A stretch of DNA of 64,000 nucleotides from Minisyncoccia bacterium (GTDB taxonomy: Bacteria; Patescibacteriota; Minisyncoccia; UBA6257; GWB1-50-10). The position numbers were made by a program, and so were the translations under genes. The notes beneath the pieces were generated by a model. That model did no database searches. It saw only the letters and a program-made list of their open reading frames with translations, and was not told where the DNA came from. The stretch spans positions 2,613-66,612 of the forward strand of contig JBEKVQ010000006.1 in assembly GCA_049997815.1 (NCBI GenBank). The letters are read 5' to 3'. Positions 1 through 64,000 of the stretch are shown here, piece by piece; position 1 is the first letter of the stretch; every line of letters starts with the position of its first letter.

Positions 1-17
1 ATCCCCGGAAATCATTC

Positions 18-1370
18 TTGGAACAATTCGGCGACCTTTGGAAAGCGGTGCCCAAGATCGCCCTAATGTATACGCGGAGCGTCAATTCCGAATACACGAA
101 CATCTCGGCCGATAGCAAGAATTGCTACATGATAGTCGAATCGTCCAACAACGAGAATTGCATCCATTGCTACTGGATCCAGCAATCCAAGGACCTAGTT
201 GACGTTTCTTTCACCAATAAAGTAGAGCTCTCTTACGAGAGCGATGACAGCTACGATTCCTACAAGATTTTCTACAGCAAGGGGTGCCATGATTGCCGGG
301 AGAGCTATTTCCTTTTGGATTGCCGGAATTGTTCCGACTGTTTCGGCTGCGTCAATTTGAGGAACAAGCAATATCACGTTTTCAACGAACCCTTGGGAAA
401 AGATGGGTACGAAAAATTCCTGAAGGAAGCCCGGTTGGATACGGCGAGCGGAGTCGAGGCGACGAGAAAGAAATTTGCTGAATTTCTGAAGACCCAGCCC
501 AGAAAGTACGCCGAGATAGTTAATGCCGTTAATTCATCGGGTAACTACATAAAAGACGCCAAGAACTGCAATTCTTGTTTTCATTGTTATGACGCCGAGG
601 ACTCCAAATATGGTGTCCATGTCTGGCGGGACGCCAAGGATTGTCTTGACGTCGATACGACCGGCAGGGGAGCTCAAATGATGTACAACTCGATGAATGC
701 CGGGATGAATGTATCGAATCAAATATGTTCCCGAATGTGCTGGTCAAGTACCTTCATGAGTTATTGTTATTATTCTTTCGATTCCAATAATTGTTTTGGA
801 TGCGTCGGGTTGAGGAACAAGAACTACTGCATTTTGAACAAGCAATATGAACCGGAGGAATATAAAGAACTGGTTTCACGGATAAGGGCCAAGATGGTTC
901 AAGACGGGGAGTATGGGGAATACTTGCCGTATAAGATGGCGCCGATCGGATATAATCTTTCTTTACTCGCTTCCACCTATTTCCCGCAGACCAGAGAATC
1001 GGTGGAGAAGCTCGGCGGGACCTGGGACGAATTGGAAAGCACCGGCGGCAACGTCGCTTTGCTCGAACCGGCCGATGATATCGGGGACGTCGACGAGAGC
1101 ATCGTAAAATACGGGATAAAATGCCTGGAGACCGGCCGGCCCTTCAATATCACGAAGGATGAATTGGATTTCCTGAAGAGGCACGGGATTCCGGTGCCGC
1201 GATATTATCCGGATGTGCGGACGTCCGAACGGTACAAGAAACTGGCGGATATCCGTCCGAGGGAAGCCAAGTGTTTCTTTTGCCAAAAACCCATAATCCA
1301 CTACTACCTGCCGGAGTGGGGATACAAAAAAATCGCGTGCAATGATTGTTATCTTAAAGAGGTAATTTAA
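18..1370 (+). CDS. Cys-rich zinc-ribbon repeat protein, family copy 1. The 5' end is cut by the window edge (frame open to position 3), so it is aligned to mid and C-terminal regions of the other copies. It has a divergent C-terminal ribbon module (ends CNDCYLKEVI).
   Basis: Frame open to window start. Mid-region motifs match the other copies (VNSEYTNISADSKNCYMIV, CRNCSDCFGCVNLRNKQYHVFN, FGCVGLRNKNYCILNKQYEPEEYKEL). A CxxC....CxxC tail is present. Confidence 0.6.
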   Translation: MEQFGDLWKAVPKIALMYTRSVNSEYTNISADSKNCYMIVESSNNENCIHCYWIQQSKDLVDVSFTNKVELSYESDDSYDSYKIFYSKGCHDCRESYFLLDCRNCSDCFGCVNLRNKQYHVFNEPLGKDGYEKFLKEARLDTASGVEATRKKFAEFLKTQPRKYAEIVNAVNSSGNYIKDAKNCNSCFHCYDAEDSKYGVHVWRDAKDCLDVDTTGRGAQMMYNSMNAGMNVSNQICSRMCWSSTFMSYCYYSFDSNNCFGCVGLRNKNYCILNKQYEPEEYKELVSRIRAKMVQDGEYGEYLPYKMAPIGYNLSLLASTYFPQTRESVEKLGGTWDELESTGGNVALLEPADDIGDVDESIVKYGIKCLETGRPFNITKDELDFLKRHGIPVPRYYPDVRTSERYKKLADIRPREAKCFFCQKPIIHYYLPEWGYKKIACNDCYLKEVI

Positions 1371-1385
1371 CTAGCAACCAGAGAC

Positions 1386-3131
1386 ATGCAACAAGAGACA
1401 AGGAATTGTCAGAGCTGTAAAAAACCTTTTGCAATTGAGCCGGAGGACTTCGCTTTCTACGAGCGGATAAAAGTTCCGGCGCCGACGTGGTGCCCGGAGT
1501 GCCGGATGAAGCGCAGAATGACCTTCCGGAGCGAGCACTCGCTCTTTAAAAGAAAGTGCGACCTATGCGGGAAGGAGATCATCGCCATGTACCATCCCGA
1601 GGCGGACGTTGTCGTCTACTGCTACGACTGCTGGTGGAGTGATAAGTGGGATGCCGCCGATTACGGAAAGGAATACGATTTCACGAAGCCGTTCTTCAAG
1701 CAATTCGGCCAGCTCTTGAAAGAAGTCCCGAGAGCGGCGCTCGAAGGATACAAGAATGAAAACTGTCCCTACACCAACTACACCTGGTTCTGCAAGAATA
1801 TCTACCTTTCCCCCTCGACTCTTTACTCCGAGAATATTTGGTATTCCCACGGGGTTACCTATTGCCAAGACAGCATGGACTGCGTTTATATCTATAATTC
1901 TCAGCTTTGTTACGAGTCGCTGGATTCGCTGTACTGCTCAAATTGCAAGTACCTGACCGATTGCCGGGAGTGCATCGATTGCGCATTCCTTTTCGATTGC
2001 CGCGGATGCCAGAGCTGTTTCATGAGTTCGAATCTTCGGAACAAATCGTACGTTTTCAGAAATACGCAGTTGTCCAAGGAGGAATACGAAATAAAAATGA
2101 GCGAGGTTAATCTCGGGAGCAGTTCCGCCACGGAAAAGCTTTTCCCTGAATACGAGAATTTGAGGTCGCGGGCCATCCATCGCTTCGCGAGCCTTTTTCA
2201 CACGAAGAACTGCACCGGAAATAATTTGAGCAATGCGAAAGACACGAGGTTCTGCTTTACCGGCGAGAAGCTGGAAAACGTGAGCCACGGCATCCGCATA
2301 ATCGACGCCAAGGATTCCGCCGACCTCTACGGCGTCGGGGACGGAGCCGAACTTCTCTACGACGGCGTGAACGTCGGATATCGGGATTCGCTCATCAGAT
2401 TTTCCATGAATACTTTTGAAAACATAATCGATGCAACTTATTGCAATGATTGCCGGGTTTCCCGGTATCTCTTCGGTTGTGCCGGCTTGCGGAAGAAGCA
2501 ATATCACATTTTGAACAAGGCCTATTCAAAAGAGGAGTACGAAGCGCTGATACTGAAGATAATCAAACACATGAACGATATGCCGTACACGGATAAAAAG
2601 GGCAAGGCATACCCCTTCGGCGAGTTTTCTCCGTCCGAATTCAGTCCGTTTTCTTACAACGAATCGATTGCGCAGGAGTACTATCCGATAGCCGAGAAGG
2701 AAGCCGTAGAGCAGGGTTTTCGCTGGAGAGCCTTGAGTACCCGGGAATACAAGATCACGAAGAACCCGAATGACCTGCCCGACGATATCAAGGAGGTTCC
2801 CGATTCTATAATTAAGGAAACCATCGGGTGCCTTCACGGAGGTTCGTGCGACGAGCCGTGCACGACCGCTTTCAAGATATTGGAATCGGAACTCCAATTT
2901 TACAGGCGGTTGAACTTGCCCTTGCCGCGTTTATGCCCGAATTGCCGGCATTATCGGCGAATCAAGTACAGGAATCCCCTGAATATACAGCTTTGGCATC
3001 GCGCCTGCATGTGCGGCAAGCCCGGCCACGGACATACGGATAAATGCCGCAACGAATTCGAAACGCCGTATTCTCCCGAACGCCCGGAGATCGTTTACTG
3101 CGAGCAGTGCTATCAATTGGAAGTTTCTTAA
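1386..3131 (+). CDS. Cys-rich zinc-ribbon repeat protein, family copy 2 (581 aa)
   Basis: N-term MQQETRNCQSCKKPFAIEPEDFAFYERIKVPAPTWCPECRMKRR. Internal CxxCxxCxxC-LRNK-Y-xxN-xYSKEEYE repeats. C-term FYRRLNLPLPRLCPNCRHY...NEFETPYSPERPEIVYCEQCYQLEVS. Confidence 0.7.
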   Translation: MQQETRNCQSCKKPFAIEPEDFAFYERIKVPAPTWCPECRMKRRMTFRSEHSLFKRKCDLCGKEIIAMYHPEADVVVYCYDCWWSDKWDAADYGKEYDFTKPFFKQFGQLLKEVPRAALEGYKNENCPYTNYTWFCKNIYLSPSTLYSENIWYSHGVTYCQDSMDCVYIYNSQLCYESLDSLYCSNCKYLTDCRECIDCAFLFDCRGCQSCFMSSNLRNKSYVFRNTQLSKEEYEIKMSEVNLGSSSATEKLFPEYENLRSRAIHRFASLFHTKNCTGNNLSNAKDTRFCFTGEKLENVSHGIRIIDAKDSADLYGVGDGAELLYDGVNVGYRDSLIRFSMNTFENIIDATYCNDCRVSRYLFGCAGLRKKQYHILNKAYSKEEYEALILKIIKHMNDMPYTDKKGKAYPFGEFSPSEFSPFSYNESIAQEYYPIAEKEAVEQGFRWRALSTREYKITKNPNDLPDDIKEVPDSIIKETIGCLHGGSCDEPCTTAFKILESELQFYRRLNLPLPRLCPNCRHYRRIKYRNPLNIQLWHRACMCGKPGHGHTDKCRNEFETPYSPERPEIVYCEQCYQLEVS

Positions 3132-3175
3132 TCGATTCCGAGATTGCCTGATTTAGTGTTATAATTATTCAAATA

Positions 3176-5074
3176 ATGGCGAACGAGATCGAAAAGGACG
3201 TCGTCTATTTTGCGAGAACCGATTTCCGCAACAGCGAGCGGCTTTTCGGCATCAAGCGCAAGGACCGGCGCCAGCACATGTACGTTATCGGCAAGACCGG
3301 CACCGGAAAGTCCGTCCTTTTGAACAACTTGATCATCCAAGACATCGCGAACGGCGAGGGTTTGTGCGTGATAGACCCGCACGGCGAATTGGCCGAGGGC
3401 CTTTTGGAAAAGATTCCCAAGGAGCGGATGAACGACGTCATCTATTTCAATCCCGCCGATGCGGATTTCCATATCGGCTTTAACGTATTGGAATTGCCCG
3501 ACCCCAAATACAAGCACTTGGCCGCTTCGGGCCTGATGAGCATCTTCACGAAGATATGGTCCGGCGTTTGGTCGGCGAGGATGGAATACATTTTGAACAA
3601 TGCGATTCTCGCGCTCTTGGATACGCCCGGCTCGACCCTCCTGGGCGTCACGCGGCTTTTAGTGGACAAAGAGTATCGCCAGAAAATTGTGGGGAACATC
3701 AAAGACCCGGTCGTGAAGGCCTTTTGGGTGAATGAGTACGAGGAGTGGAAGGACCAGTTCCGGAACGAGGCCATCGCGCCCATTCAAAACAAAGTCGGCC
3801 AGTTCCTCTCGACCTCGATGGTCCGGAACATCGTCGGCCAGTCCAAGAGCACGATAGATATCTTCGACATAATGAACACGGGAAAGATTTTCATCGTGAA
3901 CGTCTCGAAGGGACGCATCGGCGAGGACAACTCGGCACTTCTGGGAGCGATGCTCATCACGAAGATTCAGCTCGCTTCGATGGAGCGCGTGCGCGTGCCG
4001 GAAGACGAGCGCGTTGATTTTTATCTCTATGTGGACGAGTTCCAGAACTTCGCGACCGATTCTTTCGCGAGCATCTTGTCCGAATCCAGAAAATACCGGT
4101 TGGATTTGATTTTGGCCCATCAGTACATCGGCCAGCTCGTGACGGACGTTTCAACCAAGGTACGCGACGCGGTTTTCGGCAACGTCGGTACGATGGTTTG
4201 TTTCCGGGTAGGTGCGGCCGACGCCGAGTTTTTGGAAAGCGAATTCGAACCCGAATTCGTACCCCAAGATTTCGTTAACCTTCCGAACTACACGATTTAC
4301 CTGAAGCTAATGGTGGATGGCGTTACGAGCCGGCCCTTTTCGGCGAAGACGCTTCCGCCATTCAAGGTCAATTCATCCTCGGAGCTCGTAAAACACATCA
4401 TTGACAGTTCAAGGAAGCGTTACACGCGGCCGGCCTGGGAGGTGGAGAAGGAGGTTAGAGAGTGGAGTGGTATGACCGGTCCGGGCGGTGGCGGCGGTTC
4501 CTCGACGGGTCTTGGTTTCGGAAAATACGAGGTCGTGTGCTCTTCCTGTGGCAAGACGACGACCGTTCCCTTCGAGCCCCAGCCGGGACGGCCGGTCTAC
4601 TGCCAGGATTGCTTGGCCAAGATAAAGGCGGGCGAACTCCAACCGGTCACGGTTCGCAGGGATTCTCCGGCGGTGGCTTCAACCCAGATGAATCAATTCA
4701 CTGATCTGTCTAAGTTGGGCATTGAGTATGAAGAAAAGGTAGCGCCGCCGCCTAGGGCGGAACGGAAACCGGAAGAAGCGAGAAAAGAACCACCCGTGTT
4801 CAAAAAGGCCTTCAGTACTTTCAGACCCCAGCCAAGGGCTCAACAACAGCCCCAATCGAACGTCCAACAACAATCCCAAACAAGGACTCAAAGGCCGCCG
4901 GCCTTCGAGGAAAAACCATTCATTGAGGAATCGGAAAAACCGGCAATGTCCCTATCGGAGCTCTCGAAGCCCCACGAAGAAAAGAAAACGAAGGAACCGA
5001 AAGAAGGAATGGACGTGGAAAGTTTGCGGAACGCCTTGAAGGAAGCCCTGATCAACGTTGATGATAAGAAATAA
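3176..5074 (+). CDS. P-loop NTPase of the TraD/TraG(VirD4)/HerA-like (DUF87-type) superfamily. It has a C-terminal CxxC...CxxC zinc ribbon and a Pro/Gln/Glu/Lys-rich low-complexity tail. No N-terminal TM helices.
   Basis: Walker A YVIGKTGTGKSVLL. Walker B-like FYLYVDEFQNF followed by RKYRLDLILAHQYIGQL. Gly linker GPGGGGGSSTGLGFG then KYEVVCSSCGKTTTVPFEPQPGRPVYCQDC. Tail QQQPQSNVQQQSQTRTQRPP...EEKKTKEPKEG. Confidence 0.55.
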   Translation: MANEIEKDVVYFARTDFRNSERLFGIKRKDRRQHMYVIGKTGTGKSVLLNNLIIQDIANGEGLCVIDPHGELAEGLLEKIPKERMNDVIYFNPADADFHIGFNVLELPDPKYKHLAASGLMSIFTKIWSGVWSARMEYILNNAILALLDTPGSTLLGVTRLLVDKEYRQKIVGNIKDPVVKAFWVNEYEEWKDQFRNEAIAPIQNKVGQFLSTSMVRNIVGQSKSTIDIFDIMNTGKIFIVNVSKGRIGEDNSALLGAMLITKIQLASMERVRVPEDERVDFYLYVDEFQNFATDSFASILSESRKYRLDLILAHQYIGQLVTDVSTKVRDAVFGNVGTMVCFRVGAADAEFLESEFEPEFVPQDFVNLPNYTIYLKLMVDGVTSRPFSAKTLPPFKVNSSSELVKHIIDSSRKRYTRPAWEVEKEVREWSGMTGPGGGGGSSTGLGFGKYEVVCSSCGKTTTVPFEPQPGRPVYCQDCLAKIKAGELQPVTVRRDSPAVASTQMNQFTDLSKLGIEYEEKVAPPPRAERKPEEARKEPPVFKKAFSTFRPQPRAQQQPQSNVQQQSQTRTQRPPAFEEKPFIEESEKPAMSLSELSKPHEEKKTKEPKEGMDVESLRNALKEALINVDDKK

Positions 5075-5079
5075 AGCGC

Positions 5080-5655
5080 TTAACTCTTTTCTACTCGCTC
5101 AACGTATTCTCCGGTAGTCGTATTTATTCTCAGAATGTCGCCTTCATTGATGAAGAGAGGAACGTTCAATTTCGCTCCGGTCTCGAGCGTTACCGATTTC
5201 GTGCCACCTTGGGCGGTATTGCCCTTGATGGCCGGCGGGGCTTCCGTTACCTTCAAGTCCATTTTTATCGGCAGTTCCATGTTGATGATTTTGTCCCCAA
5301 ACTTATAAGCCATTACCTCCAGGTTGGTTTTCAGAAATTTAGCGGCCGCGCCGATCGTTTCCTCTTTGAGGGGGAAGCGATTCTTCGGATTGCCCTTCTC
5401 GTTGAACCAATATTCACCCCGGCTCTGGTAGATGAAGACCACCGGCGTCATATCTATCTCGGCCTCCTCGAATTCTTCGTTCTGGTGCGCGGAATAATCC
5501 ACCACCTTGCCGCTCACGAGATTCTCGATCTTAAGCTGGGTGACGGGCTTTCTCTGTTGCATTCGGATGAAGGCGTAATCCAGCACTTTCCAAGGTTCTC
5601 CGTCCTTTATGAAAATCGTGCCGACCTTCAGCTCGTTGTAGGATAATCTGGACAT
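5080..5655 (-). CDS. efp: Elongation factor P (EF-P), 191 aa, with a non-canonical modification loop
   Basis: Length and three-OB-domain layout fit EF-P. C-terminal segment TKSVTLETGAKLNVPLFINEGDILRINTTTGEYVERV matches the EF-P consensus. The KPGKG loop is replaced by MQQRKPV. Confidence 0.7.
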   Translation of the reverse strand: MSRLSYNELKVGTIFIKDGEPWKVLDYAFIRMQQRKPVTQLKIENLVSGKVVDYSAHQNEEFEEAEIDMTPVVFIYQSRGEYWFNEKGNPKNRFPLKEETIGAAAKFLKTNLEVMAYKFGDKIINMELPIKMDLKVTEAPPAIKGNTAQGGTKSVTLETGAKLNVPLFINEGDILRINTTTGEYVERVEKS

Positions 5656-5700
5656 ATTTTTATAACGTTCACTATTTTATTGAAAGTCCTAGAAAAATGC

Positions 5701-5744
5701 AAATAAAATAAAAAATCCGTAATCCCTCGGTTGAGAAATTACGG
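5701..5744 (-). terminator. Rho-independent terminator for the minus-strand small membrane protein gene
   Basis: Inverted repeat CCGTAAT...ATTACGG (5717-5744). On the minus strand it is followed by a T-rich run (revcomp of 5701-5716). Confidence 0.45.
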
Positions 5745-5770
5745 ATAAATGAGTGCGCTCAGCGCAATTA

Positions 5771-5983
5771 CTATGGATGAGGCAAGCGGGGAGTTTTGTC
5801 GCCTCTCCCTAGGGTTACACCTATGAGTCCCATCGCGAAGAGGAACCCCCCTGGAACTATGCGAAGAGTCATTGCTTCGCGTTCGGGCGAGCCGAAGGTT
5901 GAATCCCATCCAATTGACAGTCCCCATACAATGAGGATGATTCCGATGATAAATAGAAAAGCCCATACCGATTTTCTAGTCAT
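5771..5983 (-). CDS. Small hydrophobic membrane protein (~70 aa), paralog A, C-terminus ...PRLPHP
   Basis: ATG at 5981-5983 on the minus strand gives MTRKSVWAFLFIIGIILIVWGL...GDKTPRLPHP. Two predicted TM segments. The longer 122-aa ORF call extends upstream without support. Confidence 0.4.
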   Translation of the reverse strand: MTRKSVWAFLFIIGIILIVWGLSIGWDSTFGSPEREAMTLRIVPGGFLFAMGLIGVTLGRGDKTPRLPHP

Positions 5984-6004
5984 GGCTATCTCCCTGGCTA
6001 ATGT

Positions 6005-6050
6005 TCGGTGTTGTAAATCTACAGTGTTTGTTGCTATGGATGAGGTAGAC
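6005..6050. repeat. Direct repeat unit GGTGTTGTAAATCTACAGTGTTTGTTGCTATGGATGAGG (copy 1)
   Basis: Near-identical ~40 bp sequence recurs at 6245-6290. Its 3' part (CTATGGATGAGG) also recurs at 5771-5782. Confidence 0.5.
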
Positions 6051-6231
6051 GAGGTTGAGATCTTTTCGTCGATGGGAAGGCTCTGGGTGTCAAATATATC
6101 AGAGATAGAATTGCCCCCAAAATACCAATTCCTCTCCATACGTTGATAATCGGAAATTCGGGCATGAATATGAGGGGTGCAATCATACAGAGCAGTCCAA
6201 CGACCAGTAGAATGGCAGAGGGTTTTTTCAT
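6034..6231 (-). CDS. Small hydrophobic membrane protein (65 aa), paralog B, C-terminus ...PRLPHP
   Basis: MKKPSAILLVVGLLCMIAPLIFMPEFPIINVWRGIGILGAILSLIYL...RSQPRLPHP. It has the same CTATGGATGAGG 3' end as paralog A, 263 bp away. Confidence 0.4.
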   Translation of the reverse strand: MKKPSAILLVVGLLCMIAPLIFMPEFPIINVWRGIGILGAILSLIYLTPRAFPSTKRSQPRLPHP

Positions 6232-6244
6232 GGTGGTGTCTTTC

Positions 6245-6290
6245 TAGCTGTGATCTGGTGTTGTGAATTTGTAGTGTTTGCTGCTATTAT
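6245..6290. repeat. Direct repeat unit GGTGTTGTGAATTTGTAGTGTTTGCTGCTATTATAATG (copy 2). It overlaps the putative -10 (TATAAT) of mnmA.
   Basis: About 85% identical to 6005-6050. It lies in the divergent region between the small membrane gene and mnmA. Confidence 0.5.
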
Positions 6291-6310
6291 AATGACAAAC
6301 ATATAGTCTT

Positions 6311-7465
6311 ATGTCAAGAATAAAAGAAAAATTTAATCCCAAACAGGGCCGAAGGATTTTCGTAGGAATGTCCGGCGGGGTAGATTCTTCGGTTGCTGCT
6401 CATCTACTTAAAGAACAAGGCTTCGATGTAACCGGCGTTTTTATCCGTTCTTTCAACGTTGACGGTTGCGCCGAGCGGGATGCGGAGGATGCCCGGCGGG
6501 CGGCGGCGCACCTGGGGATTCCGTTCTATGTTTTTGACTTTGAGGAGGAGTATAAAAGGGAGGTGGTGGAGTATATGGTCAATGGCTATCGGAACGGCCT
6601 TACGCCCAATCCGGACGTGATGTGCAACAAGGAGATAAAGTTCGGGTTGTTTTTGAAAAAAGCCCTGGAAATGGGAGCTGACTACATTGCTACTGGGCAC
6701 TACGTTCGCCTAGATCGCTCGTCCAACACCCCTGCTCAGGGTGTCTCCGGGGCGACGCCCAAGTCTTACCCTTCGCAGGAGTGTCGGAACCCGCTCTCAG
6801 TAGCTCGTGATGCCAATAAAGATCAAAGCTATTTCCTGTGGACACTGACCCAGGATCAATTAGGGTATTGTCTTTTTCCAATTGGAGATTATTTGAAGGG
6901 GGAAGTGAGGGAAATCGCGCGGAAAGCGGGATTGCCGACGGCGGAAAAGAAAGACTCGCAGGGCATCTGTTTTCTGGGCGATGTGGCGCTCGACGAATTC
7001 CTGAAGGATTATATAAAGCCAAAGAGGGGGCCGATCGTTGATATAGATGGCAATAAGGTCGGTGAGCACGACGGGATTTTTTTCTATACCATCGGCCAGC
7101 GGCACGGCCTAGGTCTTGGCGGAGGGGAGCCGTACTACATCGCCGACAAAATTTTGAAGACCAATACGCTCATGATGGCGCGAGGGAGCGATAATCCAGC
7201 ACTTTTTAAAAAGGAAATAGAAATTGCGGATGTCCATTTTATCGATTCAAACCCTTCCGATAAACAAAGGGTTTTCGCTAGAGTTCGGTATCGTCAGCCA
7301 CTCGTCCCGGCGGAACTTCAGCGGCTCTCAAATTCAAATTATCGACTTGTCTTCAAGAGGGCGGTAAAATTTGTCGCGCCCGGCCAGTCGGCGGTCTTCT
7401 ACGAGGCCGGATACTTCGCCGGTCTTCGCGGCCGGAGGATGCTGGGGGGTGGTATAATAATTTGA
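6311..7465 (+). CDS. mnmA: tRNA-specific 2-thiouridylase MnmA
   Basis: PP-loop SGGVDSSVAA. Motifs NKEIKFGLF, ATGHYVR, KDQSYFLW and GICFLGD are typical of MnmA/TrmU. Confidence 0.85.
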   Translation: MSRIKEKFNPKQGRRIFVGMSGGVDSSVAAHLLKEQGFDVTGVFIRSFNVDGCAERDAEDARRAAAHLGIPFYVFDFEEEYKREVVEYMVNGYRNGLTPNPDVMCNKEIKFGLFLKKALEMGADYIATGHYVRLDRSSNTPAQGVSGATPKSYPSQECRNPLSVARDANKDQSYFLWTLTQDQLGYCLFPIGDYLKGEVREIARKAGLPTAEKKDSQGICFLGDVALDEFLKDYIKPKRGPIVDIDGNKVGEHDGIFFYTIGQRHGLGLGGGEPYYIADKILKTNTLMMARGSDNPALFKKEIEIADVHFIDSNPSDKQRVFARVRYRQPLVPAELQRLSNSNYRLVFKRAVKFVAPGQSAVFYEAGYFAGLRGRRMLGGGIII

Positions 7466-9237
7466 TGAACCCTGAAACAAAAACCTGCCAAAACTGCAAG
7501 CAACCGTTCAGAATTGAACCGGACGATTTTGCGTTTTACGAGCAGATAAAAGTTCCGCCACCGACTTTCTGTTTTGACTGTCGTTTGGAACGCCGCATGG
7601 TCTGGCGGAACGAGCGCTCGCTTTACAGGAGAAAATGCAATGCGCCGGGGCATTCGGAGGACATCATAAGCATGTACGCGCCGGAGGGGGAGTATAACGT
7701 CGTCGATTCAAAGTTCTGGTGGTCGGACGGGTGGGACCCGATGATGTACGGGCTTTATTACAATTTTTCCGTCCCGTTCTTCAAGCAATTCGAACGGTTG
7801 ACCCACAGCGTGCCGCTTTTGAATCTCTCCATCGTGAATTCGAATAATTCGGACTATACGAACTACGTGGACGGGAACAAGGACTGCTATCTGGTTTTCG
7901 GTTCGGGATGGAACGAGAACGTCAATTACGGCAACAAGATAATGGGCAATAAGGACTCCCAGGACCTTTTGGGTACCACGAAGTGCGAACTCTCGTATGA
8001 GAGCGTTAATTGCGTGGAGTGCTATCGGCTGCTTTACAGCCGGAACTGCAAGGCCTGTTCAAATTCTTGGTTTCTGTACAACTGCCGGAATTGTCAGGAT
8101 TGCGTCGGTTGCGCCAATCAGAACAACAAGACGCACTGCATTTTCAACGTCCAATACTCTAAAGAGGAGTACGAAAAGAAGCTGGGAGAGCTTGGGCTTA
8201 ATACAGTCGGAGGCATTGCTTCCGTTAAAGAGGAATTCACAAAAACCTATCTGCAGGTGCCTCACCGCTACGCGAATATTTTCAATTCGGTGGACTGCAC
8301 GGGGGAGAACATCAACGATTCGAAGAACGTAAAATATTCATTCGATATCTTCGAAAAGATGGAGGATTCGAGATATATGTACGGTTCGCTCCAGACCAAG
8401 GATTGCTACGACGGGAACGGCATTTACCAGAATCCGATGTGCTACGAGACGGTGGACGCGAACATCGGCCAGAACGTGCACATGTCGCTCACCATTTATT
8501 CCTCGAATGACATAACCTACTGCTGGAATTGCCACTCTTCATCCGACCTCTTCGGCTGCGTCGGTTTGCGCAATAAGAAGTATTGCATCTTGAACAAACA
8601 GTATACGAAAGAGGAATATGACGAGTTGCTCCCCAAGATAAAGAAACACATGAACGATATGCCGTATGTAGACAAGATTGGCCGGAAATACGGGTACGGG
8701 GAGTACTTCCCGGACGAAATATCGCCGTTCGCGCACAACGAGTCCATCTCGCAGGAGTATTTCACGCTTTCGAAAGAGGAAACCGAAAAAGCCGGATACG
8801 CCTGGCGCAATATGCTTGAACGGGATTATCGCCCGACCCTGCGTTCGGACCAGCTTCCGGACAGCTCCAGTTTTCCCGAATCTATCGCGAACGAGGTCGT
8901 GGAGTGCGAACACAAAGGGAGTTGCAACGAACAATGCACGACGGCTTTCAAATTCATTCCAGCTGAGATTCAGTTCTATAAGCGGCTGAACCTCCCGCTT
9001 CCGCATTTCTGCCCCAATTGCCGGCACTACGCCCGCTTGAGGCAGCGCAATCCGATAAAGCTTTGGCACCGCAAATGCCAGTGCGTCGGGGAAGCGTCCG
9101 AAAACGGCGTCTATCAAAACACCGTCCAACATCAGCATGGAGCAGGAAAATGTCCTAACGAATTTGAGACAAGTTACAGCCCGGAGAGGAAGGAGATAGT
9201 GTATTGCGAGCAGTGTTATCAAGCGGAAGTCGTATGA
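7465..9237 (+). CDS. Cys-rich zinc-ribbon repeat protein, family copy 3 (~590 aa)
   Basis: The ATG at 7465 overlaps the mnmA stop (TGATG). N-term MNPETKTCQNCKQPFRIEPDDFAFYEQIKVPPPTFCFDCR. C-term NEFETSYSPERKEIVYCEQCYQAEVV. Confidence 0.7.
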   Translation: MNPETKTCQNCKQPFRIEPDDFAFYEQIKVPPPTFCFDCRLERRMVWRNERSLYRRKCNAPGHSEDIISMYAPEGEYNVVDSKFWWSDGWDPMMYGLYYNFSVPFFKQFERLTHSVPLLNLSIVNSNNSDYTNYVDGNKDCYLVFGSGWNENVNYGNKIMGNKDSQDLLGTTKCELSYESVNCVECYRLLYSRNCKACSNSWFLYNCRNCQDCVGCANQNNKTHCIFNVQYSKEEYEKKLGELGLNTVGGIASVKEEFTKTYLQVPHRYANIFNSVDCTGENINDSKNVKYSFDIFEKMEDSRYMYGSLQTKDCYDGNGIYQNPMCYETVDANIGQNVHMSLTIYSSNDITYCWNCHSSSDLFGCVGLRNKKYCILNKQYTKEEYDELLPKIKKHMNDMPYVDKIGRKYGYGEYFPDEISPFAHNESISQEYFTLSKEETEKAGYAWRNMLERDYRPTLRSDQLPDSSSFPESIANEVVECEHKGSCNEQCTTAFKFIPAEIQFYKRLNLPLPHFCPNCRHYARLRQRNPIKLWHRKCQCVGEASENGVYQNTVQHQHGAGKCPNEFETSYSPERKEIVYCEQCYQAEVV

Positions 9238-10907
9238 ACTCTGAGACCAGAAATTGCCAAAATTGCAAACAGCCGTTCAAGATAGAATCGGAAGATTTTG
9301 GGTTTTATGAAAAAATGGGCGTGTTGCCGCCGGTTTTGTGTCCGGATTGCCGGATGAAACGGAGATTGGTCTGGAGGAACGAGCGCACGCTTTACAAGCG
9401 TACTTGTGACTTATGTAAGAAATCGATCGTCTCAGTTCATCATCCTAATTACCCATCTCCGGTGTACTGCGTTAAGTGCCATCATTCAGACAATTGGGAC
9501 CCGTATTCTTTCGGGGTCGCCTATGATCCCAGCCGTCCATTTTTCGATCAGTTCAAAGAACTTTTACTACGGATTCCAAAAGCAGCCACCCATCACGGCA
9601 CTGCCGATGGTTCCCCCAACGTAAACAGCGAATACGTAAATTTCGCCGGCGGGAACAAGGATTGCTATCTCATTTTTAACTCAAGCGTGAGTGAAAATTG
9701 CAGCTATTCACGAGGACTCATTAATTGTCGTGATACCATGGATTCCTATTTTGCCGACCAGGTAGAACGCTGCTACGAAGGAGTGAACATCAATAAGAGT
9801 AATTCGGTGATTTATGGCCAAGATGTTTTTGATTCCATGGATTCCATGTTCCTCCTGAATTGCGTGGGTGTTCAGCATTGCTTTGGTTGTGTTAATTTGA
9901 GGCACAAGTCCTACCATTTTTTCAACGAGCCATTGTCCAAGGACGAATGGGAAAAACGAGTTGGAGAGATCCGAGGTAGTCACCAAAAGACGAAAGAAGC
10001 AAGAAGGCGCTTTGAAGTTTTTGCGCTTACCATGCCGCGCAAAGAGAATAACAATATGAAATCAGTGAACTGTTCGGGTGATTATATTTTTGAATCGAAG
10101 GGCTGTTCCTCGTGTTTTGAAATATTCGCTTCGGAAAACTGCAAATACGGATTTTCCGTGAAACTTGCAAATGATTGCTACGATTTAGTTGGTCGCGGGC
10201 ACAAATCGGAATTGCTCTTGGAAGGCGTTGGAGTTGGCCACGGTTGTTCTCGTGTTATCGGTTCATGGGTGGCTGAAGTATCGCACGATGTTGAATATTC
10301 TTATGATGTTCGTTCTTGCGAGTATTGCTTTGGGTGCGCGGCCTTAAGGCACGCCCGTTTTTGTATTTTTAACAGGCAGTATTCGGAAAAAGAATATAAA
10401 AAAATAAGAGAAGATATTGTCTCCCATATGAAACAGGGGGGTTCGTACGGGATGTACTTTCCGCCCGCACTTTCTCCCTGGGCATACAATGAAACACTGG
10501 CGCAGGAAAATTTTCCTCTCACCAAAGAAACGGCCGTAACCAGCGGGTTTCGTTGGGAAGAAGGCATACCACGGACGAAGGGGAAGGAAACGTTATTGCC
10601 GGAACAAATCCCAGACAACATAAAAGACGTTTCGGACTCGATTCTTAATGAAACTCTGAAGTGCATTTCCTGCGGCCACAATTATCGTTTAACTCCCGCC
10701 GAGTTTGCTTTATATCGCGAGCTTCTCGTGCCTGTGCCGCGGGAGTGTTTTGACTGTCGCTATCTAGACCGTATCCGCCGCAGAGGACCGATCAAGCTTT
10801 ATGTTCGGAAATGCGCTAAGTGCGGTAAATCGATTAATACCACCTTTGCTCCCGACCGGCCTGAAATCATCTACTGCGAGCAGTGTTATCAAGCGGAGGT
10901 GGTTTGA
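9234..10907 (+). CDS. Cys-rich zinc-ribbon repeat protein, family copy 4 (~557 aa; shorter, variant C-terminal module)
   Basis: ATGA overlap with the copy 3 stop. N-term MNSETRNCQNCKQPFKIESEDFGFYEKMGVLPPVLCPDCR. Ends KCAKCGKSINTTFAPDRPEIIYCEQCYQAEVV and lacks the CQCAG...NEFETSY segment. Confidence 0.7.
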   Translation: MNSETRNCQNCKQPFKIESEDFGFYEKMGVLPPVLCPDCRMKRRLVWRNERTLYKRTCDLCKKSIVSVHHPNYPSPVYCVKCHHSDNWDPYSFGVAYDPSRPFFDQFKELLLRIPKAATHHGTADGSPNVNSEYVNFAGGNKDCYLIFNSSVSENCSYSRGLINCRDTMDSYFADQVERCYEGVNINKSNSVIYGQDVFDSMDSMFLLNCVGVQHCFGCVNLRHKSYHFFNEPLSKDEWEKRVGEIRGSHQKTKEARRRFEVFALTMPRKENNNMKSVNCSGDYIFESKGCSSCFEIFASENCKYGFSVKLANDCYDLVGRGHKSELLLEGVGVGHGCSRVIGSWVAEVSHDVEYSYDVRSCEYCFGCAALRHARFCIFNRQYSEKEYKKIREDIVSHMKQGGSYGMYFPPALSPWAYNETLAQENFPLTKETAVTSGFRWEEGIPRTKGKETLLPEQIPDNIKDVSDSILNETLKCISCGHNYRLTPAEFALYRELLVPVPRECFDCRYLDRIRRRGPIKLYVRKCAKCGKSINTTFAPDRPEIIYCEQCYQAEVV

Positions 10908-10977
10908 TCTAGCCGCCAGTCCTAATATAGGACTGGTAAGGATATTGTTTGGAATTTGGAAGAAGAACCGGCGGTTC

Positions 10978-12270
10978 ATGTGGATTACTGTACTGTCGCT
11001 ATTTGTTTTGGTCGGCTCTTTATATTCCTCGGCTTTCAGTGAGAATTTCGCGCAAAAATTCGTTCCTGAAGACAAAACCGTGAATTTTCAGGGACTGGTA
11101 CTGAACAACCCCGCGCCAATAGGGAACTACCAAAATCTTTACATTCGGACGAAACTCTCCGGAGCCGATGTTGAAATCCTAGTAAAAGCGCCGCGCTATC
11201 CGGAATTCCATTACGGCGACTGGGTGCTTATAAACGGCGCGGTAAAAAAGCTGGAACCGGAAAGCTACGCGCAATATCTCGCGAAAGAGGGGATAAGCGC
11301 CGTAGTGTCATATCCCAAGACGGAATTGGTTGCAGCGAATAAAGGCTCGCCGATAAAAGCATTTCTCTTCAATTTCAAGAATTCCGTCGTGGATAACTTT
11401 GGGAAAGTTCTGCCGTCCGAGGAATCCGCCTTTCTTTCCGGGTTGGTTTTGGGCGAGCGGAGCGATTTTTCGCCGGAATTCAAAACGGCGATGCAGACCT
11501 CCGGAACGACGCATCTCGTGGCGCTTTCGGGATATAACGTGACGATAGTCGTCACTTACGCGATGCTCTTGTTCGCTATGTTTTTCAGGAAGAAAGTATC
11601 GCTCACGCTCACGTTTCTGTTCCTGCTTGGATTCGTCCTGATGACCGGGGCGGAGGCCTCCGTCGTGCGGGCGGCGATAATGGGTGCACTCGTCGTCATT
11701 GCGAAGGAGAGCGGAAGGATCTTCAACGTGCGGAACGCCATAACGCTGGCCGGTCTCGCAATGGTGCTCGTGAATCCCAAGGTCCTGATCTTCGATGCCG
11801 GTTTTGAACTGTCGTTTCTGGCGCTACTGGGGATAATTTATTTGGAACCGGCGCTCCGAAAAATATTCAAAATGAAAGAGGAGGCCGGAATCCTGTCTTG
11901 GAGAAGAAACCTGCTTACCACCGCTTCGGCTCAACTGATGGTTGTGCCGATACTGATACAAAGTTTCGGGAACTTTTCACCCGTATCGCTTCTATCGAAC
12001 GTTCTGATATTGGAACTCATTCCTTTCACGATGGCTCTCGGCTTCAGTATTGCGCTCGTTTCGGGCATTTCCTACTATCTCACGCTCGTTGCGGGCTGGT
12101 TCGTTTGGCCGTTCCTGAAAATCGAGACCTGGCTCATTAGGTTCTTCGGCGGTTTCGGCATATCTCTGAATTTATCGTTGAGCTGGTTCCTGATACTGTT
12201 TTATTATGCTGCTCTTATCTTTTTCATCGTCTATGTAAATAGAAGAGCGAGAAAAATGTATGTTGCGTGA
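10978..12270 (+). CDS. comEC: ComEC/Rec2-family competence membrane channel domain protein
   Basis: Multiple TM helices. HLVALSGYNVTIV matches the ComEC HLxAISGxH motif. Start chosen at MWITVL (10978) rather than 10801, which overlaps the upstream gene by 107 bp. Confidence 0.65.
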   Translation: MWITVLSLFVLVGSLYSSAFSENFAQKFVPEDKTVNFQGLVLNNPAPIGNYQNLYIRTKLSGADVEILVKAPRYPEFHYGDWVLINGAVKKLEPESYAQYLAKEGISAVVSYPKTELVAANKGSPIKAFLFNFKNSVVDNFGKVLPSEESAFLSGLVLGERSDFSPEFKTAMQTSGTTHLVALSGYNVTIVVTYAMLLFAMFFRKKVSLTLTFLFLLGFVLMTGAEASVVRAAIMGALVVIAKESGRIFNVRNAITLAGLAMVLVNPKVLIFDAGFELSFLALLGIIYLEPALRKIFKMKEEAGILSWRRNLLTTASAQLMVVPILIQSFGNFSPVSLLSNVLILELIPFTMALGFSIALVSGISYYLTLVAGWFVWPFLKIETWLIRFFGGFGISLNLSLSWFLILFYYAALIFFIVYVNRRARKMYVA

Positions 12271-13141
12271 ATATATCCGAAATTTAATAGAGAACAATTT
12301 TAAAAAGGCGGTTTTTTGGCTCACGCTGTTTTTCGTTCTGGATATCATCGTATTCCGGCAGATTGCCGGTGGCGTGGCGGTAAAAGATAAGCTGGCGCTC
12401 TATTTTTTGCCGGTAGGGCAAGGGGATAGTGAACTTGCGGTTTTGCCCGGCGGAGTAAAAATACTTATCGACGGCGGTCCGCCGGATTCGCTTGTGTTGG
12501 CGAACCTGGATAAAGTTCTTTCGCCGCGCGACCGCTATATTGACCTCGTGATTTCAACTCATCCCCAGCAGGACCATTTTGGGGGATTGATAGAAGTTTT
12601 GAGACGTTATAAGGTCGGTACGTTCGTCTGGAACGGAGAGGTTGGCACTAACCCGGCGATGAATGATTTGCTTGCGCTCATTAAAGAAAATAACGTGCCT
12701 ATGGTTACGCTTGTGGCGGGAGACAAGATAATTTACGGAGAAAGCGAAACTGATGTCTTGTCACCTGTTTCGGGAGTGAAAGTTGATATAAACGAGGATG
12801 CGCTTGTCCTGGCACTTCAAAGCGGAGACACGAAAACGCTCTTCACGAGCGATGTCGGGGCAAAGACGGAGACGAGTATATTGAATTCTTATGCTGGACC
12901 CATAGATATCCTGAAGGTTGGCCATCACGGTTCTAAATTCTCTTCGTCGGCAAATTTCTTGAATATCCTAAGACCTAAGGTGGCGGTGATAGAGGTGGGG
13001 AAGAACAGTTACGGCCATCCGACGCCGGAGGTTCTAAATCGGCTCGCGGATATTGGTGCGCAAATTTTTCGCACCGACCAGGACGGACTCATAAAATTCG
13101 AGCCGGCGGGTGGAGCGCTCAAAATCTTCAAGGTTTTATAA
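12260..13141 (+). CDS. Metallo-beta-lactamase-fold domain protein (ComEC C-terminal MBL domain encoded separately)
   Basis: LPVGQGDSELAV...IDGGP, HPQQDHFGG and VGHHGS motifs. Overlaps the comEC end by 11 bp. Confidence 0.65.
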   Translation: MLREYIRNLIENNFKKAVFWLTLFFVLDIIVFRQIAGGVAVKDKLALYFLPVGQGDSELAVLPGGVKILIDGGPPDSLVLANLDKVLSPRDRYIDLVISTHPQQDHFGGLIEVLRRYKVGTFVWNGEVGTNPAMNDLLALIKENNVPMVTLVAGDKIIYGESETDVLSPVSGVKVDINEDALVLALQSGDTKTLFTSDVGAKTETSILNSYAGPIDILKVGHHGSKFSSSANFLNILRPKVAVIEVGKNSYGHPTPEVLNRLADIGAQIFRTDQDGLIKFEPAGGALKIFKVL

Positions 13142-13218
13142 TTGACACAGTCTGGTAAATAGATTAGTTTCTTCGTAGTAGCCAACCGAATTTTCCAATC
13201 AAATAAAGAGGTATCCTG

Positions 13219-13545
13219 ATGAAGATAGAACGTTTACACGGCACCACCAAGCAAACCGCCATTCAGAAGATTGATCAGTTTCTGGATGATTTAATGAAGC
13301 GCCGGTTCGAAGAAGTTGAAATCTCAAATCCTCGAAAGGAATGGAACGGAAACGTAATGGAATTTTCTTTCCATGTTTCGAAGGGCATGAAATATACCAA
13401 TATCCGGGGAAACGTTACGGTCACCGAAACGAGCGTCCGACTTGAAGCCAAGATGGGCATAATCGCACGCCAGTTTGTGTCGGAGGATCTTATCAGTAAG
13501 ACCATCAACGAACAATTCGAGAAATTGTTCTTTTTGAACGGCTGA
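13219..13545 (+). CDS. Hypothetical small protein (108 aa)
   Basis: Good SD (AAAGAGG) 7 nt upstream. No recognisable motif. Confidence 0.4.
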   Translation: MKIERLHGTTKQTAIQKIDQFLDDLMKRRFEEVEISNPRKEWNGNVMEFSFHVSKGMKYTNIRGNVTVTETSVRLEAKMGIIARQFVSEDLISKTINEQFEKLFFLNG

Positions 13546-13564
13546 TCCGAGCCGAGTCTAGGAA

Positions 13565-13603
13565 GGGTCGCATCTTTTAATTGAGATGCGGCCCTTTTGT
13601 TTG
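13565..13603 (+). terminator. Rho-independent terminator
   Basis: GGGTCGCATCT-loop-AGATGCGGCCC followed by TTTTGTTTG. Confidence 0.55.
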
Positions 13604-13641
13604 TCTTAGCGGCATTTTTTGTGTAAGATAATCTTATTCAT

Positions 13642-15036
13642 ATGCGAACATTAGTGGCGGAAATCGCGGAAAAAGAAGGAAAAGAAGTGGAGCTCATGGG
13701 CTGGGTGGACGTCCGGCGCGACCACGGGAAGCTCATCTTCATTGACCTGCGGGACCGGAGCGGAATAGCCCAGGTCGTTTTCTTTCCGAAAGACAAAGAG
13801 ATGTATGCCATGGCGGAAAAATTGCGTTCCGAGTGGGTAGTTAAAATAAAAGGGAAGGTTGGCAAGCGTCCGGCGGGAATGGATAATCCGAAAATTCCGA
13901 GCGGAGAGCACGAAGTGCCGGCGGAGAGCTTAGAAGTTCTGGCCGAGGCCAAGACGCCGCCCTTCGATATCGGTACGGATGGCCGGGAGATAAGCGAAGA
14001 AGTACGGATGAAATATCGCTATCTGGACTTGCGCCGCTCGCGGCTTCAGAAGAATATCCGCAATCGCCACAAGCTCATCAAATTCATCCGGGATTATTTG
14101 GATAAGGAGGATTTCACCGAAATAGAAACGCCGATACTCACGAAATCCACGCCCGAGGGCGCGCGGGACTACATAGTTCCTTCCCGTTTGTATCCGGGCA
14201 AGTTTTACGCCTTACCTCAGGCGCCCCAGCAGTACAAGCAGCTTTTGATGGTGGCCGGAATGGAAAGATATTTCCAGATAGCGCGGTGCTTTCGCGACGA
14301 AGATACGCGCGGAGACCGCCAGCCAGAGTTCACCCAACTGGACTTGGAGATGAGCTTCGTCGATAGGGAGGACGTGATGAATTTGAATGAAGAACTGCTT
14401 ATCGCGCTGGTCAAAAAGCTCTATCCGGAAAAGAAAATCCATAAAGTTCCCTTTCCTCGGATGAGTTATGCCGAAGCAATGGAGGAATATGGTACCGACC
14501 GGCCGGATTTGCGGAGCAATAAGAGTGACCTCAACGAACTGGCTTTTTGTTGGATAATCGATTTCCCGTTCTTTGAGAAGGCCGATGGCGGCGGCTGGAC
14601 CTTTACCCACAATCCTTTTTCCGCCCCGAAGCCGGAATTCATGAAGGACCTGATGGCGAAGAAGAATATCCCAGGAATACTCACGAGCCAGTATGACGTT
14701 GTCGTAAACGGCTGGGAAATCGGCGGGGGAAGCATCCGGAACCACACGTCCGAGGCACTCGAGAAGGTTTTTGAGATAATGGGTTTCAAACCGGAGAAGA
14801 TTAAAAATAATTTCGGGCATATGCTCGAAGCTTTCGAGTTCGGCGCGCCGCCGCACGGCGGCATCGCTTGGGGATTGGACCGGCTCGCAATGATACTGGA
14901 GAACGAACCGAATATCCGAGAGGTTATCACCTTCCCGAAGACCGGTGACGGAAGGGACCTAATGATGGACGGCCCGTCGGAGGTTTCCAAGGAACAACTG
15001 AAAGAACTTCACATTAAGGTGGAGAAAGAGAAATGA
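13642..15036 (+). CDS. aspS: Aspartyl-tRNA synthetase, bacterial-type core but lacking the GAD insertion domain (464 aa)
   Basis: GKFYALPQAPQQYKQLLM. Class II motif 2 FRDEDTRGDRQPEFTQLDLEMSF. Motif 3 GGIAWGLDRLAMIL. TDRPDLR is followed directly by the catalytic-core continuation. Confidence 0.85.
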   Translation: MRTLVAEIAEKEGKEVELMGWVDVRRDHGKLIFIDLRDRSGIAQVVFFPKDKEMYAMAEKLRSEWVVKIKGKVGKRPAGMDNPKIPSGEHEVPAESLEVLAEAKTPPFDIGTDGREISEEVRMKYRYLDLRRSRLQKNIRNRHKLIKFIRDYLDKEDFTEIETPILTKSTPEGARDYIVPSRLYPGKFYALPQAPQQYKQLLMVAGMERYFQIARCFRDEDTRGDRQPEFTQLDLEMSFVDREDVMNLNEELLIALVKKLYPEKKIHKVPFPRMSYAEAMEEYGTDRPDLRSNKSDLNELAFCWIIDFPFFEKADGGGWTFTHNPFSAPKPEFMKDLMAKKNIPGILTSQYDVVVNGWEIGGGSIRNHTSEALEKVFEIMGFKPEKIKNNFGHMLEAFEFGAPPHGGIAWGLDRLAMILENEPNIREVITFPKTGDGRDLMMDGPSEVSKEQLKELHIKVEKEK

Positions 15037-15482
15037 AAGAGTGGCCATCGGTACAAGGTGATAATCCGGAAGGGGAACGTGAAAAGCGTGAGTTGACGGA
15101 AGAGGAAAGAGAAAGTTTGCATTTTGCGCCTCAGGTTGAAGAAGGACCCAATGACCCAGACTCATCGCTAGAAAAAATCGACATATTTCTTGGAGAGGAA
15201 AAAATAGGAGGAGGCTCATTCATTCCCGATAGAAAAGAAGGAGGCGTCACTCAATTTCAGGGGTTGGAGATATTGCCGGAGTATCGAGGGATGGGCATTG
15301 GGAAGGAAGTGTACCGCAAATTGAACGAGGATGCGAAGAAACGCGGGCAGGTTCTGACCTCAGATATAATAGTTTCTGATGATGCCAAAAGGGTTTGGGA
15401 ATCGCTCGTAAGGAGCGGTGAGGCGGAGAAGTTGGGTGAGGGTATTTATCGTTTTAAGAGAGAAGAAAAAAAGGAAGAATAA
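15033..15482 (+). CDS. Small GNAT-family acetyltransferase-like protein
   Basis: ILPEYRGMGIGKEVY resembles GNAT motif A. ATGA overlap with the aspS stop. Confidence 0.5.
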   Translation: MKEWPSVQGDNPEGEREKRELTEEERESLHFAPQVEEGPNDPDSSLEKIDIFLGEEKIGGGSFIPDRKEGGVTQFQGLEILPEYRGMGIGKEVYRKLNEDAKKRGQVLTSDIIVSDDAKRVWESLVRSGEAEKLGEGIYRFKREEKKEE

Positions 15483-15485
15483 AAA

Positions 15486-16559
15486 ATGAAAGATTATCAA
15501 TTTCCGCTGTTTAAAACAAAAATAGACAGCGTTGGGCAGAAATTCTCTCTGGACGACCCGATAGAGAGGAAAAAATATTTCACGCTGAAAGTCGGTCCCG
15601 AAATAGAAAAAATAAAGGAGTATCTGAGAGAAAATACGTTTGTCGGAATCCTTTTGGGAAAGAAAAATTCCGGTAAGGGAACCTATGCCAAGCTTTTCGC
15701 GGAAGCGATAGGCCCGGAACATATTCGCCATATATCGGTAGGCGACATTGTGAGAGCGGCCCATGAGGATTTAGGGGATAGCGGAAAGAAGGAAGAATTG
15801 AGGGAATATCTGAAAAACAAATACCGGGGTTCAACGTCACTTGATGAGGCGATAGATTCGCTCTTAGGCAGGTCCACTTCTTCTTTATTGCCGACCGAAC
15901 TTATTCTCGCGCTGGTTGAAAAGGAAATATCGAAGAGCGAGCATAAGGCCATTTTCATAGACGGTTTTCCCAGAAGTTTGGACCAGATATCCTATTCACT
16001 TTATTTTCGGGAACTGATGGGATACCGCAACGACCCGGACTTTTTCGTTTTTATAGACCTGCCGGAGCCGATCATCGACGAAAGAATGAAATATCGGGTA
16101 ATTTGTCCGGTTTGCAAGACCCCCCGGAATCCGAAACTTCTACGCACCAAAGAGATAGAGTACGAACCCAAGGAGAATAAGTTCTATTTGATATGCGATA
16201 ATCCCGCTTGTGGCCATCAGAGAATGGTGCCTAAAGAAGGTGATGAGTTGGGGATTGAAGCCGTCCGGGACAGGATTGAGGTCGACGAGGCCGTCATGAA
16301 GGCATTATTGAACATGCAGGGAGTGCCGAAAGTATATTTGAGGAATGCAATTCCGGTTTCAGTTGCGAAAGAGTACGTTGATGACTACGAAATTACCCCC
16401 GGCTACAGATATGAATGGGACGCTAAGGCCGGGAAGGTCAATGTTTTCGAAGAGCCGTGGACGATCAAGGATGACGACGGAAATCCATCGTACAGCCTTA
16501 TGCCGACGCCGATAGTCGTTTCGTTCATTTCGCAGGTCGCGAAGATACTGAACCTTTAG
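15486..16559 (+). CDS. Adenylate-kinase-family protein, atypically long (357 aa)
   Basis: P-loop GKKNSGKGTYAKLFAEAIGPEHIRHISVGDIVR parallels AK GxxGxGKGTQ...HISTGDMLR. LID-like CPVCKTPRNPK...CDNPACGH has four Cys. There are about 140 extra residues. Confidence 0.5.
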   Translation: MKDYQFPLFKTKIDSVGQKFSLDDPIERKKYFTLKVGPEIEKIKEYLRENTFVGILLGKKNSGKGTYAKLFAEAIGPEHIRHISVGDIVRAAHEDLGDSGKKEELREYLKNKYRGSTSLDEAIDSLLGRSTSSLLPTELILALVEKEISKSEHKAIFIDGFPRSLDQISYSLYFRELMGYRNDPDFFVFIDLPEPIIDERMKYRVICPVCKTPRNPKLLRTKEIEYEPKENKFYLICDNPACGHQRMVPKEGDELGIEAVRDRIEVDEAVMKALLNMQGVPKVYLRNAIPVSVAKEYVDDYEITPGYRYEWDAKAGKVNVFEEPWTIKDDDGNPSYSLMPTPIVVSFISQVAKILNL

Positions 16560-16562
16560 TTT

Positions 16563-17039
16563 ATGGAAAACAAAAAAGACCCGCGGCTTCACATGGTTGC
16601 CATTACCGGCATCATTGAAAAGGATGGCAAGTATTTGATTTTGAAGAGAGCGGAAACGGAAGTGGCTTACCCGGGATATTGGACAGTCCCTGGCGGGAAA
16701 TTGGTGCGCCATGAATACGAAACGCTTCCAAAAACCCCGAATACCGATGATTGGTACAATATCGTCGCCTTTACTCTGAAAAAAGAGATAAAAGAAGAAG
16801 CGGGCCTGGAAGTAGAAAATGTACAGTATTTGACGGACATGACCTTCATCCGGCCGGACGATATACCGGCTTTGGTTTTATCCTACTGGTGTAAATATAA
16901 GAGCGGGGAAGTGATGTTGGGTAAGGATTTGGTAGATTCGGCCTGGATAAAGCCAGAAGAAGGCAAAAATTACAAGATGATTCCCGGAATTTTGGAAGAG
17001 ATTGAAACGGTGGATCGCTTAGTCAAGGGGAAATCATAG
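16563..17039 (+). CDS. NUDIX hydrolase
   Basis: VPGGKLVRHE....KKEIKEEAGLEV is a Nudix-box-like GGxxE...REx2EExG. Confidence 0.6.
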   Translation: MENKKDPRLHMVAITGIIEKDGKYLILKRAETEVAYPGYWTVPGGKLVRHEYETLPKTPNTDDWYNIVAFTLKKEIKEEAGLEVENVQYLTDMTFIRPDDIPALVLSYWCKYKSGEVMLGKDLVDSAWIKPEEGKNYKMIPGILEEIETVDRLVKGKS

Positions 17040-17311
17040 GGTCTCGGCAATTCTTCACTTTTCTCTCTTTCTGTCAATTTTTTATGCACAGAGCCCGATT
17101 TGTGCCCGCCGGGGCGGGCGTATAATTAATGGTGATCCTGCTCGTTAGATTCCGGATCAAATAATCCTTACCAGGGGTGTCAAAATGTTCCGATTCGACA
17201 GAGAATTAATTTTTTCTTAAGTCTCGGAACTAGACAATACCCACTTTGGCCAATGCCGGGATTAATCTAGGAGCGGGATTTGCGTTTTTATAAGGCCTTG
17301 TTATCATTCAA

Positions 17312-17731
17312 ATGATGAAATTTTCCTTAGTGCTCTTGATTCTCGCGAGCTTTCTGGCCATCAGTGTTTTTGGTTTCGTGGGCTTGAGCGAGATGCACAA
17401 GCAGATGGGGGATAATTGTGCGGGAAGCACTTCGCAGGGCGTTACTTGCCCGGTTAAGGACGGTGTTTTCGCTTTTGCTCTCTTTCATTTAAGAACACTT
17501 CAGGGACTCAGCCAATCCAGTTTCTCCAACATACCGCCGATATTTTTGCTTGCGGTTCTAATGCTCGCATTCGCCATTGCCCTTGCCGTTTTCGCGGACT
17601 CATCGGGAATTTTTTCGAGCCAAAGCTATTTCAAGAAGAATTATGAAGATAGGGTTCGCGATGTCGGGTCCAAAAAACTCTTTTGGCTCGCGCGTTTAGA
17701 GAATTCTCCCGCTGTCGTAAAAGGCGCCTAA
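17312..17731 (+). CDS. Hypothetical secreted/membrane protein with N-terminal signal peptide
   Basis: MMKFSLVLLILASFLAISVFGFVG signal-like N-terminus. A second hydrophobic segment is present. Confidence 0.4.
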   Translation: MMKFSLVLLILASFLAISVFGFVGLSEMHKQMGDNCAGSTSQGVTCPVKDGVFAFALFHLRTLQGLSQSSFSNIPPIFLLAVLMLAFAIALAVFADSSGIFSSQSYFKKNYEDRVRDVGSKKLFWLARLENSPAVVKGA

Positions 17732-17820
17732 CCGCCGGTTGCCGTCGAGCAATTTCGGTTCCGCGCCTCAATCCCTTTCATGGGATTTTTGTTATTTTGA
17801 CCAGTAGAAAATAAAAATTA

Positions 17821-18480
17821 ATGTTACCAATAGTTTTAGTCGCGGCGGCGATAGACAGCTTGAATCCCTGCGCTTTTTCGGTGCTGTTTCTCACCATTGC
17901 ATTCCTTTTCAGTCTGGGAAGAACGCGCTTGAACGTTCTCGTCGTTGGTGGGACTTTCATCTTCGGCATATTCCTGACGTATGTCCTGATCGGGCTCGGC
18001 ATTCTTCAGGCACTTACCGCCTTCGGAGTATCGGGCATCATCGCAAAAATCGGAGCTGTGCTTCTAATTATCTGGGGAGCACTAATTCTCGTGAACGAGT
18101 TTTTTCCGGCCTTCCCGATAAAGCTTAAGATGCCGGAATCGAGCCACAAGAAGATAGCGAAGTTGATGGAGAAAGCATCTTTGCCGGCGGCCTTCGTTCT
18201 GGGAATAATCGTCGGTCTCTATGAGTTCCCGTGCACCGGCGGTCCGTATCTTCTGGTCTTAAGCCTGCTCCATACTCGGGGTTATTTCTGGAGCGGCCTG
18301 GGATACCTCCTGCTCTACAACGTCGTATTCGTCTTGCCGCTCGTTATATTTCTGACCTTGGCCAGCAACCGGCAGATTTTGGACAAAATTCAGGAATGGC
18401 GCAAGAATAATATGAAAGGATTCAGAATTTGGGGAAGCTTGATTCTTATCCTCATGGGCTTTCTAATCTTTCTGACCTAA
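17821..18480 (+). CDS. ccdA: Cytochrome c-type biogenesis protein CcdA / DsbD-core transmembrane thiol-disulfide electron transporter
   Basis: DSLNPCAF in TM1 and EFPCTGGPYL in TM4, the two conserved Cys. Six TM helices. Confidence 0.75.
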   Translation: MLPIVLVAAAIDSLNPCAFSVLFLTIAFLFSLGRTRLNVLVVGGTFIFGIFLTYVLIGLGILQALTAFGVSGIIAKIGAVLLIIWGALILVNEFFPAFPIKLKMPESSHKKIAKLMEKASLPAAFVLGIIVGLYEFPCTGGPYLLVLSLLHTRGYFWSGLGYLLLYNVVFVLPLVIFLTLASNRQILDKIQEWRKNNMKGFRIWGSLILILMGFLIFLT

Positions 18481-18484
18481 AAAC

Positions 18485-19012
18485 ATGGAAAACATAAATT
18501 TTGGGGAGTTAATGAAAAAGGTGGCCGAACTCAAAAAAGGGGGCAAGTTCGACCTGTCGCTCGATGAGGATCTGAGTATCGCGGTCATGAATCTGGTCAG
18601 TCTGGAAGAGCATTTCTTCTTCACGGCCGAAAAGACTAAGAAGGATGAATATCTGGATTGGCTCCGCGATACGCGGGAGATGAGGAAACAATTGCTTGAG
18701 AAACTAATAGACAAACACGAGGGGGAAACCTGGTGCGTTTCTAAACACCTGCTTGCGGCCTCGATGCGGTTAATGGAAGTGGGGACGAAGCTTGAAGGCG
18801 CCGGAAAGCGGGGGGAAGCCAAGAAAATGTTTGACGGTGCCTACAAACTGTATGCGTTGTTTTGGAGTTTGCGGCTGAAACTCTTGAATACGAAAGGATT
18901 GAAGAAAATAGGAGATGATAAATTGAACATTCATGACGAAAAAGGAAACGGCGGGAAACCGTGGAAGTTCGAGGATATCGTGAGCAAATTAGTCGATTGT
19001 TGCAAAGAGTAA
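18485..19012 (+). CDS. Hypothetical protein (175 aa)
   Basis: ORF only. Sits between ccdA and the thioredoxin-like gene. Confidence 0.35.
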   Translation: MENINFGELMKKVAELKKGGKFDLSLDEDLSIAVMNLVSLEEHFFFTAEKTKKDEYLDWLRDTREMRKQLLEKLIDKHEGETWCVSKHLLAASMRLMEVGTKLEGAGKRGEAKKMFDGAYKLYALFWSLRLKLLNTKGLKKIGDDKLNIHDEKGNGGKPWKFEDIVSKLVDCCKE

Positions 19013-19021
19013 AATAAAAAT

Positions 19022-19396
19022 ATGAGTACAAAAAATACATTGATTCTAATAGGAGTCCTCGTTCTGATATTGGCGGCTGTAGTTTTGGTGGTTGTTTTGG
19101 TAGGGGGTTCGGCCAAGCCCAACCCGGCGGTGGATGCTTTTGCCAAATGCCTGGCTTCGAAGAATGTCGTCATGTACGGTGCTTATTGGTGCCCGCATTG
19201 CCAGAACCAAAAGAAACTGTTCGGCGATTCGTTCCAATACATACCCTATGTGGAATGTACACAGGATGTGGCGAAGTGCACCGCGGTGAACATTGACGGG
19301 TATCCGACCTGGATATTCTCCGATGGTAGCCGGGTGGAGGGAGAACAGTCATTCCAGGATCTCTCGAGCAAGACCGGCTGTCCGCTGCCGAATTAG
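19022..19396 (+). CDS. Membrane-anchored thioredoxin-like thiol:disulfide oxidoreductase
   Basis: N-terminal TM anchor. Active site YWCPHCQNQK (CxxC of the thioredoxin/DsbA type). Confidence 0.7.
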   Translation: MSTKNTLILIGVLVLILAAVVLVVVLVGGSAKPNPAVDAFAKCLASKNVVMYGAYWCPHCQNQKKLFGDSFQYIPYVECTQDVAKCTAVNIDGYPTWIFSDGSRVEGEQSFQDLSSKTGCPLPN

Positions 19397-19418
19397 TTCT
19401 ATATTCCTCTATATTAAT

Positions 19419-20702
19419 ATGGGAAAAATCCAAAATCTTGAGAAACTAGCCGTTACTGAGCTAAGGAGAGCCGCTTTGGAAATTGCCGAGGCGGGGCTTC
19501 TGGCGATTGATACGGAAAAAGCCGTGAAGGGCGGCGTGGTTTTGGATGGGGAAGTTCTCAGGGTTAAGGACAAGGAATTTGATCTCGCCGGATTCGAGCG
19601 CGTTTTCGTCGTGGGCGTCGGTAAGTGCGCGCTTGAGGCCGGCCGGGCTTTGGAAGAAATTTTGGGCGACAAATTGACGAACGGCATCGTTCTGGATGTT
19701 CATTCGGGAAATCTGAAAAAGATAAGGACGTTTGTCGGAACGCATCCGTTCCCCACGACCGAAAACGTGAACGCGACAGCCGAGATAATTCAACTTTTAT
19801 CATCTTTAACGGAAAAGGATTTCGTAATCTTCGTTATCTCGGGCGGCGGTTCCACGCTTCTCTGCCAGCCGAAGAACCTCATCTGCCAGGATGAAAAGGA
19901 TATCTTAACCCACCTTTTTAAGGTCGGCGCAAATATCGAAGAGATAAACACAATTCGAAAACATCTATCTCTTGCGCGCGGAGGATATCTTGCATCCTAC
20001 GCCCATTTGGCCTCGTCCGTCGCACTCATATTTTCGGATGTACCGGGCGGAGCAATGGAATTCATCGCTTCCGGACCGACAGTTAAGGACACGACGACGG
20101 TGGATGATGCGCGCCGGGTTTTGGAGAAATATGGAGTGGAAGAAGCTACGAGATTGAAAATAGAACCGCTTGAAACACCGAAAGACGAAACATCTTTTGA
20201 AAAAATCACGAATATTCTATTTTTGGACAATATGACGGCATTGGAAGCAATGTCCGCCAAGGCCAGAGGGTTGGGATTTAACCCCAAGATTCGCACGAAC
20301 GTTCTGGACGGCGAAGCCAGGGAAGCGGGGGAAAATATCGCGCTGGATATAGGAAAAGCCGGGGCGAAAACGGCCATTCTCTATGGCGGAGAGACGACAG
20401 TGAAGATAAAAAACGACGGCAAGGGAGGCCGGAATTTGGAAGTCGTTCTGGGCGCTTTGGGTAAAATTGGAGAAAACGAACTTGTTTTATCATTCGATTC
20501 GGACGGCCGGGATAACACGGATTTTGCGGGCGCGCTCTGTGATAGAATAACGAGTGAAAAGGCCGCGAAACTGGATTTGAAACCGGAAGAATTTCTGAAA
20601 AACAACGATTCATATATGTTTTTTGAAAAAGTCGGGGATTATATATTGACCGGCGACACCGGCTCCAACGTTTCGGACTTAATGATTGCAATTAAAAGCT
20701 AA
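19419..20702 (+). CDS. Glycerate 2-kinase of the MOFRL family (DUF4147 + MOFRL), 427 aa
   Basis: VVGVGKCALEAG, ISGGGSTLL and IRKHLSLARGG motifs. Start at MGKIQNL (19419), not the upstream ORF start. Confidence 0.65.
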   Translation: MGKIQNLEKLAVTELRRAALEIAEAGLLAIDTEKAVKGGVVLDGEVLRVKDKEFDLAGFERVFVVGVGKCALEAGRALEEILGDKLTNGIVLDVHSGNLKKIRTFVGTHPFPTTENVNATAEIIQLLSSLTEKDFVIFVISGGGSTLLCQPKNLICQDEKDILTHLFKVGANIEEINTIRKHLSLARGGYLASYAHLASSVALIFSDVPGGAMEFIASGPTVKDTTTVDDARRVLEKYGVEEATRLKIEPLETPKDETSFEKITNILFLDNMTALEAMSAKARGLGFNPKIRTNVLDGEAREAGENIALDIGKAGAKTAILYGGETTVKIKNDGKGGRNLEVVLGALGKIGENELVLSFDSDGRDNTDFAGALCDRITSEKAAKLDLKPEEFLKNNDSYMFFEKVGDYILTGDTGSNVSDLMIAIKS

Positions 20703-22475
20703 ATGGCGTCTGAAACCAAAAATTGCCAAAATTGCAAAAAGGACTTCACCATTGAGCCCGATGATTTTTCGTTCTACGAAAGGATAAAAGTACCACCTCC
20801 GACTTTTTGCCCGGAGTGTCGGCTACAGAGGCGGCTCGTGTGGCGTAACGAGCGCAGTCTTTACAAACGTACCTGCGAGCTCTGCGGCGAAGTTACCATA
20901 TCCATGTATAACGAGGAAAGTCCGTACCCAGTTTACTGCTCCAAATGCTGGTGGTCGGACGGGTGGGATCCGATGCGTTACGGGAGAAATTACAATTTTT
21001 CCCGTCCATTCTTCGAACAGTTTAAAGATTTAATGCTCCGCGTGCCCCGCGTGAGCTTGGGCCATAAGGATGCCGTTGACTCTCCTTATACCAATTACAT
21101 AGTTCACGTTAAAAATTCTTATCTCGTTTTTGGCGGCCATGACGTCGAGGACTCATCTTATGTGGCGCTCCGAAGCCATTTTTTGAAAGATTGCCTGGAT
21201 GTTGATCAGATACATCATTCGGAATCATGTTACTGGAGCATGGACTGCAATAAGTGTTATCGGGTTTTCTTCAGTCAATACTGTGATGGTTGTAATGATT
21301 CGAGGTTTCTATTTGATTGTCGAAATTGTGCTAACTGTATCGCATGCGTGGGATTACGAGGCAAGCAATATCATATTTTGAACCAAGCGTATTCCAAAGA
21401 AGATTATCTCAAAAAAGTTGAAGAATTAGAGTTGGGGAGCTGGAAAGGTGTTCAAAATCTTTGGGAAAAGTGCGTGCAACTCCGATTAAAACTTCCGAGG
21501 CGTTATGCGATGATTCTGCAGTCCGCCAATGTGAGCGGCGACGACATTATGGGAGTGAGAAACTGTCGGAATTGTTTCGCGGTTTCGAATGAAAGCGAAA
21601 ATTGCGCTTATCTCTGGAGCATGGACCGCGTTAAAGAAAGTCATGACATAAATTTCAGCTATCTCACTGAATTTTCCTATGAGGGAATGAGCACGGTGGA
21701 GGGTCAAAGGATGTTTTTTGGTAATGTGGCTTGGACGAATCACGAAACCAGCTATGTGGATAATTGCCATGACTGCGGCAACCTTTTTGGGTGCGCAGGA
21801 TTGCGCAGTAAGGAATACTGCATCCTCAACAAACAATATACCAAGGAAGAGTACGAGGCCATCGTTCCTAAGGTAATAAAGCACATGAACGACATGCCCT
21901 ATAAGGATGCTAAGGACAGGATCTATAAATACGGGGAGTTTTTCCCGCCAGAACTTTCTCCCTTTGCGTACAATGAAACCATCGCTCAAGAGTATTTTCC
22001 TCTGACTAAGGAAGAAGCCTTGCGACAGGGTTATAGATGGCGAGAACCCGACACGAAACAGTACAACATCACCGAGAAGCCGGAGAATCTGCCAGATAAC
22101 ATTAAAGATGTCCCCGATTCAATCACTGAAGAGGTTATCGGTTGCGCTCATCAAGGAACTTGCACGCATCAATGTACCACCGCTTTCAAGATTACCTCCG
22201 GAGAACTCCAATTCTATCGCCATATGAATCTTCCTCTCCCTCGACTTTGCCCGAACTGCCGTCATCACGAAAGATTGGCCCAGAGAAATCCGCTACGACT
22301 ATGGTACCGCAAGTGCCAGTGCGCCGGTATTAAATCCGAAAACGGAGTTTATCAAAACACCGCAAAACATCAACACGGAACAGGGAAGTGCTTGAACGAG
22401 TTCGAGACATCATATGCACCCGAACGCAAAGAAATCGTCTATTGTGAGCAGTGTTATAATGCCGAAGTCATATGA
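20703..22475 (+). CDS. Cys-rich zinc-ribbon repeat protein, family copy 5 (590 aa)
   Basis: Starts 1 nt after the glycerate kinase stop. N-term MASETKNCQNCKKDFTIEPDDFSFYERIKVPPPTFCPECR. C-term NEFETSYAPERKEIVYCEQCYNAEVI. Confidence 0.7.
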   Translation: MASETKNCQNCKKDFTIEPDDFSFYERIKVPPPTFCPECRLQRRLVWRNERSLYKRTCELCGEVTISMYNEESPYPVYCSKCWWSDGWDPMRYGRNYNFSRPFFEQFKDLMLRVPRVSLGHKDAVDSPYTNYIVHVKNSYLVFGGHDVEDSSYVALRSHFLKDCLDVDQIHHSESCYWSMDCNKCYRVFFSQYCDGCNDSRFLFDCRNCANCIACVGLRGKQYHILNQAYSKEDYLKKVEELELGSWKGVQNLWEKCVQLRLKLPRRYAMILQSANVSGDDIMGVRNCRNCFAVSNESENCAYLWSMDRVKESHDINFSYLTEFSYEGMSTVEGQRMFFGNVAWTNHETSYVDNCHDCGNLFGCAGLRSKEYCILNKQYTKEEYEAIVPKVIKHMNDMPYKDAKDRIYKYGEFFPPELSPFAYNETIAQEYFPLTKEEALRQGYRWREPDTKQYNITEKPENLPDNIKDVPDSITEEVIGCAHQGTCTHQCTTAFKITSGELQFYRHMNLPLPRLCPNCRHHERLAQRNPLRLWYRKCQCAGIKSENGVYQNTAKHQHGTGKCLNEFETSYAPERKEIVYCEQCYNAEVI

Positions 22476-24259
22476 CCTCCGAAACTAGAAATTGCCAAAA
22501 CTGCAAGCAAAACTTCGTCATTGAATCCGACGATTTTGACTTTTACGAAAAAATGAAGGTTCCGGCGCCGACGTTTTGTCCCGATTGCCGGTTGGTTCGA
22601 AAATTGATCTGGAGGAACGAGCGCGTTCTATACCGGCGCGAGTGCGACCTTTGCAACAAATCCGTCATCTCTATTTATCCGAAAGAAAGCCCGCTAAAAG
22701 TATATTGCCATGATTGCTGGTGGGGAGATAAGTGGGATCCGCAGGTGTACGCAGCAAAATTCAATCCCAGTAAGCCGTTCTTTGAACAGTATCGAACGCT
22801 TGTCGAATCCGTTCCGGTTATAAATCTTTTCAATACCAATCCGGTCAATTCCGAATATTGTAATTACGCCAGCAATAGTAAGAATTGCTACTTATTCGTC
22901 GGCGGTAGGGAATGCGAGAATATTCTATATGCCAACCGAGTATTTTCCTCCAAGGACTCGATCGATCTCTACGATGCCAATAAGTTGGAGTTGTCCTACG
23001 AGGCAATCCAGTGCAAAAATTGCAATCGCTTGTTCTTCGGACAGTTATGCACGGATTGCAATGATTCGTGGTTTCTCTACGACTGCCGGGGCTGCCAGAA
23101 CTGTTTTGGCTGCGCGAATCTTCGCGGGCAGCAATATCACATCTGGAATCAGCCCTATCAGAAAGAGGATTACTTCGCGAAGCTGAAAGAATTCGATCTG
23201 GAAAGCCGCGCCGGCTTGGAAAAGGCAAAGAAACTCGCGGAAGAACATCTCGCCAAATATATCCGCCGTTATGCCCACATCGTCAATTCTCCGGGGAGCA
23301 CGGGGGACAATCTTTACAATTGCCGGAACTGCAAATATTGCTTCGATTTGACCGGCTCCGATTCGGAGAGCTGCAAATTCACGCACTTCGCCGGCGTCGG
23401 CATGAAGGACTCCTACGATAATTACGGGGCGCCCCGCGCCGAACAGGTTTACGAAACCCTGGCCATCGGCTTTGAATCCAACGATAACTCGCATTATTAC
23501 TTCAGTTATTTCGTTAGAGGAAGCCACGACATCTATTATTCTTACAATTGCGTTTCCTCCTCATATCTCTTTGGATGCGTCGGATTGCGCAATAAGCAAT
23601 ATCGCATTTTGAACAAACAGTATACAAAGGAGGAATATGAAGAACTTGTTCCGAAAATCATTCAGCAAATGAATGATATGCCGTTCATGGATAAGAGGGG
23701 ATTGGTCTATAAATACGGAGAATTTCCGCCGGCGGAGTTCTCGCCATTCGCTTATAACGAAACCATTGCCCAGGATTATTTTCCCATTACTAAAGATGAG
23801 GCAATCAAGCAGGGTTATCTTTGGAAGGACCCGGAGACCAAGGCATATCAGGTAACCATTCCGGCGGATAAGATACCGGAGCGCATCAAAGACGTTCCCG
23901 ATGCCATTACTTCCGAGGTTATCGCTTGCGCCCACGCAGGGAAGTGCACTCACCAGTGCACCACCGCTTTCCGTATCATTCTGGAAGAGCTTCAATTTTA
24001 CCGAAGGATGGATCTGCCTCTGCCGAGATTGTGTTCCAATTGCCGCCATTATGAGAGATTGGCACAGAGGAATCCAATGAGATTATGGCACCGAAAATGC
24101 CAGTGTGCTGGGGCAAAATCCGAGGGTGGTGCCTATCAAAATACCGTCAAGCATCAGCACCAAGACGGCCACTGTCCGAACGAATTTGAGACGAGTTATT
24201 CCCCAGAGAGGAAGGAAATCATCTACTGCGAGCAGTGCTATAACAGCGAGGTAATATGA
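22472..24259 (+). CDS. Cys-rich zinc-ribbon repeat protein, family copy 6 (595 aa)
   Basis: ATGA overlap. N-term MTSETRNCQNCKQNFVIESDDFDFYEKMKVPAPTFCPDCR. C-term NEFETSYSPERKEIIYCEQCYNSEVI. Confidence 0.7.
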   Translation: MTSETRNCQNCKQNFVIESDDFDFYEKMKVPAPTFCPDCRLVRKLIWRNERVLYRRECDLCNKSVISIYPKESPLKVYCHDCWWGDKWDPQVYAAKFNPSKPFFEQYRTLVESVPVINLFNTNPVNSEYCNYASNSKNCYLFVGGRECENILYANRVFSSKDSIDLYDANKLELSYEAIQCKNCNRLFFGQLCTDCNDSWFLYDCRGCQNCFGCANLRGQQYHIWNQPYQKEDYFAKLKEFDLESRAGLEKAKKLAEEHLAKYIRRYAHIVNSPGSTGDNLYNCRNCKYCFDLTGSDSESCKFTHFAGVGMKDSYDNYGAPRAEQVYETLAIGFESNDNSHYYFSYFVRGSHDIYYSYNCVSSSYLFGCVGLRNKQYRILNKQYTKEEYEELVPKIIQQMNDMPFMDKRGLVYKYGEFPPAEFSPFAYNETIAQDYFPITKDEAIKQGYLWKDPETKAYQVTIPADKIPERIKDVPDAITSEVIACAHAGKCTHQCTTAFRIILEELQFYRRMDLPLPRLCSNCRHYERLAQRNPMRLWHRKCQCAGAKSEGGAYQNTVKHQHQDGHCPNEFETSYSPERKEIIYCEQCYNSEVI

Positions 24260-26034
24260 CCTCCGAAACTAGAAATTGCCAAAACTGCAAACAATCCTTC
24301 ACGATTGAGCCGGATGATTTCAGTTTCTACGAAAAAATCCACGTGCCGGTGCCTACCTGGTGCCCGAACTGCCAACTGCAGCGGAGATTTTGTTTTAGGA
24401 ACGAACGGACGCTTTATAAGCGCAAGGAGTCGCTCCGGGGCGAGGTGGTCATCTCTAATTATTCGCCGGACCTGAACGTCCCGATCTATAACCAGCAGGA
24501 TTGGTGGAGCGATTCGTGGGACCCGATGATGTACGGGAAATCATACGATTTTTCGAAACCGTTCTTTCTGCAGATGAAAGAACTCTCGAGAGCAGTGCCG
24601 TGGCCGGCGCTCCTGAACTGGAATGCGGTAAACAGCGATTACTGTGTTTACACCACGGACAACAAGGATTGCTACCTGGTTTTCGGCGGGGACTACAACG
24701 AAAATTGTTTCTGCGCCACGCATAACTTCCATTCTAAGGACAGTGGCGAATTATTTTGGGTGGAAAAGTGCGAGCTTTGCTACGAGCTCATCTACAGCGA
24801 AAACTGTTTCCGGGTGAAATACGGTCGGTACGTTAACAACTGCACCGATTGCGCGTTCATGTTGAGTTGCACGAACTGCACCGATTGCATCGGGTGCGTG
24901 GGGCTGAAGAACAAATCCCACTGCATCCTGAACAAACAATATTCCAAGGAGGAATACGAAAATAAAGCGAAAGGAGCGGCGCTGGATACGCGGGCGGGGC
25001 TCGAGAAGTTCAAAAGGCAATTCGAGGAACTGCGCCTGTCCCAACCAACCCGTTTCGCGGAGATCTATAAATCGGTCGGTTGTACCGGGGACAATATCCA
25101 CAGCAGCAAGAACTGCGTCAACTGTTTCGACGTCTTCGACGGGGCGGAGGATTTGAAGAATGCGGTTCTCGCCGGATGGGGGAGCAAAGACGGACGGAAT
25201 GTGAACCACTTCGGACATAAATCGGAGCTGGTATACGACTCCCTCATCACCTTCGATAATTCGCAGCGGGTGCGATTTTGCGCTTCCACGTCCACTTCGC
25301 AGGACATTGAGTATTCCATGAACTGCCGGAGTTCCCGGAATCTCTTCGGTTGCGTAAATCTTCGGGGGAAGGAGTATTGTATCCTGAACAAGCAGTACGA
25401 CAAGGATTCGTACGAAAAGACGCGTTCTCAGATCGTCGAGCACATGAAGGCGATGCCGTATAAGGATATGCAGGGCTATATGTACACGTATGGTGATTTC
25501 TTCCCGCCGGAACTTTCCCTTTTTGCCTATAACGAGACGTCGGCCCAAGAGTACTTCCCGTTGACCAAAGAAGAAGCGTTGAGGTTGGGATACGAATGGC
25601 GCGAGGCCGAGAACCGAGAGTATACAGCCACGAAACCAGCCAGTTCAATGCCGGATAACATAGCGGAAGTAGATGACTCAATAACCAAGGAAGTCATTGG
25701 ATGTTCCCATAATGGGGAATGCAATCAGCGCTGCGCCAAGGCGTTCCGCATCGTTCCGCAGGAACTCCAATTGTATCGCCAGCTTAACGTCCCGCCGCCG
25801 ATACTTTGTCCAAGTTGTCGCCACTATGAACGTATGAGCCAAAAAAATCCCCTAAAGCTTTGGCATCGAAAATGCCAGTGTTCGGGAGTTAGATCCGAAA
25901 ACGGCGTTTATCAGAATACCGTTAAACATTTTCACGAAGATGGTCATTGTCCCAACGAGTTTGAGACCTCTTTTGCTCCCGAGCGGAAAGAAATAGTGTA
26001 CTGCGAGCAGTGTTATCAAACGGAAGTAGCATGA
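24256..26034 (+). CDS. Cys-rich zinc-ribbon repeat protein, family copy 7 (592 aa)
   Basis: ATGA overlap. The first 36 nt are identical to copy 6. C-term NEFETSFAPERKEIVYCEQCYQTEVA. Confidence 0.7.
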   Translation: MTSETRNCQNCKQSFTIEPDDFSFYEKIHVPVPTWCPNCQLQRRFCFRNERTLYKRKESLRGEVVISNYSPDLNVPIYNQQDWWSDSWDPMMYGKSYDFSKPFFLQMKELSRAVPWPALLNWNAVNSDYCVYTTDNKDCYLVFGGDYNENCFCATHNFHSKDSGELFWVEKCELCYELIYSENCFRVKYGRYVNNCTDCAFMLSCTNCTDCIGCVGLKNKSHCILNKQYSKEEYENKAKGAALDTRAGLEKFKRQFEELRLSQPTRFAEIYKSVGCTGDNIHSSKNCVNCFDVFDGAEDLKNAVLAGWGSKDGRNVNHFGHKSELVYDSLITFDNSQRVRFCASTSTSQDIEYSMNCRSSRNLFGCVNLRGKEYCILNKQYDKDSYEKTRSQIVEHMKAMPYKDMQGYMYTYGDFFPPELSLFAYNETSAQEYFPLTKEEALRLGYEWREAENREYTATKPASSMPDNIAEVDDSITKEVIGCSHNGECNQRCAKAFRIVPQELQLYRQLNVPPPILCPSCRHYERMSQKNPLKLWHRKCQCSGVRSENGVYQNTVKHFHEDGHCPNEFETSFAPERKEIVYCEQCYQTEVA

Positions 26035-27827
26035 ACGCCGAGATAAAAACCTGTCAAAATTGCCATAAAGAATTCGTAATTGAACCCGACGATTTCACGT
26101 TCTACGAAAAGATGCAGGTGCCGGCGCCGATGTTTTGCCCGCAGTGCCGATTCCAGCGGCGGCTTTCTTTTTGCAACGAGAGGCATTTATACAAAATAAA
26201 TTGCGGATTGTGTGGCAAGGGAATGATCGCGATGTATCCTCCGAATACGAAATTCCCGGTTTACTGCCTACCTTGTTACCGGAGCGACAACTGGGACCCA
26301 CTCTCTTACGGGAGGGAGTATAACTTTGACCAGCCGTTCTTCGAACAATTCAAGGAATTGAAGTCACATGTGCCCCGGGCATCGCTCGTCCGGCAGGGGG
26401 ACATCGCGGGCAGCGAATACTGCAACCGGGCGAGTTATAACAAAGATTGCTACCTGATAATCCGGGCGAACTATAACGAGAATTCGCTCTATTCCTACAA
26501 CTTGTGGGAGTCCCGGGACAGCATGGATTGTTTTAACGTCCACAAATCCGAGCTGGCTTATAACTGCATCGATTCCATCGATTGCTATCACGTCCAATAT
26601 TGCCAGGAATGCAGATTATGCCGGGATTCCATTCTTCTTTTCGACTGCCGGAATTGCACGAGTTGTATCGGGTGCGTCGGATTGCGGAATAAGCAGTATC
26701 ACATTCTGAACCGCCCGTATACGAAAGAAGATTACGAGAACGAACTGCGTGGTTTGAGTTTGAATACTGTGGCGGGGATGACGGCTCTGGCGGGGCGATT
26801 CAAGGTGATTTTAGATAAAGCAATTCGCGAGTCCGAGATCGAAACGAATTGCGTCCGGTCCACCGGGAATTGGCTCACCGACTGCAAAGATGTTCTGGAT
26901 TCGTACCAGTGCCGGGATTTTGAGAACGGAAAATATCTGCTTTCCGTCATCGGGGCCAAGGATTGCATGGACTACTCGTACTGGGGCCGGGAAACGGAGC
27001 TCGTCTACGAATCCTCGAATTGCGGATACAACGTATCGAGAATTCGGTTTGCGAACGAATCCTGGGATGCCTGCCATGACCTGACCTATTGCGACAACTG
27101 CTATTCGTCGGCCAATCTCTTCGGTTGCGTCGGCTTAAGGAAGAAGGATTATTGCATCCTGAATAAGCAGTACACGAAAGAGGAGTATGAAAAAATGATG
27201 CCGAGGATAGTCGAGCATATGAACTCCATGCCGTACACGGATAAGAGGGGAAGGGTCTACAAGTTCGGGGAATTCTTCCCAACCGAGCTTTCAGCTTCTC
27301 CTTATAACATGACGGCGGCTTACGAGAATTTTCCGTTGAATAGAGAGGAAATTCTAAAGCAGGGATATGCCTGGGAGGATTTCAAGGAAAAAGAGTATAC
27401 GGTGACAAAATCCTGGCGCGACCTTCCCGAAAGTATCGAAACGGTGGACGACAGCATTCTTAAGGAGGTCATTCTTTGCAAGACCCAGGATGAAGGCAGT
27501 AAGGGCATTATCGAGGAGCGCAGCTGCACCAAGGCGTTCCGGATAACGCCGGAGGAATTCTCGTTCTATCGGAGAATGAATATCCCGCTCCCGCACTCCT
27601 GTTTTAATTGCAGACATTATGAGCGTTTCAAGAAAAGAAATCCGCTGAAGCTCTGGCACCGCAAATGCCAGTGCGCCGGCGCCAAATCCGAGAATGAAAT
27701 TTACCAAAACGTCGCCCAACACCCGCACGGAGCAGGCCACTGTCCCAATGATTTTGAAACCAGTTACAGTCCGGAAAGAAGGGAGATAGTGTATTGCGAA
27801 CAATGTTATAATAGCGAAGTAGTTTAA
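26031..27827 (+). CDS. Cys-rich zinc-ribbon repeat protein, family copy 8 (~598 aa)
   Basis: ATGA overlap. N-term MNAEIKTCQNCHKEFVIEPDDFTFYEKMQVPAPMFCPQCR. C-term NDFETSYSPERREIVYCEQCYNSEVV. Confidence 0.7.
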   Translation: MNAEIKTCQNCHKEFVIEPDDFTFYEKMQVPAPMFCPQCRFQRRLSFCNERHLYKINCGLCGKGMIAMYPPNTKFPVYCLPCYRSDNWDPLSYGREYNFDQPFFEQFKELKSHVPRASLVRQGDIAGSEYCNRASYNKDCYLIIRANYNENSLYSYNLWESRDSMDCFNVHKSELAYNCIDSIDCYHVQYCQECRLCRDSILLFDCRNCTSCIGCVGLRNKQYHILNRPYTKEDYENELRGLSLNTVAGMTALAGRFKVILDKAIRESEIETNCVRSTGNWLTDCKDVLDSYQCRDFENGKYLLSVIGAKDCMDYSYWGRETELVYESSNCGYNVSRIRFANESWDACHDLTYCDNCYSSANLFGCVGLRKKDYCILNKQYTKEEYEKMMPRIVEHMNSMPYTDKRGRVYKFGEFFPTELSASPYNMTAAYENFPLNREEILKQGYAWEDFKEKEYTVTKSWRDLPESIETVDDSILKEVILCKTQDEGSKGIIEERSCTKAFRITPEEFSFYRRMNIPLPHSCFNCRHYERFKKRNPLKLWHRKCQCAGAKSENEIYQNVAQHPHGAGHCPNDFETSYSPERREIVYCEQCYNSEVV

Positions 27828-27829
27828 AT

Positions 27830-30241
27830 ATGGCTTCCAGGAAGAAATCATTCGTTTTGTGGTTCAAGGAGCTCGGCATCAAGGATGTGCCGCTCGTGGG
27901 CGGGAAGAACGCCGCTTTAGGCGAGATGTACTCGCATCTCACACCTTTGGGTGTGAACGTGCCGAACGGTTTTGCGCTCACGGCCTATGCCTACAGATTC
28001 TTTTTGAAAAAGACGGGCTTGGATAAGAAAATCCAGGCGATTCTCAAAAATACGGATACGAAGAGTATAAAGAGCTTACAGAAAGCCGGAAAGGAGATCC
28101 GGGAGGCGATTGTGGCCGCCGAACTGCCGAAAGAGCTCACAAGAGCCATCCGCGAGGCCTATCGCAAGCTGGAGCGGGCTTACGGCAAGAATACAGACGT
28201 GGCGGTACGTTCTTCGGCCACGGCCGAGGATTTGCCGGGTGCTTCATTCGCCGGCCAGCAGGAAACATACTTGAATATCGTGGGAGTAGAGGCGGTGCTT
28301 ATTGCGACCAGAAAATGCATCGCGTCGCTCTTCACCGACCGCGCGATATCGTATCGGGTGGACAAGGGATTCTCGCATACCGACATTGCTCTTTCGGTAG
28401 GCGTCCAAAAAATGGTGCGCTCGGACGTTGCTTCAAGCGGCGTTATTTTCACGATAGATACCGAAAGCGGTTTCGACAAAGTTATCGTCGTCACGGCTTC
28501 GTGGGGCTTGGGCGAAATGGTGGTGCAGGGCAAGGTGACGCCGGACGAGTTCATGGTCTTTAAGCCGACGCTTGAGACCGGTCATCGCGCCATCATCGAA
28601 CAAAATCTCGGCGAGAAGAACATAAAACTAATTTATGCGAGAGAGGGGACGAAGAAGGTGAATGTTTCCAAAAGTAATCAGGATAAGTTTTGCCTCTCGG
28701 AAGACGAGGTTCTTACCCTCGCGAAGTGGTCATTGGAAATAGAAAAGTACTTCTCGAAGGTTCACAAACATTATCAGCCGATGGATATCGAGTGGGCGAA
28801 GGACGGCAAGACCAAGAAGCTCTATATCGTTCAGGCACGACCCGAAACGGTGGAAGCGCTAGTCGATAAGAGAATTTACAAGGAATATCATCTCCAAAAA
28901 CAAAGCAAGGTACTTATAAGCGGAATCGCGGTGGGTGCGAAGATAGGAGCGGGACCGGTGCGCGTCATTAAGGATGTTAGGAAGATAAAATCATTCAAGA
29001 AGGGCGAGGTGCTCGTGACCGAAATCACCGACCCGGATTGGGAGCCGATTATGAAGATTGCCTCGGCCATCATTACGGACAAGGGCGGGCGGACATCGCA
29101 CGCGGCGATTGTCAGCCGTGAGCTTGGGATTCCCTGCATCGTCGGCGCCGAAAAGGCCACCAAGGTTTTGAGAACCGGCCAGAAGGTGACCGTGGATTGC
29201 GCCTCAGGCGAGGTTGGCCACGTTTATGCCGGCATTCTTCCATTTGGCATCAAGGAACATCGTTTGGACAAGATGCCAAAGCCGAAGGTGAAAGTGATGG
29301 TGAATGTTGCATCGCCCGATGAGGCCTTCAAAAATCACTTCCTGCCGGCGCAGGGCGTGGGGCTCGGACGGTTGGAATTCATAATCGCTTCGCATATCAA
29401 AGTTCATCCGAATGCCTTGCTGGATTATCCGAAACTCGTTTCCGAAGCGAAAAAAAATCCAGCGATGAGGAAGACAATTGAAAAGATAGATATAATTACC
29501 CGCGGATACCGGAAGAAGACGGATTTCTATGTGGATGAGTTGGCCGAGGGAATCGCGAAGATCGGCGCGGCCTTTTGGCCGAACGAGGTAATCATCCGTT
29601 TTTCGGATTTCAAAACGAACGAATACCGGAAACTTTTGGGCGGAGAGCACTACGAGCCAGAGGAGGAAAACCCGATGTTGGGCTGGCGCGGGGCTTCGCG
29701 TTACTACGACCCGAAGTTCAAGGATGCCTTCGGACTGGAGGTGAAAGCCCTGAAGAAAGTCCGCGAGAGGATGGGATTAAAGAACGTCGTGCCGATGATT
29801 CCTTTTTGCCGAACGCCCGAGGAGGGCAGGAAGGTGGTGGAAATAATGGCCAGACACGGTCTGGACCGGAAGAAGGATAAAAAATTGAAGATATATGTGA
29901 TGTGCGAGATCCCATCCAATATTCTTCTGGCTGACGAATTCCTGGCGATTTTCGACGGCATGTCCATTGGTTCAAACGACCTGACCCAGCTTACGCTCGG
30001 TTTGGACAGGGACTCCGGCATCGTAACGCACATCGCGAACGAAAAAGACCCGTCGGTCAAAAAACTCATCGCCGAGATAATCAGGAAGTGCAACGCGAAA
30101 AAGAAATATATCGGCATTTGTGGCCAGGCGCCCTCCGACTATCCCGATTTCGCCGAATTCTTGGTAAAAGAAGGAATAAAAAGCATCTCCTTGAATCCGG
30201 ATTCCGTGATCAAGACGATTTTGAAATTAAGCCGGAAATAG
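27830..30241 (+). CDS. ppsA: Phosphoenolpyruvate synthase (pyruvate, water dikinase)
   Basis: N-term VLWFKELGIKDVPLVGGKNAALGEM. Phosphohistidine domain GGRTSHAAIVSRELGIPCIVG. 803 aa, PEP-utilising C-terminal domain. Confidence 0.85.
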   Translation: MASRKKSFVLWFKELGIKDVPLVGGKNAALGEMYSHLTPLGVNVPNGFALTAYAYRFFLKKTGLDKKIQAILKNTDTKSIKSLQKAGKEIREAIVAAELPKELTRAIREAYRKLERAYGKNTDVAVRSSATAEDLPGASFAGQQETYLNIVGVEAVLIATRKCIASLFTDRAISYRVDKGFSHTDIALSVGVQKMVRSDVASSGVIFTIDTESGFDKVIVVTASWGLGEMVVQGKVTPDEFMVFKPTLETGHRAIIEQNLGEKNIKLIYAREGTKKVNVSKSNQDKFCLSEDEVLTLAKWSLEIEKYFSKVHKHYQPMDIEWAKDGKTKKLYIVQARPETVEALVDKRIYKEYHLQKQSKVLISGIAVGAKIGAGPVRVIKDVRKIKSFKKGEVLVTEITDPDWEPIMKIASAIITDKGGRTSHAAIVSRELGIPCIVGAEKATKVLRTGQKVTVDCASGEVGHVYAGILPFGIKEHRLDKMPKPKVKVMVNVASPDEAFKNHFLPAQGVGLGRLEFIIASHIKVHPNALLDYPKLVSEAKKNPAMRKTIEKIDIITRGYRKKTDFYVDELAEGIAKIGAAFWPNEVIIRFSDFKTNEYRKLLGGEHYEPEEENPMLGWRGASRYYDPKFKDAFGLEVKALKKVRERMGLKNVVPMIPFCRTPEEGRKVVEIMARHGLDRKKDKKLKIYVMCEIPSNILLADEFLAIFDGMSIGSNDLTQLTLGLDRDSGIVTHIANEKDPSVKKLIAEIIRKCNAKKKYIGICGQAPSDYPDFAEFLVKEGIKSISLNPDSVIKTILKLSRK

Positions 30242-30255
30242 TTTAGATTCTTATT

Positions 30256-30702
30256 ATGGAATTACACAAAAAACTTTATCGTTCTCGGAGCGAACGGATG
30301 GTCTTCGGCCTCTGCGGCGGGTTAGGGCATTATTTTGATGTGGACCCGACGTTTATTCGCATCATTTTCGTGCTTCTTGCGATGCCGGGCGGAGCGGGAA
30401 TCCTGGTTTATCTCGTGGCGTCCTTTATAGTTCCCCTTGAGGCGGGCAGTGAAGAGATTCACCCTAAGGAGGAAGTGAGGGAATTCGCCCATAAATTCAA
30501 GCACGAAATACATCAAACGGCGGAAGAAATCAAGAAAGAAAGGCGCCACGGAGGTTTCCGGCCGGTCTTGGGCGCGATATTCGTCGCTGTCGGTTTCTTT
30601 CTTCTGTTTCGGGAGGTTTTCCCGTTCTATCATCTCGGAACCTTCTTGTGGCCGGTCTTGGTGATACTTTTGGGCATTTATCTTTTGACAAAACATAAGT
30701 AA
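30256..30702 (+). CDS. PspC-domain membrane protein
   Basis: LYRSRSERMVFGLCGGLGHYFDVDPTFIRIIFVLLAM is a PspC-domain signature. TM segments present. Confidence 0.6.
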   Translation: MELHKKLYRSRSERMVFGLCGGLGHYFDVDPTFIRIIFVLLAMPGGAGILVYLVASFIVPLEAGSEEIHPKEEVREFAHKFKHEIHQTAEEIKKERRHGGFRPVLGAIFVAVGFFLLFREVFPFYHLGTFLWPVLVILLGIYLLTKHK

Positions 30703-30719
30703 GGCGTAAACTCTTTGAC

Positions 30720-31196
30720 GTGAGAAGAAAAATTTCGCTGGCATTAATTGTTCTGGCTTCTCTAGCCGCCCTCGTCGCAATTTGGATTGGGATCCATTCG
30801 ATCGTTGATTGGGGCGAAAGTGTTTGGTCTTGCGAGAATGGAGCTTGGGTGAAACACGGTAATCCATCGGCGCCCAAGCCCGACTGGGAGTGCGGCGGCC
30901 ACGCGGCGGCTCTGCTTGAAAGCGGAATATCGTTCGGGAATTCGCGCTCCAATTTCAGTGAGACGGGAAATCTGATCGGCAAGAGCTTGGATTGTCTCTT
31001 CGTTTACGAAGATGCCGGCATGCCGGCCCTGACGGTTGGATTGACTCACTCATCGGCGTCCCGGTGCCTGATAAACGGCGTAGATGTGTCCTGTGTGGAC
31101 GGCAGGTGGAATATGGGGGACCGCGCCACCGTTGTCGGAGTATTGATCGGTAAGACGGTAAGCGTTTCCAAACTGGACATTTTGAGCGCGCGTTAG
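30720..31196 (+). CDS. Hypothetical membrane-anchored/secreted protein
   Basis: N-terminal hydrophobic anchor LALIVLASLAALVAIWIGI. Cys-containing extracytoplasmic part. Confidence 0.35.
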   Translation: MRRKISLALIVLASLAALVAIWIGIHSIVDWGESVWSCENGAWVKHGNPSAPKPDWECGGHAAALLESGISFGNSRSNFSETGNLIGKSLDCLFVYEDAGMPALTVGLTHSSASRCLINGVDVSCVDGRWNMGDRATVVGVLIGKTVSVSKLDILSAR

Positions 31197-31275
31197 AAAT
31201 CGGGTTAATCCGCACACTCGGCTGCGATGATTGCGTTCGGAGGTCGTATTGGCCCGTTTCGTATATAATAAAGAT

Positions 31276-32283
31276 ATGAAGATAGGATTTTTCAAACTGG
31301 ACGAGATGGAGGAAAAATATATTCGGGAACACCTCACGGGCCACGAATTGTATTTCAGCCCTGATAGGCTCTCGGAGGATTCCTTGCCGGAGCGAAATGA
31401 TTTCGAGATTATATCCGTTTTTGTGGATTCGGTGGTCACCGAAAAGGTTCTGGGTGCTTTTCCGAACCTGAAGATGGTTTCCACCAACTCCGTCGGCTTC
31501 GACCATATCGACGTCGTCGCCTGCAAAAAGCGGGGCATCGCGGTCGCTTACGTGCCGGGTTACGGTAACAATACCGTGGCCGAATTTGCCTTCGGACTCG
31601 TCTTGAATTTGACCCGCAAGATGTACCAGGCAATCGAGCAGGTGAAGAAAAGCCAGGCAATTTCCTTCGGCGGCCTTCGCGGCATCGATATTAAAGGCAG
31701 AACGATGGGGGTTATCGGAACGGGGAGAATCGGCAAGGAAACAGCGAAAATTTCAAAGGGATTCGGGATGAACGTGATAGCGTTCGATATTTTGGAGGAC
31801 ACCGCCGGGGCGAAAGAAATCGGCTTTACGTATGTCACACTTGAAGAACTATTGAAACAATCCGACGTTGTTTCCATCCACTGCCTCTTAACGGATGAAA
31901 CGCACCATCTGATAAACAAAAACAATATTGGGCTGATGAAGAAAGGGGCGTATCTCGTGAATACCGCCCGCGGGCCAATAGTGGAGACCGATGCTCTCAT
32001 TTGGGCGCTCAAGAACGGTATTCTCGCCGGCGTCGGGCTGGATGTATTGGAAGAGGAGAGGGAGATGAAGGAAGAAGGGCTCCGTGGCCAAAAACAATTG
32101 AATGATGAAGAGACGAGGGTGCTGGCCGAGAACCATGAATTGATACAGATGCCGAACGTTCTCGTCACCCCACACAATGCCTTCAATACGGAAGAGGCGC
32201 TCCAAAGGATAGTGGCAACGACGGTGGAAAGCATTACCGGGTTCGTAGCCAATAACCGGAATCCCAAGAATTTCGTGGTTTAG
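31276..32283 (+). CDS. D-isomer-specific 2-hydroxyacid dehydrogenase (glycerate/hydroxypyruvate/lactate dehydrogenase family), NAD-binding
   Basis: GVIGTGRIGKETAKI Rossmann motif. VNTARGPIVETDALIWALKNGILAGVGLDV and PNVLVTPHNAF motifs. Confidence 0.75.
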   Translation: MKIGFFKLDEMEEKYIREHLTGHELYFSPDRLSEDSLPERNDFEIISVFVDSVVTEKVLGAFPNLKMVSTNSVGFDHIDVVACKKRGIAVAYVPGYGNNTVAEFAFGLVLNLTRKMYQAIEQVKKSQAISFGGLRGIDIKGRTMGVIGTGRIGKETAKISKGFGMNVIAFDILEDTAGAKEIGFTYVTLEELLKQSDVVSIHCLLTDETHHLINKNNIGLMKKGAYLVNTARGPIVETDALIWALKNGILAGVGLDVLEEEREMKEEGLRGQKQLNDEETRVLAENHELIQMPNVLVTPHNAFNTEEALQRIVATTVESITGFVANNRNPKNFVV

Positions 32284-32285
32284 AA

Positions 32286-34029
32286 ATGAATTTGGAAACC
32301 AGAAACTGCCAAAATTGTAAGCAATCCTTCGTCATTGAACCGGAGGATTTTGCGTTTTATGAAAGGATGACTGTTCCGCCTCCGACTTTTTGTTGGGAGT
32401 GCCGGATGCAACGGCGTTTTGTTTGGAGAAACGAACGCACATTGTACAAGAGAAAGTGTGATTCTTGCGGAAGGAGTTCACTCTCCATGCATCATCCCAA
32501 AGTCCCCATTGTCGCTTACTGCCAGGAGTGTTGGCTTTCCGACAAGTGGGATGCGTTATCTTTTGGGGTAGAGTATGATTTTTCAAGGAGTTTTTTCGAA
32601 CAAATTCGGGATTTGTTGCTGAGAGTCCCCCGAAGGATGCTTTTTGTCGTAAATTCCAAAAACTCGCCCTTCACAAATTACACCAGAAATGCAAAGAATG
32701 TCTACCTCTCCGTTTCAGCTTTGGAGTCAGAAAATATTTTCTTTTCGAAGAACACGCTGAGAACATTCTGGGCCTGCGATTGTTTTGACATAAATGATTC
32801 CGAAAACTGTTACAGTGCTATAAAGGGTGATAAAAATTACAATTCGAAGTTTTTATTCGAGAGCCGTAATTGCATTGACTGTGCTTTCCTTTATGACTGC
32901 GTGAATTGTAGGGGTTGTATACTTTCCTCGAATTTAAGGAATAAAGAATTCTACGTAAGAAATCGACCGTGCACCAAGGAAGAGTATCAAAAAGTACTTA
33001 CCTCACTTAACCTTGGAAGTGCCTTGTCTACTAAAAGTGCTGAATTGGAACTGGAGAGAATTAAGCAAGCCGCTCTCCATAAATATGCCCAACTGGTCAA
33101 TGCTCCGAATTGTTCGGGTGACAACATAGCTGATTCTAAGAACTGTCACTATTGTTTCGACGGCAGGAATGATGAAAATTTGAAGTTTGGTTTTAGAGAC
33201 CCAGGTGTCAAGGATTCTATGGATGTAGTGAATGGTGGCCCACAGGCAGAACTTTTTTATGAATTTATCGGTGGGGGAGGGATGAACAGTAGGTCCTTAA
33301 TGTTTACTGTTAATGCTGACGTCGGTCTTGATGATATTCGTTATACGGAATATTGCTCTAAATCCTCCCACCTCTTCGCCTGCATCGGCCTCCGTTCCAA
33401 GCAATACTGCATCCTAAACAAGCAATATTCGAAGGATGAGTACGAATCCCTGGTCCCCAAGATCATTGCCCACATGAACACTCAGCCCTACATAGACCAG
33501 AAGGGCAGGATATATAGATACGGCGAGTTCTTCCCCCCGGAGCTCTCTCCCTTCGCCTACAACGAAACCATCGCCCAGGAGTACTTCCCCCTGACCAAAG
33601 GAGAAGCAGAGAAACAGGGCTATAGATGGAAAGACCCCGATACCCAAGGAATACGTGATAACCATCCTCCCAACCAAGCTTCCTGACCATGTGAAGGACG
33701 TAAAGGACGACATCCTATCCCAGACCATAGGGTGTGTCCACGAAGGCAAGTGCACCCACCAATGCACCACCGCTTTCAGAATCATCCCCGAAGAACTCTC
33801 CTTCTACCGAAGGATGAACCTCCCTTTACCCCGACTCTGCCCTAACTGCCGGCACTACGAACGCCTAGCTCAGAGAAATCCTTTGAAGCTGTGGCATAGG
33901 CAATGTATGTGCGATAAGACCACCCATACCCATAAGGGCCACTGTCTGAACGAATTCGAGACGAGTTACAGCCCAGAGCGGAAAGAAATCGTGTATTGCG
34001 AATCCTGTTATAATTCAGAGGTAGTATGA
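32286..34029 (+). pseudogene. Cys-rich zinc-ribbon repeat protein, family copy 9. It is disrupted by a +1 frameshift in a CCC run (33643-33645) and split into ORFs 32286-33686 and 33655-34029.
   Basis: The two ORFs together reconstitute a full-length family member (...GYRWKDPDT | KEYVITILPTKLPDHVKDVKDD...). The break coincides with a homopolymer. Confidence 0.6.
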
Positions 34030-35225
34030 AGATAAAAAGCATTGAAATAAAAGAAATATTGGATTCGCGGGGTGAGCCGACGATAGAGGTGAACGTAACC
34101 GGCGAAAACAACGAGAGCACTTCCGCTCAAATCCCTTCCGGGAAGAGCCGGGGGAAGAACGAAGCGGCGGTACTGAAACCGGCGGAAGCGGGGCATGTTT
34201 TGGAAAAGACGATAAAACCGAACATCGCCGACCGGAACTTCGAATCCATCGGTGAACTGGATGCGTTTCTGATAGCTCTGGACGGCACCGACAACAAAGA
34301 AAGATTGGGCGGGAACCTTATTTTGGGCATCTCGATCGCTTTTGCGCGCCTTATGGCCAAACAGCAGGAAAAAGAGCTGTGGCAGGTTTTGAACGAAGAA
34401 TTCTTTGAGGGTAAAAAATATTACGAGAAGCCCCTGATATTCTCCAACCTCATAAACGGCGGAGCGCACGCCAAGAACAACCTGGATATCCAGGAATATA
34501 TGGTCGTGGTGAGGCCGTACCCGTCGTATAAAATGGCCATCAGAGAGCTTGAGGATTTTTACGCTAAGCTCGGAGATTTTCTGAAAGAGAAGTTCAAGCT
34601 GGAAAAATTGGCGTTGGGCGACGAGGGCGGATATTCACTGAAATTTTCCAATAATTTCGAACCGATAGAAGTGCTTTCGGAGATGATAGAAAAATTCGAC
34701 ATTACGAAGATATTCTCGATCGCGCTGGACTGCGCCGCGAACGGTTTTTACAAGGATGGACTGTACAGCTTCGGCAAGCAGAAGTTGAATTTCATGGAGA
34801 TGGCCGAAATATATCGGGTTTATTTTCAAACCGTTCCGCTCCTGGTGTCCATAGAAGACCCGTTTGCCGAGGATGACCACGCTGGTTTCAAAAGATTGCA
34901 TTCTTTGTACAAAAACAAGCTGGTGGTGGGGGACGATTTGGCGGTAACGAACCCCCTCGTGATCGAAGAGGCCGTGAAGGAGAAATTGATGAGCGGGGTG
35001 ATAATCAAGCCGAATCAGGTTGGCACCGTGACCGAAACCTGCGAAGCGATGAAGATAGCTCACGTGAACGGTTTAAAGACCATCGTCTCCCACCGCTCGG
35101 GGGAGGAGAATGACCCGTTCATAATTCACTTCGCCAAAGCCGGCGGAGCTTATGGCGTAAAGATCGGCGCGCCGGTCCCGAGCCGGATATCAAAATATAT
35201 CGAACTGGAAAGGCTCTATGGCTAG
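34026..35225 (+). CDS. eno: Enolase (phosphopyruvate hydratase), divergent and short (399 aa)
   Basis: N-term IKEILDSRGEPTIEVNV...PSGKSRGKNEA. C-term SHRSGEENDPFIIHFAKAGGAYGVKIGAP...SKYIELERL. ATGA overlap with the copy 9 stop. Confidence 0.75.
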   Translation: MKIKSIEIKEILDSRGEPTIEVNVTGENNESTSAQIPSGKSRGKNEAAVLKPAEAGHVLEKTIKPNIADRNFESIGELDAFLIALDGTDNKERLGGNLILGISIAFARLMAKQQEKELWQVLNEEFFEGKKYYEKPLIFSNLINGGAHAKNNLDIQEYMVVVRPYPSYKMAIRELEDFYAKLGDFLKEKFKLEKLALGDEGGYSLKFSNNFEPIEVLSEMIEKFDITKIFSIALDCAANGFYKDGLYSFGKQKLNFMEMAEIYRVYFQTVPLLVSIEDPFAEDDHAGFKRLHSLYKNKLVVGDDLAVTNPLVIEEAVKEKLMSGVIIKPNQVGTVTETCEAMKIAHVNGLKTIVSHRSGEENDPFIIHFAKAGGAYGVKIGAPVPSRISKYIELERLYG

Positions 35226-36993
35226 CGAAACCCGTGAGTGCCAAAATTGCAATCGATCCTTCGTCATTGAACCGGAGGATTTCAGTTTCTACGAGCGGAT
35301 AAAAGTTCCACCACCGACGTGGTGTCCGGAATGCAGGATGATAAGAAGAATGACCTGGCGGAACGAAAGGAATCTTTACAGAATCGCCTGCGGTCTTTGC
35401 GGGAAAAGCATAATCTCGCTCTACCCACCCGAGAGCGGCGTCAAAGTTTATTGCAGTCAATGCTGGTTTTCGGACAAATGGGATGCATCGAATATTAATT
35501 TAGATTACGATTTTTCCCGGCCGTTCTTTTCCCAGTGGCACGATTTGTTCATGAAAGCGCCCCTAATCGCCATATGGTCGATAAGAGGCAACGTCAACTC
35601 GGAATACTGCAGTTATGCCGCGGATAACAAGAATTGTTATCTGTCATCCTCGGTTCTTTGGAGCGAAAACGTGTCTTACTCTTATTCGGTCGACAGGGAC
35701 AGGGATTGCATTGATTGTGCTTTCCTCAATGATTCTGAGCTTTGCTACGAGAATCTGAACGGCGCGAATAACTACAGGTCCGTTTTTCTCATTCAATCAA
35801 GGAATTGCCTGGATTCCTCATTCCTTTTCGACTGCGTCAATTGCCAGAATTGTTTCTTGAGCTGGAATTTGAGGAACAAAAGATTCGTTTTTAGGAATCA
35901 GCAGCTTGATGAAGCATCGTATAAAGAAAAATTGAAGGAGTTTGAGATGGGAAGCTCGGCAAATTTAGTGAGATTATTTGATGAATTCACTAAGATTTCG
36001 AAAGAAAAAGCCCTGCATCGTTACGCCAATATAATAAAGTCCCAAAAAGCGACGGGGGATAACATAGAAAATTCCAAGAACGTTAAGGAAGTTTTTGAGG
36101 CTTATGAAGATGAAAACGCATTTTACGGCGTAAGGGTATTTAAGGACAAGGATGTTGTGGATGCGATTGGCGTCGTCGGATCGGAGCTCGGCTACGAGTT
36201 GATCGCCCCGGGTTTGGCGAGCTATATGAGCCTGTTCGTAATGTTAAACGATTCCTGCCGCGAAGTGTCTTTTACGAATTACTGCTTCAATTGTTCCAAC
36301 TGTTTTGCTTGTATCGGTCTCAAGAACAAGCAATACTGCATCCTGAATAAGCAATACACCAAGGAAGAGTACGAATCACTGGTTCCCCGTATCATTGCCC
36401 ACATGAACGACATGCCCTACATAGACAAGAAGGGCAGGGTCTACCGATACGGTGAGTTCTTCCCCCCGGAATTATCTCCCTTCGCCTACAACGAAACCAT
36501 CGCCCAGGAGTACTTTCCCCTCACGAAAGGAGAGGCCATAGAGAAGGGCTACCGCTGGAAGGAGCCGGAAGAGAAAAAATATGAGATTACCATCCTTAAT
36601 GACCGGATCCCCGATAATATAAAGGACGTTCGCGACGATATCGTGAATGAGGTCATAGAATGCGCCCATAAGGGAGAATGCAATGAGCACTGCACTCAGG
36701 CCTTCAAGATGACGCCACCCGAAGTTCAATTCTATAAACGGATGAATCTTCCGTTGCCCCGGTTATGTCCAAATTGCCGGCATTACCAGCGTTTGAGGAG
36801 AAGAAATCCTTTAAGGCTTTGGCACCGGAAATGCGCCTGCGCCGGCGCAAAATCCAATAATGGTTCATATATGAACACCATTTCCCACCAGCACGGAGCG
36901 GGGAAGTGCCCGAACGAGTTCGAAACCTCCTACGCTCCGGAGCGGAAAGAGATAGTGTATTGCGAAAGTTGCTACAACACCGAAGTCGTATGA
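35218..36993 (+). CDS. Cys-rich zinc-ribbon repeat protein, family copy 10 (591 aa)
   Basis: N-term MASETRECQNCNRSFVIEPEDFSFYERIKVPPPTWCPECR. C-term NEFETSYAPERKEIVYCESCYNTEVV. Overlaps the eno stop by 8 nt. Confidence 0.7.
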   Translation: MASETRECQNCNRSFVIEPEDFSFYERIKVPPPTWCPECRMIRRMTWRNERNLYRIACGLCGKSIISLYPPESGVKVYCSQCWFSDKWDASNINLDYDFSRPFFSQWHDLFMKAPLIAIWSIRGNVNSEYCSYAADNKNCYLSSSVLWSENVSYSYSVDRDRDCIDCAFLNDSELCYENLNGANNYRSVFLIQSRNCLDSSFLFDCVNCQNCFLSWNLRNKRFVFRNQQLDEASYKEKLKEFEMGSSANLVRLFDEFTKISKEKALHRYANIIKSQKATGDNIENSKNVKEVFEAYEDENAFYGVRVFKDKDVVDAIGVVGSELGYELIAPGLASYMSLFVMLNDSCREVSFTNYCFNCSNCFACIGLKNKQYCILNKQYTKEEYESLVPRIIAHMNDMPYIDKKGRVYRYGEFFPPELSPFAYNETIAQEYFPLTKGEAIEKGYRWKEPEEKKYEITILNDRIPDNIKDVRDDIVNEVIECAHKGECNEHCTQAFKMTPPEVQFYKRMNLPLPRLCPNCRHYQRLRRRNPLRLWHRKCACAGAKSNNGSYMNTISHQHGAGKCPNEFETSYAPERKEIVYCESCYNTEVV

Positions 36994-38771
36994 ACTCCGA
37001 AACTAAAACCTGTAAAAACTGTAGCTCGTCCTTCGTCATTGAACCGGACGACCTTACTTTTTACGAGCGGATAAAAGTTCCGCCACCGACTTTCTGCCCG
37101 GAGTGCCGAAGCCAGCGGAGGCTTTCATGGCGGAACGACATGAATTTGTACACCCGTCCCTGTGATTCGTGCGGGAAGAGGATGGTTTCTCTTTATTCTC
37201 CGGATTCCGGGATGACGGTCTATTGCGTGAAATGCTGGTGGAGCGATAAATGGAACCCGAAGGATTATGCAATGGAATATGATTTTTCTAAGCCGTTCCT
37301 CAGGCAATTCGACGAATTGCAGAAAAAGGTGCCAATACTCGCGCTTGCGAACGATGACGGTCTCGTCGGAGGAAGCGTGAATTGTGAATACAATCATGAC
37401 TTTGCCCGAGCGAAGAATTGCTACATGGTTTTCGTGGCCTGGAAGCTCCAGGATTCCATGTACAGTCACTATATCGTTGACAGCAAGGGGATGGTGGATT
37501 GTTTGAGCAGCTGGGACGAGTCCGATTCGGTTTATGAGGGAATATTCGCCGAGAGGTGCTATAAATGCTGGTACGTTTTTTACTCCGTCGCTCTTTCGGA
37601 TTGCGCATTTTGCCTGGATTCTAGGGATTCTTCCGATTGCTTCATGTGCACCGGCTTGCGCCACAAGCGGTATTACTTCAAGAACAGGCCATATTCCAAG
37701 GAGGAATACGAAAAAATCCTGGCCGATTACAAACTCGATACGTATAGTGGCGTGGAACGGGCCAAGGAGGAATTTAGGGAGATGCTCTATTTGAAGCCGC
37801 GCAAATTTTCCATACTGCGCAACACCGTAAATTCAACCGGGGATTATCTGACCAATTGTAAAAATTGCCGAGACTGTTTTTTGGTCCAGCGCGGAGAGAA
37901 CCTTCGGTATGTAGAGAGCTCGGATACGCCCGTGGACTCTTACGATCTAAGCACGGGAGGAGAATTGCAGTATTGCTATGAAGGAATTACGCCGGACCAC
38001 TCGTATATGGGCCGATTTGAAATATTTTCGTGGAAGAATACGGATGTTTTTTATCTGGACGGCTGCCATTCCTGCAAGGATGTTTTTGGGTGTTGCGGGC
38101 TCAAAAAAGCGCAGTATTGTATTTTGAATAAGCAGTACACGAAAGAGGAGTACGAAAAAATTTTGCCTAAGGTCATAGAGCACATGAATGCGATGCCGTA
38201 TAAGGACAAAAACGGCGTGGAATACCGCTTCGGCGAGTTTTTCCCCGCAGAGTTGTCTTACTTCGGTTATAACGAAAGCGTTGCCCAAGAACGGATTCCG
38301 CTAAGTCGCGAACAGGCGCTCGCCAGCCATTTTAACTGGCGGGACAAGTTACAGCTGACGACCGGCCAGGAGACAGTCAAGACAGAAAATTTGCCCGATT
38401 CCATAGATGACGTAAAGGATTCCATATTGAATGAGGTTCTGGCCTGCATTGGATGCAAAAGGAATTACCGTATTGTTCTTCAGGAATTGCAATTTTACCG
38501 GCGAATGAAGATCCCTTTGCCCCGAAAATGTTTCTATTGTAGGCATCAGGCTCGCGTGAATTTTCGGAATCCCTTCAAGCTTTGGCACCGGAAATGCGCC
38601 TGCGTGGGTTCGACAAGCTCACCACAGGCTGGTCCCGGCTTTGTTTATCAAAATACAGTGAAGCATTTCCATGGCGATAAGGAATGCCCCAATGAATTTG
38701 AGACCTCATACGCGCCTGAGCGGAAAGAGGTGGTATATTGCGAGCAGTGTTATAATTCAGAAATCGTATGA
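36990..38771 (+). CDS. Cys-rich zinc-ribbon repeat protein, family copy 11 (~593 aa)
   Basis: ATGA overlap. N-term MNSETKTCKNCSSSFVIEPDDLTFYERIKVPPPTFCPECR. C-term NEFETSYAPERKEVVYCEQCYNSEIV. The upstream part of the long ORF call (from 36906) overlaps copy 10 and is rejected. Confidence 0.7.
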   Translation: MNSETKTCKNCSSSFVIEPDDLTFYERIKVPPPTFCPECRSQRRLSWRNDMNLYTRPCDSCGKRMVSLYSPDSGMTVYCVKCWWSDKWNPKDYAMEYDFSKPFLRQFDELQKKVPILALANDDGLVGGSVNCEYNHDFARAKNCYMVFVAWKLQDSMYSHYIVDSKGMVDCLSSWDESDSVYEGIFAERCYKCWYVFYSVALSDCAFCLDSRDSSDCFMCTGLRHKRYYFKNRPYSKEEYEKILADYKLDTYSGVERAKEEFREMLYLKPRKFSILRNTVNSTGDYLTNCKNCRDCFLVQRGENLRYVESSDTPVDSYDLSTGGELQYCYEGITPDHSYMGRFEIFSWKNTDVFYLDGCHSCKDVFGCCGLKKAQYCILNKQYTKEEYEKILPKVIEHMNAMPYKDKNGVEYRFGEFFPAELSYFGYNESVAQERIPLSREQALASHFNWRDKLQLTTGQETVKTENLPDSIDDVKDSILNEVLACIGCKRNYRIVLQELQFYRRMKIPLPRKCFYCRHQARVNFRNPFKLWHRKCACVGSTSSPQAGPGFVYQNTVKHFHGDKECPNEFETSYAPERKEVVYCEQCYNSEIV

Positions 38772-40555
38772 ATCCGGAAGCCAAAACCTGCCAAAATTGC
38801 AAGCAAAATTTCACGATTGAACCGGACGATTTTGCGTTCTACGAGAAAATCCACGTTCCACCGCCGACTTTCTGTCCGGAGTGCCGGATGCAAAGAAGGT
38901 TGATTTGGCGGAACGAACGGACGCTTTATAAGCGCAAGTGCGACGCGCCGGGACACTCCGAAGACATCATTTCGATGTATTCACCGGAGCAAACGTTTCC
39001 CATATACGATCATGCTTATTGGTACGGCGACGGTTGGGATTCCGGAAGCTACGGCCGGGATTACGATTTCTCGAAGCCGTTCTTTCCTCAGTTTAAGGAG
39101 TTGCTTCACGCGGTGCCCCACGTAACGCTTTTCGACAGTAAATCGGTCAATTCCAATTACTGCAACATCGTCGTGGAACAGAAGAATTGCTATCTCGTGA
39201 GCGCCGGCTGGGGGAATGAGGACTCCTTATACAGTAACCGCATTGCTTATTGCAAGGACACGGTTGATTCGTACGTTTGCCACAAGACCGAATTCGGATA
39301 CGAGAACGTCTATTGCAAGGAATCGAACCGGCTTATCTTCAGTTTGAGGAGCGAAGGATGCGTCGATTCTTATTTCCTTTACGATTGCCGGAATTGCTCC
39401 GATTGCATCGGGTGCGCGAATTTGAGGAATAAGAAATACTGCATCTTCAACCAGCAGTACACGAAGGAGGAATATCAGAAAAAGGCGTCGGAAATGAATC
39501 TCGGAAGTTACAGATCTCTTTTGGAACTCTCGGCTAAGTTCGAAAAAATACGGCTAAACGCCGTGAGCCGTTTCGCTTCTCTTTATAACACCCAAAACGT
39601 CATCGGGGACAACATCGAAGATTCGAGGAATTGCTATTACTGCTTCGACCTTGACGGCGACGCGGAAAATTCCAAATATTGCCACTGGTCCACGAGGGGA
39701 TTACGCGACTGCTATGATTCTGGGCCCGGCGCCGGCGGAAATTCAGAGTTGCTTTATGAAGGCATCAGCATCGGCGTGGTGAACTCAAGATGCAAGCTGG
39801 GCGTCATCGTGTGGTACTCGCACGATATGGAGTACTGCTACAATTGCCAGGATTCCCATGACCTCTTCGGCTGTGTCGGCATGCGCAAGAAAGAATACTG
39901 CGTTTTCAATAAACAATATTCGAAGGAGGAGTACGAAAAATTGGTATCGAAGATAAAGAAACAAATGGATAATGTGCCCTATGTCGATTCTAGAGGAAGA
40001 ATTTACAAATACGGCGAATTTTTCCCGCCGGACATAAGCCCGTTCACCTATAATGAAACCGTCGCCCAGGACTACATGCCGCTCACGAAAGATGGCGCTT
40101 TAAAGGGCGGATATAAATGGCGGGAGATGGAGAGCCGTGGCCACAAACCCACCATTTCTTCCGCTGACCTGCCGGATACTATTCAGGACGTTCCCGATTC
40201 AATAACCAAAGAAACCATAGGTTGCGCTCACGAAGGCAAGTGCAATGACCAGTGCACTGTCGCCTTCAGGATTATTTCGGAGGAATTGGCATTTTATCGC
40301 CGAATGAATCTTCCCTTGCCTCATCTATGTCCCAATTGCCGCCATTATCAGAGGCTGGCGGAAAGGAATCCCCTGAAGCTGTGGCATCGTAAGTGCCAGT
40401 GTGCCGGAACCGGCTCGGAAAACGGAATGTATAAAAATACCGTTCAGCACCAGCACGGAGATGGCCATTGCCCGAACGAATTTGAAACATCTTACGCTCC
40501 GGACCGCAAGGAAATCGTCTACTGCGAAAATTGCTACAATAGCGAAGTGGTATAA
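38768..40555 (+). CDS. Cys-rich zinc-ribbon repeat protein, family copy 12 (595 aa)
   Basis: ATGA overlap. N-term MNPEAKTCQNCKQNFTIEPDDFAFYEKIHVPPPTFCPECR. C-term NEFETSYAPDRKEIVYCENCYNSEVV. Confidence 0.7.
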   Translation: MNPEAKTCQNCKQNFTIEPDDFAFYEKIHVPPPTFCPECRMQRRLIWRNERTLYKRKCDAPGHSEDIISMYSPEQTFPIYDHAYWYGDGWDSGSYGRDYDFSKPFFPQFKELLHAVPHVTLFDSKSVNSNYCNIVVEQKNCYLVSAGWGNEDSLYSNRIAYCKDTVDSYVCHKTEFGYENVYCKESNRLIFSLRSEGCVDSYFLYDCRNCSDCIGCANLRNKKYCIFNQQYTKEEYQKKASEMNLGSYRSLLELSAKFEKIRLNAVSRFASLYNTQNVIGDNIEDSRNCYYCFDLDGDAENSKYCHWSTRGLRDCYDSGPGAGGNSELLYEGISIGVVNSRCKLGVIVWYSHDMEYCYNCQDSHDLFGCVGMRKKEYCVFNKQYSKEEYEKLVSKIKKQMDNVPYVDSRGRIYKYGEFFPPDISPFTYNETVAQDYMPLTKDGALKGGYKWREMESRGHKPTISSADLPDTIQDVPDSITKETIGCAHEGKCNDQCTVAFRIISEELAFYRRMNLPLPHLCPNCRHYQRLAERNPLKLWHRKCQCAGTGSENGMYKNTVQHQHGDGHCPNEFETSYAPDRKEIVYCENCYNSEVV

Positions 40556-40562
40556 TCCATTA

Positions 40563-41015
40563 ATGACTCAAGAACTTAACAGAAACACGAAGATTTGGCT
40601 CACGGTCGCGAGAATAGCGCTGGGCTGGTTTTTCTTTTATGCCGGGCTCGTAAAGATACTGGACGCTAATTGGAGCGCCGCCGGATTCCTGAACGGCGCG
40701 AAGACGTTTCATGGTTTATACGCCTGGTTTGCCGCTCCGAACGTCATCGGAATCGTGAATCTTCTGAATGAATGGGGGCTTTTGCTTTTGGGAGCATCTC
40801 TCATACTGGGGCTCTTCGTGCGGTGGAGCACGATTCCCGGAGTTCTTTTAATGCTTCTTTATTATTTCGCCAGCAACGCCTTTCCTTTCGTCTCCAACGG
40901 ATTCATCGTGGACGACCATATTATCTTCATCGCGCTGCTTGTGCTGTTTTTCGTAACTCACGACGGGTATTACTTCGGTTTGGACGAAAAATTCGGCAAG
41001 AAGATTTCCCAATGA
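40563..41015 (+). CDS. DoxX-family membrane protein
   Basis: Start at MTQELN. LTVARIALGWFFFYAGLVKI is a DoxX-like first TM motif. Four TM helices. Confidence 0.55.
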   Translation: MTQELNRNTKIWLTVARIALGWFFFYAGLVKILDANWSAAGFLNGAKTFHGLYAWFAAPNVIGIVNLLNEWGLLLLGASLILGLFVRWSTIPGVLLMLLYYFASNAFPFVSNGFIVDDHIIFIALLVLFFVTHDGYYFGLDEKFGKKISQ

Positions 41016-41473
41016 GCGGTTTCGCGAAGAAGATAATCGTTGTTTTTCTATTGCTTAGCGTTCTGGGGCTGATCGATGCTTCATATCTTACGATTGAACA
41101 CTACCGCGACGCTTCCGTCGTCTGTTTTCTGGTAAATACATGCGACAAGGTGCTCCAAAGCTCATATGCCACGCTCGGAGCCATCCCGGTCTCGCTTTTC
41201 GGCGTTATATACTATTTGGGAATATTCCTGCTTTCACTCGTTTCGCTTATAAAAAAGAATGAGAGGCTGTTTTTCACAACCTCCCTCTTGACCGTATTCG
41301 GATTTATTGCGTCCCTGTGGTTTCTCTACGTCCAGCTTTTCATCATCCATTCCCTTTGTTTTTATTGCCTCTTCTCGGCTCTCGATTCGATAATTCTTTT
41401 TATCTTAGGGCTTACGTTCTCACTTAGATTCAACCCGGGAAGCAGTTCCCAATCGCTTCGAAAAGATAAGTAA
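41012..41473 (+). CDS. Vitamin K epoxide reductase (VKOR) family protein, disulfide-generating membrane enzyme
   Basis: Loop cysteine pair VVCFLVNTC. Intramembrane CxxC HSLCFYCLFSA. ATGA overlap with doxX. Confidence 0.65.
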   Translation: MSGFAKKIIVVFLLLSVLGLIDASYLTIEHYRDASVVCFLVNTCDKVLQSSYATLGAIPVSLFGVIYYLGIFLLSLVSLIKKNERLFFTTSLLTVFGFIASLWFLYVQLFIIHSLCFYCLFSALDSIILFILGLTFSLRFNPGSSSQSLRKDK

Positions 41474-42637
41474 AAGAATCGCCGCGAGTCCCGCCATGGC
41501 GGCGCCGAAATAGAACGGAACCTGCGGTCCGAAGCGGTCCCACAGAAATCCCGCGAAGAAACTCGCCGGGAGCGCCGCGATGCCGACAGCGGTCCCATAC
41601 AGTCCGAAAGCCCGGCCCCGGTGCCCGGCTCCGACGATGTCCGTTAAAAGCGCTCTCGCGACGCCTTCACTCGTGGCATAATAAATTCCGTAGAAAGCGT
41701 AGAGAATCCAGATCATGTAAGGATTCGAGGCGAAGCCAAATCCAAGATAGACCAGGACGAAGGCCAGCCATCCGATGAGCATGGTCGGAATGCGCCCGAT
41801 GCGGTCGGAGAGGGAACCGAATGGAACGGCGGCAAGAGCGTAGACCAAGTTGAAGAGGGCGATGACGAGCGGAATATCCAAAAGAGTGATGCCGATATTC
41901 CTCGCGCGGAGAATGAGGAACGCATCCGATGAATTTCCGAGCGTAAAGATGATGACGATGGTGAGGAAGAGATAAAACGTGGAAGACAGTTTCTCCCGCG
42001 ATCGGGGAATAGCGGCGGCATCGGCGGAAACCTTGGGCGCTTCCCTGACCTTATAGACAAGTACGCCCAGGGTGAATATAAGCGGAACAGCGGTGAAGAG
42101 GAGGATATTGTGATAAAGAGTCGGACTGTCTTTGAAGATATAAAGAAGCCCGAATAGCAGGAGCGGACCGGCCACCGAGCCCAGGGTGTCCAGCATCCGG
42201 GCTATGCCGAAGCTTCTGCCGCGGACATCTTTCCCGGCCGAGCCGGCGATAAGAACGTCCTTAGGCGGGTCTTTAATGCCCTTGCCGGCGCCATCCAGGA
42301 GCCGGAGCCCTATAACGGCCGTAGCCGATGTAAAGAGAACCAGGAGCGGCCGGCCGACCATGGAAAGAAAATACCCCAGGAAGATGAGGGGCTTTTGCTT
42401 CTTGAACTTGTCGGAAATAAAGCCGGAAACGACCTTAAAAACGTTCACACTTGCCGTCACAATGCCCTCGGCGATGCCGACGAAGGCCTTGTCGAAGCCG
42501 AGGACCGAAGTCAGATAGATGGGGAGGATGGGAGCGAAGATGTCCTGGCTGATTCCGCCGAAGAAGCTAAGGAGGCCGACGAAGAAAACATTTCTGTTCT
42601 TTGGGGTCTCGGGAGGGTTTTTCGTTTCTGGTTCCAT
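41420..42637 (-). CDS. Major facilitator superfamily (MFS) transporter
   Basis: About 12 TM helices. MFS-type GxxxDRxGRR-like loop LSDRIGRIPTM. Confidence 0.7.
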   Translation of the reverse strand: MEPETKNPPETPKNRNVFFVGLLSFFGGISQDIFAPILPIYLTSVLGFDKAFVGIAEGIVTASVNVFKVVSGFISDKFKKQKPLIFLGYFLSMVGRPLLVLFTSATAVIGLRLLDGAGKGIKDPPKDVLIAGSAGKDVRGRSFGIARMLDTLGSVAGPLLLFGLLYIFKDSPTLYHNILLFTAVPLIFTLGVLVYKVREAPKVSADAAAIPRSREKLSSTFYLFLTIVIIFTLGNSSDAFLILRARNIGITLLDIPLVIALFNLVYALAAVPFGSLSDRIGRIPTMLIGWLAFVLVYLGFGFASNPYMIWILYAFYGIYYATSEGVARALLTDIVGAGHRGRAFGLYGTAVGIAALPASFFAGFLWDRFGPQVPFYFGAAMAGLAAILLLIFSKRLGTASRVESK

Positions 42638-42706
42638 ATATTTATATTACCATTTGGAATTACGGCTTATTTGACCAAAGGGGATGGTTGGATTTTAATG
42701 GTTATA

Positions 42707-44494
42707 ATGACCTCTTCGGAGATTAGGCAAAAATTCCTGAAGTTTTTTGAAAAAAAAGGGCACACGATAATTCCTTCGGCTTCACTCATCCCCGAGAATG
42801 ACCCGACGGTTCTTTTCACGACCGCCGGCATGCATCCATTAGTGCCGTTCCTACTGGGTGAAGTTCATCCCGGCGGGAAGCGCGTTGCGTCCGTTCAGAG
42901 ATGCATTCGAACGGGCGACATCGACGAGGTCGGCGACGAGGTACATCTTACGTTTTTCGAGATGCTCGGGAATTGGTCGTTCGGAGATTATTGGAAAGAA
43001 GACGCGATTAAATGGAGTTTCGAATTCCTCACCAAGGAGTTGAAACTCCCGATTAGTAAACTGGCAATATCGTGTTTTGCTGGCGATAAAGATGCGCCTC
43101 GCGACGATGAATCCGCGAAGATTTGGGAGTCGCTCGGTATTACCAAAGAACGCATTTATTTCCTTTCAAAGAAAGACAACTGGTGGGGTCCGGCGGGCGA
43201 GACCGGACCGTGCGGCCCGGACACCGAAATGTTCTACTGGACCGGCGATGGCGAACCAGAACTTCTTACAACGGGGGATAATAAGGAAAAATGGGTTGAG
43301 ATTTGGAACGATGTGTTCATGCAATACAATAAGCGCGCTCCCGGCGCTTTCGAGCCGCTTAAACAAAAGAACGTTGATACCGGAATGGGACTTGAGCGCA
43401 CTGTCGCGGTATTGAATGGCTGCGATGTGTACCAAATAGATATATTTAAACCGATCATCGAAGAAATTGAGAAGTTATCGGGCAAAAAATATGATTTCAA
43501 AAAAGGAGCTTTAGGATACGAAGAAATGCCTGAATGCTGGGCTCTGGATATGCGGTCAATGAGAATCATTGCCGACCATATCCGCGCAGCGACGTTCATC
43601 CTCGGAGACGAGCGGGGGGTACTCCCGTCGAATGTGGGGCAGGGATATGTGCTCCGCCGGCTTATTCGCCGAGCAGCCCGATACGGAAAAGTGCTTGGCA
43701 TTAAAGTGTCGCCGTTCTCGACGGAAATCGCCTCAAAAGTGATCAAGATATATCCGGAACTCAAGAAAAATCAGGCGCAAATTTTGGCCGGGCTTGCGGA
43801 GGAAGAAAAGAAATTTGCCGTCGCTCTTGAAAAGGGGCTCAGGGAGTTCGAAAGATTCACGAAAGTAGACGGCAAAATAGCCTTCGATTTATATCAGTCT
43901 TTCGGGTTCCCAATCGAATTGACGGAGGAGCTTTCCCGCGAGCGCGGTTTTAAAATCGATAAGAAGGTTTTTGAAGAAGAGTTCCGAAAGCACCAGGAGC
44001 TTTCCCGTACCGCTTCGGCGGGTCAATTCAAGGGCGGGCTGGCCGACAGTTCGGAACAGGTGGTAAAACTCCATACCGCGACGCATCTCTTGCATCAGGC
44101 ATTGATCGACGTGCTTGGCGGGACGGTTGACCAGAAAGGGTCAAACATCACTGCCGAGCGTTTGCGTTTCGACTTTGTATGCCCAAGAAAAATGACGCCC
44201 GAAGAGGTTAAGAAAACGGAAGAAATCGTGAACAAAAAAATAAAAGAAGATTTGCCGGTTCACTTCGAATTGCTCGCGGTTCACGAGGCGAAGGCGAAAG
44301 GAGCCATCGGCGTCTTCGACGACAAGTACGCCCAAATCGGCGGCAAGGTGAAGGTTTATTTCGTGGGAAATTATTCGAAAGAAATTTGTGGCGGGCCGCA
44401 CGTGGCCCATACGGGCGAAATCGGGAAGTTCAAAATCACGAAAGAAGAGCCGGTCGCGGCCGGAATCCGGAGAATTCGGGCCACCATTGGGTAG
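42707..44494 (+). CDS. alaS: Alanyl-tRNA synthetase, compact form lacking the C-terminal C-Ala domain (595 aa)
   Basis: N-term MTSSEIRQKFLKFFEKKGHTIIPSASLIPENDPTVLFTTAGM. Editing-domain HxxxH (TATHLLHQAL) and CGGPHVAHTGEIG motifs. Ends right after the editing domain. Confidence 0.85.
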   Translation: MTSSEIRQKFLKFFEKKGHTIIPSASLIPENDPTVLFTTAGMHPLVPFLLGEVHPGGKRVASVQRCIRTGDIDEVGDEVHLTFFEMLGNWSFGDYWKEDAIKWSFEFLTKELKLPISKLAISCFAGDKDAPRDDESAKIWESLGITKERIYFLSKKDNWWGPAGETGPCGPDTEMFYWTGDGEPELLTTGDNKEKWVEIWNDVFMQYNKRAPGAFEPLKQKNVDTGMGLERTVAVLNGCDVYQIDIFKPIIEEIEKLSGKKYDFKKGALGYEEMPECWALDMRSMRIIADHIRAATFILGDERGVLPSNVGQGYVLRRLIRRAARYGKVLGIKVSPFSTEIASKVIKIYPELKKNQAQILAGLAEEEKKFAVALEKGLREFERFTKVDGKIAFDLYQSFGFPIELTEELSRERGFKIDKKVFEEEFRKHQELSRTASAGQFKGGLADSSEQVVKLHTATHLLHQALIDVLGGTVDQKGSNITAERLRFDFVCPRKMTPEEVKKTEEIVNKKIKEDLPVHFELLAVHEAKAKGAIGVFDDKYAQIGGKVKVYFVGNYSKEICGGPHVAHTGEIGKFKITKEEPVAAGIRRIRATIG

Positions 44495-44510
44495 TGGTAT
44501 ACTGAGATTA

Positions 44511-45662
44511 ATGCCCGAGAAATTTTGGGACTTTTTGAATAAATTCTGGAACGGTCACCGGGAAAATTTTCTAATCGTTGAACAAAGGAACGGCGGTTGC
44601 GAGGTAACACTTGCTTCGCGGAATCTGAAGAAGAAAGAGCTCGTTATTAAGAAGAGATTTTCTTTGAAGAATCTCGAGGATTTGCGCCGCCCGCTCCAAA
44701 TGCTCGACAGAATAGTTTTTTCGTTCGGGAGCCGGAGTGCGACGACCGCGGAGAGCATCATTGCGTTAAAACGTTCCCGGCCGGATGACGTGATAAACGA
44801 AGGCGAGATGGACCAGCTCATCTATCAGGTCTTTTGGAATTTTCTGAACCGCCATCGTAGTTTGGCGGCGAAAAAAATGGGGACGACCGGCGAGAACCTG
44901 GTATTGGCTTACGTTCAGGTACGGGAGGTTTATCTGGGGAACAACCGGATATTCAATCCCATCGGTTTTAAGGGCGGGGAGTTGAGCATGAGATTGCGCG
45001 GGACGTTCGTTCCAAGAGAAGTTCTTCCGGCGCTGGAACGTTTCAAGGAGTGGGGAGAAATATTCGTTTTTGAATCGGGCAGCATTCTGACCTCGGTCCT
45101 GCCAGAAGGCGACAACTTGCTCGTCAATGTCGGCGAAGAAGCAACGACGGTTTTTAAATCGGCCGAAGGAGAAGAGGTGTTTTGCACATCCGAAGATTGG
45201 GGGACGAATTTGTTTGTAAAAAGCGCGGCCTTTGATCTGGGGGTAGATGAATTAACGGCTCATTCGATCGTCGATTGGTATTTTGAAAATAAGGTTTCGG
45301 CCCACGTGAGGAGGTATTTGGAAACGAGATTTAGCAAGGATTTCCAGAAACTGGCCGAATGGCTCAAATCGGTCAAGAAAAAATCGGGTATGAGCCGGCC
45401 GAAGCTCAATTTTAGCTTTCGGTACGGGCTAATGGCCTCAAGCGGTTATCTGAAGAAATTGGGTGGGGTGGCGGTGAGGATAGACGAAGAATTGGCGCGC
45501 CGGGAGGTCGTTTTGAAGAGTAGGCGAGGGGTCGCGGACTTCGAACCGCCGGCTGAGCAAGAAACGCTCGCGCTTTTGACCTTCGAATACGCGTTGCCCA
45601 AGTTTGATTTCTTAAACCAGCTTTTGAAGCGGCGCGTGCGTTGGCTTATACCAAACTTCTAA
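44511..45662 (+). CDS. Hypothetical protein (383 aa)
   Basis: ORF with start at MPEKFW just downstream of the alaS stop. No confident motif. Confidence 0.35.
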   Translation: MPEKFWDFLNKFWNGHRENFLIVEQRNGGCEVTLASRNLKKKELVIKKRFSLKNLEDLRRPLQMLDRIVFSFGSRSATTAESIIALKRSRPDDVINEGEMDQLIYQVFWNFLNRHRSLAAKKMGTTGENLVLAYVQVREVYLGNNRIFNPIGFKGGELSMRLRGTFVPREVLPALERFKEWGEIFVFESGSILTSVLPEGDNLLVNVGEEATTVFKSAEGEEVFCTSEDWGTNLFVKSAAFDLGVDELTAHSIVDWYFENKVSAHVRRYLETRFSKDFQKLAEWLKSVKKKSGMSRPKLNFSFRYGLMASSGYLKKLGGVAVRIDEELARREVVLKSRRGVADFEPPAEQETLALLTFEYALPKFDFLNQLLKRRVRWLIPNF

Positions 45663-45694
45663 ATTATAATTTAGGTTAGGATTACTAAAGACTT

Positions 45695-47383
45695 ATGAAG
45701 TTAGAGAAAAAAATCTTCCTCGACAAGAACGACGACTTGGATAAAGCGGTAGGGCAACTCGTGGCCGCCGAAGCCGAGAAGGTTGTTTTGAACATTCCCA
45801 AAAGCTCGGTTTTGGCCGTATCGGTGCACAACTTCCAGGTGTTGGAGAGGGAGAGCGAAACGGCGGGTAAGGAACTGGCGATAGAATCGGTAGATGAGCA
45901 CGTTTTGGAACTTGCGTCCCTCGCGACCATTCCGGCGGTGAACCCGGTATTCAAAGTCAGGGAAAGAGCGGTAGCGGATATCTTACCCGCCGAGTCTGAA
46001 GAATTCGAAGTTGAAGAAAAGCCGGTGAAAAAGCCGCGGGCGAAGAAAACGAAAGCGGAAAAGCCGGAACCCGCCCCAAAAGAAAAATCCAAACGAACCG
46101 TCAAAAAGAAAAAGGAGCCCGTTCCCGAAGCAATCCCGATAATCGTGAAAGAGAAAGAAAAACCGCCCGTTCCCGAAACGTTCGAAGAGGTGATGCCGAA
46201 GCACGAGTTCAAATACGAGGAAAAGAAAGAGCCGGAAGAAAAGCCGGTTCGCAGGAAATCGAAGCGCGGAAAGAAGTTTTGGATAACCGCCGTCTCGGCG
46301 CCTGTAGTTCTCGTGGCGGGATATTTTGCCGCTGCATATTTCCTGCCGATGGTGACGATAAACATATCCATTCAAAAAACGACCGCGCCGTTTTCCATGA
46401 ATGTCGTGGTGGACAAGAATGCCAATACGCCAGCCGTAAATAGCGGAACGGTGAATCTTCCCGGCCAACTCTCGGTGGCCCCCGGAAATTTGATAATGGC
46501 GTTTCCGGCGACCGGAAGTTCTACCGTAGGCACGAAAGCGAGCGGAATGATGACCGTTCACAATGATTACAACCAGAATCAAACTCTCGTGGCGACAACG
46601 CGATTCGAATCGCCCGATGGGAAGATTTTCCGGTTGGTGAAGCAGATATCGATACCGAAAGGCAAATCAGCGGACGCGCAGGTGGTTGCGGACCAGAACG
46701 GCTCCGACTATAACGTTCCGGCCGCTTCGCATTGGAATATTCCGGGACTTAAAGGAAAACCTCAATACGACAAGATCTATGGAGAATCTAAAGTATCTAT
46801 GGCCGGTGGGGCATCCGGAAATCAGCTCGTACCGACGTCGCAAGACATAACGCAGGGGAAAACGAAAATCGAAGCCGCGCTTCTGGATGTTCTGAAAAGC
46901 AAAACCTTGATATTGAGTTCGCAGAATTTCAAGCTTTTGAACGGTGCTTCGGCTTTCACCGTAACGAGCACGCCAAACCAGATGGTAGATAAGGACGGCA
47001 ATTTCAGTATTTTTTCAACAGGGGAGTTGAGACAAATGGTTTTTGACGAAGGTATGCTGAAGAACGCTATCGTTGGGTATGTTGCCACGTCGACTGCTTC
47101 TTCCACGGACGTGAAGATAGACGATTTTTCCATAAGCTATGCGACGAGTACGGCCGACCTAGTGAACGGCAAACTCACGTTTTCGGTGAGCGGGACGGTG
47201 GTATACGAACCGAAGATAGATTTTGACGTTTTCAAGAAAAGCATCGCGGGCTTGGATTCGGATTCATTGAAGATGGTAATCTTCGCCCTGCCGGGGCTCC
47301 AAAAAGCCAATATCTCCTTCTGGCCGTTCTGGGTCAACTCGGTGCCTAACCGCGAATCCAGAGTGAACATGGTAGTGGAGTAA
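45695..47383 (+). CDS. Hypothetical bitopic membrane protein. N-terminal cytoplasmic domain, Lys/Glu/Pro-rich linker, one TM, large extracytoplasmic beta-rich domain.
   Basis: KE-rich low-complexity 100-200 aa region. TM FWITAVSAPVVLVAGYFAAAYFLPMV. Confidence 0.35.
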   Translation: MKLEKKIFLDKNDDLDKAVGQLVAAEAEKVVLNIPKSSVLAVSVHNFQVLERESETAGKELAIESVDEHVLELASLATIPAVNPVFKVRERAVADILPAESEEFEVEEKPVKKPRAKKTKAEKPEPAPKEKSKRTVKKKKEPVPEAIPIIVKEKEKPPVPETFEEVMPKHEFKYEEKKEPEEKPVRRKSKRGKKFWITAVSAPVVLVAGYFAAAYFLPMVTINISIQKTTAPFSMNVVVDKNANTPAVNSGTVNLPGQLSVAPGNLIMAFPATGSSTVGTKASGMMTVHNDYNQNQTLVATTRFESPDGKIFRLVKQISIPKGKSADAQVVADQNGSDYNVPAASHWNIPGLKGKPQYDKIYGESKVSMAGGASGNQLVPTSQDITQGKTKIEAALLDVLKSKTLILSSQNFKLLNGASAFTVTSTPNQMVDKDGNFSIFSTGELRQMVFDEGMLKNAIVGYVATSTASSTDVKIDDFSISYATSTADLVNGKLTFSVSGTVVYEPKIDFDVFKKSIAGLDSDSLKMVIFALPGLQKANISFWPFWVNSVPNRESRVNMVVE

Positions 47384-47388
47384 AAACA

Positions 47389-47417
47389 TTGACATTTTTC
47401 CTGGATTTTCTTAAACT
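47389..47417 (+). promoter_or_regulatory. Sigma70-like promoter upstream of the infA-rpmJ-rpsM-rpsK-rpsD-rpoA-rplQ cluster
   Basis: TTGACA, 17-nt spacer, TAAACT. Confidence 0.4.
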
Positions 47418-47426
47418 AAGCTCTGT

Positions 47427-47660
47427 TTGTTAATGGAAAATAAGCCTTTGGTTAGGATTGAGGGAGTGGCGGAAGAGGCCTTGCCGGGTTTGCTTTTCCG
47501 CGTCAAGGTCCGATTGGAGAACGGCGAGGAAAAGAACATTCTGGCGCATCCGGCCGGTAAACTCAAGATTAACCGGATCCGCGTCATTCCGGGCGACCGG
47601 GTGATAGTGGAGATGGCAAATATTCTGGACAAACGTGGGAGAATAGTGCGAAGATTGTAG
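47427..47660 (+). CDS. infA: Translation initiation factor IF-1
   Basis: [19 protein letters not shown]...[28 protein letters not shown]1-like fold signature. Confidence 0.8.
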
Positions 47661-47665
47661 AACTT

Positions 47666-47782
47666 ATGAAAGTAAGGGCTTCGGTAAAAAAGATATGCAG
47701 CAATTGCAAAACCGTCCGCCGAAAAGGACGGGTTTACGTCATTTGTAGCAAGAATCCGAGGCATAAACAGAGACAAGGCTAA
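47666..47782 (+). CDS. rpmJ: 50S ribosomal protein L36
   Basis: Hand-translated 38 aa [38 protein letters not shown]. Below the ORF-track length cutoff. Confidence 0.8.
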
Positions 47783-47783
47783 G

Positions 47784-48167
47784 ATGAGAATTTCCGGCGT
47801 AAACATTCCCGATAACAAGAAGATATTCGTGGCTTTGGGCTACCTTTACGGCGTGGGCCCGGCTTTGGCCGTGAAGATCCTGGAGGCCGCCAAGGTTGAC
47901 CTGCATAAGCGGGCCAAGGAACTGGCGCCGGATGAGGTGAACCGGATACAGTCCGTCATCGAAAAGAATTACAAGATAGAAGGGGAATTGCGCCAGACCA
48001 TCAAACAGAACATCAGCCGCTTGAAGGACATTAAGGCCTATCGGGGCTTGCGGCACTTGAGGAAGTTGCCGGTGCGCGGACAGCGGACCAAGACTAACTC
48101 TCGGACGGTGCGCGGAAACGTGAGAAAGACCGCCGGCAGCGGCCGCCGGAAGGTTGACCTGAAATAA
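47784..48167 (+). CDS. rpsM: 30S ribosomal protein S13
   Basis: MRISGVNIPDNKKIFVALGYLYGVGPALA. Basic C-terminus. Confidence 0.85.
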   Translation: MRISGVNIPDNKKIFVALGYLYGVGPALAVKILEAAKVDLHKRAKELAPDEVNRIQSVIEKNYKIEGELRQTIKQNISRLKDIKAYRGLRHLRKLPVRGQRTKTNSRTVRGNVRKTAGSGRRKVDLK

Positions 48168-48174
48168 TATTAAA

Positions 48175-48627
48175 ATGGGAAAAAAGAAAGTCGCTCAAAA
48201 ATCAAAGAATGAAACGATAAAGGAAGCCGAATCCACGGATAAGGCCGCTTCGAAGCAGGCCGCGTCCGTTCCGAAGCAGCGCTGGGAGAACGGCCGAATT
48301 TATATTCAGGCGACCTACAACAACACCATCATTACCGTGACCGACGATAAAGGGGCGGTGATAACCTGGATGTCCGCGGGTTCATTGGGCTTTTCCGGCC
48401 CTAAGAAAGCGACGCCCTTCGCTGCTTCGAAGGTGGCTGAGGCAATTTCACAAAAGATAGAGAAATCGGGCCCGGTGAACGTGGAAATCATGGTTCGCGG
48501 CGTGGGCAGCGGCCGGGATTCGGCGATTCGCTCGCTCGTCGGCAAGGGAGTGAACGTTGTGTCGATCAAGGATGTGACACCGATACCGCACAACGGTCCG
48601 CGGGCGGCCAAGACAAGAAGAGTATAA
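48175..48627 (+). CDS. rpsK: 30S ribosomal protein S11 (with N-terminal Lys-rich extension)
   Basis: RIYIQATYNNTIITVTD..G..ITWMSAGSLGF.G.KKATPFAA. Confidence 0.85.
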   Translation: MGKKKVAQKSKNETIKEAESTDKAASKQAASVPKQRWENGRIYIQATYNNTIITVTDDKGAVITWMSAGSLGFSGPKKATPFAASKVAEAISQKIEKSGPVNVEIMVRGVGSGRDSAIRSLVGKGVNVVSIKDVTPIPHNGPRAAKTRRV

Positions 48628-48631
48628 AAAC

Positions 48632-49231
48632 ATGAGGCCTGTTAAAGAAAAAAAAGAAAGAGCATTAGGGATGAAACTTTTCCTAAAAGGGGACCGCTGC
48701 AATTCTCCGAAGTGCGCGATGGTGCGCCACCCTTATCGTCCCGGCCAGCACGGCCAGGCACGGCATTCCGTTTCCGATTTCGGCAAGCAACTTCAGGAAA
48801 AGCAGAAGATCCAGTTGCTTTACGGCCTGAATAACCGACAGATGATGAAGATGTTCCGCACCTATACCAAAGAAGAGATATTGAACAAGCTGGAGACCCG
48901 TCTGGACCACGTGGTGTTCCTTCTGGGCTTGGCCAAGTCGCCCCGAATTGCCCGCCAGCTCGTTTCCCACGGTCACATCACCGTGAACGGCCGGAAGGTG
49001 ACAATTCCCTCTTATTGTGTTAAGATGAAAGACACGATTGCCGTACGGGCAGAATCCCGCTCGGCCAAGATATTTGACGATATCCAACTTCGTTTGAAGC
49101 AGTACACCCCGCCTGAGTGGCTTAAGCTCAAAGTGGAAGAACTGAAAGGTGAATGCACGGGCAAGCCCCCGGTCGCGGGCGTCCAGCTGCCTTTCGATAT
49201 CAATTTAGTCGGTCAGTTTTATTCGCGTTAA
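48632..49231 (+). CDS. rpsD: 30S ribosomal protein S4
   Basis: KLFLKGDRCNSPKCAM and RLDHVVF..GLAKS..ARQLVSHGHI (S4 domain). Confidence 0.85.
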   Translation: MRPVKEKKERALGMKLFLKGDRCNSPKCAMVRHPYRPGQHGQARHSVSDFGKQLQEKQKIQLLYGLNNRQMMKMFRTYTKEEILNKLETRLDHVVFLLGLAKSPRIARQLVSHGHITVNGRKVTIPSYCVKMKDTIAVRAESRSAKIFDDIQLRLKQYTPPEWLKLKVEELKGECTGKPPVAGVQLPFDINLVGQFYSR

Positions 49232-49242
49232 ATTCAAAAAAT

Positions 49243-49983
49243 ATGAAATATTCCCATTTAAGCGAAGCGGTCACAATTAAGAAGGTTTCCGAAAAAGATA
49301 ACGTCGGCGTTTTTCACATTGAAGGCCTCTATACCGGTTACGGCGTAACCTTGGGGAACGCTTTCCGCAGGGTTCTGCTCTCGTCCCTGCCTGGAGCGGC
49401 CATTACCCAGATAAAGATAAAGAACGTAGAGCACGAATTTTCCACCCTCCCCGGAATGATGGAGGATATCGTGGAATTCACGCTGAATTTGAAGAAGGTG
49501 CGTTTCCATTTCGATGCCGACGAGCCGCAGACCCTGAAACTCCACGTAAAGGGTGAGCACGAGGTGAAGGCGGAAAATATTGAGTCCACGACGCTCGTTC
49601 AGGTCATAAATAAAGACATGCATTTGGCGACGCTCACGAAAAAAGCGGCGGACCTGGATATGGAAATCACAGTTGAAAAAGGTTTGGGCTACGTAATGTC
49701 CGAATCCAGAAAAATGGAACGGCTCTCGGTCGGCACCATCGTCTTGGACGCGATCTTTTCTCCGATCGTCCGCGTTTCTTTCCACTCGGAAGACATGCGG
49801 GTGGGGGACAGAACCGATTATAACCGCCTTAAGCTTGAGATAGAGACCGACGGCTCCGTGAGCCCCTCCGAAGCGCTCCACAAGGCCTCGAATATTTTGA
49901 AGGACCACTTTGAAAAAACGGCGGCGGGAGTGGAAGTGACTCCGGTTCTGAGAGAAGGAAAGACCGAAAAGAAAAAGAAGTAA
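49243..49983 (+). CDS. rpoA: DNA-directed RNA polymerase alpha subunit, N-terminal (assembly) domain only. No alpha-CTD is encoded.
   Basis: GVTLGNAFRRVLLSSLPGAAIT and DIVEFTLNLKKV alpha-NTD motifs. The protein ends at ~246 aa with a Lys-rich tail, and rplQ follows immediately. Confidence 0.75.
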   Translation: MKYSHLSEAVTIKKVSEKDNVGVFHIEGLYTGYGVTLGNAFRRVLLSSLPGAAITQIKIKNVEHEFSTLPGMMEDIVEFTLNLKKVRFHFDADEPQTLKLHVKGEHEVKAENIESTTLVQVINKDMHLATLTKKAADLDMEITVEKGLGYVMSESRKMERLSVGTIVLDAIFSPIVRVSFHSEDMRVGDRTDYNRLKLEIETDGSVSPSEALHKASNILKDHFEKTAAGVEVTPVLREGKTEKKKK

Positions 49984-49987
49984 AACA

Positions 49988-50338
49988 ATGCGCCACGCCC
50001 ACAAAGGAAGAAAATTCGGATTGAAAACCGGTCGGCGCCGGTCTTTCTTGCGGGTGCTCTCGAATAATTTGATAAGCCATGGCCGGATATCGACGACCGA
50101 GGCGCGGGCCAAGGAGCTCCGCACTGTCGTTGAGCGTTATGTTACCTACGGCAAGCAGCAGAATTTAGCCGGCTTGAAGCTGCTTTTGAAAAATCTGCCG
50201 AAGACGGCAGCTTACAAGGTCTATCACGAAATAGCGCCGAAATACAAAGACAGGAAGGGTGGATACACCAGAGTGATAAAAAAAGCCGTGCCCAGAAAAC
50301 ACGATGGCTCGAAAATGGCGACGATTGAGTTCGTTTAG
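49988..50338 (+). CDS. rplQ: 50S ribosomal protein L17
   Basis: MRHAHKGRKFGLKTGRRRSFLRVLSNNLISHGRISTTEARAKELR. Confidence 0.85.
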   Translation: MRHAHKGRKFGLKTGRRRSFLRVLSNNLISHGRISTTEARAKELRTVVERYVTYGKQQNLAGLKLLLKNLPKTAAYKVYHEIAPKYKDRKGGYTRVIKKAVPRKHDGSKMATIEFV

Positions 50339-50342
50339 AGAT

Positions 50343-50684
50343 ATGGAATATACTATCGACGCAAAAAACAAAAAACTGGGCCGGCTCTCCTCGGAGATCG
50401 CCGTTATTTTGCAGGGAAAGAAGAATCCGAAATACAATCCGAAGTTTTTGGGCGATGACAAGGTTATCGTAAAGAACATCAAGGAAATGTCCTTTACCGG
50501 CAAGAAGACGGGACAAAAAATATATTACAAGCACACCGGTCCCTTGGGGCACTTGAAGGAAAATAAATTTGCCGACGTTTTCAAGAAAAATCCGGCCTGG
50601 GTTCTGCGTCATGCGGTCCGGCTGATGCTTCCGAAGAACCGCCTGAATACCAAGCGTTTGAAAAATTTAACGGTTGAAAACTAA
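50343..50684 (+). CDS. rplM: 50S ribosomal protein L13
   Basis: Start at MEYTID. KKLGRLSSEIAVILQGKKNPKYNPKFLGDDKVIV...YYKHTGPLG. Confidence 0.8.
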   Translation: MEYTIDAKNKKLGRLSSEIAVILQGKKNPKYNPKFLGDDKVIVKNIKEMSFTGKKTGQKIYYKHTGPLGHLKENKFADVFKKNPAWVLRHAVRLMLPKNRLNTKRLKNLTVEN

Positions 50685-51144
50685 AATGCCAACAAAATCC
50701 GATAAAAAACCGACGAAGAAGGCAACTGAATCGGCATCAAAAGAAAAATACATTGAGGCAGTGGGCCGCCGAAAGACCGCGGTCGCCCGCGTGCGCTTTT
50801 TCTCCGGCAAGCAAAAAGCCGCGAAGGCGCCCGAGGTAATAGTGAACGGAAAGCCTTTTTCCGCCTATTTTCCGACGGCCAAACTACAGAAGACCGTGCT
50901 TTCCCCATTCGGTGAGCTTTCGCTCAAGGAATATCATGCTACGGTCATAGTGAGCGGCGGCGGATTGAGCTCTCAGGCGGAGGCGGTTCGTTTGGGACTG
51001 TCCCGTACCCTCGTTGCCCTAAATCCGATTTGGCGTTCCAGACTGAAGTCGCTTGGCTTCATGAAGCGCGACCCGAGAAGGGTGGAGCGCAAGAAGTACG
51101 GCTCCCGAAAAGCCAGAAGGCCGCAGCAATGGAGGAAACGTTAG
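50674..51144 (+). CDS. rpsI: 30S ribosomal protein S9
   Basis: YIEAVGRRKTAVARVRF, GGGLSSQAEAVRLGLSRTL and C-terminal ...KKYGSRKARRPQQWRKR. Confidence 0.8.
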   Translation: MKTKMPTKSDKKPTKKATESASKEKYIEAVGRRKTAVARVRFFSGKQKAAKAPEVIVNGKPFSAYFPTAKLQKTVLSPFGELSLKEYHATVIVSGGGLSSQAEAVRLGLSRTLVALNPIWRSRLKSLGFMKRDPRRVERKKYGSRKARRPQQWRKR

Positions 51145-51289
51145 TTTCCGAATTGCTGCGAGGAAAGGGTCGGGGAAGGGCGGGAATTGAGCCCGTCTCC
51201 GTGTCGGAAATAGCTCTGCTGAAGCGAGCGTTTAGAAACCGAGGGTTTCTAAGGAGCGAAGCGACGCAGCATTGGAGGAAACGTTAAAA
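51120..51289 (+). repeat. Direct repeat of the rpsI 3' terminus. Copies of GCAGCA(A/T)TGGAGGAAACGTTA lie at 51120-51143 and 51268-51289.
   Basis: The second copy reproduces the last codons of rpsI (..QQWRKR* versus ..QHWRKR*), 148 bp downstream. Confidence 0.5.
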
Positions 51290-51295
51290 AACTAT

Positions 51296-51330
51296 CCCGC
51301 CAGTCCATGGACTGGCGGGATTCTTTTTCT
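51296..51330. terminator. Bidirectional rho-independent terminator between convergent rpsI (+) and the PEGA-like gene (-)
   Basis: Perfect palindrome CCCGCCAGTCCATGGACTGGCGGG flanked by A-run (5') and T-run (3'). Confidence 0.6.
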
Positions 51331-51347
51331 ATACTGTTGCGAGGATT

Positions 51348-52658
51348 TTATTTCAGAACGACCTCGGAGAGTGTGCCGTTGGATTTTAAAATATATAGAT
51401 TGTTCCCCTGGACGAAGAATTTTTTGACGTTATTTGCTACCGGATAAGTATTCTGCGGAGTCCGCGAATCAAGCTCGGTTAGGAGCAGATTGCCGTTCAC
51501 TAAAATCAGGCCGTAGTTGGGGTAGTCACTCAGCCAGGCGAAGTCACTTACGGGACCGTCCACGGGAGAAATTTTCCATTTTTCTCCTTTCTTGACTTGG
51601 GTGTCGCCGTAGTAATCGTCGAGAGCCGCGACCGAAAGGGTATTGTCCTTGAGCGCGAGAGTGACCCTCTTTTCGTCGGGCGATACGAAAAAGTCGGCCA
51701 CGTTTTTCTCCAGGACCGAAGCTTTATTGAGCGATCGGTCATAGACCGTGAGGTCGCCGTTATCCCCCAGGAAAAAGAGCATCGAGCCGCTCGGGGTGGT
51801 GCTCATCGAGGCGTTTTGAGGCAGATTCTCGCCGTAGGCGCTTTCGGTCCGGAGGAAGAGATTAAAAGCCTCAAGACCGCCACCCTTGTTCTCGAAAAAT
51901 ACCTCGTTATTGGAGAGAGTCGCGTCCGTCGTGCTCGCTATAGAAGCCAGTTTATCCATGACGGTTCGGGATGAATCGAATGAGTAAAGAGCATTCTTTG
52001 TAACGATGAGTATCTTGCCTCCGCTGAACGGATGGATGAAGAATCGGAGGGGAGCGGCGGAGCCGATAAGGTCGGTCAGATTGATCGGGTTTTTGGCGTT
52101 CGCGAGGTCCGTAAGGAAATAGCTCTTCCCGTCGCTCGTGATGACGAGGCCGGATGAGGGGTCGCTTAAAATGACTTCTTGCCCGCGTAAACTGGTGTTG
52201 CTCCAATTGATTTTTCCGCTGTCGGTTTGGAGGAGCATTCCCTGTCCGGTAAGCCAGAAGTTTTTGACGGAACTTGTGGTCACCGGAATGGAAGCGAACT
52301 TATCCGGCCAGAGTTTTACCTGGCTTGCGGCGGTAACTATGGATTCCTTGACGTCCAGATTCTTTTCCCACGGCAGATAATTCGCCCGGCTCAATTTTAC
52401 GTCGTATTCTCCCGGCGCGAGTTTCGATATGAAAACCCCGGTCGAAAAGAGTCCGGGCGAAGCATCACTGGCTTTTCCGTTTATTTCGATTGTGGCATCC
52501 GCCGGAGAGTACTTTAGGAACAGAGCGCCGGTCTTTACGATCCTCAGGTTTTTGAGGTCCAGAACCCATCCCTGGGCGTTTATGAGGAGGTAAGCGCCCA
52601 ATAGGATGAAGACCAGAATGAGTGAGTAGAAGAAGAGCCGCCGTATTTTTAAATCCAT
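51348..52658 (-). CDS. Membrane-anchored protein with PEGA-like domain and beta-propeller-like repeats (437 aa)
   Basis: Start at MDLKIRRLFFYSLILVFILLGAYLLI (signal anchor). GEYDVKLSRANYLPWEKNLDV is a PEGA-like motif. The longer ORF call to 53207 overlaps murA and is rejected. Confidence 0.45.
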   Translation of the reverse strand: MDLKIRRLFFYSLILVFILLGAYLLINAQGWVLDLKNLRIVKTGALFLKYSPADATIEINGKASDASPGLFSTGVFISKLAPGEYDVKLSRANYLPWEKNLDVKESIVTAASQVKLWPDKFASIPVTTSSVKNFWLTGQGMLLQTDSGKINWSNTSLRGQEVILSDPSSGLVITSDGKSYFLTDLANAKNPINLTDLIGSAAPLRFFIHPFSGGKILIVTKNALYSFDSSRTVMDKLASIASTTDATLSNNEVFFENKGGGLEAFNLFLRTESAYGENLPQNASMSTTPSGSMLFFLGDNGDLTVYDRSLNKASVLEKNVADFFVSPDEKRVTLALKDNTLSVAALDDYYGDTQVKKGEKWKISPVDGPVSDFAWLSDYPNYGLILVNGNLLLTELDSRTPQNTYPVANNVKKFFVQGNNLYILKSNGTLSEVVLK

Positions 52659-52767
52659 CGCATTAATAATATACCCGGTATTACAATCCCAATCAAAGGG
52701 GATGCTCATCTCGGTGGAAGGGAGGGTAATTCTATTGAATTGTAATACCGGGTATAATAGAGACGAG

Positions 52768-54087
52768 ATGGATGGGCAAATGGAGAACAATGAGAAGTTC
52801 GTGGTGCGGGGTGGGCGGCCGCTCGTGGGAGAGATAAAACTGGCCGGCGCCAAGAACGCCGCGACAAAATTATTGGTAGCTACTCTTCTCACCGACGAAG
52901 AGTGCGTCTTCGAAAATTTCCCGAGGATCGGCGACGTGGAAGTGGCGAAAGAACTTTGCGCGATTTTGGGAAGCGAGATAAGAGCCATTGATTCCCATTT
53001 GGTCATTCGGACGCCCGAAATAAAAACGACGCGAGTAGCATCTTTGCACCGCCGGAACCGAATTCCAATACTGGCCTTGGGACCGCTTCTGAACCGGAAA
53101 GGGGAAGCCGAAGTCCCGATAGTGGGCGGGGATAAGATCGGTCCGCGGCCGGTGGATATGCACTTGGAATCCTTGAAGGAGCTTGGCGCGAAGATAGAAA
53201 TAAACAATAATTTCTATCGCGCGAGCGTCGTGGGACGGCTCAAGGGAGCCGACATAGCCCTCAAATATCCCAGTGTTGGAGCGACCGAACAGGTTATTTT
53301 GGCTTCGGTACTGGCTGACGGGAAGACCACGGTTTCGAATTCAGCGGTAGAACCGGAGATAATGGATTTGATAAAATTCCTCCAGAAAATGGGGGCCATC
53401 ATAGAGCTCGGCACGAACCGGACTATCGCTATTCACGGCGTTCCCAAGTTGCACGGCGCGCGGCACAAGATATTGTCGGACCGAAATGAAGCGGTCTCAT
53501 TCGCGTGCCTTGCGGTTGCGACGAACGGCAGGATTCTCGTTAATGGCGCGGAGCAGGACCATCTCATCACGTTTCTGAATGACCTAAGGCGCATCGGCGG
53601 AGAGTACGAAGTGATGGGGGACGGGATACTCTTTTGGCGCGCCCGGCCGCTTACGCCGGTCAGGATAGAGACCGACACTCACCCGGGTTTCATGACCGAC
53701 TGGCAGCAGCCGTTTCTCACGATGCTCACCCAGGCAAGCGGCGAGTCCTCGATTCACGAGACCGTCTACGAGGACCGCTTTGGCTACACGCGCGACTTGA
53801 ATTTAATGGGGGCGGACATTAGAGTAGTAGATGCTTGTTTGGGGAATTTACCCTGCCGCTTCAGGGACAAAAAATGCCCCCACAGCGCGATAGTGAAAGG
53901 CCCGACGCCGCTCCACGGAGCGAAACTCAGGGTGCCGGACTTGCGGGCCGGAATGGCCCATATTCTCGCGGCCCTGATTGCCGAAGGGGAATCCGAGATA
54001 AGCGGCGTCTCGGAGATTGACCGCGGATACGAAAAGATAGTGGAACGCTTGAGTTTTCTCGGAGCGGACATCAGGAGGGTGGGTTGA
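52768..54087 (+). CDS. murA: UDP-N-acetylglucosamine 1-carboxyvinyltransferase
   Basis: FVVRGGRPLVGEIKLAGAKNAATKLLVATLL and GGDKIGPRPVDMH. Start at 52768 or 52780. Confidence 0.85.
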   Translation: MDGQMENNEKFVVRGGRPLVGEIKLAGAKNAATKLLVATLLTDEECVFENFPRIGDVEVAKELCAILGSEIRAIDSHLVIRTPEIKTTRVASLHRRNRIPILALGPLLNRKGEAEVPIVGGDKIGPRPVDMHLESLKELGAKIEINNNFYRASVVGRLKGADIALKYPSVGATEQVILASVLADGKTTVSNSAVEPEIMDLIKFLQKMGAIIELGTNRTIAIHGVPKLHGARHKILSDRNEAVSFACLAVATNGRILVNGAEQDHLITFLNDLRRIGGEYEVMGDGILFWRARPLTPVRIETDTHPGFMTDWQQPFLTMLTQASGESSIHETVYEDRFGYTRDLNLMGADIRVVDACLGNLPCRFRDKKCPHSAIVKGPTPLHGAKLRVPDLRAGMAHILAALIAEGESEISGVSEIDRGYEKIVERLSFLGADIRRVG

Positions 54088-54319
54088 TTTTATGCAACAA
54101 AACTTCCCCTCCAAAACACGCTGTCAAATCCCCCAGCGATGAATTTGCGCTCGCTCTCGGCCTCGCTCTGCCCTACGGGCAACCATGCCCGCTCGGCCTG
54201 CGAGACGGTTTTGTCGGGAAAGTTTGTCGCGTAAAATCTTAGGAGGGAATTATTGGTTCGCTACTACGATACTCGCTCTAAGCGAGTTTTCTTACATTTG
54301 TTGGGGTCAGTAGATTAGT

Positions 54320-54348
54320 TTGACACCTTTGTAAATTAGGTTTATAAC
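54320..54348 (+). promoter_or_regulatory. Sigma70-like promoter in an AT-rich intergenic island
   Basis: TTGACA, 17-nt spacer, TATAAC. About 145 nt upstream of the 54494 start. Confidence 0.4.
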
Positions 54349-54493
54349 TCAAGTAGGTATTTAAGAATTATTTGTTATTTGCATTTTTGCCCAGCATTTA
54401 GGGTGTTATATTTAGTACTTTAAATGCTGCGGCAAAAAGACCAAACATTCGCAATAATGCGTATGTTCAAATCCCCGTGGCAAAGGAGATTTT

Positions 54494-55111
54494 ATGGGTA
54501 CGATATCAGTTGAGCAACGATTCGCAGTTCTGGCGAAACTTGGTGAGAATGTTGATTGGAATTCGCTCACGAGAGAGCAGGTCCAAGTCGGCATTACCGA
54601 TTCGGAACGTGCCGGAAGAGAGGCAACGGAATTTATCCGAAACGGTTTTTGTCTTAACGATATATTCAGGATTATCGAAACTCTTTCTATCCCTATACCT
54701 GCATTATCTCGCCCCAATCTCGAAGAGCTCCAAGAGTTTTCCTCTTTGGTCCATTATGTTAAGAGGGATACCTCGCCAACTGAAGCGGTAGTATTGAATA
54801 TCGCAACCGTTCTACGTTCAGATGAAGATCAGATAAACGGAAGAGAGTATGAAACTCGCATTAACACGAAATCCAAACTCATCCTCGGTTATCAGCACGC
54901 TATATGGCTCGCTGAACATCAGGGCGAATTTCCGGAATTAATGAAACTTCTGGGAAAATCCAATATAGATTTTCCAGGGTTGGTAGTGGATGTGACCGGA
55001 GATTTGAGAGTCCCTTGCCTCAGTAAGCTAAATGAGCGTTGGTCCTTGCGCTGGGAATCCCTATGTAGTGATTTTGGTCAATCCGCACGGGTTGCATTCT
55101 CTGGCAAGTAA
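54494..55111 (+). CDS. Hypothetical protein (205 aa), orphan, within an AT-rich island
   Basis: Stand-alone transcription unit with its own promoter and terminator. No recognisable motif. Confidence 0.35.
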   Translation: MGTISVEQRFAVLAKLGENVDWNSLTREQVQVGITDSERAGREATEFIRNGFCLNDIFRIIETLSIPIPALSRPNLEELQEFSSLVHYVKRDTSPTEAVVLNIATVLRSDEDQINGREYETRINTKSKLILGYQHAIWLAEHQGEFPELMKLLGKSNIDFPGLVVDVTGDLRVPCLSKLNERWSLRWESLCSDFGQSARVAFSGK

Positions 55112-55137
55112 TAGGATTTAGTCTCGTTTTCGTTTGG

Positions 55138-55175
55138 CCCCGTTTCGATTCATGGAACGGGGTTTTTGTTTTGTT
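55138..55175 (+). terminator. Rho-independent terminator
   Basis: CCCCGTTTCGATTCATGGAACGGGG hairpin followed by TTTTTGTTTTGTT. Confidence 0.55.
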
Positions 55176-55209
55176 GAATTTTGGGCCGGATAATAGTAGA
55201 GTAAAACCA

Positions 55210-56217
55210 ATGTTTATCCGGAAAATCGGCATTGATTTGGGGACCACGAATACGCTGGTTTTTTTGCCGAACCGCGGAATCGTAATCAACGAGCCGACGG
55301 TCGTGGCGCTCCGGAAACCCGATAATGCCGTGCTCGCGGTCGGCGCCGAGGCCAAGGAAATGGTTGGCCGTACGCCCGACGATATCGTCACTTACAAACC
55401 GCTCAAGGACGGCGTGATCGCCGAATACTATATCACCCAGGCGATGTTGCGCTATTTCATCTCGAAGAGCGTCGGCGCCTTCAATGTTTTCAGACCGGAG
55501 GTGGTTATATCCGTGCCGGCGGGCATTACCTCGACCGAATACCGCGCCGTTATGAATGCGGCCAAGGAATCCGGCGCCAAAGAGGTTTATTTGGTCAAAG
55601 AACCCATACTCGCGGCTTTGGGTGCCGGAATTCCCATCCATTCGGCCGAGGGCAATATGGTCGTGAATATTGGCGGCGGAACGACCGAAGTAGCCGTCAT
55701 ATCATTGGGCGGGATAGTAAACTGGCATAGTTTGCGGGTGGCGGGAAACCGTTTTGACCAGTCAATCGCCGAATATATCAAAAAGAAGTATGGGCTCGCG
55801 ATAGGCGAGACGAGCGCGGAAAACATAAAAATCGCCATTGGTACGGCGCTTCCGAACCACAATAAGATGGAGATGAGAATCCGCGGACGGGACCTGGCTT
55901 CGGGATTGCCCAAGGATCTGACGATAAGTTCCAACGAGATTGCGGAGGCCATCAATCCGCATCTGGTAGAGATAATGGGAGCGGTGCAGTCCGTCTTTAA
56001 CGTGACCCCGCCGGAACTGGCGGCGGATATCATGGAGAAGGGCATCATCCTTTCGGGCGGCAGTTCGCAGATACGGGATTTGGAAGAGTTCATTAAGCGC
56101 TCGCTCGGCGTTTCGGCTTACACGGCCGAGGAGCCGATTCTTTGCGTCGCGAAGGGCACCGCCATAATTCTGAATCACTTGGATGTGTATAAGCGCACTC
56201 TTTTGAACAAGAGATAA
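55210..56217 (+). CDS. mreB: Rod shape-determining protein MreB (actin homolog), paralog 1
   Basis: Start MFIRKIGIDLGTTNTLVF. NIGGGTTEVAVISLGG and ILSGGSSQIRDLEEF. Confidence 0.85.
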   Translation: MFIRKIGIDLGTTNTLVFLPNRGIVINEPTVVALRKPDNAVLAVGAEAKEMVGRTPDDIVTYKPLKDGVIAEYYITQAMLRYFISKSVGAFNVFRPEVVISVPAGITSTEYRAVMNAAKESGAKEVYLVKEPILAALGAGIPIHSAEGNMVVNIGGGTTEVAVISLGGIVNWHSLRVAGNRFDQSIAEYIKKKYGLAIGETSAENIKIAIGTALPNHNKMEMRIRGRDLASGLPKDLTISSNEIAEAINPHLVEIMGAVQSVFNVTPPELAADIMEKGIILSGGSSQIRDLEEFIKRSLGVSAYTAEEPILCVAKGTAIILNHLDVYKRTLLNKR

Positions 56218-56225
56218 TCTTCGTT

Positions 56226-56990
56226 ATGGATCTTTTCGGACACGAAGAAAGAACGAGGGCCTTCCAAAAGCTTATCAGGGAAAACAAACTGGGCCAGGCC
56301 TATCTTTTTTACGGCGACCGCGGAGTGGGCAAGGGAACCTTCGCCCGATTGCTCGCTTATGCGCTTGAAAACGGAAAGTTCGAAGTTGCGACCGAACCGC
56401 TTTTGGATGCCTCTTTCGTTTTGAAGGGAGAGGAAAAGAACAGTATCGGTATAGAAAAAATTTTGGAAGTGCGGAAGTTCCTATGGCAAAAACCGTTAAA
56501 ATCACCGAGGCGCCTCGCCGTCATCGATAACGCGGAGGAATTGACTCCCGAGGCCCAGGGAGCGCTCTTAAAGATAGTGGAAGAGCCGCCCGAACACGCC
56601 CTCTTGATTTTCGTCGCTCACGACCCACAGGTCTTGATTCCGCCGCTTCTTTCCCGGTTTGCCAAGGTCTACTTTCCGCGCCTTTCGAAAAACGAAGTGG
56701 CGAAGATATTGAAGGAAAAGTACGGCGAGAGCGAAAAAAAAGCGCGCGATATCGCCGCCGCCTCATTCGGCAGAATCGGCTACGCCCTGGAATTGTTGAA
56801 ACTGGATCCAAAAGGGGAAGACGATTTGGAGGATTTTCTAGAAAGGAGCATCCTGAAACTTTGGCGGGAAAATCTAGAAAAGAACGCTTCGCTTCTCTCG
56901 TGGCTCTTGGATAGGGAAACGCTCGTAAAAAGGTATAATTTGAATATGAATCTCCAAAGAAAAGCGGCGGAAGAAATGCTGAAGAATTAA
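56226..56990 (+). CDS. holB: DNA polymerase III delta-prime-like AAA+ clamp-loader subunit (short, 254 aa)
   Basis: LGQAYLFYGDRGVGKGTFARLLA degenerate P-loop. LLKIVEEPPEHALLIFVAH and LSRF sensor-like motifs. Confidence 0.55.
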   Translation: MDLFGHEERTRAFQKLIRENKLGQAYLFYGDRGVGKGTFARLLAYALENGKFEVATEPLLDASFVLKGEEKNSIGIEKILEVRKFLWQKPLKSPRRLAVIDNAEELTPEAQGALLKIVEEPPEHALLIFVAHDPQVLIPPLLSRFAKVYFPRLSKNEVAKILKEKYGESEKKARDIAAASFGRIGYALELLKLDPKGEDDLEDFLERSILKLWRENLEKNASLLSWLLDRETLVKRYNLNMNLQRKAAEEMLKN

Positions 56991-56993
56991 AAT

Positions 56994-57545
56994 ATGGAAC
57001 CGATCTTGAACGAACTGAAAACGAATGGGCAGGCGATAGTTGAGTCGCTCCGAAAGGCGCTCGCCGCCGTCCGGACGACCCGGCCGAACGCGGCCCTCGT
57101 CGAAGACCTGAAGGCCAATTACTACAATCAGATGACCCCGATAAAACAATTGGGGACCATCAGCGTTCAACCGCCCCGGGAAATATCGATTCAGGTTTGG
57201 GATAAGGGCGCGGTTCCCGGCGTGGCCAAGGCGATAGAGTCGTCCTCGTTGAACTTGTCGGCTAGCGTGGATGGACAGATAATTCGGATATTTCTCCCGG
57301 AGTTGAGCCAAGAGCGGCGGGATGAACTCATAAAACACATCGGGAAGGTTACGGAGGAGCACAAGATACAGATTCGCCATCTTCGGGACGATATCAATAA
57401 AAAAGTGCAGGTTGCTTTCGATGCCCACGAGATGAACGAGGACCAGAAGTTCAAGGCGAAAGAGCAGGTCCAGAAAGAGGTAGATAAGCTGAACGAGGAC
57501 ATCGAGAAAGCACTCCAGAATAAAACAAAGGAAATAAACGAATAA
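56994..57545 (+). CDS. frr: Ribosome recycling factor
   Basis: Length 183 aa. LAAVRTTRPNAALVEDL and RRDELIKHIGKVTEEHKIQIRHLRDD. Confidence 0.85.
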   Translation: MEPILNELKTNGQAIVESLRKALAAVRTTRPNAALVEDLKANYYNQMTPIKQLGTISVQPPREISIQVWDKGAVPGVAKAIESSSLNLSASVDGQIIRIFLPELSQERRDELIKHIGKVTEEHKIQIRHLRDDINKKVQVAFDAHEMNEDQKFKAKEQVQKEVDKLNEDIEKALQNKTKEINE

Positions 57546-58600
57546 TGGTTTTTGTAATAGTAATAATCGGGCTGGCGGTCCTTATTCTTGTCCACGAGCT
57601 CGGTCACTTTTTGGTCGCCAAACTTTTGGGAATGCGGGTGGATGAATTTGGTGTGGGTTTTCCGCCTCGGCTTTTGAAGAAGAAGATGGGGGAAACGACC
57701 TACAGTTTGAATACTCTGCCGTTCGGCGGTTTCGTGCGTCTCCACGGCGAAGACGAGCCGGCCGCCGGCATTTTAGGAGAACCGGGAGAAAAAGGTTTCA
57801 ATGAAGAAACGGCTTGGAAAAAGAGCTTGGTGGTTCTGGCCGGCGTTTTCATGAATGTGATTTTGGGCTGGCTGCTCTTGAGTTTGATTTTAATGGTCGG
57901 GATGCCGAAGCATCTGGTTATCGCGAACGTGGCGGAAAATTCGCCGGCACTTACGTCTGGTCTAAAATCCGGAGATATCATAAAGAGCGTTTCGTCCGGC
58001 GCATCGGTTTTATCCGACCCGATTATGTCGGATGATTTTACGAAGCTGGTCAAAGGGAACGGAGCGGGCCCGCTCACTTTGAATGTCGAGCGTGACACTA
58101 AAGAATTGAAATTCGAAATTAGTCCTAGGCAAAATCCGCCCAAGGGACAAGGACCGTTGGGAGTAGAGATTACCGAAGTGGGTTTGGAGTCCCAGCCGTT
58201 TTTAACGAGTTTAGGGTCGGGGCTTTCGGAGACCTGGGTCGTGACGAAGATGGTTTTTGACGGCTTGGGAACGTTTCTCGGTCAGCTCTTATCGTCGCCC
58301 GGAAACGTCCAAAACGTTACCGGTCCGGTGGGCATAGTTTTCCTTGCGGCCCAGGCGACCAATCTCGGATTTGTTTATTTCCTTCAGCTTTTGGCCCTTA
58401 TCTCCATAAACCTTGCGGTCCTGAACCTTCTGCCCTTCCCGGCGCTCGACGGCGGACGCTTCCTTTTCATTCTCATCGAAAAACTCGTCGGAAGGTCGAT
58501 TCCCCGGCAGGTGCAGATATGGGTGAATGGCGCCGGTTTCGCGATTTTGATTCTTCTCATGGTTTTTATCACAATTAAGGATGTAGTCAGACTTATTTAA
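57545..58600 (+). CDS. rseP: RseP-type site-2 protease (M50 zinc metalloprotease with PDZ domain)
   Basis: HELGHFLVAKLLGMRV (HExxH in TM1), PDZ-like region, and C-terminal LLPFPALDGG. Confidence 0.75.
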   Translation: MVFVIVIIGLAVLILVHELGHFLVAKLLGMRVDEFGVGFPPRLLKKKMGETTYSLNTLPFGGFVRLHGEDEPAAGILGEPGEKGFNEETAWKKSLVVLAGVFMNVILGWLLLSLILMVGMPKHLVIANVAENSPALTSGLKSGDIIKSVSSGASVLSDPIMSDDFTKLVKGNGAGPLTLNVERDTKELKFEISPRQNPPKGQGPLGVEITEVGLESQPFLTSLGSGLSETWVVTKMVFDGLGTFLGQLLSSPGNVQNVTGPVGIVFLAAQATNLGFVYFLQLLALISINLAVLNLLPFPALDGGRFLFILIEKLVGRSIPRQVQIWVNGAGFAILILLMVFITIKDVVRLI

Positions 58601-58606
58601 ATCATC

Positions 58607-59572
58607 ATGAAAAAATCCCGCAGAAAAATCGCAGTGCTTTCGGGCGGACCGTCGCCGGAGCATGACGTATCGCTCGCGTCCGGCCGGAACGTTGCCGCCA
58701 ATTTGAATCCGGAAAAATACGAAGCGGAGGAATTCGTCATCTCAAAGACCGGCGAATGGCCGATTGAGCCGGCTGAACTTAAAAAGCGCTTTGAGCTCGC
58801 TTTCATTGCAATGCACGGGCCTTACGGGGAGGACGGCACGGTGCAAAGCATTCTGGACGCGGCCCACGTTCCTTACGCCGGATCCGGAGCAATGACGAGC
58901 GCTTTGGGGATGAATAAGTGGTTGTCGCTCCGGCTTTTTCAGGACGCGGGTCTTTTGATACCACCGACCATTCATATATCGCGCCACGAGTGGTTCAAGG
59001 ACCGAAAGGGCATAGCGCAAAAAATAAGTTCATATTTAAAGGAGCCATGGGTCATAAAACCCAACGCGAGCGGCTCGAGCGTAGGAGTGAAAATACTGAA
59101 GGAGAAGAAGGAATTGAATCAGGCGCTGGAACTGGCGTTAAAGGATTCAAAAGAGATAATCGTTCAGGAGTTCATTGGGGGGAGAGAATTGACCTGCGGC
59201 GTCATCGATTCGGGCATTCCGAACTCGACTTTTGCTCTGCCGCCCACGGAAATAATCGCGGCGGGGAGCCCATTCTTCGACTATAAGGCGAAGTACGATC
59301 CGGCCACCATGGAAATTACGCCGGCGCCCTTGCCCGATTCTTATACTCAGGCGGTGAAGAGAGCGGCTCTCTTGGCGCATAAGACCATCGGCTGCAGCGG
59401 ATTTTCCCGCACCGATTTCATTTTGGGCAAGAACCGAAAGCTTTACGTTTTGGAGATAAACACCATCCCCGGAATGACCGAAAATAGCCTGCTTCCCAAG
59501 GCGGCCCAAGCCGTCGGCATCTCCTTCCCGAAACTTTTGGAAATTTTTATCGAAGGCTCTCTTCTGAAGTAA
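58607..59572 (+). CDS. ddl: D-alanine--D-alanine ligase
   Basis: IAVLSGGPSPEHDVSLASG, ALHGPYGEDGTVQSILD and ATP-grasp EINTIPGMTENSLLPK. Confidence 0.8.
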   Translation: MKKSRRKIAVLSGGPSPEHDVSLASGRNVAANLNPEKYEAEEFVISKTGEWPIEPAELKKRFELAFIAMHGPYGEDGTVQSILDAAHVPYAGSGAMTSALGMNKWLSLRLFQDAGLLIPPTIHISRHEWFKDRKGIAQKISSYLKEPWVIKPNASGSSVGVKILKEKKELNQALELALKDSKEIIVQEFIGGRELTCGVIDSGIPNSTFALPPTEIIAAGSPFFDYKAKYDPATMEITPAPLPDSYTQAVKRAALLAHKTIGCSGFSRTDFILGKNRKLYVLEINTIPGMTENSLLPKAAQAVGISFPKLLEIFIEGSLLK

Positions 59573-59611
59573 TTAGTTGTCATAGAGCGGGTCCTTTGCT
59601 AGTATTTTCAT

Positions 59612-60865
59612 ATGCGGGAATCGCATCTTTTCTTCAGAACGCAAAAGGATTTTCCCAAGGACGAAGTCGCCATAAACGCCCAATTTTTGATTCGGGCGAA
59701 TTTTGTTCAGAAATTGATGGCGGGCGTTTATTCGTTCCTGCCGCTGGGTTGGCGGGTGATAACGAAGATTGAAAACGTAATCCGCGAGGAAATGAATGCT
59801 TTGGGTTCGGCTGAGATATTAATGCCGGCTCTCCACCCTCGATCGGTTTGGGAAGCGACTGGACGATGGGCCAGCATGGAAAAGGTTATGTATCAATTTA
59901 AGGACCACGGCGGACGCGAATTCGGTTTGGGTCCCACTCACGAAGAAATAGTAAGTACTCTCGCCAAAACGATTATCAATTCCTATGCGGATTTGCCACT
60001 TTCGGTGTATCAAATTCAGGGTAAGTTTAGAGATGAACCCCGCGCCAAATCCGGTCTGATCCGAGGGCGGGAATTCATCATGAAGGACCTTTATAGCTTT
60101 CATGAGGATGAAGCATCTCTGTCAAAATTCTACGAAGAGGCAAAGAAGGCCTATATGAAAGTTTTCGGACGATTTGGGCTTAAAACTTACATTACCGAGG
60201 CCTCCGGCGGCGATTTTTCCAAAGAGTACTCACACGAATTCATGGTGGAAAGCGAGGCAGGGGAGGACGAAATAATCGTCTGCCGGCTCTGCGGCTTCGC
60301 CCAGAATAAGGAGATATCCAAGCTGAAATCAGGCGCCAGTTGCCCTCATTGCCAGAGCGGCGTTCTAGATGTGATAAAAGCGATTGAGGTGGGGAATATT
60401 TTCAAGCTAGGAACGAAATTCTCGGAGCCGATAAACCTTTTCTTCAAAGACAAAAGCGGAAAGAATCAGCCGGTAACAATGGCCTCTTATGGGATAGGCG
60501 TAGATCGTCTTATGGCTACAATTGTCGAAACACATCACGACGAAAGAGGTATTATCTGGCCGGATGAAGCCGCGCCATTCCGGGTTCATCTTCTCATGAT
60601 CGGTGAGGGAACGCCGGAGCTTCAAAAGTTCGCGGACTCGGTCTATAATCATCTCGTAAAAGACGGCGTGGAAGTGCTTTTTGACGACCGGGCGGGACTT
60701 TCGGCTGGTGAGAAGTTCTTCGATGCCGATCTCCTGGGCATGCCGTGGCGTGCGGTTGTGAGCGAAAAAACGATGGTGCAGGAAAAGATAGAAATTAAAA
60801 AGCGGAACGGGAAGGAGTCCAAACTGGTTAAGGTCCAGGACTTCGTTAAGGAAGTAAAGAAATAA
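59612..60865 (+). CDS. proS: Prolyl-tRNA synthetase, compact form without editing insertion (417 aa)
   Basis: YSFLPLGWRVITKIENVIREEMNALGSAEILMPALHPRSVWEATGRW class II motifs. Anticodon-binding C-terminal region. Confidence 0.75.
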   Translation: MRESHLFFRTQKDFPKDEVAINAQFLIRANFVQKLMAGVYSFLPLGWRVITKIENVIREEMNALGSAEILMPALHPRSVWEATGRWASMEKVMYQFKDHGGREFGLGPTHEEIVSTLAKTIINSYADLPLSVYQIQGKFRDEPRAKSGLIRGREFIMKDLYSFHEDEASLSKFYEEAKKAYMKVFGRFGLKTYITEASGGDFSKEYSHEFMVESEAGEDEIIVCRLCGFAQNKEISKLKSGASCPHCQSGVLDVIKAIEVGNIFKLGTKFSEPINLFFKDKSGKNQPVTMASYGIGVDRLMATIVETHHDERGIIWPDEAAPFRVHLLMIGEGTPELQKFADSVYNHLVKDGVEVLFDDRAGLSAGEKFFDADLLGMPWRAVVSEKTMVQEKIEIKKRNGKESKLVKVQDFVKEVKK

Positions 60866-60871
60866 ATCAAG

Positions 60872-61900
60872 ATGGTACTAAAAAAGATAATTGGCATCGA
60901 TTTAGGGACGGATATGACCCGGGTTTATCTTAAAGGAACGGGCATAATTCTTGCGGAACCCTCGATCGTGGCCTTCAACAACCGTACCAATCGCGTCGTG
61001 GCGGTCGGTTCCGAGGCCAAGCGGATGCTTTCGCGGACGCCGACGCACGTGACGGCTCTGCGGCCAATGATAAACGGGGTCATCGGAGATTTCGACATGG
61101 CCAAGGAGATGGTCCAGCATATTTTGAAGAGCGAAAAATTGCCCTGGTCCTGGTTTACCGAAACCATCGTGAGCGTGCCGACCAATCTTACGGAAGTGGA
61201 AAGAAAATCGGTGGAGGACCTATTGAAAGAGGTGGGGGTGAGCCGAGTGCATCTCGTGGAACAGCCCATTGCGGCGGCTCTTGGGAGCCATTTGGATATC
61301 AATCAGCCGACGGCGCATTTGATAGTGGACATCGGGGCCGGGACGAGCGGAATGGCGATAATCTCCATGAACGGCATCGTGGTTTCGAAACGCCTGAAGA
61401 TCGCCGGGGATTATCTGAATCAGGAAATTTTGAAGGGGATAAAGGAAGAAATGAAACTCCATATCGGCGAACCGACGGCGGAGGAGATAAAAATTGCCGT
61501 GGGAGCCGCTATTCCTCAATCCGAACGGCTGGAAATCGTGATTCGCGGGCGTGATGCCGTAACCGGTTTGCCGCGTGAGACGGTAATCAAGGACACGCAG
61601 GTGCGTTATTGGCTTACCCGGCCGCTGAAGCTCGTGGTGGAAGACCTGAAGGAACTTATAGACGTGACGCCGCCGGAGCTGGCGGGCGACATCTACAAGA
61701 ACGGTATCTATCTTTCGGGCGGTGGCAGCTTGCTCCGCGGTGTGGACCAGCTTTTCAAGAAGGAGATCGGCGTAGAAGTGCATCTGGTGGACGAACCCAT
61801 CCTCTGCGTTTCCCGCGGCACCGGCATCATCGCTGAGAATATGGGGGCTTACGACAATCTTTTAGATAATTTCTCCGGCTCCAAAATCATCAATCTATGA
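60872..61900 (+). CDS. mreB: Rod shape-determining protein MreB, paralog 2 (upstream of mreC-mreD-PBP2)
   Basis: IIGIDLGTDMTRVYL, VDIGAGTSGMAIISMNG and YLSGGGSLLRGVDQLF. Confidence 0.8.
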   Translation: MVLKKIIGIDLGTDMTRVYLKGTGIILAEPSIVAFNNRTNRVVAVGSEAKRMLSRTPTHVTALRPMINGVIGDFDMAKEMVQHILKSEKLPWSWFTETIVSVPTNLTEVERKSVEDLLKEVGVSRVHLVEQPIAAALGSHLDINQPTAHLIVDIGAGTSGMAIISMNGIVVSKRLKIAGDYLNQEILKGIKEEMKLHIGEPTAEEIKIAVGAAIPQSERLEIVIRGRDAVTGLPRETVIKDTQVRYWLTRPLKLVVEDLKELIDVTPPELAGDIYKNGIYLSGGGSLLRGVDQLFKKEIGVEVHLVDEPILCVSRGTGIIAENMGAYDNLLDNFSGSKIINL

Positions 61901-62598
61901 AGTCGTTTCGCCTCCTGATCCTGAGCGTCGCTTTCGTGGCGGTCGTGCTAGTTGTTTTCTTTTCACGGACGGTAATTGTCCATTTTTTCCAGAATTTCCG
62001 CTTGGCCTTTTCAGGTGCTGCCGATTCTGAGTTCACTTACGAAAACTACGGTAACCTGAAAGCCCAAAATGAGGTTCTTACCCAGAGCTTTTCCGGCGCG
62101 GAGAATGCGAATCCGACAGTGAATGCCGATCGCTACCGCGCGAAGGAAGCGCAGGTCTTTTCGGATTATCCTTTCAATAATTACGCGGCCATCACGATAG
62201 ATATCGGTTCCGACGACGGAATCAAGGTGGGAATGCCGGTTCTTTCGGCTCCGGGAGTGCTCTTGGGAAAGATAAAAGACGTGAAGAGAACGGAGAGCGA
62301 AGTGGAAACCATCTTCGATCCGGCTTGGCGAAGTGCGGTCGCCTTCGGAACAAATCGCGCGAAAGCCCTTCTAACCGGCGGTCCCGCGCCCTACTTGGAT
62401 CTGATACCCAAAGATGCTTCGTCAACGGCGGGCGACGCGGTCATGAATCTCGCGAGCAATTTTCCCATGAACTCGCTTATCGGGAGGATTTTAGATTGGG
62501 AAGCAGGCGAGAACGGCGTCTGGGCCAAGGCCAAGGTGGAGCCGCCGATAAGTTTTGAAGATCTAAGAAAAGTGCTTGTAATCATCAATTTTCCCTAA
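61897..62598 (+). CDS. mreC: Rod shape-determining protein MreC (short)
   Basis: N-terminal TM anchor. Beta-rich GMPVLSAPGVLLGKIKDV. Position between mreB and mreD. Confidence 0.55.
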   Translation: MKSFRLLILSVAFVAVVLVVFFSRTVIVHFFQNFRLAFSGAADSEFTYENYGNLKAQNEVLTQSFSGAENANPTVNADRYRAKEAQVFSDYPFNNYAAITIDIGSDDGIKVGMPVLSAPGVLLGKIKDVKRTESEVETIFDPAWRSAVAFGTNRAKALLTGGPAPYLDLIPKDASSTAGDAVMNLASNFPMNSLIGRILDWEAGENGVWAKAKVEPPISFEDLRKVLVIINFP

Positions 62599-62604
62599 CC
62601 GACT

Positions 62605-63087
62605 ATGGCGGACTTGGCTCGGTTCATTTTGGTTCTGCTCGTTATCGCCGTTTTGGTCTGCTTCGAGGGCACGCGGTTTTTGAGCGTGGGCGGAATAAAT
62701 CCAAATCTCATATTCATATTTTTCTTGGGCCTGATTCTTGCGCCCGTTTTTAGAAAACGCATCCGTTTTGATTTCTTCCTGGTGCTCTTGGGATTTTCTT
62801 TCCTTGTCGGTTCTTTTCTCTTCGGTTTTTGGATGACCACATGGCTCACGCTTACCGCCCTTATCGTTCTGGTTTATTTCTTGAAGGATTTTTTAACCGG
62901 CCATCCTTTTCCTGATTTCCTGTTCGTCTTGGTCATCGGTACCGTTCTTTTTCACGTTCTGCTCAGATTTTTGACCGGCAGTCCGCTCATGTGGGGTTTG
63001 ATACTTGAGGAGGCGGTTTATAATTTTCTCTTGGGCGGTATCTTCTGGCTCCTGCTCCTTTTTTGGGAAAAATATGCCCGAACCTGA
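62605..63087 (+). CDS. mreD: MreD-like polytopic membrane protein
   Basis: Five hydrophobic segments. Located between mreC and PBP2. Confidence 0.45.
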   Translation: MADLARFILVLLVIAVLVCFEGTRFLSVGGINPNLIFIFFLGLILAPVFRKRIRFDFFLVLLGFSFLVGSFLFGFWMTTWLTLTALIVLVYFLKDFLTGHPFPDFLFVLVIGTVLFHVLLRFLTGSPLMWGLILEEAVYNFLLGGIFWLLLLFWEKYART

Positions 63088-64000
63088 TTTAAATTTAGAG
63101 GATATCCTTACCGACCGATTGGCGGAGGAGGATTTTTTGGAAATACCGCTTACCGACCGGGTTTTCAAGAATTTTTTGATTTTCATCTCAATCGTGTTCC
63201 TTCTGGTATTCGCCCAACTTCTGAATTTGGCCGCCTTTAATTACGGCTTCTACGCCGGGCGGGCGGTTGCGAATATGAGCGACACGAAGGTGGAATACGC
63301 GCCGCGGGGAGCGATTACGGACCGTTTCGGCAGCGACCTCGTTAAGAACGATTCGGCCTACGATGCATTTTTGGTGCCCAAGTCTCTTCCGAAGTCTCCG
63401 GAAGAACAGCTTGCGGTCATCGGGAGTGCCGCAGATATTTTGGGGCTGGACCAGAATGATATCCTAAACCAAATAAAAGAACGGGACTGGAACGTGAGCG
63501 ACAGTTTTCTTCTGAAACAGAATCTCGGGCACGATGAGCTGGTGAATCTTGCGGCGGCGAATCTGGATGGCATTGAAATAGACCCGTCGTTCCAAAGAGG
63601 CCAGGTCGTTCCTTTGAAGTTTGCCCACGTGATTGGTTACACCGGTCTCGTGAACAAGAATGACCTGAAGAGTGATCCGAGTTTGAGCATTGACGACCAG
63701 ATTGGCCGGAGCGGGCTAGAAGCGTATTACGATGGATATTTGAGAGGCGTGAACGGTGAAAAGATGATACTGACGAGCGCCCAGGGCAGGACCGAAGCCG
63801 AAAGGGTGATAAAACAGCCGGTTTCAGGCGATAATCTGAAGACTTTCATAGATAAGGATCTCCAGTCGTACTTTTACGACCGTTTGAGCCAGGCTCTTCA
63901 GGAACTCGGGCGCGACGTGGGCGTGGGTATAGCAATGAACCCGCAGAACGGGGAAATTTTGTCGCTCGTGAACATTCCTTCGTTCGACCCGGAAAACGTG
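63074..64000 (+). CDS. mrdA: Penicillin-binding protein 2 (MrdA), N-terminal part; 3' end beyond window
   Basis: TM anchor then dimerisation-domain motifs GRSGLEAYYDGYLRGVNG and AMNPQNGEILSLVNIPSFDPEN. Frame open to window end. Confidence 0.6.
   Translation, partial: MPEPDLNLEDILTDRLAEEDFLEIPLTDRVFKNFLIFISIVFLLVFAQLLNLAAFNYGFYAGRAVANMSDTKVEYAPRGAITDRFGSDLVKNDSAYDAFLVPKSLPKSPEEQLAVIGSAADILGLDQNDILNQIKERDWNVSDSFLLKQNLGHDELVNLAAANLDGIEIDPSFQRGQVVPLKFAHVIGYTGLVNKNDLKSDPSLSIDDQIGRSGLEAYYDGYLRGVNGEKMILTSAQGRTEAERVIKQPVSGDNLKTFIDKDLQSYFYDRLSQALQELGRDVGVGIAMNPQNGEILSLVNIPSFDPENV

Follow-up and report, generated by a model that had tools for sequence, protein, structure and literature searches.

What role can a large family of cysteine-rich paralogues play in a small genome? 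The question is raised by a 64 kb stretch of DNA (the window, meaning the whole stretch analysed), in which 12 family paralogues, all on the + strand and of one shared architecture, sum to 20,773 bp (20.8 kb), or 32% of its length. Paceibacteria genomes are well under 1 Mb and hold few dispensable genes. An earlier note on this DNA had described twelve + strand paralogues in the first 40.5 kb that fill about a third of the window, and our analysis bears this out: the open reading frames are present, a tblastn search covering the whole 64 kb with copy 5 as query recovered exactly the 12 copy loci, and in end-to-end alignment all 12 copies are 34-55% identical to copy 5 and carry the quoted N- and C-terminal motifs. 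The shared termini seen in this alignment confirm that the copies are paralogues of one Cys-rich zinc-ribbon family. Each protein has four parts: an N-terminal treble-clef finger with a CxxC-x17-CxxC ribbon (N-module); a helix plus Cys-rich beta-solenoid unit, present as a tandem duplicate; a very conserved acidic linker; and a C-terminal second copy of the N-module (C-module), to which one or two further Cys/His sites are usually added. The copies are as follows.

18-1370, + strand: copy 1; 5' end cut by the window edge; C-module divergent and short
1386-3131, + strand: copy 2; 581 aa, 36 Cys
7465-9237, + strand: copy 3; 590 aa; Cys of the second N-terminal ribbon lost
9234-10907, + strand: copy 4; 557 aa; short C-module with a CxxC knuckle and without the His insert
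20703-22475, + strand: copy 5; 590 aa
22472-24259, + strand: copy 6; 595 aa; 4-nt stop/start overlap with copy 5
24256-26034, + strand: copy 7; 592 aa; second N-terminal ribbon Cys lost; 4-nt overlap with copy 6
26031-27827, + strand: copy 8; 598 aa, 40 Cys; 4-nt overlap with copy 7; followed by PEP synthase
32286-33686, + strand: copy 9, N-terminal part; 466 aa up to a frameshift near 33650
33598 to about 34026-34029, + strand: copy 9, C-terminal part in another frame; tblastn residues 436-590, 59% identity
35218-36993, + strand: copy 10; 591 aa; start overlaps the end of enolase
36990-38771, + strand: copy 11; 593 aa; C-module knuckle of CxxC type, His insert kept
38768-40555, + strand: copy 12; 595 aa; second N-terminal ribbon Cys lost

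The copies reported earlier as 5'-truncated and frameshifted are copies 1 and 9. In full, copy 1 is 549 aa long (L163:6546-8195); the related contig L082 carries no orthologue of it. An intact copy 9 of 584 aa is present in L166, an assembly with an identical enolase; in the window, enolase starts where the C-terminal part of copy 9 ends. Read from the conserved ATG, complete copies span 557-598 aa and have 33-40 Cys and 9-13 CxxC, in keeping with about 550-600 aa for the family overall, so the lengths of 567-620 aa and the 40-50 Cys per copy given in the earlier note have to be lowered; upstream alternative start codons account for its figures of 567-621 aa. The array is also larger than the 12 window copies: the same locus in assembly L163 has 4 further copies upstream, giving at least 16 copies in about 47 kb, with roughly 28 kb of genes. 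Overlaps of 4 nt between stop and start codons join copies to one another and to housekeeping genes; copy 4 starts in this way within the stop of copy 3, and ComEC lies downstream of it. It is likely that several paralogues are co-expressed from translationally coupled operons. Rfam and tRNA scans of the window returned no matches.

To describe the architecture we use copy 5 as the reference for residue numbering; its parts are given below.

20703-20987, + strand: N-module
20988-21437, + strand: solenoid unit 1
21438-21878, + strand: solenoid unit 2
21879-22136, + strand: conserved linker
22137-22472, + strand: C-module

The two ends of the protein are homologous (N-module versus C-module, hhalign probability 99.3%, E 1.3e-20), as are the two solenoid units (probability 99.9%, E 5.4e-37). 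The variable cores had been described as built from recurring Cys units, and this internal duplication is what underlies them. Structure prediction, one of the checks proposed earlier, was run on copy 5: the AF2 model has a pLDDT of 87 and a pTM of 0.87, the latter indicating a compact fold, and its DSSP assignment agrees with a treble clef at residues 5-44. Conservation peaks at the termini, the unit junctions and residues 361-440, and the solenoid rungs are the variable part. Net charge is +2.1 and +3.6 in the terminal modules, -4.3 in solenoid unit 1 and -6.0 in the linker, and the whole proteins are acidic (mean -4). Arg/Lys-rich helices are conserved in the zinc modules (CRxxRRxxWRNERxLYKR and CRHYxRLKQRNPLKLWHRKC). 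As previously claimed, there is no transmembrane helix or signal peptide (maximum 19-residue Kyte-Doolittle mean <=1.33, first zinc knuckle from residue 8). The fold can be described with confidence as terminal zinc-finger modules flanking a duplicated Cys-rich solenoid, and the proteins are predicted to reside in the cytoplasm, to lack enzymatic activity and to bind several metal ions, most probably zinc.

The pattern of ligand gain and loss points to metal sites. Across 188 family sequences, C61, C79 and C82 are retained or lost jointly (phi 0.92-0.96): the full site C58/C61/C79/C82 is present in 100, and C61/C79/C82 are all missing in 80, 31 of which lack C58 too. Covariation is perfect between H483 and C487 (phi 1.0) and reaches phi 0.95-0.99 among C540, H556 and H558, and C563-x17-C581-x2-C584 of the C-module is near-invariant. 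Since Cys and His ligands come and go in sets, with His co-varying with Cys, the predicted sites appear to ligate metal rather than form disulfides. In small proteins of M. mazei, the same CxxC-x17-CxxC domain binds Zn, as measured by ICP-MS (PMC12704099). Model confidence is lowest in the region that holds the near-invariant run C197/C206-x2-C209-x2-C212-x2-C215 (pLDDT 66-78), where iron or an Fe-S cluster may be bound rather than Zn. The shared N-terminal module proposed in the earlier note stands, except that three copies (at 7465, 24256 and 38768) have lost the Cys of the second ribbon; its common C-terminal motif likewise stands, apart from copies 1 and 4, whose C-terminus is shorter and without the His-rich insert.

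No known family accounts for the whole protein, as the earlier note had surmised. Whole-protein Pfam and NCBIfam scans of the window copies and 61 members gave sub-threshold zinc-finger matches only, and no family covering the full length was found in PDB, Pfam, NCBIfam or PADLOC. The best PDB sequence-profile match, for the full protein or for either module, has E 0.17; influenza M1, LIM fingers and Rpb9 (E >=0.17) were discarded, as were the Pfam/NCBIfam matches Med15_N, Lip_prot_lig_C and SLED, which were taken as noise. Foldseek of the full model against PDB returned only weak left-handed beta-helix acyltransferases (best E 1e-3, TM about 0.1); at the level of the solenoid, matches were generic beta-solenoids only, many of them surface adhesins, and there were weak fold matches to DksA/TraR and ribosomal zinc fingers. 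PADLOC found no defence model for 2 family copies, IMG/VR viral contigs held no relative, the literature search found no description of the family, and none of the searches linked it by homology to a protein whose function is known.

The closest resemblances are to two zinc-finger families. Like PF23477 zf_Tbcl_2 / TIGR04272, the second finger of the N-module has the exact C58-x2-C61-x17-C79-x2-C82 spacing and the (F/Y)xP...VYCxxC signature; 10 of the 61 members have sub-threshold HMM matches, the best scoring 24.5 bits against the Pfam cut-off of 27 and 21.4 bits against the NCBIfam cut-off of 36. Known zf_Tbcl_2 members are stand-alone proteins of ~40 aa or tails, whereas in the present 590-aa proteins the domain stands at either end, a 22-residue Cys/His insert interrupts its C-terminal copy, and the N-terminal site is lost in 3 of the 11 window copies with a readable N-terminus and in 80 of 188 members. 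Residues 5-44 (CxxC, ~24 residues, CxxC at a helix start) resemble PF13451 zf_Tbcl, a probable treble clef and a Pfam family without known function: 13 of 61 members match at E <=0.01 (best E 1.7e-4), the window copies reach 17-18.5 bits at best, and no member was reported above the 24-bit cut-off.

Other Cys-rich families fit less well, and the earlier view that the proteins are not DnaJ-like, canonical 4Fe-4S or metallothionein proteins was upheld. CxxCxGxG repeats and a DnaJ_CXXCXGXG match are absent; the CX2CX2CX2C spacing without Pro differs from CX2CX2CX3CP of 4Fe-4S ferredoxins, with no Fer4 match; and metallothioneins, defined by <10 kDa, 20-30% Cys and a lack of aromatics or regular secondary structure, contrast with ~590 aa, ~6% Cys, many Tyr/Phe/Trp and an ordered predicted fold. 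Nor is there a Pfam match to bactofilin (DUF583, PF04519), and no solved bactofilin ranks among the top fold hits. Cysteine-ladder beta-solenoids (Tenebrio antifreeze 1EZG, ryegrass ice-recrystallisation inhibitor 3ULT, CsgA-like curli subunit 8C50) are 6-10% identical; they are secreted and disulfide-bonded or Cys-free, whereas the family has no signal peptide and shows metal-type ligand covariation, so that an ice-binding or amyloid role is not suggested. The variant-specific surface proteins of Giardia also form a large CxxC-rich paralogous family, but they are eukaryotic, secreted, membrane-anchored and fast-evolving, unlike the present bacterial proteins, which lack an export signal and are under purifying selection.

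The family comprises 2,264 clusters at 50% identity and is found only in genomes of the Paceibacteria type, one group of the ultra-small CPR/Patescibacteria, in many of which tandem arrays of up to 9 copies are the norm; the search for homologue arrays suggested earlier was thus productive. Window copies are 50-62% identical to copies in distant genomes and 36-54% to each other. Since distant copies are as similar as, or closer than, window copies are mutually, the duplications must be old. Orthologues in the window genome and its relative L082 give dN/dS of 0.05-0.07 (copy 2: 86% identity, dN/dS 0.066), and 0.11 is not exceeded in any domain. Purifying selection acts on the paralogues, which are ancient; cross-genome identities and dN/dS lead us to reject recent tandem duplication and diversifying selection, and the strong selection for diversity that had been read into the array is therefore not supported. 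Copies are nevertheless gained and lost between close relatives.

The genomic context offers one concrete lead. Between copies 2 and 3 lies the following gene.

3176-5074, + strand: soluble VirD4/TraD/HerA-type P-loop ATPase ("type i") with a C-terminal CxxC-x17-CxxC zinc finger and a disordered tail

It matches TrwB_AAD_bind, DUF87, TraG-D_C and zf_Tbcl_2 in Pfam (the last at 55.9 bits, above cut-off), TIGR04272 (59.3 bits, above cut-off) and TraD-like models in NCBIfam, and only generic HerA and mad8 ATPase models in PADLOC. A VirD4/TraD-like ATPase pair, of which the gene at 3176-5074 is one member, is the sole enriched neighbour of the family; the ATPase accounts for 26 of 201 family-flanking genes versus 13 of 766 other genes of the same loci (odds ratio 8.6, p 3e-10, computed without correction for shared ancestry of loci). 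Gaps between family and ATPase genes are 1-260 bp on the same strand, at least 17 loci have the arrangement ATPase, 1 to 7 copies, ATPase, and a reverse scan from the ATPase found an adjoining family gene in 18 of 80 loci; a transmembrane subunit is separate from, or fused to, these ATPases. An orphan membrane-anchored VirD4-like ATPase pair is carried by nearly all Patescibacteria, away from virB4. A survey counted 5,713 VirD4-like genes in Patescibacteria, mostly far from virB4, and raised exaptation as a possibility (PMC12102498). Conversely, most family copies, 10 of 12 here, lie among ordinary housekeeping genes away from the ATPase, and the pair, zinc finger included, is widespread in loci without family genes, so the machine does not need the family proteins. 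The finger is equally common in family-free loci and is not positively associated with the presence of family genes (odds ratio 0.43), so sharing it proves nothing. DnaK/DnaJ linkage is confined to one syntenic group, and VKOR, DoxX and CcdA neighbours, considered as evidence of disulfide chemistry, are not enriched across loci.

We tentatively favour a role as non-enzymatic zinc scaffold or adaptor proteins working with the VirD4/TraD-like ATPase, a reading that we hold at rather less than even confidence. The metal sites would keep the solenoid scaffold rigid, the two basic terminal modules would dock onto nucleic acid or a partner protein, each paralogue would owe its specificity to the variable faces of its solenoid, and several paralogues would be produced together from the coupled operons. 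The proteins are probably adaptors or clients of the membrane-anchored pair, whose cargo may be either DNA or the family proteins themselves; in many genomes, that of the window included, the genes adjoin or lie between the two ATPase genes. Relaxosome accessory proteins and T4CP substrates, such as TraM with TraD, likewise adjoin VirD4/TraD-like ATPases with a TraG-D_C region; the family resembles these proteins in neither sequence nor fold, relaxase and channel genes are absent from its vicinity, and its ATPase pair also occurs without it.

The proteins might alternatively be stand-alone nucleic-acid-binding or nucleoid/RNA-organising proteins, with zinc modules that clamp DNA or RNA, a solenoid as rigid spacer and no tie to the ATPase. 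The conserved basic helices and positive charge of the terminal modules, the genes' position among translation and DNA-uptake genes and the DksA/TraR and ribosomal finger matches would suit such a role, which we nonetheless judge unlikely: the proteins are acidic overall, in a compact fold the conserved basic residues may contact the acidic linker of the same chain, 16 paralogues would be unusual for a nucleoid protein, and no nucleic-acid-binding family matches significantly. Export as candidate substrates of the VirD4-like coupling ATPase, along a type IV-like pathway that ends at the cell surface or in the host, and as a host-interaction repertoire, seems more doubtful. It would draw on the neighbouring T4CP-like ATPases with their membrane subunit, the many paralogues with conserved termini and variable solenoid faces, the adhesins among the fold matches, the orphan Patescibacteria T4CPs without known cargo (PMC12102498) and the copy turnover between close relatives. 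Yet the co-varying His ligands indicate intracellular metal sites, multi-zinc proteins folded this tightly are ill suited to a channel for unfolded chains, ancient paralogues under strong purifying selection contrast with the fast evolution of effector or antigen repertoires, most copies share transcripts with housekeeping genes, and the scanned window ORFs include neither an identified virB4 nor a channel gene.

A redox or iron-sulfur function, in which the CxxCxxCxxC run and the solenoid Cys ladders hold Fe-S or rubredoxin-like iron for electron transfer or redox sensing, appears quite improbable. The near-invariant C197, C206, C209, C212 and C215 do resemble the first three Cys of the ferredoxin motif, and low model confidence there is expected of a cofactor-requiring site; the spacing and missing CP of 4Fe-4S motifs, the degenerate equivalent positions in the second solenoid unit and the absence of any Pfam Fe-S match argue otherwise. 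One version, a redox-switched chaperone, builds on genes lying between dnaK and dnaJ in some genomes, with a recurrent DnaK, ATPase, copies, ATPase, DnaJ, copy block in Nomurabacteria-like loci, but this context is limited to one group of syntenic loci. We give the lowest credence to self-assembling structural proteins whose N- and C-modules dock head to tail into hetero-polymeric solenoid filaments or lattices, as a bactofilin-like cytoskeleton, or to a zinc store. The beta-solenoid fold, the homologous ends, the likely tightly coupled co-expression of several paralogues and the large share of a small genome are consistent with assembly, whereas the model is a compact monomer of high pTM and a bactofilin match is absent; a large, aromatic-rich, ordered protein with ~6% Cys is unlike a metallothionein store.

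In summary, a small genome devotes roughly 28 kb, in at least 16 genes, to one family under strong purifying selection, a family with thousands of public clusters and without a name, Pfam model or solved relative. The analysis supplies a confident architecture, defined predicted metal sites and one concrete genomic partner, so that a "hypothetical protein" can now be expressed, metal-typed and tested for binding. A bolder possibility, to which we assign a low probability, is that the family provides the missing partners, as cargo or cargo adaptors, of the orphan VirD4-like ATPase pair, the two together forming an unrecognised translocation system. If true, this would be a system for DNA scavenging or for protein delivery to the host, and its specificity would come from a new class of module, the metal-stapled duplicated beta-solenoid.

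Twelve genes of one family lie on the + strand between positions 18 and 40555, and their products align over the full length (ORF listing and translation), as the earlier note had proposed. The other copies are 34-55% identical to the copy at 20703-22475, which serves here as the reference for residue numbering, and a tblastn search of the 64 kb with that copy recovers precisely these twelve loci and no further match. The family genes cover 20,773 bp, or 32% of the window, in line with the estimate of about one third. The two copies described as defective are indeed so:

18-1370, + strand: copy 1, truncated by the window edge
32286-33686, + strand: copy 9, with a frameshift near 33650

The C-terminal 150 residues of copy 9 run on in another frame to 34026. 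Complete copies measure 557-598 aa from a conserved ATG rather than 567-620 aa, and contain 33-40 cysteines instead of 40-50. Both terminal consensus strings hold, except that the second N-terminal finger has lost its cysteines in three copies and the C-terminus is short in two. No copy has a 19-residue window hydrophobic enough for a transmembrane (TM) helix or signal peptide (maximum 1.33), as had been stated. With these minor numerical corrections, the earlier observation is confirmed.

An exact-protein look-up of the ATPase encoded at 3176-5074 shows that the window belongs to a 225-kb JGI contig and also yields L163, a cleaner assembly of the same locus. Four more family genes lie directly upstream of window position 1 in this assembly (L163:1-8195), so the array spans some 47 kb with no fewer than 16 copies, and copy 1 is full length at 549 aa. 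Several ORFs are broken in L162, the JGI assembly of that upstream stretch. Copy 9 is intact (584 aa) in L166, an assembly with an identical enolase, which indicates that the frameshift in the window arose either in assembly or as a very recent lesion. The place of the 2-hydroxyacid dehydrogenase (window 31231-32283) is taken by a family gene in L166.

The window copies sit in tight operons with the housekeeping genes for MnmA, ComEC, glycerate kinase, PEP synthase and enolase, and 4-nt stop/start overlaps occur both from copy to copy and from copy to housekeeping gene. ATGA overlaps mark the consecutive-copy junctions at 9234, 22472, 24256, 26031, 36990 and 38768. Here the conserved last codons Glu-Val-Val/Ile (GA[A/G]GTn) sit 5-9 nt 5' of the following start codon and are similar to a Shine-Dalgarno sequence (e.g. 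GAGGT upstream of 24256), so translational coupling may be part of the cause of C-terminal conservation. Elsewhere in the window, membrane thiol-redox genes are found right after the last family copy (DoxX and VKOR, 40401-41473) and at 17821-18480 (DsbD/CcdA-like); in other loci such genes show no enrichment beside the family. Two MreB paralogues (Pfam MreB_Mbl) lie 5 kb apart at 55210-56217 (E 4e-129) and 60872-61900 (E 5e-114), separated by a DNA polymerase III delta'-like gene, a D-Ala-D-Ala ligase and a class II tRNA synthetase. The ORFs at 44388-45662 (424 aa), 45695-47383 (562 aa) and 18485-19012 (175 aa) match no Pfam family significantly; the second gives only weak GlxA/Baseplate_J-like matches. 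ARAGORN detected no tRNA or tmRNA in the 64 kb, and Rfam at gathering thresholds gave zero matches over the same length.

We used a 61-sequence alignment as input for AlphaFold2. The model (mean pLDDT 87, pTM 0.87) resolves five segments:

Residues 1-95: N-module, in which a treble-clef-like finger with C8, C11, C36 and C39 (a helix starts at the latter two) precedes a CxxC-x17-CxxC ribbon (C58, C61, C79, C82, spacing exact)
Residues 96-245 and 246-392: two core units, each a helix, a Cys-rich beta-solenoid and a helix
Residues 393-478: linker, acidic and mostly without regular secondary structure
Residues 479-590: C-module, a homologue of the N-module (probability 99.3%, E 1.3e-20)

The two core units are homologous to each other (hhalign probability 99.9%, E 5e-37), and in the C-module a 22-residue Cys/His insert splits the first two ribbon cysteines. 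Among 188 members, conservation peaks in the terminal modules, at the unit junctions (211-230 and 361-392) and in the linker, which holds the most conserved sequence of the whole protein, GEFFPPELSPFAYNETIAQEYFPLTKEEA; the solenoid rungs are the variable part. Net charge is basic for the N-module (+2.1) and C-module (+3.6), and acidic for solenoid unit 1 (-4.3) and the linker (-6.0).

The statement that the family matches no annotated one was borne out: no Pfam, NCBIfam or PADLOC model reaches threshold on any copy scanned. Over 61 members, the only recurrent Pfam matches are zf_Tbcl (13 of 61) and zf_Tbcl_2 (10 of 61), all below cut-off. PDB sequence profiles, compared with the whole protein and with each terminal module, gave E 0.17 at best, Foldseek with the predicted model returned no meaningful match, and literature searches found no description of the family. 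The fingers are of the kinds seen in the two poorly characterised Pfam zinc-finger families and the core is a solenoid, all of them domains of a known type; the family and its architecture are undescribed.

Columns of potential ligands appear and disappear in sets. C61, C79 and C82 co-occur with phi 0.92-0.96; of 188 sequences, 100 have the complete four-Cys site C58/C61/C79/C82 and 80 have lost it as a unit. Co-occurrence is perfect for H483 and C487 and reaches phi 0.95-0.99 for C540, H556 and H558. Loss in threes and fours, with histidines co-varying with cysteines, points to tetrahedral metal sites and not disulfide pairs, and such predicted ligation would fit a cytoplasmic protein. The CxxC pairs 182/185, 194/197 and 206/209 recur with a 12-residue period and are followed by 212/215, with C197, C206, C209, C212 and C215 nearly invariant among close homologues. 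This stretch is the lowest-confidence part of the model (pLDDT 66-78), as expected where a site needs a cofactor. We infer at least four to five metal sites per chain, and up to about eight; the candidate ligand sets are 8/11/36/39, 58/61/79/82, 182/185/194/197, 206/209/212/215, 487/491/516/519, 538/563/581/584, and 540/556/558 with one more ligand. Zinc is the most likely metal, since the CxxC-x17-CxxC domain of Methanosarcina mazei small proteins binds Zn by experiment (PMC12704099).

The family is large, with at least 8,000 significant clusters at 90% identity, and the 120 matches listed are all unnamed or called hypothetical. An exhaustive HMMER scan of 1.84 billion representatives returned 2,264 clusters at 50% identity with E <= 1e-30 and 5,253 with E <= 1e-3. 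The family is confined to Paceibacteria-type CPR; named sources are Liptonbacteria, Staskawiczbacteria, Sungbacteria, Nomurabacteria, Giovannonibacteria, Jorgensenbacteria and Niyogibacteria. The exceptions are three family-bearing contigs with the labels Gammaproteobacteria, Bacteroidales and Burkholderiales, of which the last (L075; JAMPXW010000002.1, 268 kb) carries five copies and both types of the ATPase described below in the gene order of Nomurabacteria contigs and is therefore probably a mis-binned CPR contig. The IMG/VR viral contigs scanned contained no family relative.

Arrays are the rule: 53 of 81 loci (each at most 21 kb) have at least two copies, and two loci have nine in tandem. 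The window paralogues are 36-54% identical to one another and 50-62% identical to copies of other genomes, which places the duplications before the divergence of these lineages. In the related contig L082, identity is 94% for the ATPase and 84-86% for two orthologous copies; dN/dS is 0.05-0.07 for these copies (no domain above 0.11) and 0.034 for the ATPase, all approximate with dS near saturation. Copy 1 has no orthologue in the region compared (L082:2863-9930), where both of its neighbours do, showing that copies are gained and lost between relatives. Retained copies are constrained, and the earlier view of a lineage-specific expansion under "strong selection for diversity" is not supported.

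Clustering of all ORFs of the 81 related loci and the window singled out one neighbour of the family, homologues of the following gene:

3176-5074: P-loop ATPase of the VirD4/TraD/HerA type, soluble, with a disordered tail and a genuine CxxC-x17-CxxC finger

Of 201 family-flanking genes, 26 encode this ATPase; among the remaining genes of these loci the count is 13 of 766 (odds ratio 8.6, p 3e-10, relatedness of loci being ignored). The ATPase gene lies on the same strand as the adjoining family gene with a gap of 1-260 bp. The ATPase has two types: type i carries the finger and is about 620-800 aa long, and type ii lacks it and is about 490 aa long. Two independent scans found one to seven copies enclosed by two ATPases in many loci; L082 shows that the lineage of the window has its copies placed between types ii and i. 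A reciprocal, ATPase-seeded scan found an adjacent family gene in 18 of 80 loci. The wider conserved locus reads secD, secF, rpoD, TM protein, small TM protein, ATPase ii, ATPase i, efp, and occurs without any family gene in three contigs (L083, L117, L123). Some genomes encode the TM protein and the ATPase as one fused chain (790-aa proteins, BLAST E 2e-11), so the pair resembles a split version of a type IV coupling protein. As a separate protein, the membrane subunit is about 450 aa long, with a single TM helix at its N-terminus, and has no Pfam or NCBIfam match; loci illustrating it and the ATPases are window 3176-5074, L043:3178-5550 and L015:807-2156. In Nomurabacteria-like contigs (L038, L050, L064, L075, L017, L026, L053) the block lies inside a chaperone operon, in the order PaaX-like regulator (minus strand), DnaK, ATPase i, family copies, ATPase ii, DnaJ, family copy. 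A Patescibacteria survey counted 5,713 VirD4-like genes in 2,918 genomes, 148 of them near virB4, and its authors raised exaptation as a possibility (PMC12102498).

Taken together, the array represents a real, ancient and constrained multi-copy family of cytoplasmic, predicted multi-metal beta-solenoid proteins, capped at both ends by homologous zinc-finger modules. Our tentative reading, held at less than even confidence, is that the metal-bound protein would be a rigid, non-enzymatic scaffold or adaptor, with terminal modules that would dock to a partner and variable solenoid faces that would give specificity, acting together with the VirD4-like ATPase machine. The majority of family copies have no ATPase beside them, and the ATPase finger is as common in loci without the family as in loci with it. 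Next in order, but unlikely in our view, the proteins would be independent nucleic-acid binders.

We give still less credence to their being putative exported cargo of the ATPase machine. The CX2CX2CX2C run is a candidate site that may hold iron or an Fe-S cluster; putative Fe-S or redox proteins are an improbable reading, a shade below exported cargo. Putative self-assembling structural proteins or a zinc store have the slimmest chance. Several per cent of the coding capacity of a streamlined genome goes to one unnamed family with a possible tie to an acknowledged orphan ATPase, which is not an ordinary finding.

Follow-up and report, generated by a model that had tools for sequence, protein, structure and literature searches.

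The window (the whole 64,000-nucleotide stretch of DNA analysed here) carries near its start an intact open reading frame for a protein of 632 amino acid residues, which we will call the long ATPase. An identical protein (P0001) stands in the database under the name [quoted passage not shown] The gene follows an array of Cys-rich genes that is cut by the window start, the contig carrying ~13 kb more of it on the upstream side; coordinates are given in Table 1. No Shine-Dalgarno-like sequence is found between the -10-like element TGTTATAAT and the ATG of the ATPase gene, and a consensus scan revealed no terminator-like site between this gene and the Cys-rich gene upstream. Terminator-like sites in the scan stood at control level (11 versus 9.1 in shuffled controls) and promoter-like sites about 2 SD above it (12 versus 6.9, sd 2.4), none of the latter bearing on the finding. 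An integrated mobile element was considered and rejected, since the window contains no tRNA genes and is ordinary chromosome.

Table 1. Coordinates of the long ATPase gene, its motifs and the nearest Cys-rich genes in the window.
Feature	Position	Strand	Basis and remarks
Cys-rich gene, cut by the window start; second-last array copy	3..1370	+	HMM of window paralogues; full-length (549 aa) at a related locus (L002)
Cys-rich gene, 581 aa, 44-nt gap upstream of ATPase gene	1386..3131	+	CxxC-x17-CxxC at aa 58-82
Extended -10-like element TGTTATAAT	3157..3165	+	Read from the sequence; 10 nt ahead of ATG
Long T4CP-type ATPase gene, no TMD	3176..5074	+	Intact ORF, 632 aa; Pfam and NCBIfam matches
Nucleotide-binding domain with inserted all-alpha domain, aa 1-430	3176..4465	+	TrwB_AAD_bind match, aa 29-348
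Walker A GKTGTGKS, aa 39-46	3290..3313	+	G39, G42, T43, G44, K45 invariant
Walker B LYVDEFQNF, aa 284-292	4025..4051	+	L284, V286, D287-F292 invariant
RKYRLDLILAHQY, aa 305-317, TraG-D_C region after Walker B	4088..4126	+	TraG-D_C covers aa 283-353
Gly-rich linker, aa 435-449	4478..4522	+	Length-variable, unaligned among homologues; pLDDT <50
CxxC-x17-CxxC treble-clef zinc ribbon, aa 451-483	4526..4624	+	PF23477 and TIGR04272 matches
P/Q/E/K-rich disordered tail, aa 484-632	4625..5071	+	pLDDT <50 except at motifs
Tail motif 1, DLSKLGIEYEE (consensus LxxLGIEF)	4703..4735	+	L511, G515, I516, E517 at least 90% conserved in 38 homologues
Tail motif 2, MSLSELSK (consensus LSLSEL)	4946..4969	+	L593 invariant, L596 at least 90% conserved; modelled short helix 593-597
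Tail motif 3, predicted C-terminal amphipathic helix VESLRNALKEALINV (consensus I/VxxLRxALxxAL)	5015..5059	+	Conservation and model
Two more Cys-rich genes, between mnmA and comEC	7462..10907	+	Absent here in close relatives

The product of the gene is a VirD4/TrwB-type coupling protein (T4CP) ATPase without a transmembrane segment. Pfam places TrwB_AAD_bind (PF10412) first (E 3.9e-13), followed by DUF87 (1.5e-8) and TraG-D_C (3e-6); PF02534 and PF12696 match as well, and TIGR03743 and NF045973 match in part. Foldseek ranks TrwB (E 5e-9), DotL (7e-9) and Cagbeta (4e-8) ahead of HerA (4e-7) and VirB4 (7e-6). TrwB is the sole sequence relative with a solved structure, and HMMER aligns residues 258-323 with TrwB residues 256-322, which hold RKAGLRVVAGLQS, in a weak alignment of 2.9 bits. 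The initial annotation had described a TraD/VirD4-type P-loop ATPase possessing a Walker A, a Walker B and RKYRLDLILAHQY, and all of these motifs are present, the Walker motifs in a P-loop domain of the TrwB/FtsK/HerA clade. In an alignment of 38 homologues (A1), on which all invariant and at least 90% conserved columns cited here are based, R305, K306, R308, H315, Q316 and Y317 of the RKYRLDLILAHQY region are invariant, and the numerous invariant columns are concentrated in the ATPase core (aa 1-430). An AF2 model of moderate quality (pLDDT 60.7; residues 336-397 below 50) is all-helical at aa 110-235, a stretch that lies between the two Walker motifs and has a confidence of 62-87; it corresponds to the all-alpha domain that T4CPs carry inserted in the nucleotide-binding domain.

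The same annotation had noted the lack of transmembrane helices, and hydropathy bears this out: the best 19-residue Kyte-Doolittle window reaches 1.25, none exceeds 1.6, and the N-terminal transmembrane region of T4CPs is missing from the 38 residues ahead of Walker A. Because Walker A begins at residue 39 there is no room for the HAS-barrel N-domain of HerA either, and no NurA, SIR2 or DUF4297 partner is located among the neighbours; the PADLOC HerA matches span the P-loop only. The FtsK/SpoIIIE family (PF01580) is matched over aa 33-54 only, below threshold (E 6e-4, 19.7 bits versus a cut-off of 24), and the FtsK gamma domain is absent, the C-terminus being occupied by the ribbon and the disordered tail. 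Neither the 64-kb window nor the 20 kb upstream on the contig contains virB4, a relaxase gene or any further T4SS gene, and T4SS genes are likewise absent from the gene clusters that recur within 10 kb at 80 homologous ATPase loci.

More than 8,000 homologues of the long ATPase were recovered. The best 120 of these are 62-100% identical to it; all possess TrwB_AAD_bind and the ribbon, and most the other ATPase domains. The same architecture is present across Parcubacteria at 63-89% identity. Among more distant relatives, a 40%-identical homologue of 395 aa on a Sulfitobacter plasmid has a solitary gene that adjoins transposases, and one from Bradyrhizobium stands among CHAT and TPR genes.

The ribbon core, CSSCGKTTTVPFEPQPGRPVYCQDC (aa 455-479), matches zf_Tbcl_2 (PF23477) with E 3.4e-15 and 55.9 bits (cut-off 27) and TIGR04272 with E 2.2e-16 and 59.3 bits (cut-off 36), which places it in the CxxC-x17-CxxC domain family. 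By such profile scores, the Pfam and NCBIfam matches of the long ATPase are far above chance level. C455, C458, C476, C479, F466, P468 and Y475 are invariant in the alignment, and the ribbon is modelled with a pLDDT of 80-86. Zinc binding has been shown experimentally for small CxxC-x17-CxxC-domain proteins of M. mazei (PMC12704099). The module is found in 2,770 representative clusters, chiefly small multi-ribbon proteins, and is thus promiscuous. The ATPase and the Cys-rich proteins had been assigned a common ribbon class with a spacing of 11-13 residues; the class is indeed the same, but the spacing is exactly 17 in both. Similarly, the tail was correctly described as disordered and rich in P, Q, E and K (44.7% versus 20% in the core), but it measures 150 rather than ~130 residues and contains three conserved motifs. 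The last of these has L625 as an invariant residue and L617 as one conserved to at least 90%, and a helix is modelled over residues 614-631 (pLDDT 67-76). Outside the three motifs the tail cannot be aligned among the 38 homologues.

The Cys-rich proteins are ~580 aa in length and of the multi-zinc-ribbon type, with ~35 Cys in several zinc sites, a constant C-terminal module, a variable central region and an acidic C-terminus; none possesses a signal peptide. Given these Cys residues and zinc sites, the acidic C-terminus and the missing signal peptide, translocation in the unfolded state would be awkward. Their ribbons score 16.4 and 24.5 bits against PF23477, below the family cut-off of 27. 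The invariant C-terminus, which the initial annotation connected with substrate recognition by coupling-type ATPases, is with its YCEQCY the second half of a CxxC-x17-CxxC site; the residues concerned are zinc ligands, so that the structure of the zinc site accounts for their invariance without recourse to a secretion signal. The window contains 13 copies and one broken copy among housekeeping genes (PPDK, enolase, AlaRS). Arrays distant from any ATPase are located at 20703-27827 and 35218-40555 of the window and at two other loci (L084 and L086), and a 71%-identical relative of the ATPase-adjacent copy stands in an unrelated context. At a related locus (L004) ComEC directly follows MnmA, without intervening Cys-rich genes. 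We found no report in the literature of the Cys-rich family or of its linkage to the ATPase.

At a distance of 16 kb upstream the contig encodes a short, ribbon-less paralogue, 45% identical to the long ATPase, and ~9 co-directional Cys-rich genes occupy the interval between the two. The order on the contig is SecD, SecF, a sigma70_r4/HARE-HTH gene, a gene with a weak DUF8128 match (c4), c12, the short ATPase, CutA1, the Cys-rich genes and the long ATPase. The products of c4 (~470 aa) and c12 (~179 aa), which precede the short ATPase, are membrane proteins with N-terminal hydrophobic segments, of which the long ATPase has none. The DUF8128 label of c4 is a precomputed weak match that a local Pfam search of c4 did not return, and we found no mention of DUF8128 in the literature. 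The profile of the phage family phrog_5156 matches both proteins, the ATPase with its positions 402-804 (E 6e-58) and c4 with its positions 80-212 (E 3.5e-9); gp156 of phage G is 26% identical to c4 (E 1e-5). In Bacillus phages the counterpart of the soluble domain of c4 is fused N-terminally to homologous ATPases. A 34%-identical homologue from the actinobacterium Embleya is an 812-aa T4CP encoded in a plasmid conjugation cluster together with PrgI, VirB4, relaxase and NlpC/P60 genes; its N-terminal domain has no significant pairwise similarity to c4, and the fusion argument therefore draws on phrog_5156 and gp156 only. Synteny and this one fusion family make c4 a candidate for a separately encoded anchor of the ATPases. 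The second paralogue, the separate membrane partner and the conserved tail motifs are the parts that weigh most for mechanism, and none of them figured in the initial annotation. Together with the location of Cys-rich genes between the paralogues and the two-way linkage of the families, they are what is new here.

Across 80 genomes the most conserved neighbours of the long ATPase are Cys-rich genes. They occur within 10 kb at 50 of the 80 ATPase loci, always on the same strand (175 genes in 51 loci, the window's own contig included), adjoin an ATPase directly at 28 of 72 loci and lie between the paralogues at 17 of 30; the loci are phylogenetically related, so that independent events are fewer than these and the following counts suggest. 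Intergenic gaps are short, with a median of 50-70 nt. An independently sampled set comprises 42 metagenome loci, each centred on a Cys-rich gene and 10 kb or longer; 20 of the 42 contain an ATPase where ~5% would be expected, and the 895 kb of such loci contain 40 ATPase ORFs against an expectation of ~1 per 400 kb, an enrichment of ~9-fold per locus and ~18-fold per kb. The trio of ATPase, Cys-rich gene and ATPase recurs in distant lineages; it is kept when the outer flanks differ (EFP, TrmD, DnaK/DnaJ or c4) and when the order of long and short ATPase is inverted, as in Staskawiczbacteria. ATPase-adjacent copies also keep their position among best matches (21 of 47 versus a background of 17%; 9 of 15 versus 5%), behaving as positional orthologues that are more conserved than the dispersed copies. 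Nevertheless, the closest relatives (L004-L007 and L009, 84-93% identical over the ATPase domain) have the paralogues adjoining and lack Cys-rich genes to a distance of 10 kb, which, together with the distant arrays, indicates that neither family needs the other next to it.

The initial annotation had suggested, as a speculation, that the ATPase handles the Cys-rich proteins or their nucleic-acid cargo. Co-occurrence across genomes, seen from both sides, favours this proposal, and the ATPase does not cluster with HerA-NurA-type proteins, an outcome that, in the absence of co-occurrence, had been named as contrary evidence. Two of the three arguments first offered are weak, the shared ribbon because the module is so promiscuous and the invariant C-terminus for the structural reason given above. 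Gene order makes a functional link plausible, and since the two ATPases flank Cys-rich arrays in many Parcubacteria, the Cys-rich proteins are the most plausible clients of the motor. The reading we prefer, tentatively and as something short of probable, is that the DUF8128 protein anchors both soluble T4CPs of the pair, the long ATPase and its paralogue, to the membrane in trans, with the Cys-rich proteins as clients. The ATPases would act as ATP-driven rings tethered by that protein. The ribbon and three tail motifs of the long ATPase might form a docking platform, by analogy to the C-terminal tails of TraD and DotL, and the Cys-rich proteins would be engaged there, either as exported substrates or as adaptors that recognize targets. 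A bolder version, which we consider improbable, envisages a Parcubacteria-specific delivery module of the two orphan ATPases, DUF8128 and the Cys-rich genes, in which the Cys-rich proteins, as cargo of the patescibacterial T4SS or cargo-selecting adaptors, are recognized through their terminal ribbons by the ribbon and tail of the long ATPase and are used on host cells during episymbiosis.

Gene order might also be a matter of history. The Cys-rich family could have arisen or landed between the ATPases and grown mainly by local tandem duplication with occasional dispersal, the ATPases serving independently, for example in coupling for a T4SS encoded elsewhere or in another exapted role. We regard this as rather unlikely, though it accounts for the spread of Cys-rich copies, the broken one among them, through housekeeping genes, for arrays that resemble insertions (relatives have MnmA and ComEC, and glycerate kinase and PPDK, adjoining), for the closest relatives that keep the ATPase pair without Cys-rich genes nearby, and for the half of the Cys-rich loci with no ATPase in reach. 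The T4CP pair, reported from 2,918 patescibacterial genomes, is apparently also wider in distribution than the Cys-rich family (PMC12102498). A historical accident fits less well with a trio that outlasts the replacement of both outer flanks and the inversion of the paralogues, with the enrichment in the independent sample, with adjacent copies that hold their position and exceed the dispersed ones in conservation, and with short co-directional gaps that are compatible with co-transcription.

Two further readings bear on the ATPase itself. It could be a housekeeping DNA motor, a membrane-tethered TrwB/FtsK-like ring that pulls DNA in ComEC transformation, nucleotide scavenging or chromosome handling, with the ribbon binding nucleic acid and the Cys-rich proteins as bystanders or as accessories that bind nucleic acid. 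At 29 of 81 loci, the one in the window (10801-13141) among them, ComEC and its MBL-domain gene follow the long ATPase at a distance of 1-3 genes; the nearest structural relatives, TrwB and HerA, are DNA translocases, there are weak NCBIfam matches to the archaeal DNA-import ATPase CedD, and the very high conservation is compatible with a core function. The linkage to ComEC is lineage-limited, however, being lost near DnaK/DnaJ and in Staskawiczbacteria where that to Cys-rich genes stays, and the missing gamma domain and sub-threshold FtsK_SpoIIIE match are likewise unfavourable, which makes this a distinctly unlikely account. Scarcely credible, finally, is a HerA-like or MADS-like anti-phage defence ATPase for which the diversified Cys-rich paralogues would be sensors or effectors. 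PADLOC does return mad8 (E 1.3e-13) and HerA models (E 5e-8), Foldseek also finds defence-associated HerA complexes, and a multi-copy family with a variable centre resembles a sensor repertoire. The PADLOC matches are to generic P-loop regions, T4CP structures rank above HerA, the HAS-barrel is absent and no nuclease, SIR2, NurA or methyltransferase partner is nearby; such systems are patchy and mobile, whereas the present gene occurs almost throughout its clade, with conserved synteny and 63-94% conservation. On conservation and context we rejected the defence reading.

Patescibacteria, which live as epibionts, account for a large part of bacterial diversity. Their T4CP homologues number ~2 per genome and have been described as “orphan,” as they are rarely near virB4 (148 of 5,713), and their exaptation “cannot be ruled out” (PMC12102498). 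In the single species screened a T4SS was essential for epibiotic growth, and in Ca. Southlakia epibionticum a T4CP homologue was not (PMC12102498). The present analysis gives such orphans a conserved context of membrane partner, paralogue pair and linked zinc-ribbon family, and with it specific pairings. If the link to the Cys-rich proteins is true, candidate clients have been named for a major secretion-related motor of an uncultivated radiation; if it is false, the Cys-rich genes still form one of the unannotated families that have expanded most in these small genomes.

Among known systems, HerA/DUF87 and FtsK/SpoIIIE belong to the same P-loop clade as the long ATPase, which differs from them in having no HAS-barrel, NurA partner or FtsK alpha and gamma domains and in scoring better against T4CP models and structures. 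TrwB of R388 and VirD4 share with it the inserted all-alpha domain, the Walker motifs and the TraG-D_C region; here, however, the N-terminal TMD is missing, the gene is chromosomal and one of a long and short pair, and a zinc ribbon and 150-aa tail have been added. T4CPs that lack a TMD and work with a membrane partner encoded apart from them form an established class, class iii of Llosa & Alkorta as cited in PMC7431656. In TraJ/TraI of pIP501 the T4CP ATPase is likewise soluble, and a separate membrane protein is thought to complete a VirD4-like complex (PMC7431656), but these are plasmid conjugation components near a T4SS, and the module here is conserved and chromosomal with c4 as candidate partner. 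Gp156 of phage G (825 aa; phrog_5156) and the Embleya T4CP (812 aa) have a homologous C-terminal ATPase (28-34% identity) and are paired with a VirB4-like ATPase, the phage family having in addition an N-terminal domain homologous to c4; unlike the long ATPase, each is a single fused chain without zinc ribbon or tail.

The virB/virD4 locus of Bartonella encodes a complete T4SS with tandem bep effector paralogues adjoining, the Beps being characterized by BID domains and basic tails. The likeness, a T4CP gene beside tandem paralogues with a constant C-terminal module and variable bodies, is positional only. The Cys-rich proteins carry several zinc ribbons and end in an acidic C-terminus, and T4SS genes are missing from their surroundings. 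The tail of F-plasmid TraD recruits TraM, and that of Legionella DotL the adaptors IcmSW, LvgA and DotN. Like these proteins, and DotL is a top structural match, the long ATPase carries after its T4CP core a flexible C-terminal extension with short elements of docking type; the tails share no sequence similarity, and the extension here includes a zinc ribbon.

The ORF at window positions 3176-5074 (+ strand) is intact and encodes 632 residues, and what the initial annotation observed in it is confirmed: both Walker motifs, RKYRLDLILAHQY, the linker and the ribbon CSSCGKTTTVPFEPQPGRPVYCQDC all lie where they had been placed. Pfam reveals TrwB_AAD_bind (E 3.9e-13, aa 29-348), along with DUF87, T4SS-DNA_transf and TraG-D_C, the match to FtsK_SpoIIIE falling under threshold; NCBIfam gives partial matches to TraD and the CD1115 VirD4-like family. 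TrwB is the sole sequence relative with a solved structure. In an AF2 model of moderate quality, built from 38 homologues (pLDDT 60.7; 62-87 for residues 50-250, poor for 336-397), residues 110-235, which lie between the Walker motifs, form an insert that is helical throughout. When the PDB is searched with Foldseek, TrwB (E 5e-9), DotL (7e-9) and Cagbeta (4e-8) come first, whereas HerA (4e-7) and VirB4 (7e-6) score less well. Walker A begins after just 38 residues, and hydropathy does not reach transmembrane level in any window, from which it follows that the protein has no membrane segment, as had been noticed for its N-terminus. Among the affinities initially considered (TraG-D_C, HerA, FtsK), the Pfam and NCBIfam matches, the TrwB relationship, the helical insert and the Foldseek order all point to the first; the protein is a coupling-protein (T4CP) type ATPase minus its transmembrane domain, and this assignment is secure. 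A perfect extended -10 (TGTTATAAT) at window 3157-3165 ends 10 nt ahead of the ATG, with no Shine-Dalgarno-like sequence between the two; the transcript may have no leader, or almost none.

Features of the long ATPase and positions of the ATPase and Cys-rich genes (contig position - 22,788 = window position)
Feature	Position	Basis or remark
Walker A, long ATPase	aa 39-46	sequence
Walker B, long ATPase	aa 284-292	sequence
Motif RKYRLDLILAHQY, long ATPase	aa 305-317	sequence
Gly-rich linker, long ATPase	aa 435-449	sequence
Ribbon CSSCGKTTTVPFEPQPGRPVYCQDC, long ATPase	aa 455-479	sequence
Tail motif LxxLGIEF	aa 511-517	conserved in alignment of 38 homologues (A1)
Tail motif LSLSEL	aa 593-596	conserved in A1
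Terminal amphipathic helix I/VxxLRxALxxAL	aa 614-628	conserved in A1; helix pLDDT 67-76 (AF2)
Short ATPase	contig 8,141-9,595	followed by CutA1, then Cys-rich genes
About nine Cys-rich genes	contig 10,270-25,919	from joining with L001 (window's own contig)
Long ATPase	contig 25,964-27,862	directly after the ~nine Cys-rich genes
Cys-rich genes	window 3-3131, 7462-10907, 20703-27827, 32286-34029, 35218-40555	+ strand

The search for homologues of this long ATPase gave > 8,000 matches. The best 120 (62-100% identity; Jorgensen-, Brenner-, Lipton- and other Parcubacteria) all possess TrwB_AAD_bind and the ribbon, and most have the other ATPase domains as well. They are named "CxxC-x17-CxxC domain-containing protein," [quoted passage not shown] or "DUF87"; the class is already annotated and noticed, yet unexplained.

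The tail is P/Q/E/K-rich, as first described (44.7% vs 20% in the core), and spans 150 residues rather than ~130. While mostly unalignable in A1, it is not featureless, since it includes three short conserved motifs which have the look of docking motifs.

Eighty genome loci around homologues were fetched and their genes clustered. About 30 of these contain a second, shorter ATPase (440-510 aa) without the ribbon, 44.6% identical to the long one across 426 residues. A recurrent order is SecD, SecF, sigma70_r4/HARE-HTH, c4 (~465 aa, DUF8128-type), c12 (~177 aa), short ATPase, then CutA1, PepA and Cys-rich genes (all optional), long ATPase, EFP or TrmD, MnmA, ComEC and an MBL-fold protein; c4 and c12 both have N-terminal hydrophobic segments. 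The window's 225,062-bp contig carries a short-ATPase homologue as well (P0399, 94% identical to the L087 query). Its first 19,595 bp begin with an M23 peptidase, two more genes, SecD, SecF and sigma70_r4/HARE-HTH, followed by a 472-aa protein (weak precomputed DUF8128 match) and a 179-aa protein ahead of the short ATPase. The Cys-rich array first noticed beside the long ATPase is thus bracketed by both paralogues.

The Cys-rich proteins (~580 aa) form a family of > 5,800 clusters with no Pfam domain, and neither the PDB nor BFVD contains a match to their fold. The window contains 13 intact copies and one broken, ~30% of its 64 kb, all on the + strand among housekeeping genes (PPDK, enolase, glycerate kinase, AlaRS). 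Compared with close relatives (L004, L007), the arrays resemble insertions that separate genes which are neighbours there. The copy at 32286-34029 is split into two ORFs (466 and 124 aa) that differ in frame, which probably reflects either a pseudogene with a frameshift or an error in sequencing. Successive genes overlap by 4 nt (stop/start) at 22472-22475, 24256-24259 and 38768-38771, and the Cys-rich to Cys-rich gap over all loci has a median of 18 nt and is often negative, which suggests that genes within an array are translationally coupled. GC skew is positive in nearly every 2-kb bin of 1-64000, the cumulative skew climbing close to monotonically, and the + strand carries nearly all genes; this places the window inside one replichore, on the leading strand.

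The initial annotation proposed that the ATPase handles the Cys-rich proteins or their nucleic-acid cargo, citing a shared ribbon. Both do carry the same CxxC-x17-CxxC class, with a spacing of exactly 17 rather than 11-13, and they are its only carriers inside the window. The ATPase ribbon matches PF23477 (E 3.4e-15) and TIGR04272 "CxxC-x17-CxxC" (E 2.2e-16) well over threshold; those of the Cys-rich proteins reach just 16-25 bits against a PF23477 cut-off of 27. Zinc binding has been shown for small M. mazei proteins that consist of this domain (PMC12704099). With the 50-residue ribbon as query, a full HMMER scan gave 2,770 representative clusters, the best being mainly proteins of 90-340 residues in which two to five ribbons stand in tandem, several of them archaeal; in 84 of the best 150 scanned with Pfam, PF23477 occurred in 84/84 and T4CP domains in only 3-4. 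The ribbon is a mobile, promiscuous module, and its sharing is therefore weak evidence for a partnership. The Cys-rich C-terminus (YCEQCYxxEV), also invoked, is indeed invariant, because it is the second CxxC of the ribbon and thus half of a zinc site.

Gene order in both directions supports the putative functional link. An HMM from the window's Cys-rich paralogues found such genes within 10 kb of the ATPase in 50/80 loci; all clustered copies are on the ATPase strand (175/175; 51 loci, window's own contig included). No other neighbour is as well conserved (ComEC occurs at 29 loci); Cys-rich genes adjoin the long ATPase in 28/72 loci and sit between both paralogues in 17/30, with short gaps (median 50-70 nt). 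Conversely, 79 metagenome loci centred on Cys-rich genes (895 kb) contain 40 ATPase ORFs, with an ATPase in 24/79 loci and in 20/42 of those of >= 10 kb, where two ATPase genes per ~0.8 Mb genome predict ~5% by chance. All but one of these Cys-rich genes are just 42-52% identical to the query, and so the loci are not merely orthologues of the ATPase-adjacent copy. The test of co-occurrence proposed for related genomes thus favours a link. ATPase-adjacent copies are more conserved (70-78% vs 58%), and their best matches are also ATPase-adjacent in 21/47 cases vs 17% background and in 9/15 vs 5%. The trio is kept despite differing outer flanks, with paralogue order inverted in Staskawiczbacteria and a location between dnaK and dnaJ in a Nomurabacteria-like group. 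Against this, the two paralogues adjoin each other in the closest relatives (L004-L007, L009), with no Cys-rich gene in 21 kb; an ATPase is absent from 2/3 Cys-rich loci fetched individually; and the loci are phylogenetically related, so that the counts do not represent independent events.

In one lineage (L085, L114, L115, L134, L145, L152, L157) the genes run GrpE, Cys-rich array, a PaaX-like gene in reverse orientation, DnaK, long ATPase, Cys-rich genes, short ATPase and DnaJ, so that the whole module is embedded in an Hsp70 chaperone operon. A CutA1 gene (101 aa, divalent-ion tolerance; L170 9660-9965), often with an M17 leucyl aminopeptidase, directly adjoins Cys-rich arrays and the short ATPase at many loci (CutA in 21/81), which may point to a metal connection of proteins that contain ~35 Cys each. 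In a near-identical strain (L171 9554-19489), the short ATPase, CutA and three Cys-rich genes pass directly into enolase and more Cys-rich genes; relative to window 34026-36990, ~45 kb including the long ATPase are skipped. Either the Cys-rich repeats have truly recombined, or they have given rise to a chimera during assembly.

In 2,918 patescibacterial genomes, a survey published in 2025 found 5,713 VirD4-like T4CPs, with virB4 nearby for only 148, and its authors state that exaptation "cannot be ruled out" (PMC12102498). No description of the paralogue pair with a DUF8128 partner and Cys-rich array was found in the literature searched, and the module appears undescribed so far. We favour a T4CP pair that would be split and membrane-tethered, the long member docking clients through its ribbon and tail. 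Homologues of the ATPase occur in Bacillus and Geobacillus phages (G, CP-51, JL, SP-10, TP-84 and others; 47 phage records), several mis-annotated as "MsbA-like lipid A export permease." In phage G, the sole phage context examined (L167, 89194-93336), the ATPase is fused to a DUF8128-like N-domain 3' of a VirB4-like ATPase: the N-terminal part of gp156 (825 aa), a protein preceded by VirB4-like gp155, resembles c4 (26% identity, E 1e-5), and the C-terminal part resembles the ATPase. The PHROGs profile phrog_5156 (824 positions) matches both the ATPase (402-804, E 6e-58) and c4 (80-212, E 3.5e-9), and thus represents a fusion of the two. An Embleya plasmid encodes an 812-aa T4CP, 34% identical, in a cluster with PrgI, VirB4 (CD1110 family, E 5e-79), relaxase and NlpC/P60 genes; its N-domain has no detectable similarity to c4. 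A class of T4CPs which lack the transmembrane domain and cooperate with a separately encoded membrane protein is already recognised (PMC7431656).

Follow-up and report, generated by a model that had tools for sequence, protein, structure and literature searches.

Probable sporadic recombination at conserved boxes in an ancient tandem zinc-finger gene family of Patescibacteria

Neisseria pilE/pilS, Borrelia vlsE and Mycoplasma genitalium MgPa/MgPar are cassette-based antigenic variation systems. The locus described here shares their clustered copies, in which variable cores lie between conserved homology blocks that can serve as recombination substrates. Unlike them, it has neither a single expression locus nor truncated silent cassettes, its proteins have no recognizable signal peptide and look cytoplasmic, and its cores are ancient and orthologous across genera, with exchange rare.

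Tandem families that undergo non-allelic homologous recombination and interlocus conversion include Trypanosoma tandem arrays (PMC1855330), and mosaic divergence has been reported in tandem paralogues (bioRxiv 10.1101/2025.10.29.685298). The locus resembles birth-and-death tandem families in its co-directional paralogs, short high-identity tracts bounded by divergence, copy-number breakpoints in identical stretches, hybrid genes, and old paralogs that keep their orthogroup. It differs in that an ultra-small CPR genome devotes several percent of its DNA to it, and in that exchange is limited to three protein-conserved boxes, so that whole modules (N-terminal/middle versus C-terminal) are swapped. 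We analysed a stretch of 64,000 nucleotides (the window) and consider it probable that it holds part of an ancient multigene family evolving by birth and death, with sporadic homologous recombination at the protein-conserved boxes superimposed.

A zinc-ribbon family and its arrays

The window contains 12 family copies, all head-to-tail on the + strand, and seven more lie directly upstream in a JGI contig. That contig was examined outside positions 22,036–46,955, so copy cE was not directly seen. The genome total is about 20 copies (19–21) inside ~52 kb, and the copies together make up ~35 kb. The genes are co-directional and packed among housekeeping genes. Copy c0 (1–1370), cut by the window start and listed as an open reading frame from 18, is followed by c1 (1386–3131, 581 aa). 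The ATG of c2 (7465–9237, 590 aa) and the stop codon of mnmA share 1 nt (TGATG), and c2 is joined to c3 (9234–10907, 557 aa), after which comes ComEC. Copy c4 (20703–22475, 590 aa) directly abuts a glycerate-kinase-like gene (TAAATG) and leads into c5 (22472–24259, 595 aa), which is central to our findings and has an 85–95% identical (aa) orthologue at locus L087 of a related species. Next are c6 (24256–26034, 592 aa) and c7 (26031–27827, 598 aa), with a PPDK/PEP synthase gene 2 nt downstream. Copy c8 (32286–34029) runs into enolase, whose end is overlapped by 8 nt by c9 (35218–36993, 591 aa); c10 (36990–38771, 593 aa) and c11 (38768–40555, 595 aa) complete the set. No silent or truncated cassettes were found among the copies. 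The only frameshift, a +1 shift in c8 (extra C at 33645), is private to the window contig; two other assemblies carry an unbroken gene (580 aa).

The product is a cysteine-rich zinc-finger protein of ~590 aa, apparently cytoplasmic as judged from its sequence. It has three parts: a double zinc ribbon at the N-terminus and a module at the C-terminus, both conserved, and between them a highly variable middle, which meets the C-terminal module at the motif LFGCxGLRxKxYCILNKQY(T/S)KEEYE. The N-terminus, MxxETxxCQNCxxxF, reads as a zinc ribbon with no hydrophobic leader. The N-terminal (aa 5–44) and C-terminal (last ~35 aa) CxxC...CxxC modules resemble treble-clef and CxxC-x17-CxxC zinc-ribbon domains and give weak matches to them, yet these are below cut-off and span <15% of the protein. 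Family proteins do not reach the curated gathering cut-offs of zf_Tbcl PF13451, zf_Tbcl_2 PF23477 or TIGR04272 (best scores 19.6 vs 24, 24.5 vs 27 and 21.4 vs 36 bits, respectively), and sub-threshold profile matches occur in 16/70 and 7/70 homologues. The other ~500 residues have no match in Pfam, NCBIfam, PADLOC, PDB or BFVD. The family is confined to Patescibacteria (Paceibacteria/Minisyncoccia and relatives). Grouping its members at 50% identity gives at least 2,263 clusters, and an arrangement in arrays is common throughout the Paceibacteria.

As a separate observation, the arrays adjoin ComEC and TraG/HerA-like ATPases bearing the same zinc finger; the TraG-like ATPase next door (3176–5074) has a clear PF23477 domain (E=3e-15).

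Start/stop overlaps at the junctions

Four-nucleotide ATGA start/stop overlaps and translational coupling are known from compact prokaryotic operons. The original prediction placed such an overlap at every tandem junction. All seven of its coordinates are correct: 9234 (c2/c3), 22472 (c4/c5), 24256 (c5/c6), 26031 (c6/c7), 34026 (c8/enolase), 36990 (c9/c10) and 38768 (c10/c11). The exception is c0 to c1 (1370/1386), which has a 15-nt spacer. Ten + strand ATGA overlaps join two ORFs of at least 80 aa, seven of them at family 3′ ends. The enrichment at family gene ends is significant (7/12 vs ~3/40 other junctions, the 40 being a rough gene count; Fisher p=5e-4).

As in compact operons, the overlap joins same-strand ATG and TGA, and the last codons of the upstream gene are purine-rich. 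An SD-like GAGG, GGAAG or GAAG lies 4–9 nt upstream of the overlapping ATG (GAAA at c11); the conserved terminal Glu-Val codons supply this Shine-Dalgarno-like stretch. The overlaps would probably couple translation across these junctions. What sets the locus apart from such operons is that the overlap is strongly enriched at the junctions of one family, yet absent from L087. There, at the closest related locus, the junctions are non-overlapping (TAAtttATG and TAGgtatATG), and ATGA is found at 6/7 tandem junctions in this genome versus 9/71 in other genomes. Because ATGA is not conserved even at that locus, it is a recent, lineage-specific compaction that is evolutionarily labile rather than a feature of the family; most junctions in this lineage were compacted to the 4-nt form. 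The same figures speak against the idea that the overlaps favour recombination: the two are unrelated.

Old copies and shared stretches

Paralogs in the window are 39–55% identical at the amino acid level in pairwise comparison. Every one of the 12 copies is closer to a gene of another genome than to any copy in its own array, for example c1 (70.7% to its orthologue in L001 vs 51% inside), c3 (62% vs 40%) and c5 (67% vs 54%). Between paralogs, the identity of the N/mid modules never exceeds 42%, and each of these modules is conserved in orthologues from other genera. Mean identity is the same for 553 same-locus and 74,138 different-locus pairs (N/mid 0.340 vs 0.344; C 0.498 vs 0.504). This, with the closer relatives outside the genome, led us to reject concerted evolution by array-wide homogenization. 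These comparisons indicate paralogs that are ancient, mostly stable and subject to birth-and-death evolution.

The predicted divergence of the interiors is borne out: median nucleotide identity is 0.40–0.45 in the middle and ~0.70 at the 5′ end, with 0.65 in an internal conserved block and 0.6–0.65 at the 3′ end. A general conservation of the termini at the nucleotide level is not found. Same-codon use among paralogs (0.39–0.53 vs 0.42 expected) indicates saturated synonymous sites, and there is no excess at the 3′ end. The last 60 nt, where conservation of the final ~50 nt had been noted, are indeed 33–49/60 identical (55–82%; c4/c5 44/60). Over the last 30–40 codons, however, observed/expected same-codon use at identical residues is 1.02–1.04: what is conserved at the 3′ end is the terminal zinc ribbon as protein, and nothing beyond it.

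Against this background some stretches stand out. Among 21 copies, exact shared stretches of at least 30 nt occur only in the 5′ box, the internal LFGCxGLRxKxYCILNKQY motif and the 3′ box, with one exception, an 856-nt identity between c0 and cA, a copy upstream in the JGI contig and outside the window. Apart from that, the longest stretch shared between copies is at most 125 nt, and such stretches lie in conserved, not variable, parts. Four sets of paralog tracts have raised synonymous identity and are bounded by diverged sequence: c8/c9, c5/c6, cA/c0 and a pair in L003. The c8/c9 tract, ~210 nt long, starts in c8 at the internal motif (33399–33610, +) and has its conversion-tract partner in c9 (36328–36540, +). 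It has ~88% nucleotide identity and the same codon at 45/55 identical residues (p~5e-4 per pair), and its core is a 41-nt exact run (array-wide P=0.002). In the L003 pair, nucleotide identity jumps from ~0.5 to 0.81–0.99 exactly at the motif. L087 geneA, the neighbour at the orthologous locus, has a C-module at orthologue level with c8 (aa 0.82–0.84, same-codon 0.57) and an unrelated N/mid region (aa 0.31).

The chimeric c0 breaks at the same place. Over nucleotides 1–856 it shows 100% identity with the N/mid module of cA, and its C-module (857–1370) is unrelated to that of cA; the identity stops at nt 856 within the internal motif (800–860, +; FGCVGLRNKNYCILNKQYEPE). The L080 orthologue is matched full-length by cA, not by c0. 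The NCBI MAG has a single gene between ABSF47_02400 and ABSF47_02410, where the JGI contig has an additional 7,041 nt. The terminal homology boxes had been proposed as the substrate for conversion or shuffling. Copies do recombine at conserved boxes, but the commonest breakpoint is the internal motif rather than a terminus.

We also considered a diversity-generating retroelement and rejected it: no reverse transcriptase domain was found in the scanned ORFs of the window (a set short of every small ORF), and the shared stretches are in conserved parts.

Weighing exchange against its alternatives

Comparison of the same locus across assemblies, which the original prediction had called for, revealed copy-number and mosaic variants within one population, all of them from metagenome assemblies. 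One assembly (L172) carries two genes, cX and cY, where four others (L173, L174, L175 and L176) and NCBI protein ABSF47_03870 carry one fused gene. The fused gene switches from cX to cY within a 53-nt identical 5′ stretch, and the flanks of the assemblies are 99.6–100% identical. L172 also carries a hybrid of c8 and c8′, a copy ~36 kb upstream. Before the switch every informative site agrees with c8′, and after it every one agrees with c8; the switch itself falls inside the 55 nt shared by the two in the 3′ box (33920–33974, +), and from there L172 and the window are 100% identical over 11.2 kb. If the hybrid were a simple deletion, ~36 kb with aspS and efp would be removed, and viability would be unlikely.

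Could the array simply be static, its similarity a by-product of purifying selection on zinc-ribbon and motif residues and its variants artefacts of repeat assembly? Deletion-type joins between direct repeats are a typical form of assembly error too, and of the three variants, the L172 hybrid and the NCBI c0 both take the form of such a shortcut, each in one assembly. The private frameshift suggests that the window contig is imperfectly assembled, three other assemblies (L086, L165 and L171) are 99.97–100% identical to the window over the 5.6, 7.2 and 21.2 kb that they cover, and synonymous sites are saturated both overall and at the 3′ end. Nevertheless, we regard a static array as unlikely. 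The two-copy cX–cY form holds a real extra gene body of 1.77 kb, the fused form recurs in four independent assemblies and the NCBI MAG, and neither is explicable as a collapse over just 53 nt at k=141. Two private SNPs, found in neither parent, lie in the crossover interval of the L172 hybrid. Moreover, the c8/c9 tract, the L003 pair and the L087 chimera are each contained in one contig and reach significance at synonymous sites. We infer that these variants exist as haplotypes and did not arise as shortcuts in assembly.

The 5′ ends pose a different question. Adjacent copies had been described as near-identical there; this holds for c5/c6, whose quoted 36 nt are correct, and fails for every other pair. 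The c5/c6 identity comprises 35 nt from the ATG plus 2 nt upstream, a 37-nt exact match (22470–22506 and 24254–24290, both +) that spans the ATGA junction and is a candidate micro-conversion patch. Other pairs share 18–34/39 nt. For adjacent copies the values are 30/39 (c4/c5 and c2/c3), 26/39 (c6/c7), 25/39 (c10/c11) and 18/39 (c9/c10). In 1,000 codon shuffles that kept each protein sequence and the codon composition of each column, the longest in-register exact run averaged 25.7 nt (99th percentile 35). The array-wide probability of a run as long as that of c5/c6 is 0.018 (maximum at least 35 nt), and the second-longest run reached 35 nt in 0/1,000 shuffles. The patch thus exceeds what amino-acid conservation yields. 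A synonymous-only scan of c5/c6 is marginal (p~0.05 before correction for 55 pairs).

Selection on the mRNA (for initiation, coupling or low secondary structure) might produce the c5/c6 identity and the general 5′ same-codon excess with no DNA exchange. Over the first 60 codons, pairs from different genomes show an excess too (1.11), as do same-locus pairs elsewhere (1.12), compared with 1.24 within the window, and ATGA with a purine-rich upstream stretch is common to all overlapping starts. Part of the 5′ excess is accordingly a family-wide positional codon preference, and not all 5′ similarity stems from exchange. As an account of the patch itself, though, mRNA selection is distinctly improbable. 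In L087, the orthologue of c5 has 8 differences in its first 45 nt and a non-overlapping junction, so the exact sequence is unconstrained; other adjacent window pairs share just 18–30/39 nt; and the shuffle keeps column-specific codon preferences, with the run still unusual.

A modular protein with a variable core between conserved boxes, breakpoints recurring at the same three boxes here and in unrelated genomes, and arrays, common in the clade, that reach 9 copies in 22 kb would suit a programmed cassette locus like pilE/pilS, vlsE or MgPa, with boxes as designed joints for frequent core shuffling, but this is very improbable: there is no asymmetry of expression site and silent cassettes, all copies being full-length ORFs with their own start codons; the divergence of the N/mid modules and their orthologues across genera imply that cores are not shuffled appreciably; the scanned ORFs yielded no recombinase, reverse transcriptase or invertase; a zinc ribbon, and not a signal peptide, occupies the N-terminus; and independent samples are identical over most of the array (99.97–100% over the variable cores covered). 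On the closer relatives outside the genome, the full-length copies and the lack of a recombinase or reverse transcriptase in the scanned ORFs, the proposed variation-generating locus does not hold up, and dedicated diversification machinery is not involved.

Under the reading we favour, an ancient family with sporadic exchange, ordinary homologous recombination, presumably of RecA type, would act now and then where protein conservation leaves ~35–125 identical nt, that is, in the 5′ and 3′ boxes and at and directly downstream of the internal motif. Three outcomes would follow: short gene-conversion patches (the c5/c6 5′ end and the c8/c9 internal tract); unequal crossing-over that removes or adds whole repeat units (cX/cY and possibly cA to cE); and module-swapped hybrid genes (c0, the c8′/c8 hybrid, L087 geneA and the L003 pair).

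An extremely reduced CPR/Patescibacteria genome thus still keeps ~20 copies of one protein family. Among strains that are otherwise identical, changes in copy number and swaps of modules concentrate in the arrays, which therefore mark a rare fast-evolving compartment in streamlined genomes. Such changes also explain why MAG contigs break or collapse at the arrays, as with the chimeric c0 and private frameshift of the window contig. The modular architecture of the family, needed by any functional study, is now defined. Rather improbably, the family may be a modular repertoire of N/mid 'specificity' and C-terminal modules joined at the conserved motif, in which recurrent recombination at the three boxes is selected to create new combinations and copy numbers of intracellular zinc-finger proteins in CPR bacteria. 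If true, this would be a previously unrecognized diversification strategy for a cytoplasmic system, possibly one of nucleic-acid recognition, defence or competence.

A tandem family and its ATGA overlaps

The interval 22436-24300 holds the end of one gene, the whole of a second and the start of a third, and all three belong to a single family of cysteine-rich zinc-finger proteins of ~590 aa. Twelve copies lie in the window, each of them encoded on the + strand: c0 (1/18-1370, truncated at the start of the window), c1 (1386-3131), c2 (7465-9237), c3 (9234-10907), c4 (20703-22475), c5 (22472-24259; NCBI protein ABSF47_02510), c6 (24256-26034), c7 (26031-27827), c8 (32286-34029), c9 (35218-36993), c10 (36990-38771) and c11 (38768-40555). 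Housekeeping genes are interspersed with the copies: mnmA, ComEC, aspS, a glycerate-kinase-like gene, PPDK/PEP synthase, 2-hydroxyacid dehydrogenase, enolase and VKOR. No Rfam family or tRNA was found in the whole window (1-64000). The array goes on upstream, where a 225-kb JGI contig gives the order CutA, cXY, c8', c(-1), cA, cB, cC, cD and onwards (cXY to cD being further family copies).

The family N-terminus is a CxxC...CxxC ribbon with no N-terminal signal peptide or membrane segment. Treble-clef zinc-finger models gave sub-threshold matches only, PADLOC gave no match, and the PDB holds no sequence relative. An AlphaFold2 model is confident (pLDDT 81); it matched nothing in the PDB and only zinc ribbons in BFVD. 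Every copy carries the motif C..C..GC..LR.K.Y.I.N..Y(S/T)KEEY twice (in c5, residues ~196-240 at window ~23057-23190 and residues ~360-400 at ~23549-23670), which suggests an origin of the protein by internal duplication; the recombination breakpoint coincides with the second of these motifs. Two TraG/VirD4/HerA-like P-loop ATPases flank family arrays, one at window 3176-5074 and the other on another contig of the locus, L174 (7872-9326, equal to 2589-4043 of contig L172). Both have a genuine CxxC-x17-CxxC finger, which in the window ATPase is a clear match to PF23477 (E=3e-15); the window ATPase also matches PADLOC 'mad8' (E=1e-13), and ComEC comes after c3. From this gene order a functional link of the family to the zinc-finger ATPases and ComEC is possible. 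We found no report on this zinc-finger family in the literature on Patescibacteria/Parcubacteria and on CxxC-x17-CxxC.

All seven ATGA start/stop overlaps of the original prediction (9234, 22472, 24256, 26031, 34026, 36990 and 38768) are present. They do not occupy every tandem junction, as had been proposed, because c0 and c1 are instead separated by a 15-nt spacer. Ten + strand ATGA overlaps join two long ORFs in the window, and seven of them are at family 3' ends (7/12 versus ~3/40, Fisher p=5e-4). The other three join ORFs from outside the family and are at 15033 (aspS end and a 149-aa ORF), 41012 (40401-41015 and the next ORF) and 61897 (60872-61900 and 61897-62598). Among tandem family junctions, ATGA is used at 6/7 in the window and at 9/71 in other genomes (p=1e-4), and the equivalent junctions in the closest related species locus (contig L087, with a c5 orthologue 85-95% identical in amino acids) read TAAtttATG and TAGgtatATG. 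The overlaps are therefore labile and represent recent compaction in the window's lineage. Their lability between genomes leaves them unrelated to recombination, which they had been thought to favour.

Translational coupling had also been proposed. The sequence GAGG, GGAAG or GAAG (GAAA at c11) lies 4-9 nt 5' of each overlapping ATG and derives from conserved terminal Glu-Val codons (9220-9233, 22458-22471, 24242-24255, 26017-26030, 34012-34025, 36976-36989 and 38754-38767). This purine stretch in the upstream gene's end is a possible Shine-Dalgarno element, and coupling at the overlaps would be compatible with it.

Terminal identity and protein conservation

Conserved ends around variable cores are a real feature of the copies. 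The predicted near-identity of adjacent 5' ends holds for c5/c6, where 37 nt match exactly (22470-22506 and 24254-24290), but not for other pairs, which match at 18-34 of 39 nt. The last 60 nt of the copies are 55-82% identical, and window paralogs share 39-55% of their protein sequence.

Is this more than amino-acid conservation? At identical residues the same codon is used at a frequency of 0.39-0.53, compared with 0.42 predicted from codon usage. Along the gene the observed/expected ratio falls from 1.22-1.24 over codons 1-60 to about 1.0 over the final 40. At the 5' end, window copies compared with genomes of similar GC3 give 1.11, and pairs within single loci of other genomes give 1.12, so that a positional codon preference general to the family accounts for about half of the 5' excess. 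The similarity of the 3' box is protein conservation alone. General conservation of the gene ends at the nucleotide level is thus not supported, same-codon use being overall as predicted.

In place of GARD/RDP, recombination was assessed with a synonymous-site scan and a codon shuffle (1000 shuffles) that keeps every protein sequence and the codon composition of each column. The longest exact in-register run under shuffling averaged 25.7 nt, with a 99th percentile of 35. The observed runs are 41 nt for c8/c9 (P=0.002) and 35 nt for c5/c6 (P(max>=35)=0.018), and a second-longest run as long as that of c5/c6 occurred in 0/1000 shuffles. Because its run exceeds the shuffle expectation, the c5/c6 patch is real, yet it is exceptional.

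Recombination at three conserved boxes

The conserved boxes can indeed serve as recombination substrates as predicted, and the crossovers and breaks fall in three boxes: the 5' box, the internal motif LFGCxGLRxKxYCILNKQY (which divides an N/mid part from a C-module) and the 3' box. Exact stretches of at least 30 nt common to copies (n=21) are confined to these boxes: 35, 53 and 30 nt in the 5' box, 35, 41 and 125 nt at the internal motif or immediately behind it, and 55 nt in the 3' box. The sole exception is an 856-nt segment common to cA and c0, and it ends at the motif.

Within the window, c8 (33399-33610) and c9 (36328-36540) are ~88% identical where the median at that position is 65%. The tract starts at the internal motif and has 45/55 identical codons (p~5e-4 per pair). 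Two adjacent copies on an unrelated metagenome contig (L003, 854-2765 and 3334-5158) jump from ~0.5 to 0.81-0.99 nucleotide identity exactly at this motif; their C-modules are 93% identical and their N/mid parts 41%. In L087, the gene at the c4 position matches c8 over its C-terminal 240 codons (aa 0.82-0.84, nt 0.75-0.78, same-codon 0.57) at the orthologue level, with values that the genuine c5 orthologue also shows; over its first 380 codons it is no closer than a paralog (aa 0.31). Neither this gene nor the one at the c6 position, the two neighbours of the c5 orthologue (1081-2823 and 4619-5175), is an orthologue of c4 or c6, and the composition of the array turns over around this conserved member.

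Assemblies of one population also differ, and it is from assemblies that all strain-level variants are inferred. Upstream of the window, L172 has two genes, cX and cY, where L173, L174, L175, L176 and NCBI ABSF47_03870 have a single fused gene. It follows cX as far as a 53-nt stretch (codons ~18-36) that cX and cY share exactly, and follows cY beyond it; the flanking sequences agree at 99.6-99.8%. An artefact would hardly account for this polymorphism, which involves a real additional gene body; moreover, five independent sources carry the fused form, and the shared sequence is just 53 nt long. Fused cXY in sample ERZ27250117 (L173 2388) has a C->T nonsense change (CAA->TAA) giving a 544-aa product, a form also present on a JGI contig (P0216).

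The gene before enolase in L172 equals c8' at all informative sites up to window-equivalent 33919 and c8 from 33975, and downstream L172 is 100% identical to the window across 11.2 kb. The switch lies inside a 55-nt stretch common to c8 and c8' (33920-33974), in which L172 has two private SNPs. This hybrid implies that ~36 kb, aspS and efp included, have been lost or relocated.

At the window start, nt 1-856 (the c0 N/mid part) are 100% identical to cA (L174 15329-17062). The identity stops at the internal motif; the c0 C-module differs from that of cA and is degenerate, its zinc ligands lost. The JGI contig is longer here than the NCBI contig by 7,041 nt (about 4 copies). Could cA and c0 be two genuine loci, with the NCBI contig colinear with JGI? 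This reading was rejected: in the NCBI MAG a single gene separates c(-1) (ABSF47_02400) from c1 (ABSF47_02410), and cA matches a Jorgensenbacteria orthologue (L080) end to end (68%), which the c0 C-module does not. On these grounds c0 of the window appears to be a hybrid. The c0 join is known from a single assembly, that of NCBI; for it and for the L172 hybrid alike, misassembly, a rearranged strain and a recombinant present as a minority are possible explanations.

In c8, a +1 frameshift at 33639-33650 (GATACCCAAGG, extra C at 33645) is private to the window contig. Two independent assemblies (L166 and L169) read GATACCAAGG, giving an intact 580-aa c8, and no truncated product is recorded elsewhere. 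Either the NCBI contig is in error here or it carries a rare allele.

An old and stable family

The family has many members: scoring of candidates yielded about 8,000 significant homologues, and 2,263 clusters at 50% identity were retrieved with a profile (E<=1e-30). Members are hypothetical proteins throughout, from Paceibacteria-type CPR lineages, and arrays are common, with up to 9 copies among 85 other loci of <=22 kb.

For each of the 12 window copies, another genome holds a nearer relative than the array itself does. Between window copies the N/mid modules reach at most 42% identity; with outside orthologues they share 43-95%. Moreover, same-locus pairs are no more similar than different-locus pairs (387 full-length members). 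With closer relatives outside and no excess of similarity within loci, there is no concerted evolution, and rapid shuffling of the cores is argued against as well. In other samples, three contigs match the window almost base for base (L086, 2 mismatches over 5.6 kb; L165, 100% over 7.2 kb; L171, one indel over 21.2 kb).

The array is not the dedicated variation generator that had been envisaged, for its paralogs are old and their cores are not rapidly shuffled. The description that fits best is of an ancient multigene family in a CPR genome that evolves by birth and death, with sporadic homologous recombination at three protein-conserved boxes. Among closely related strains this recombination would produce conversion patches, changes in copy number and hybrids with swapped modules.
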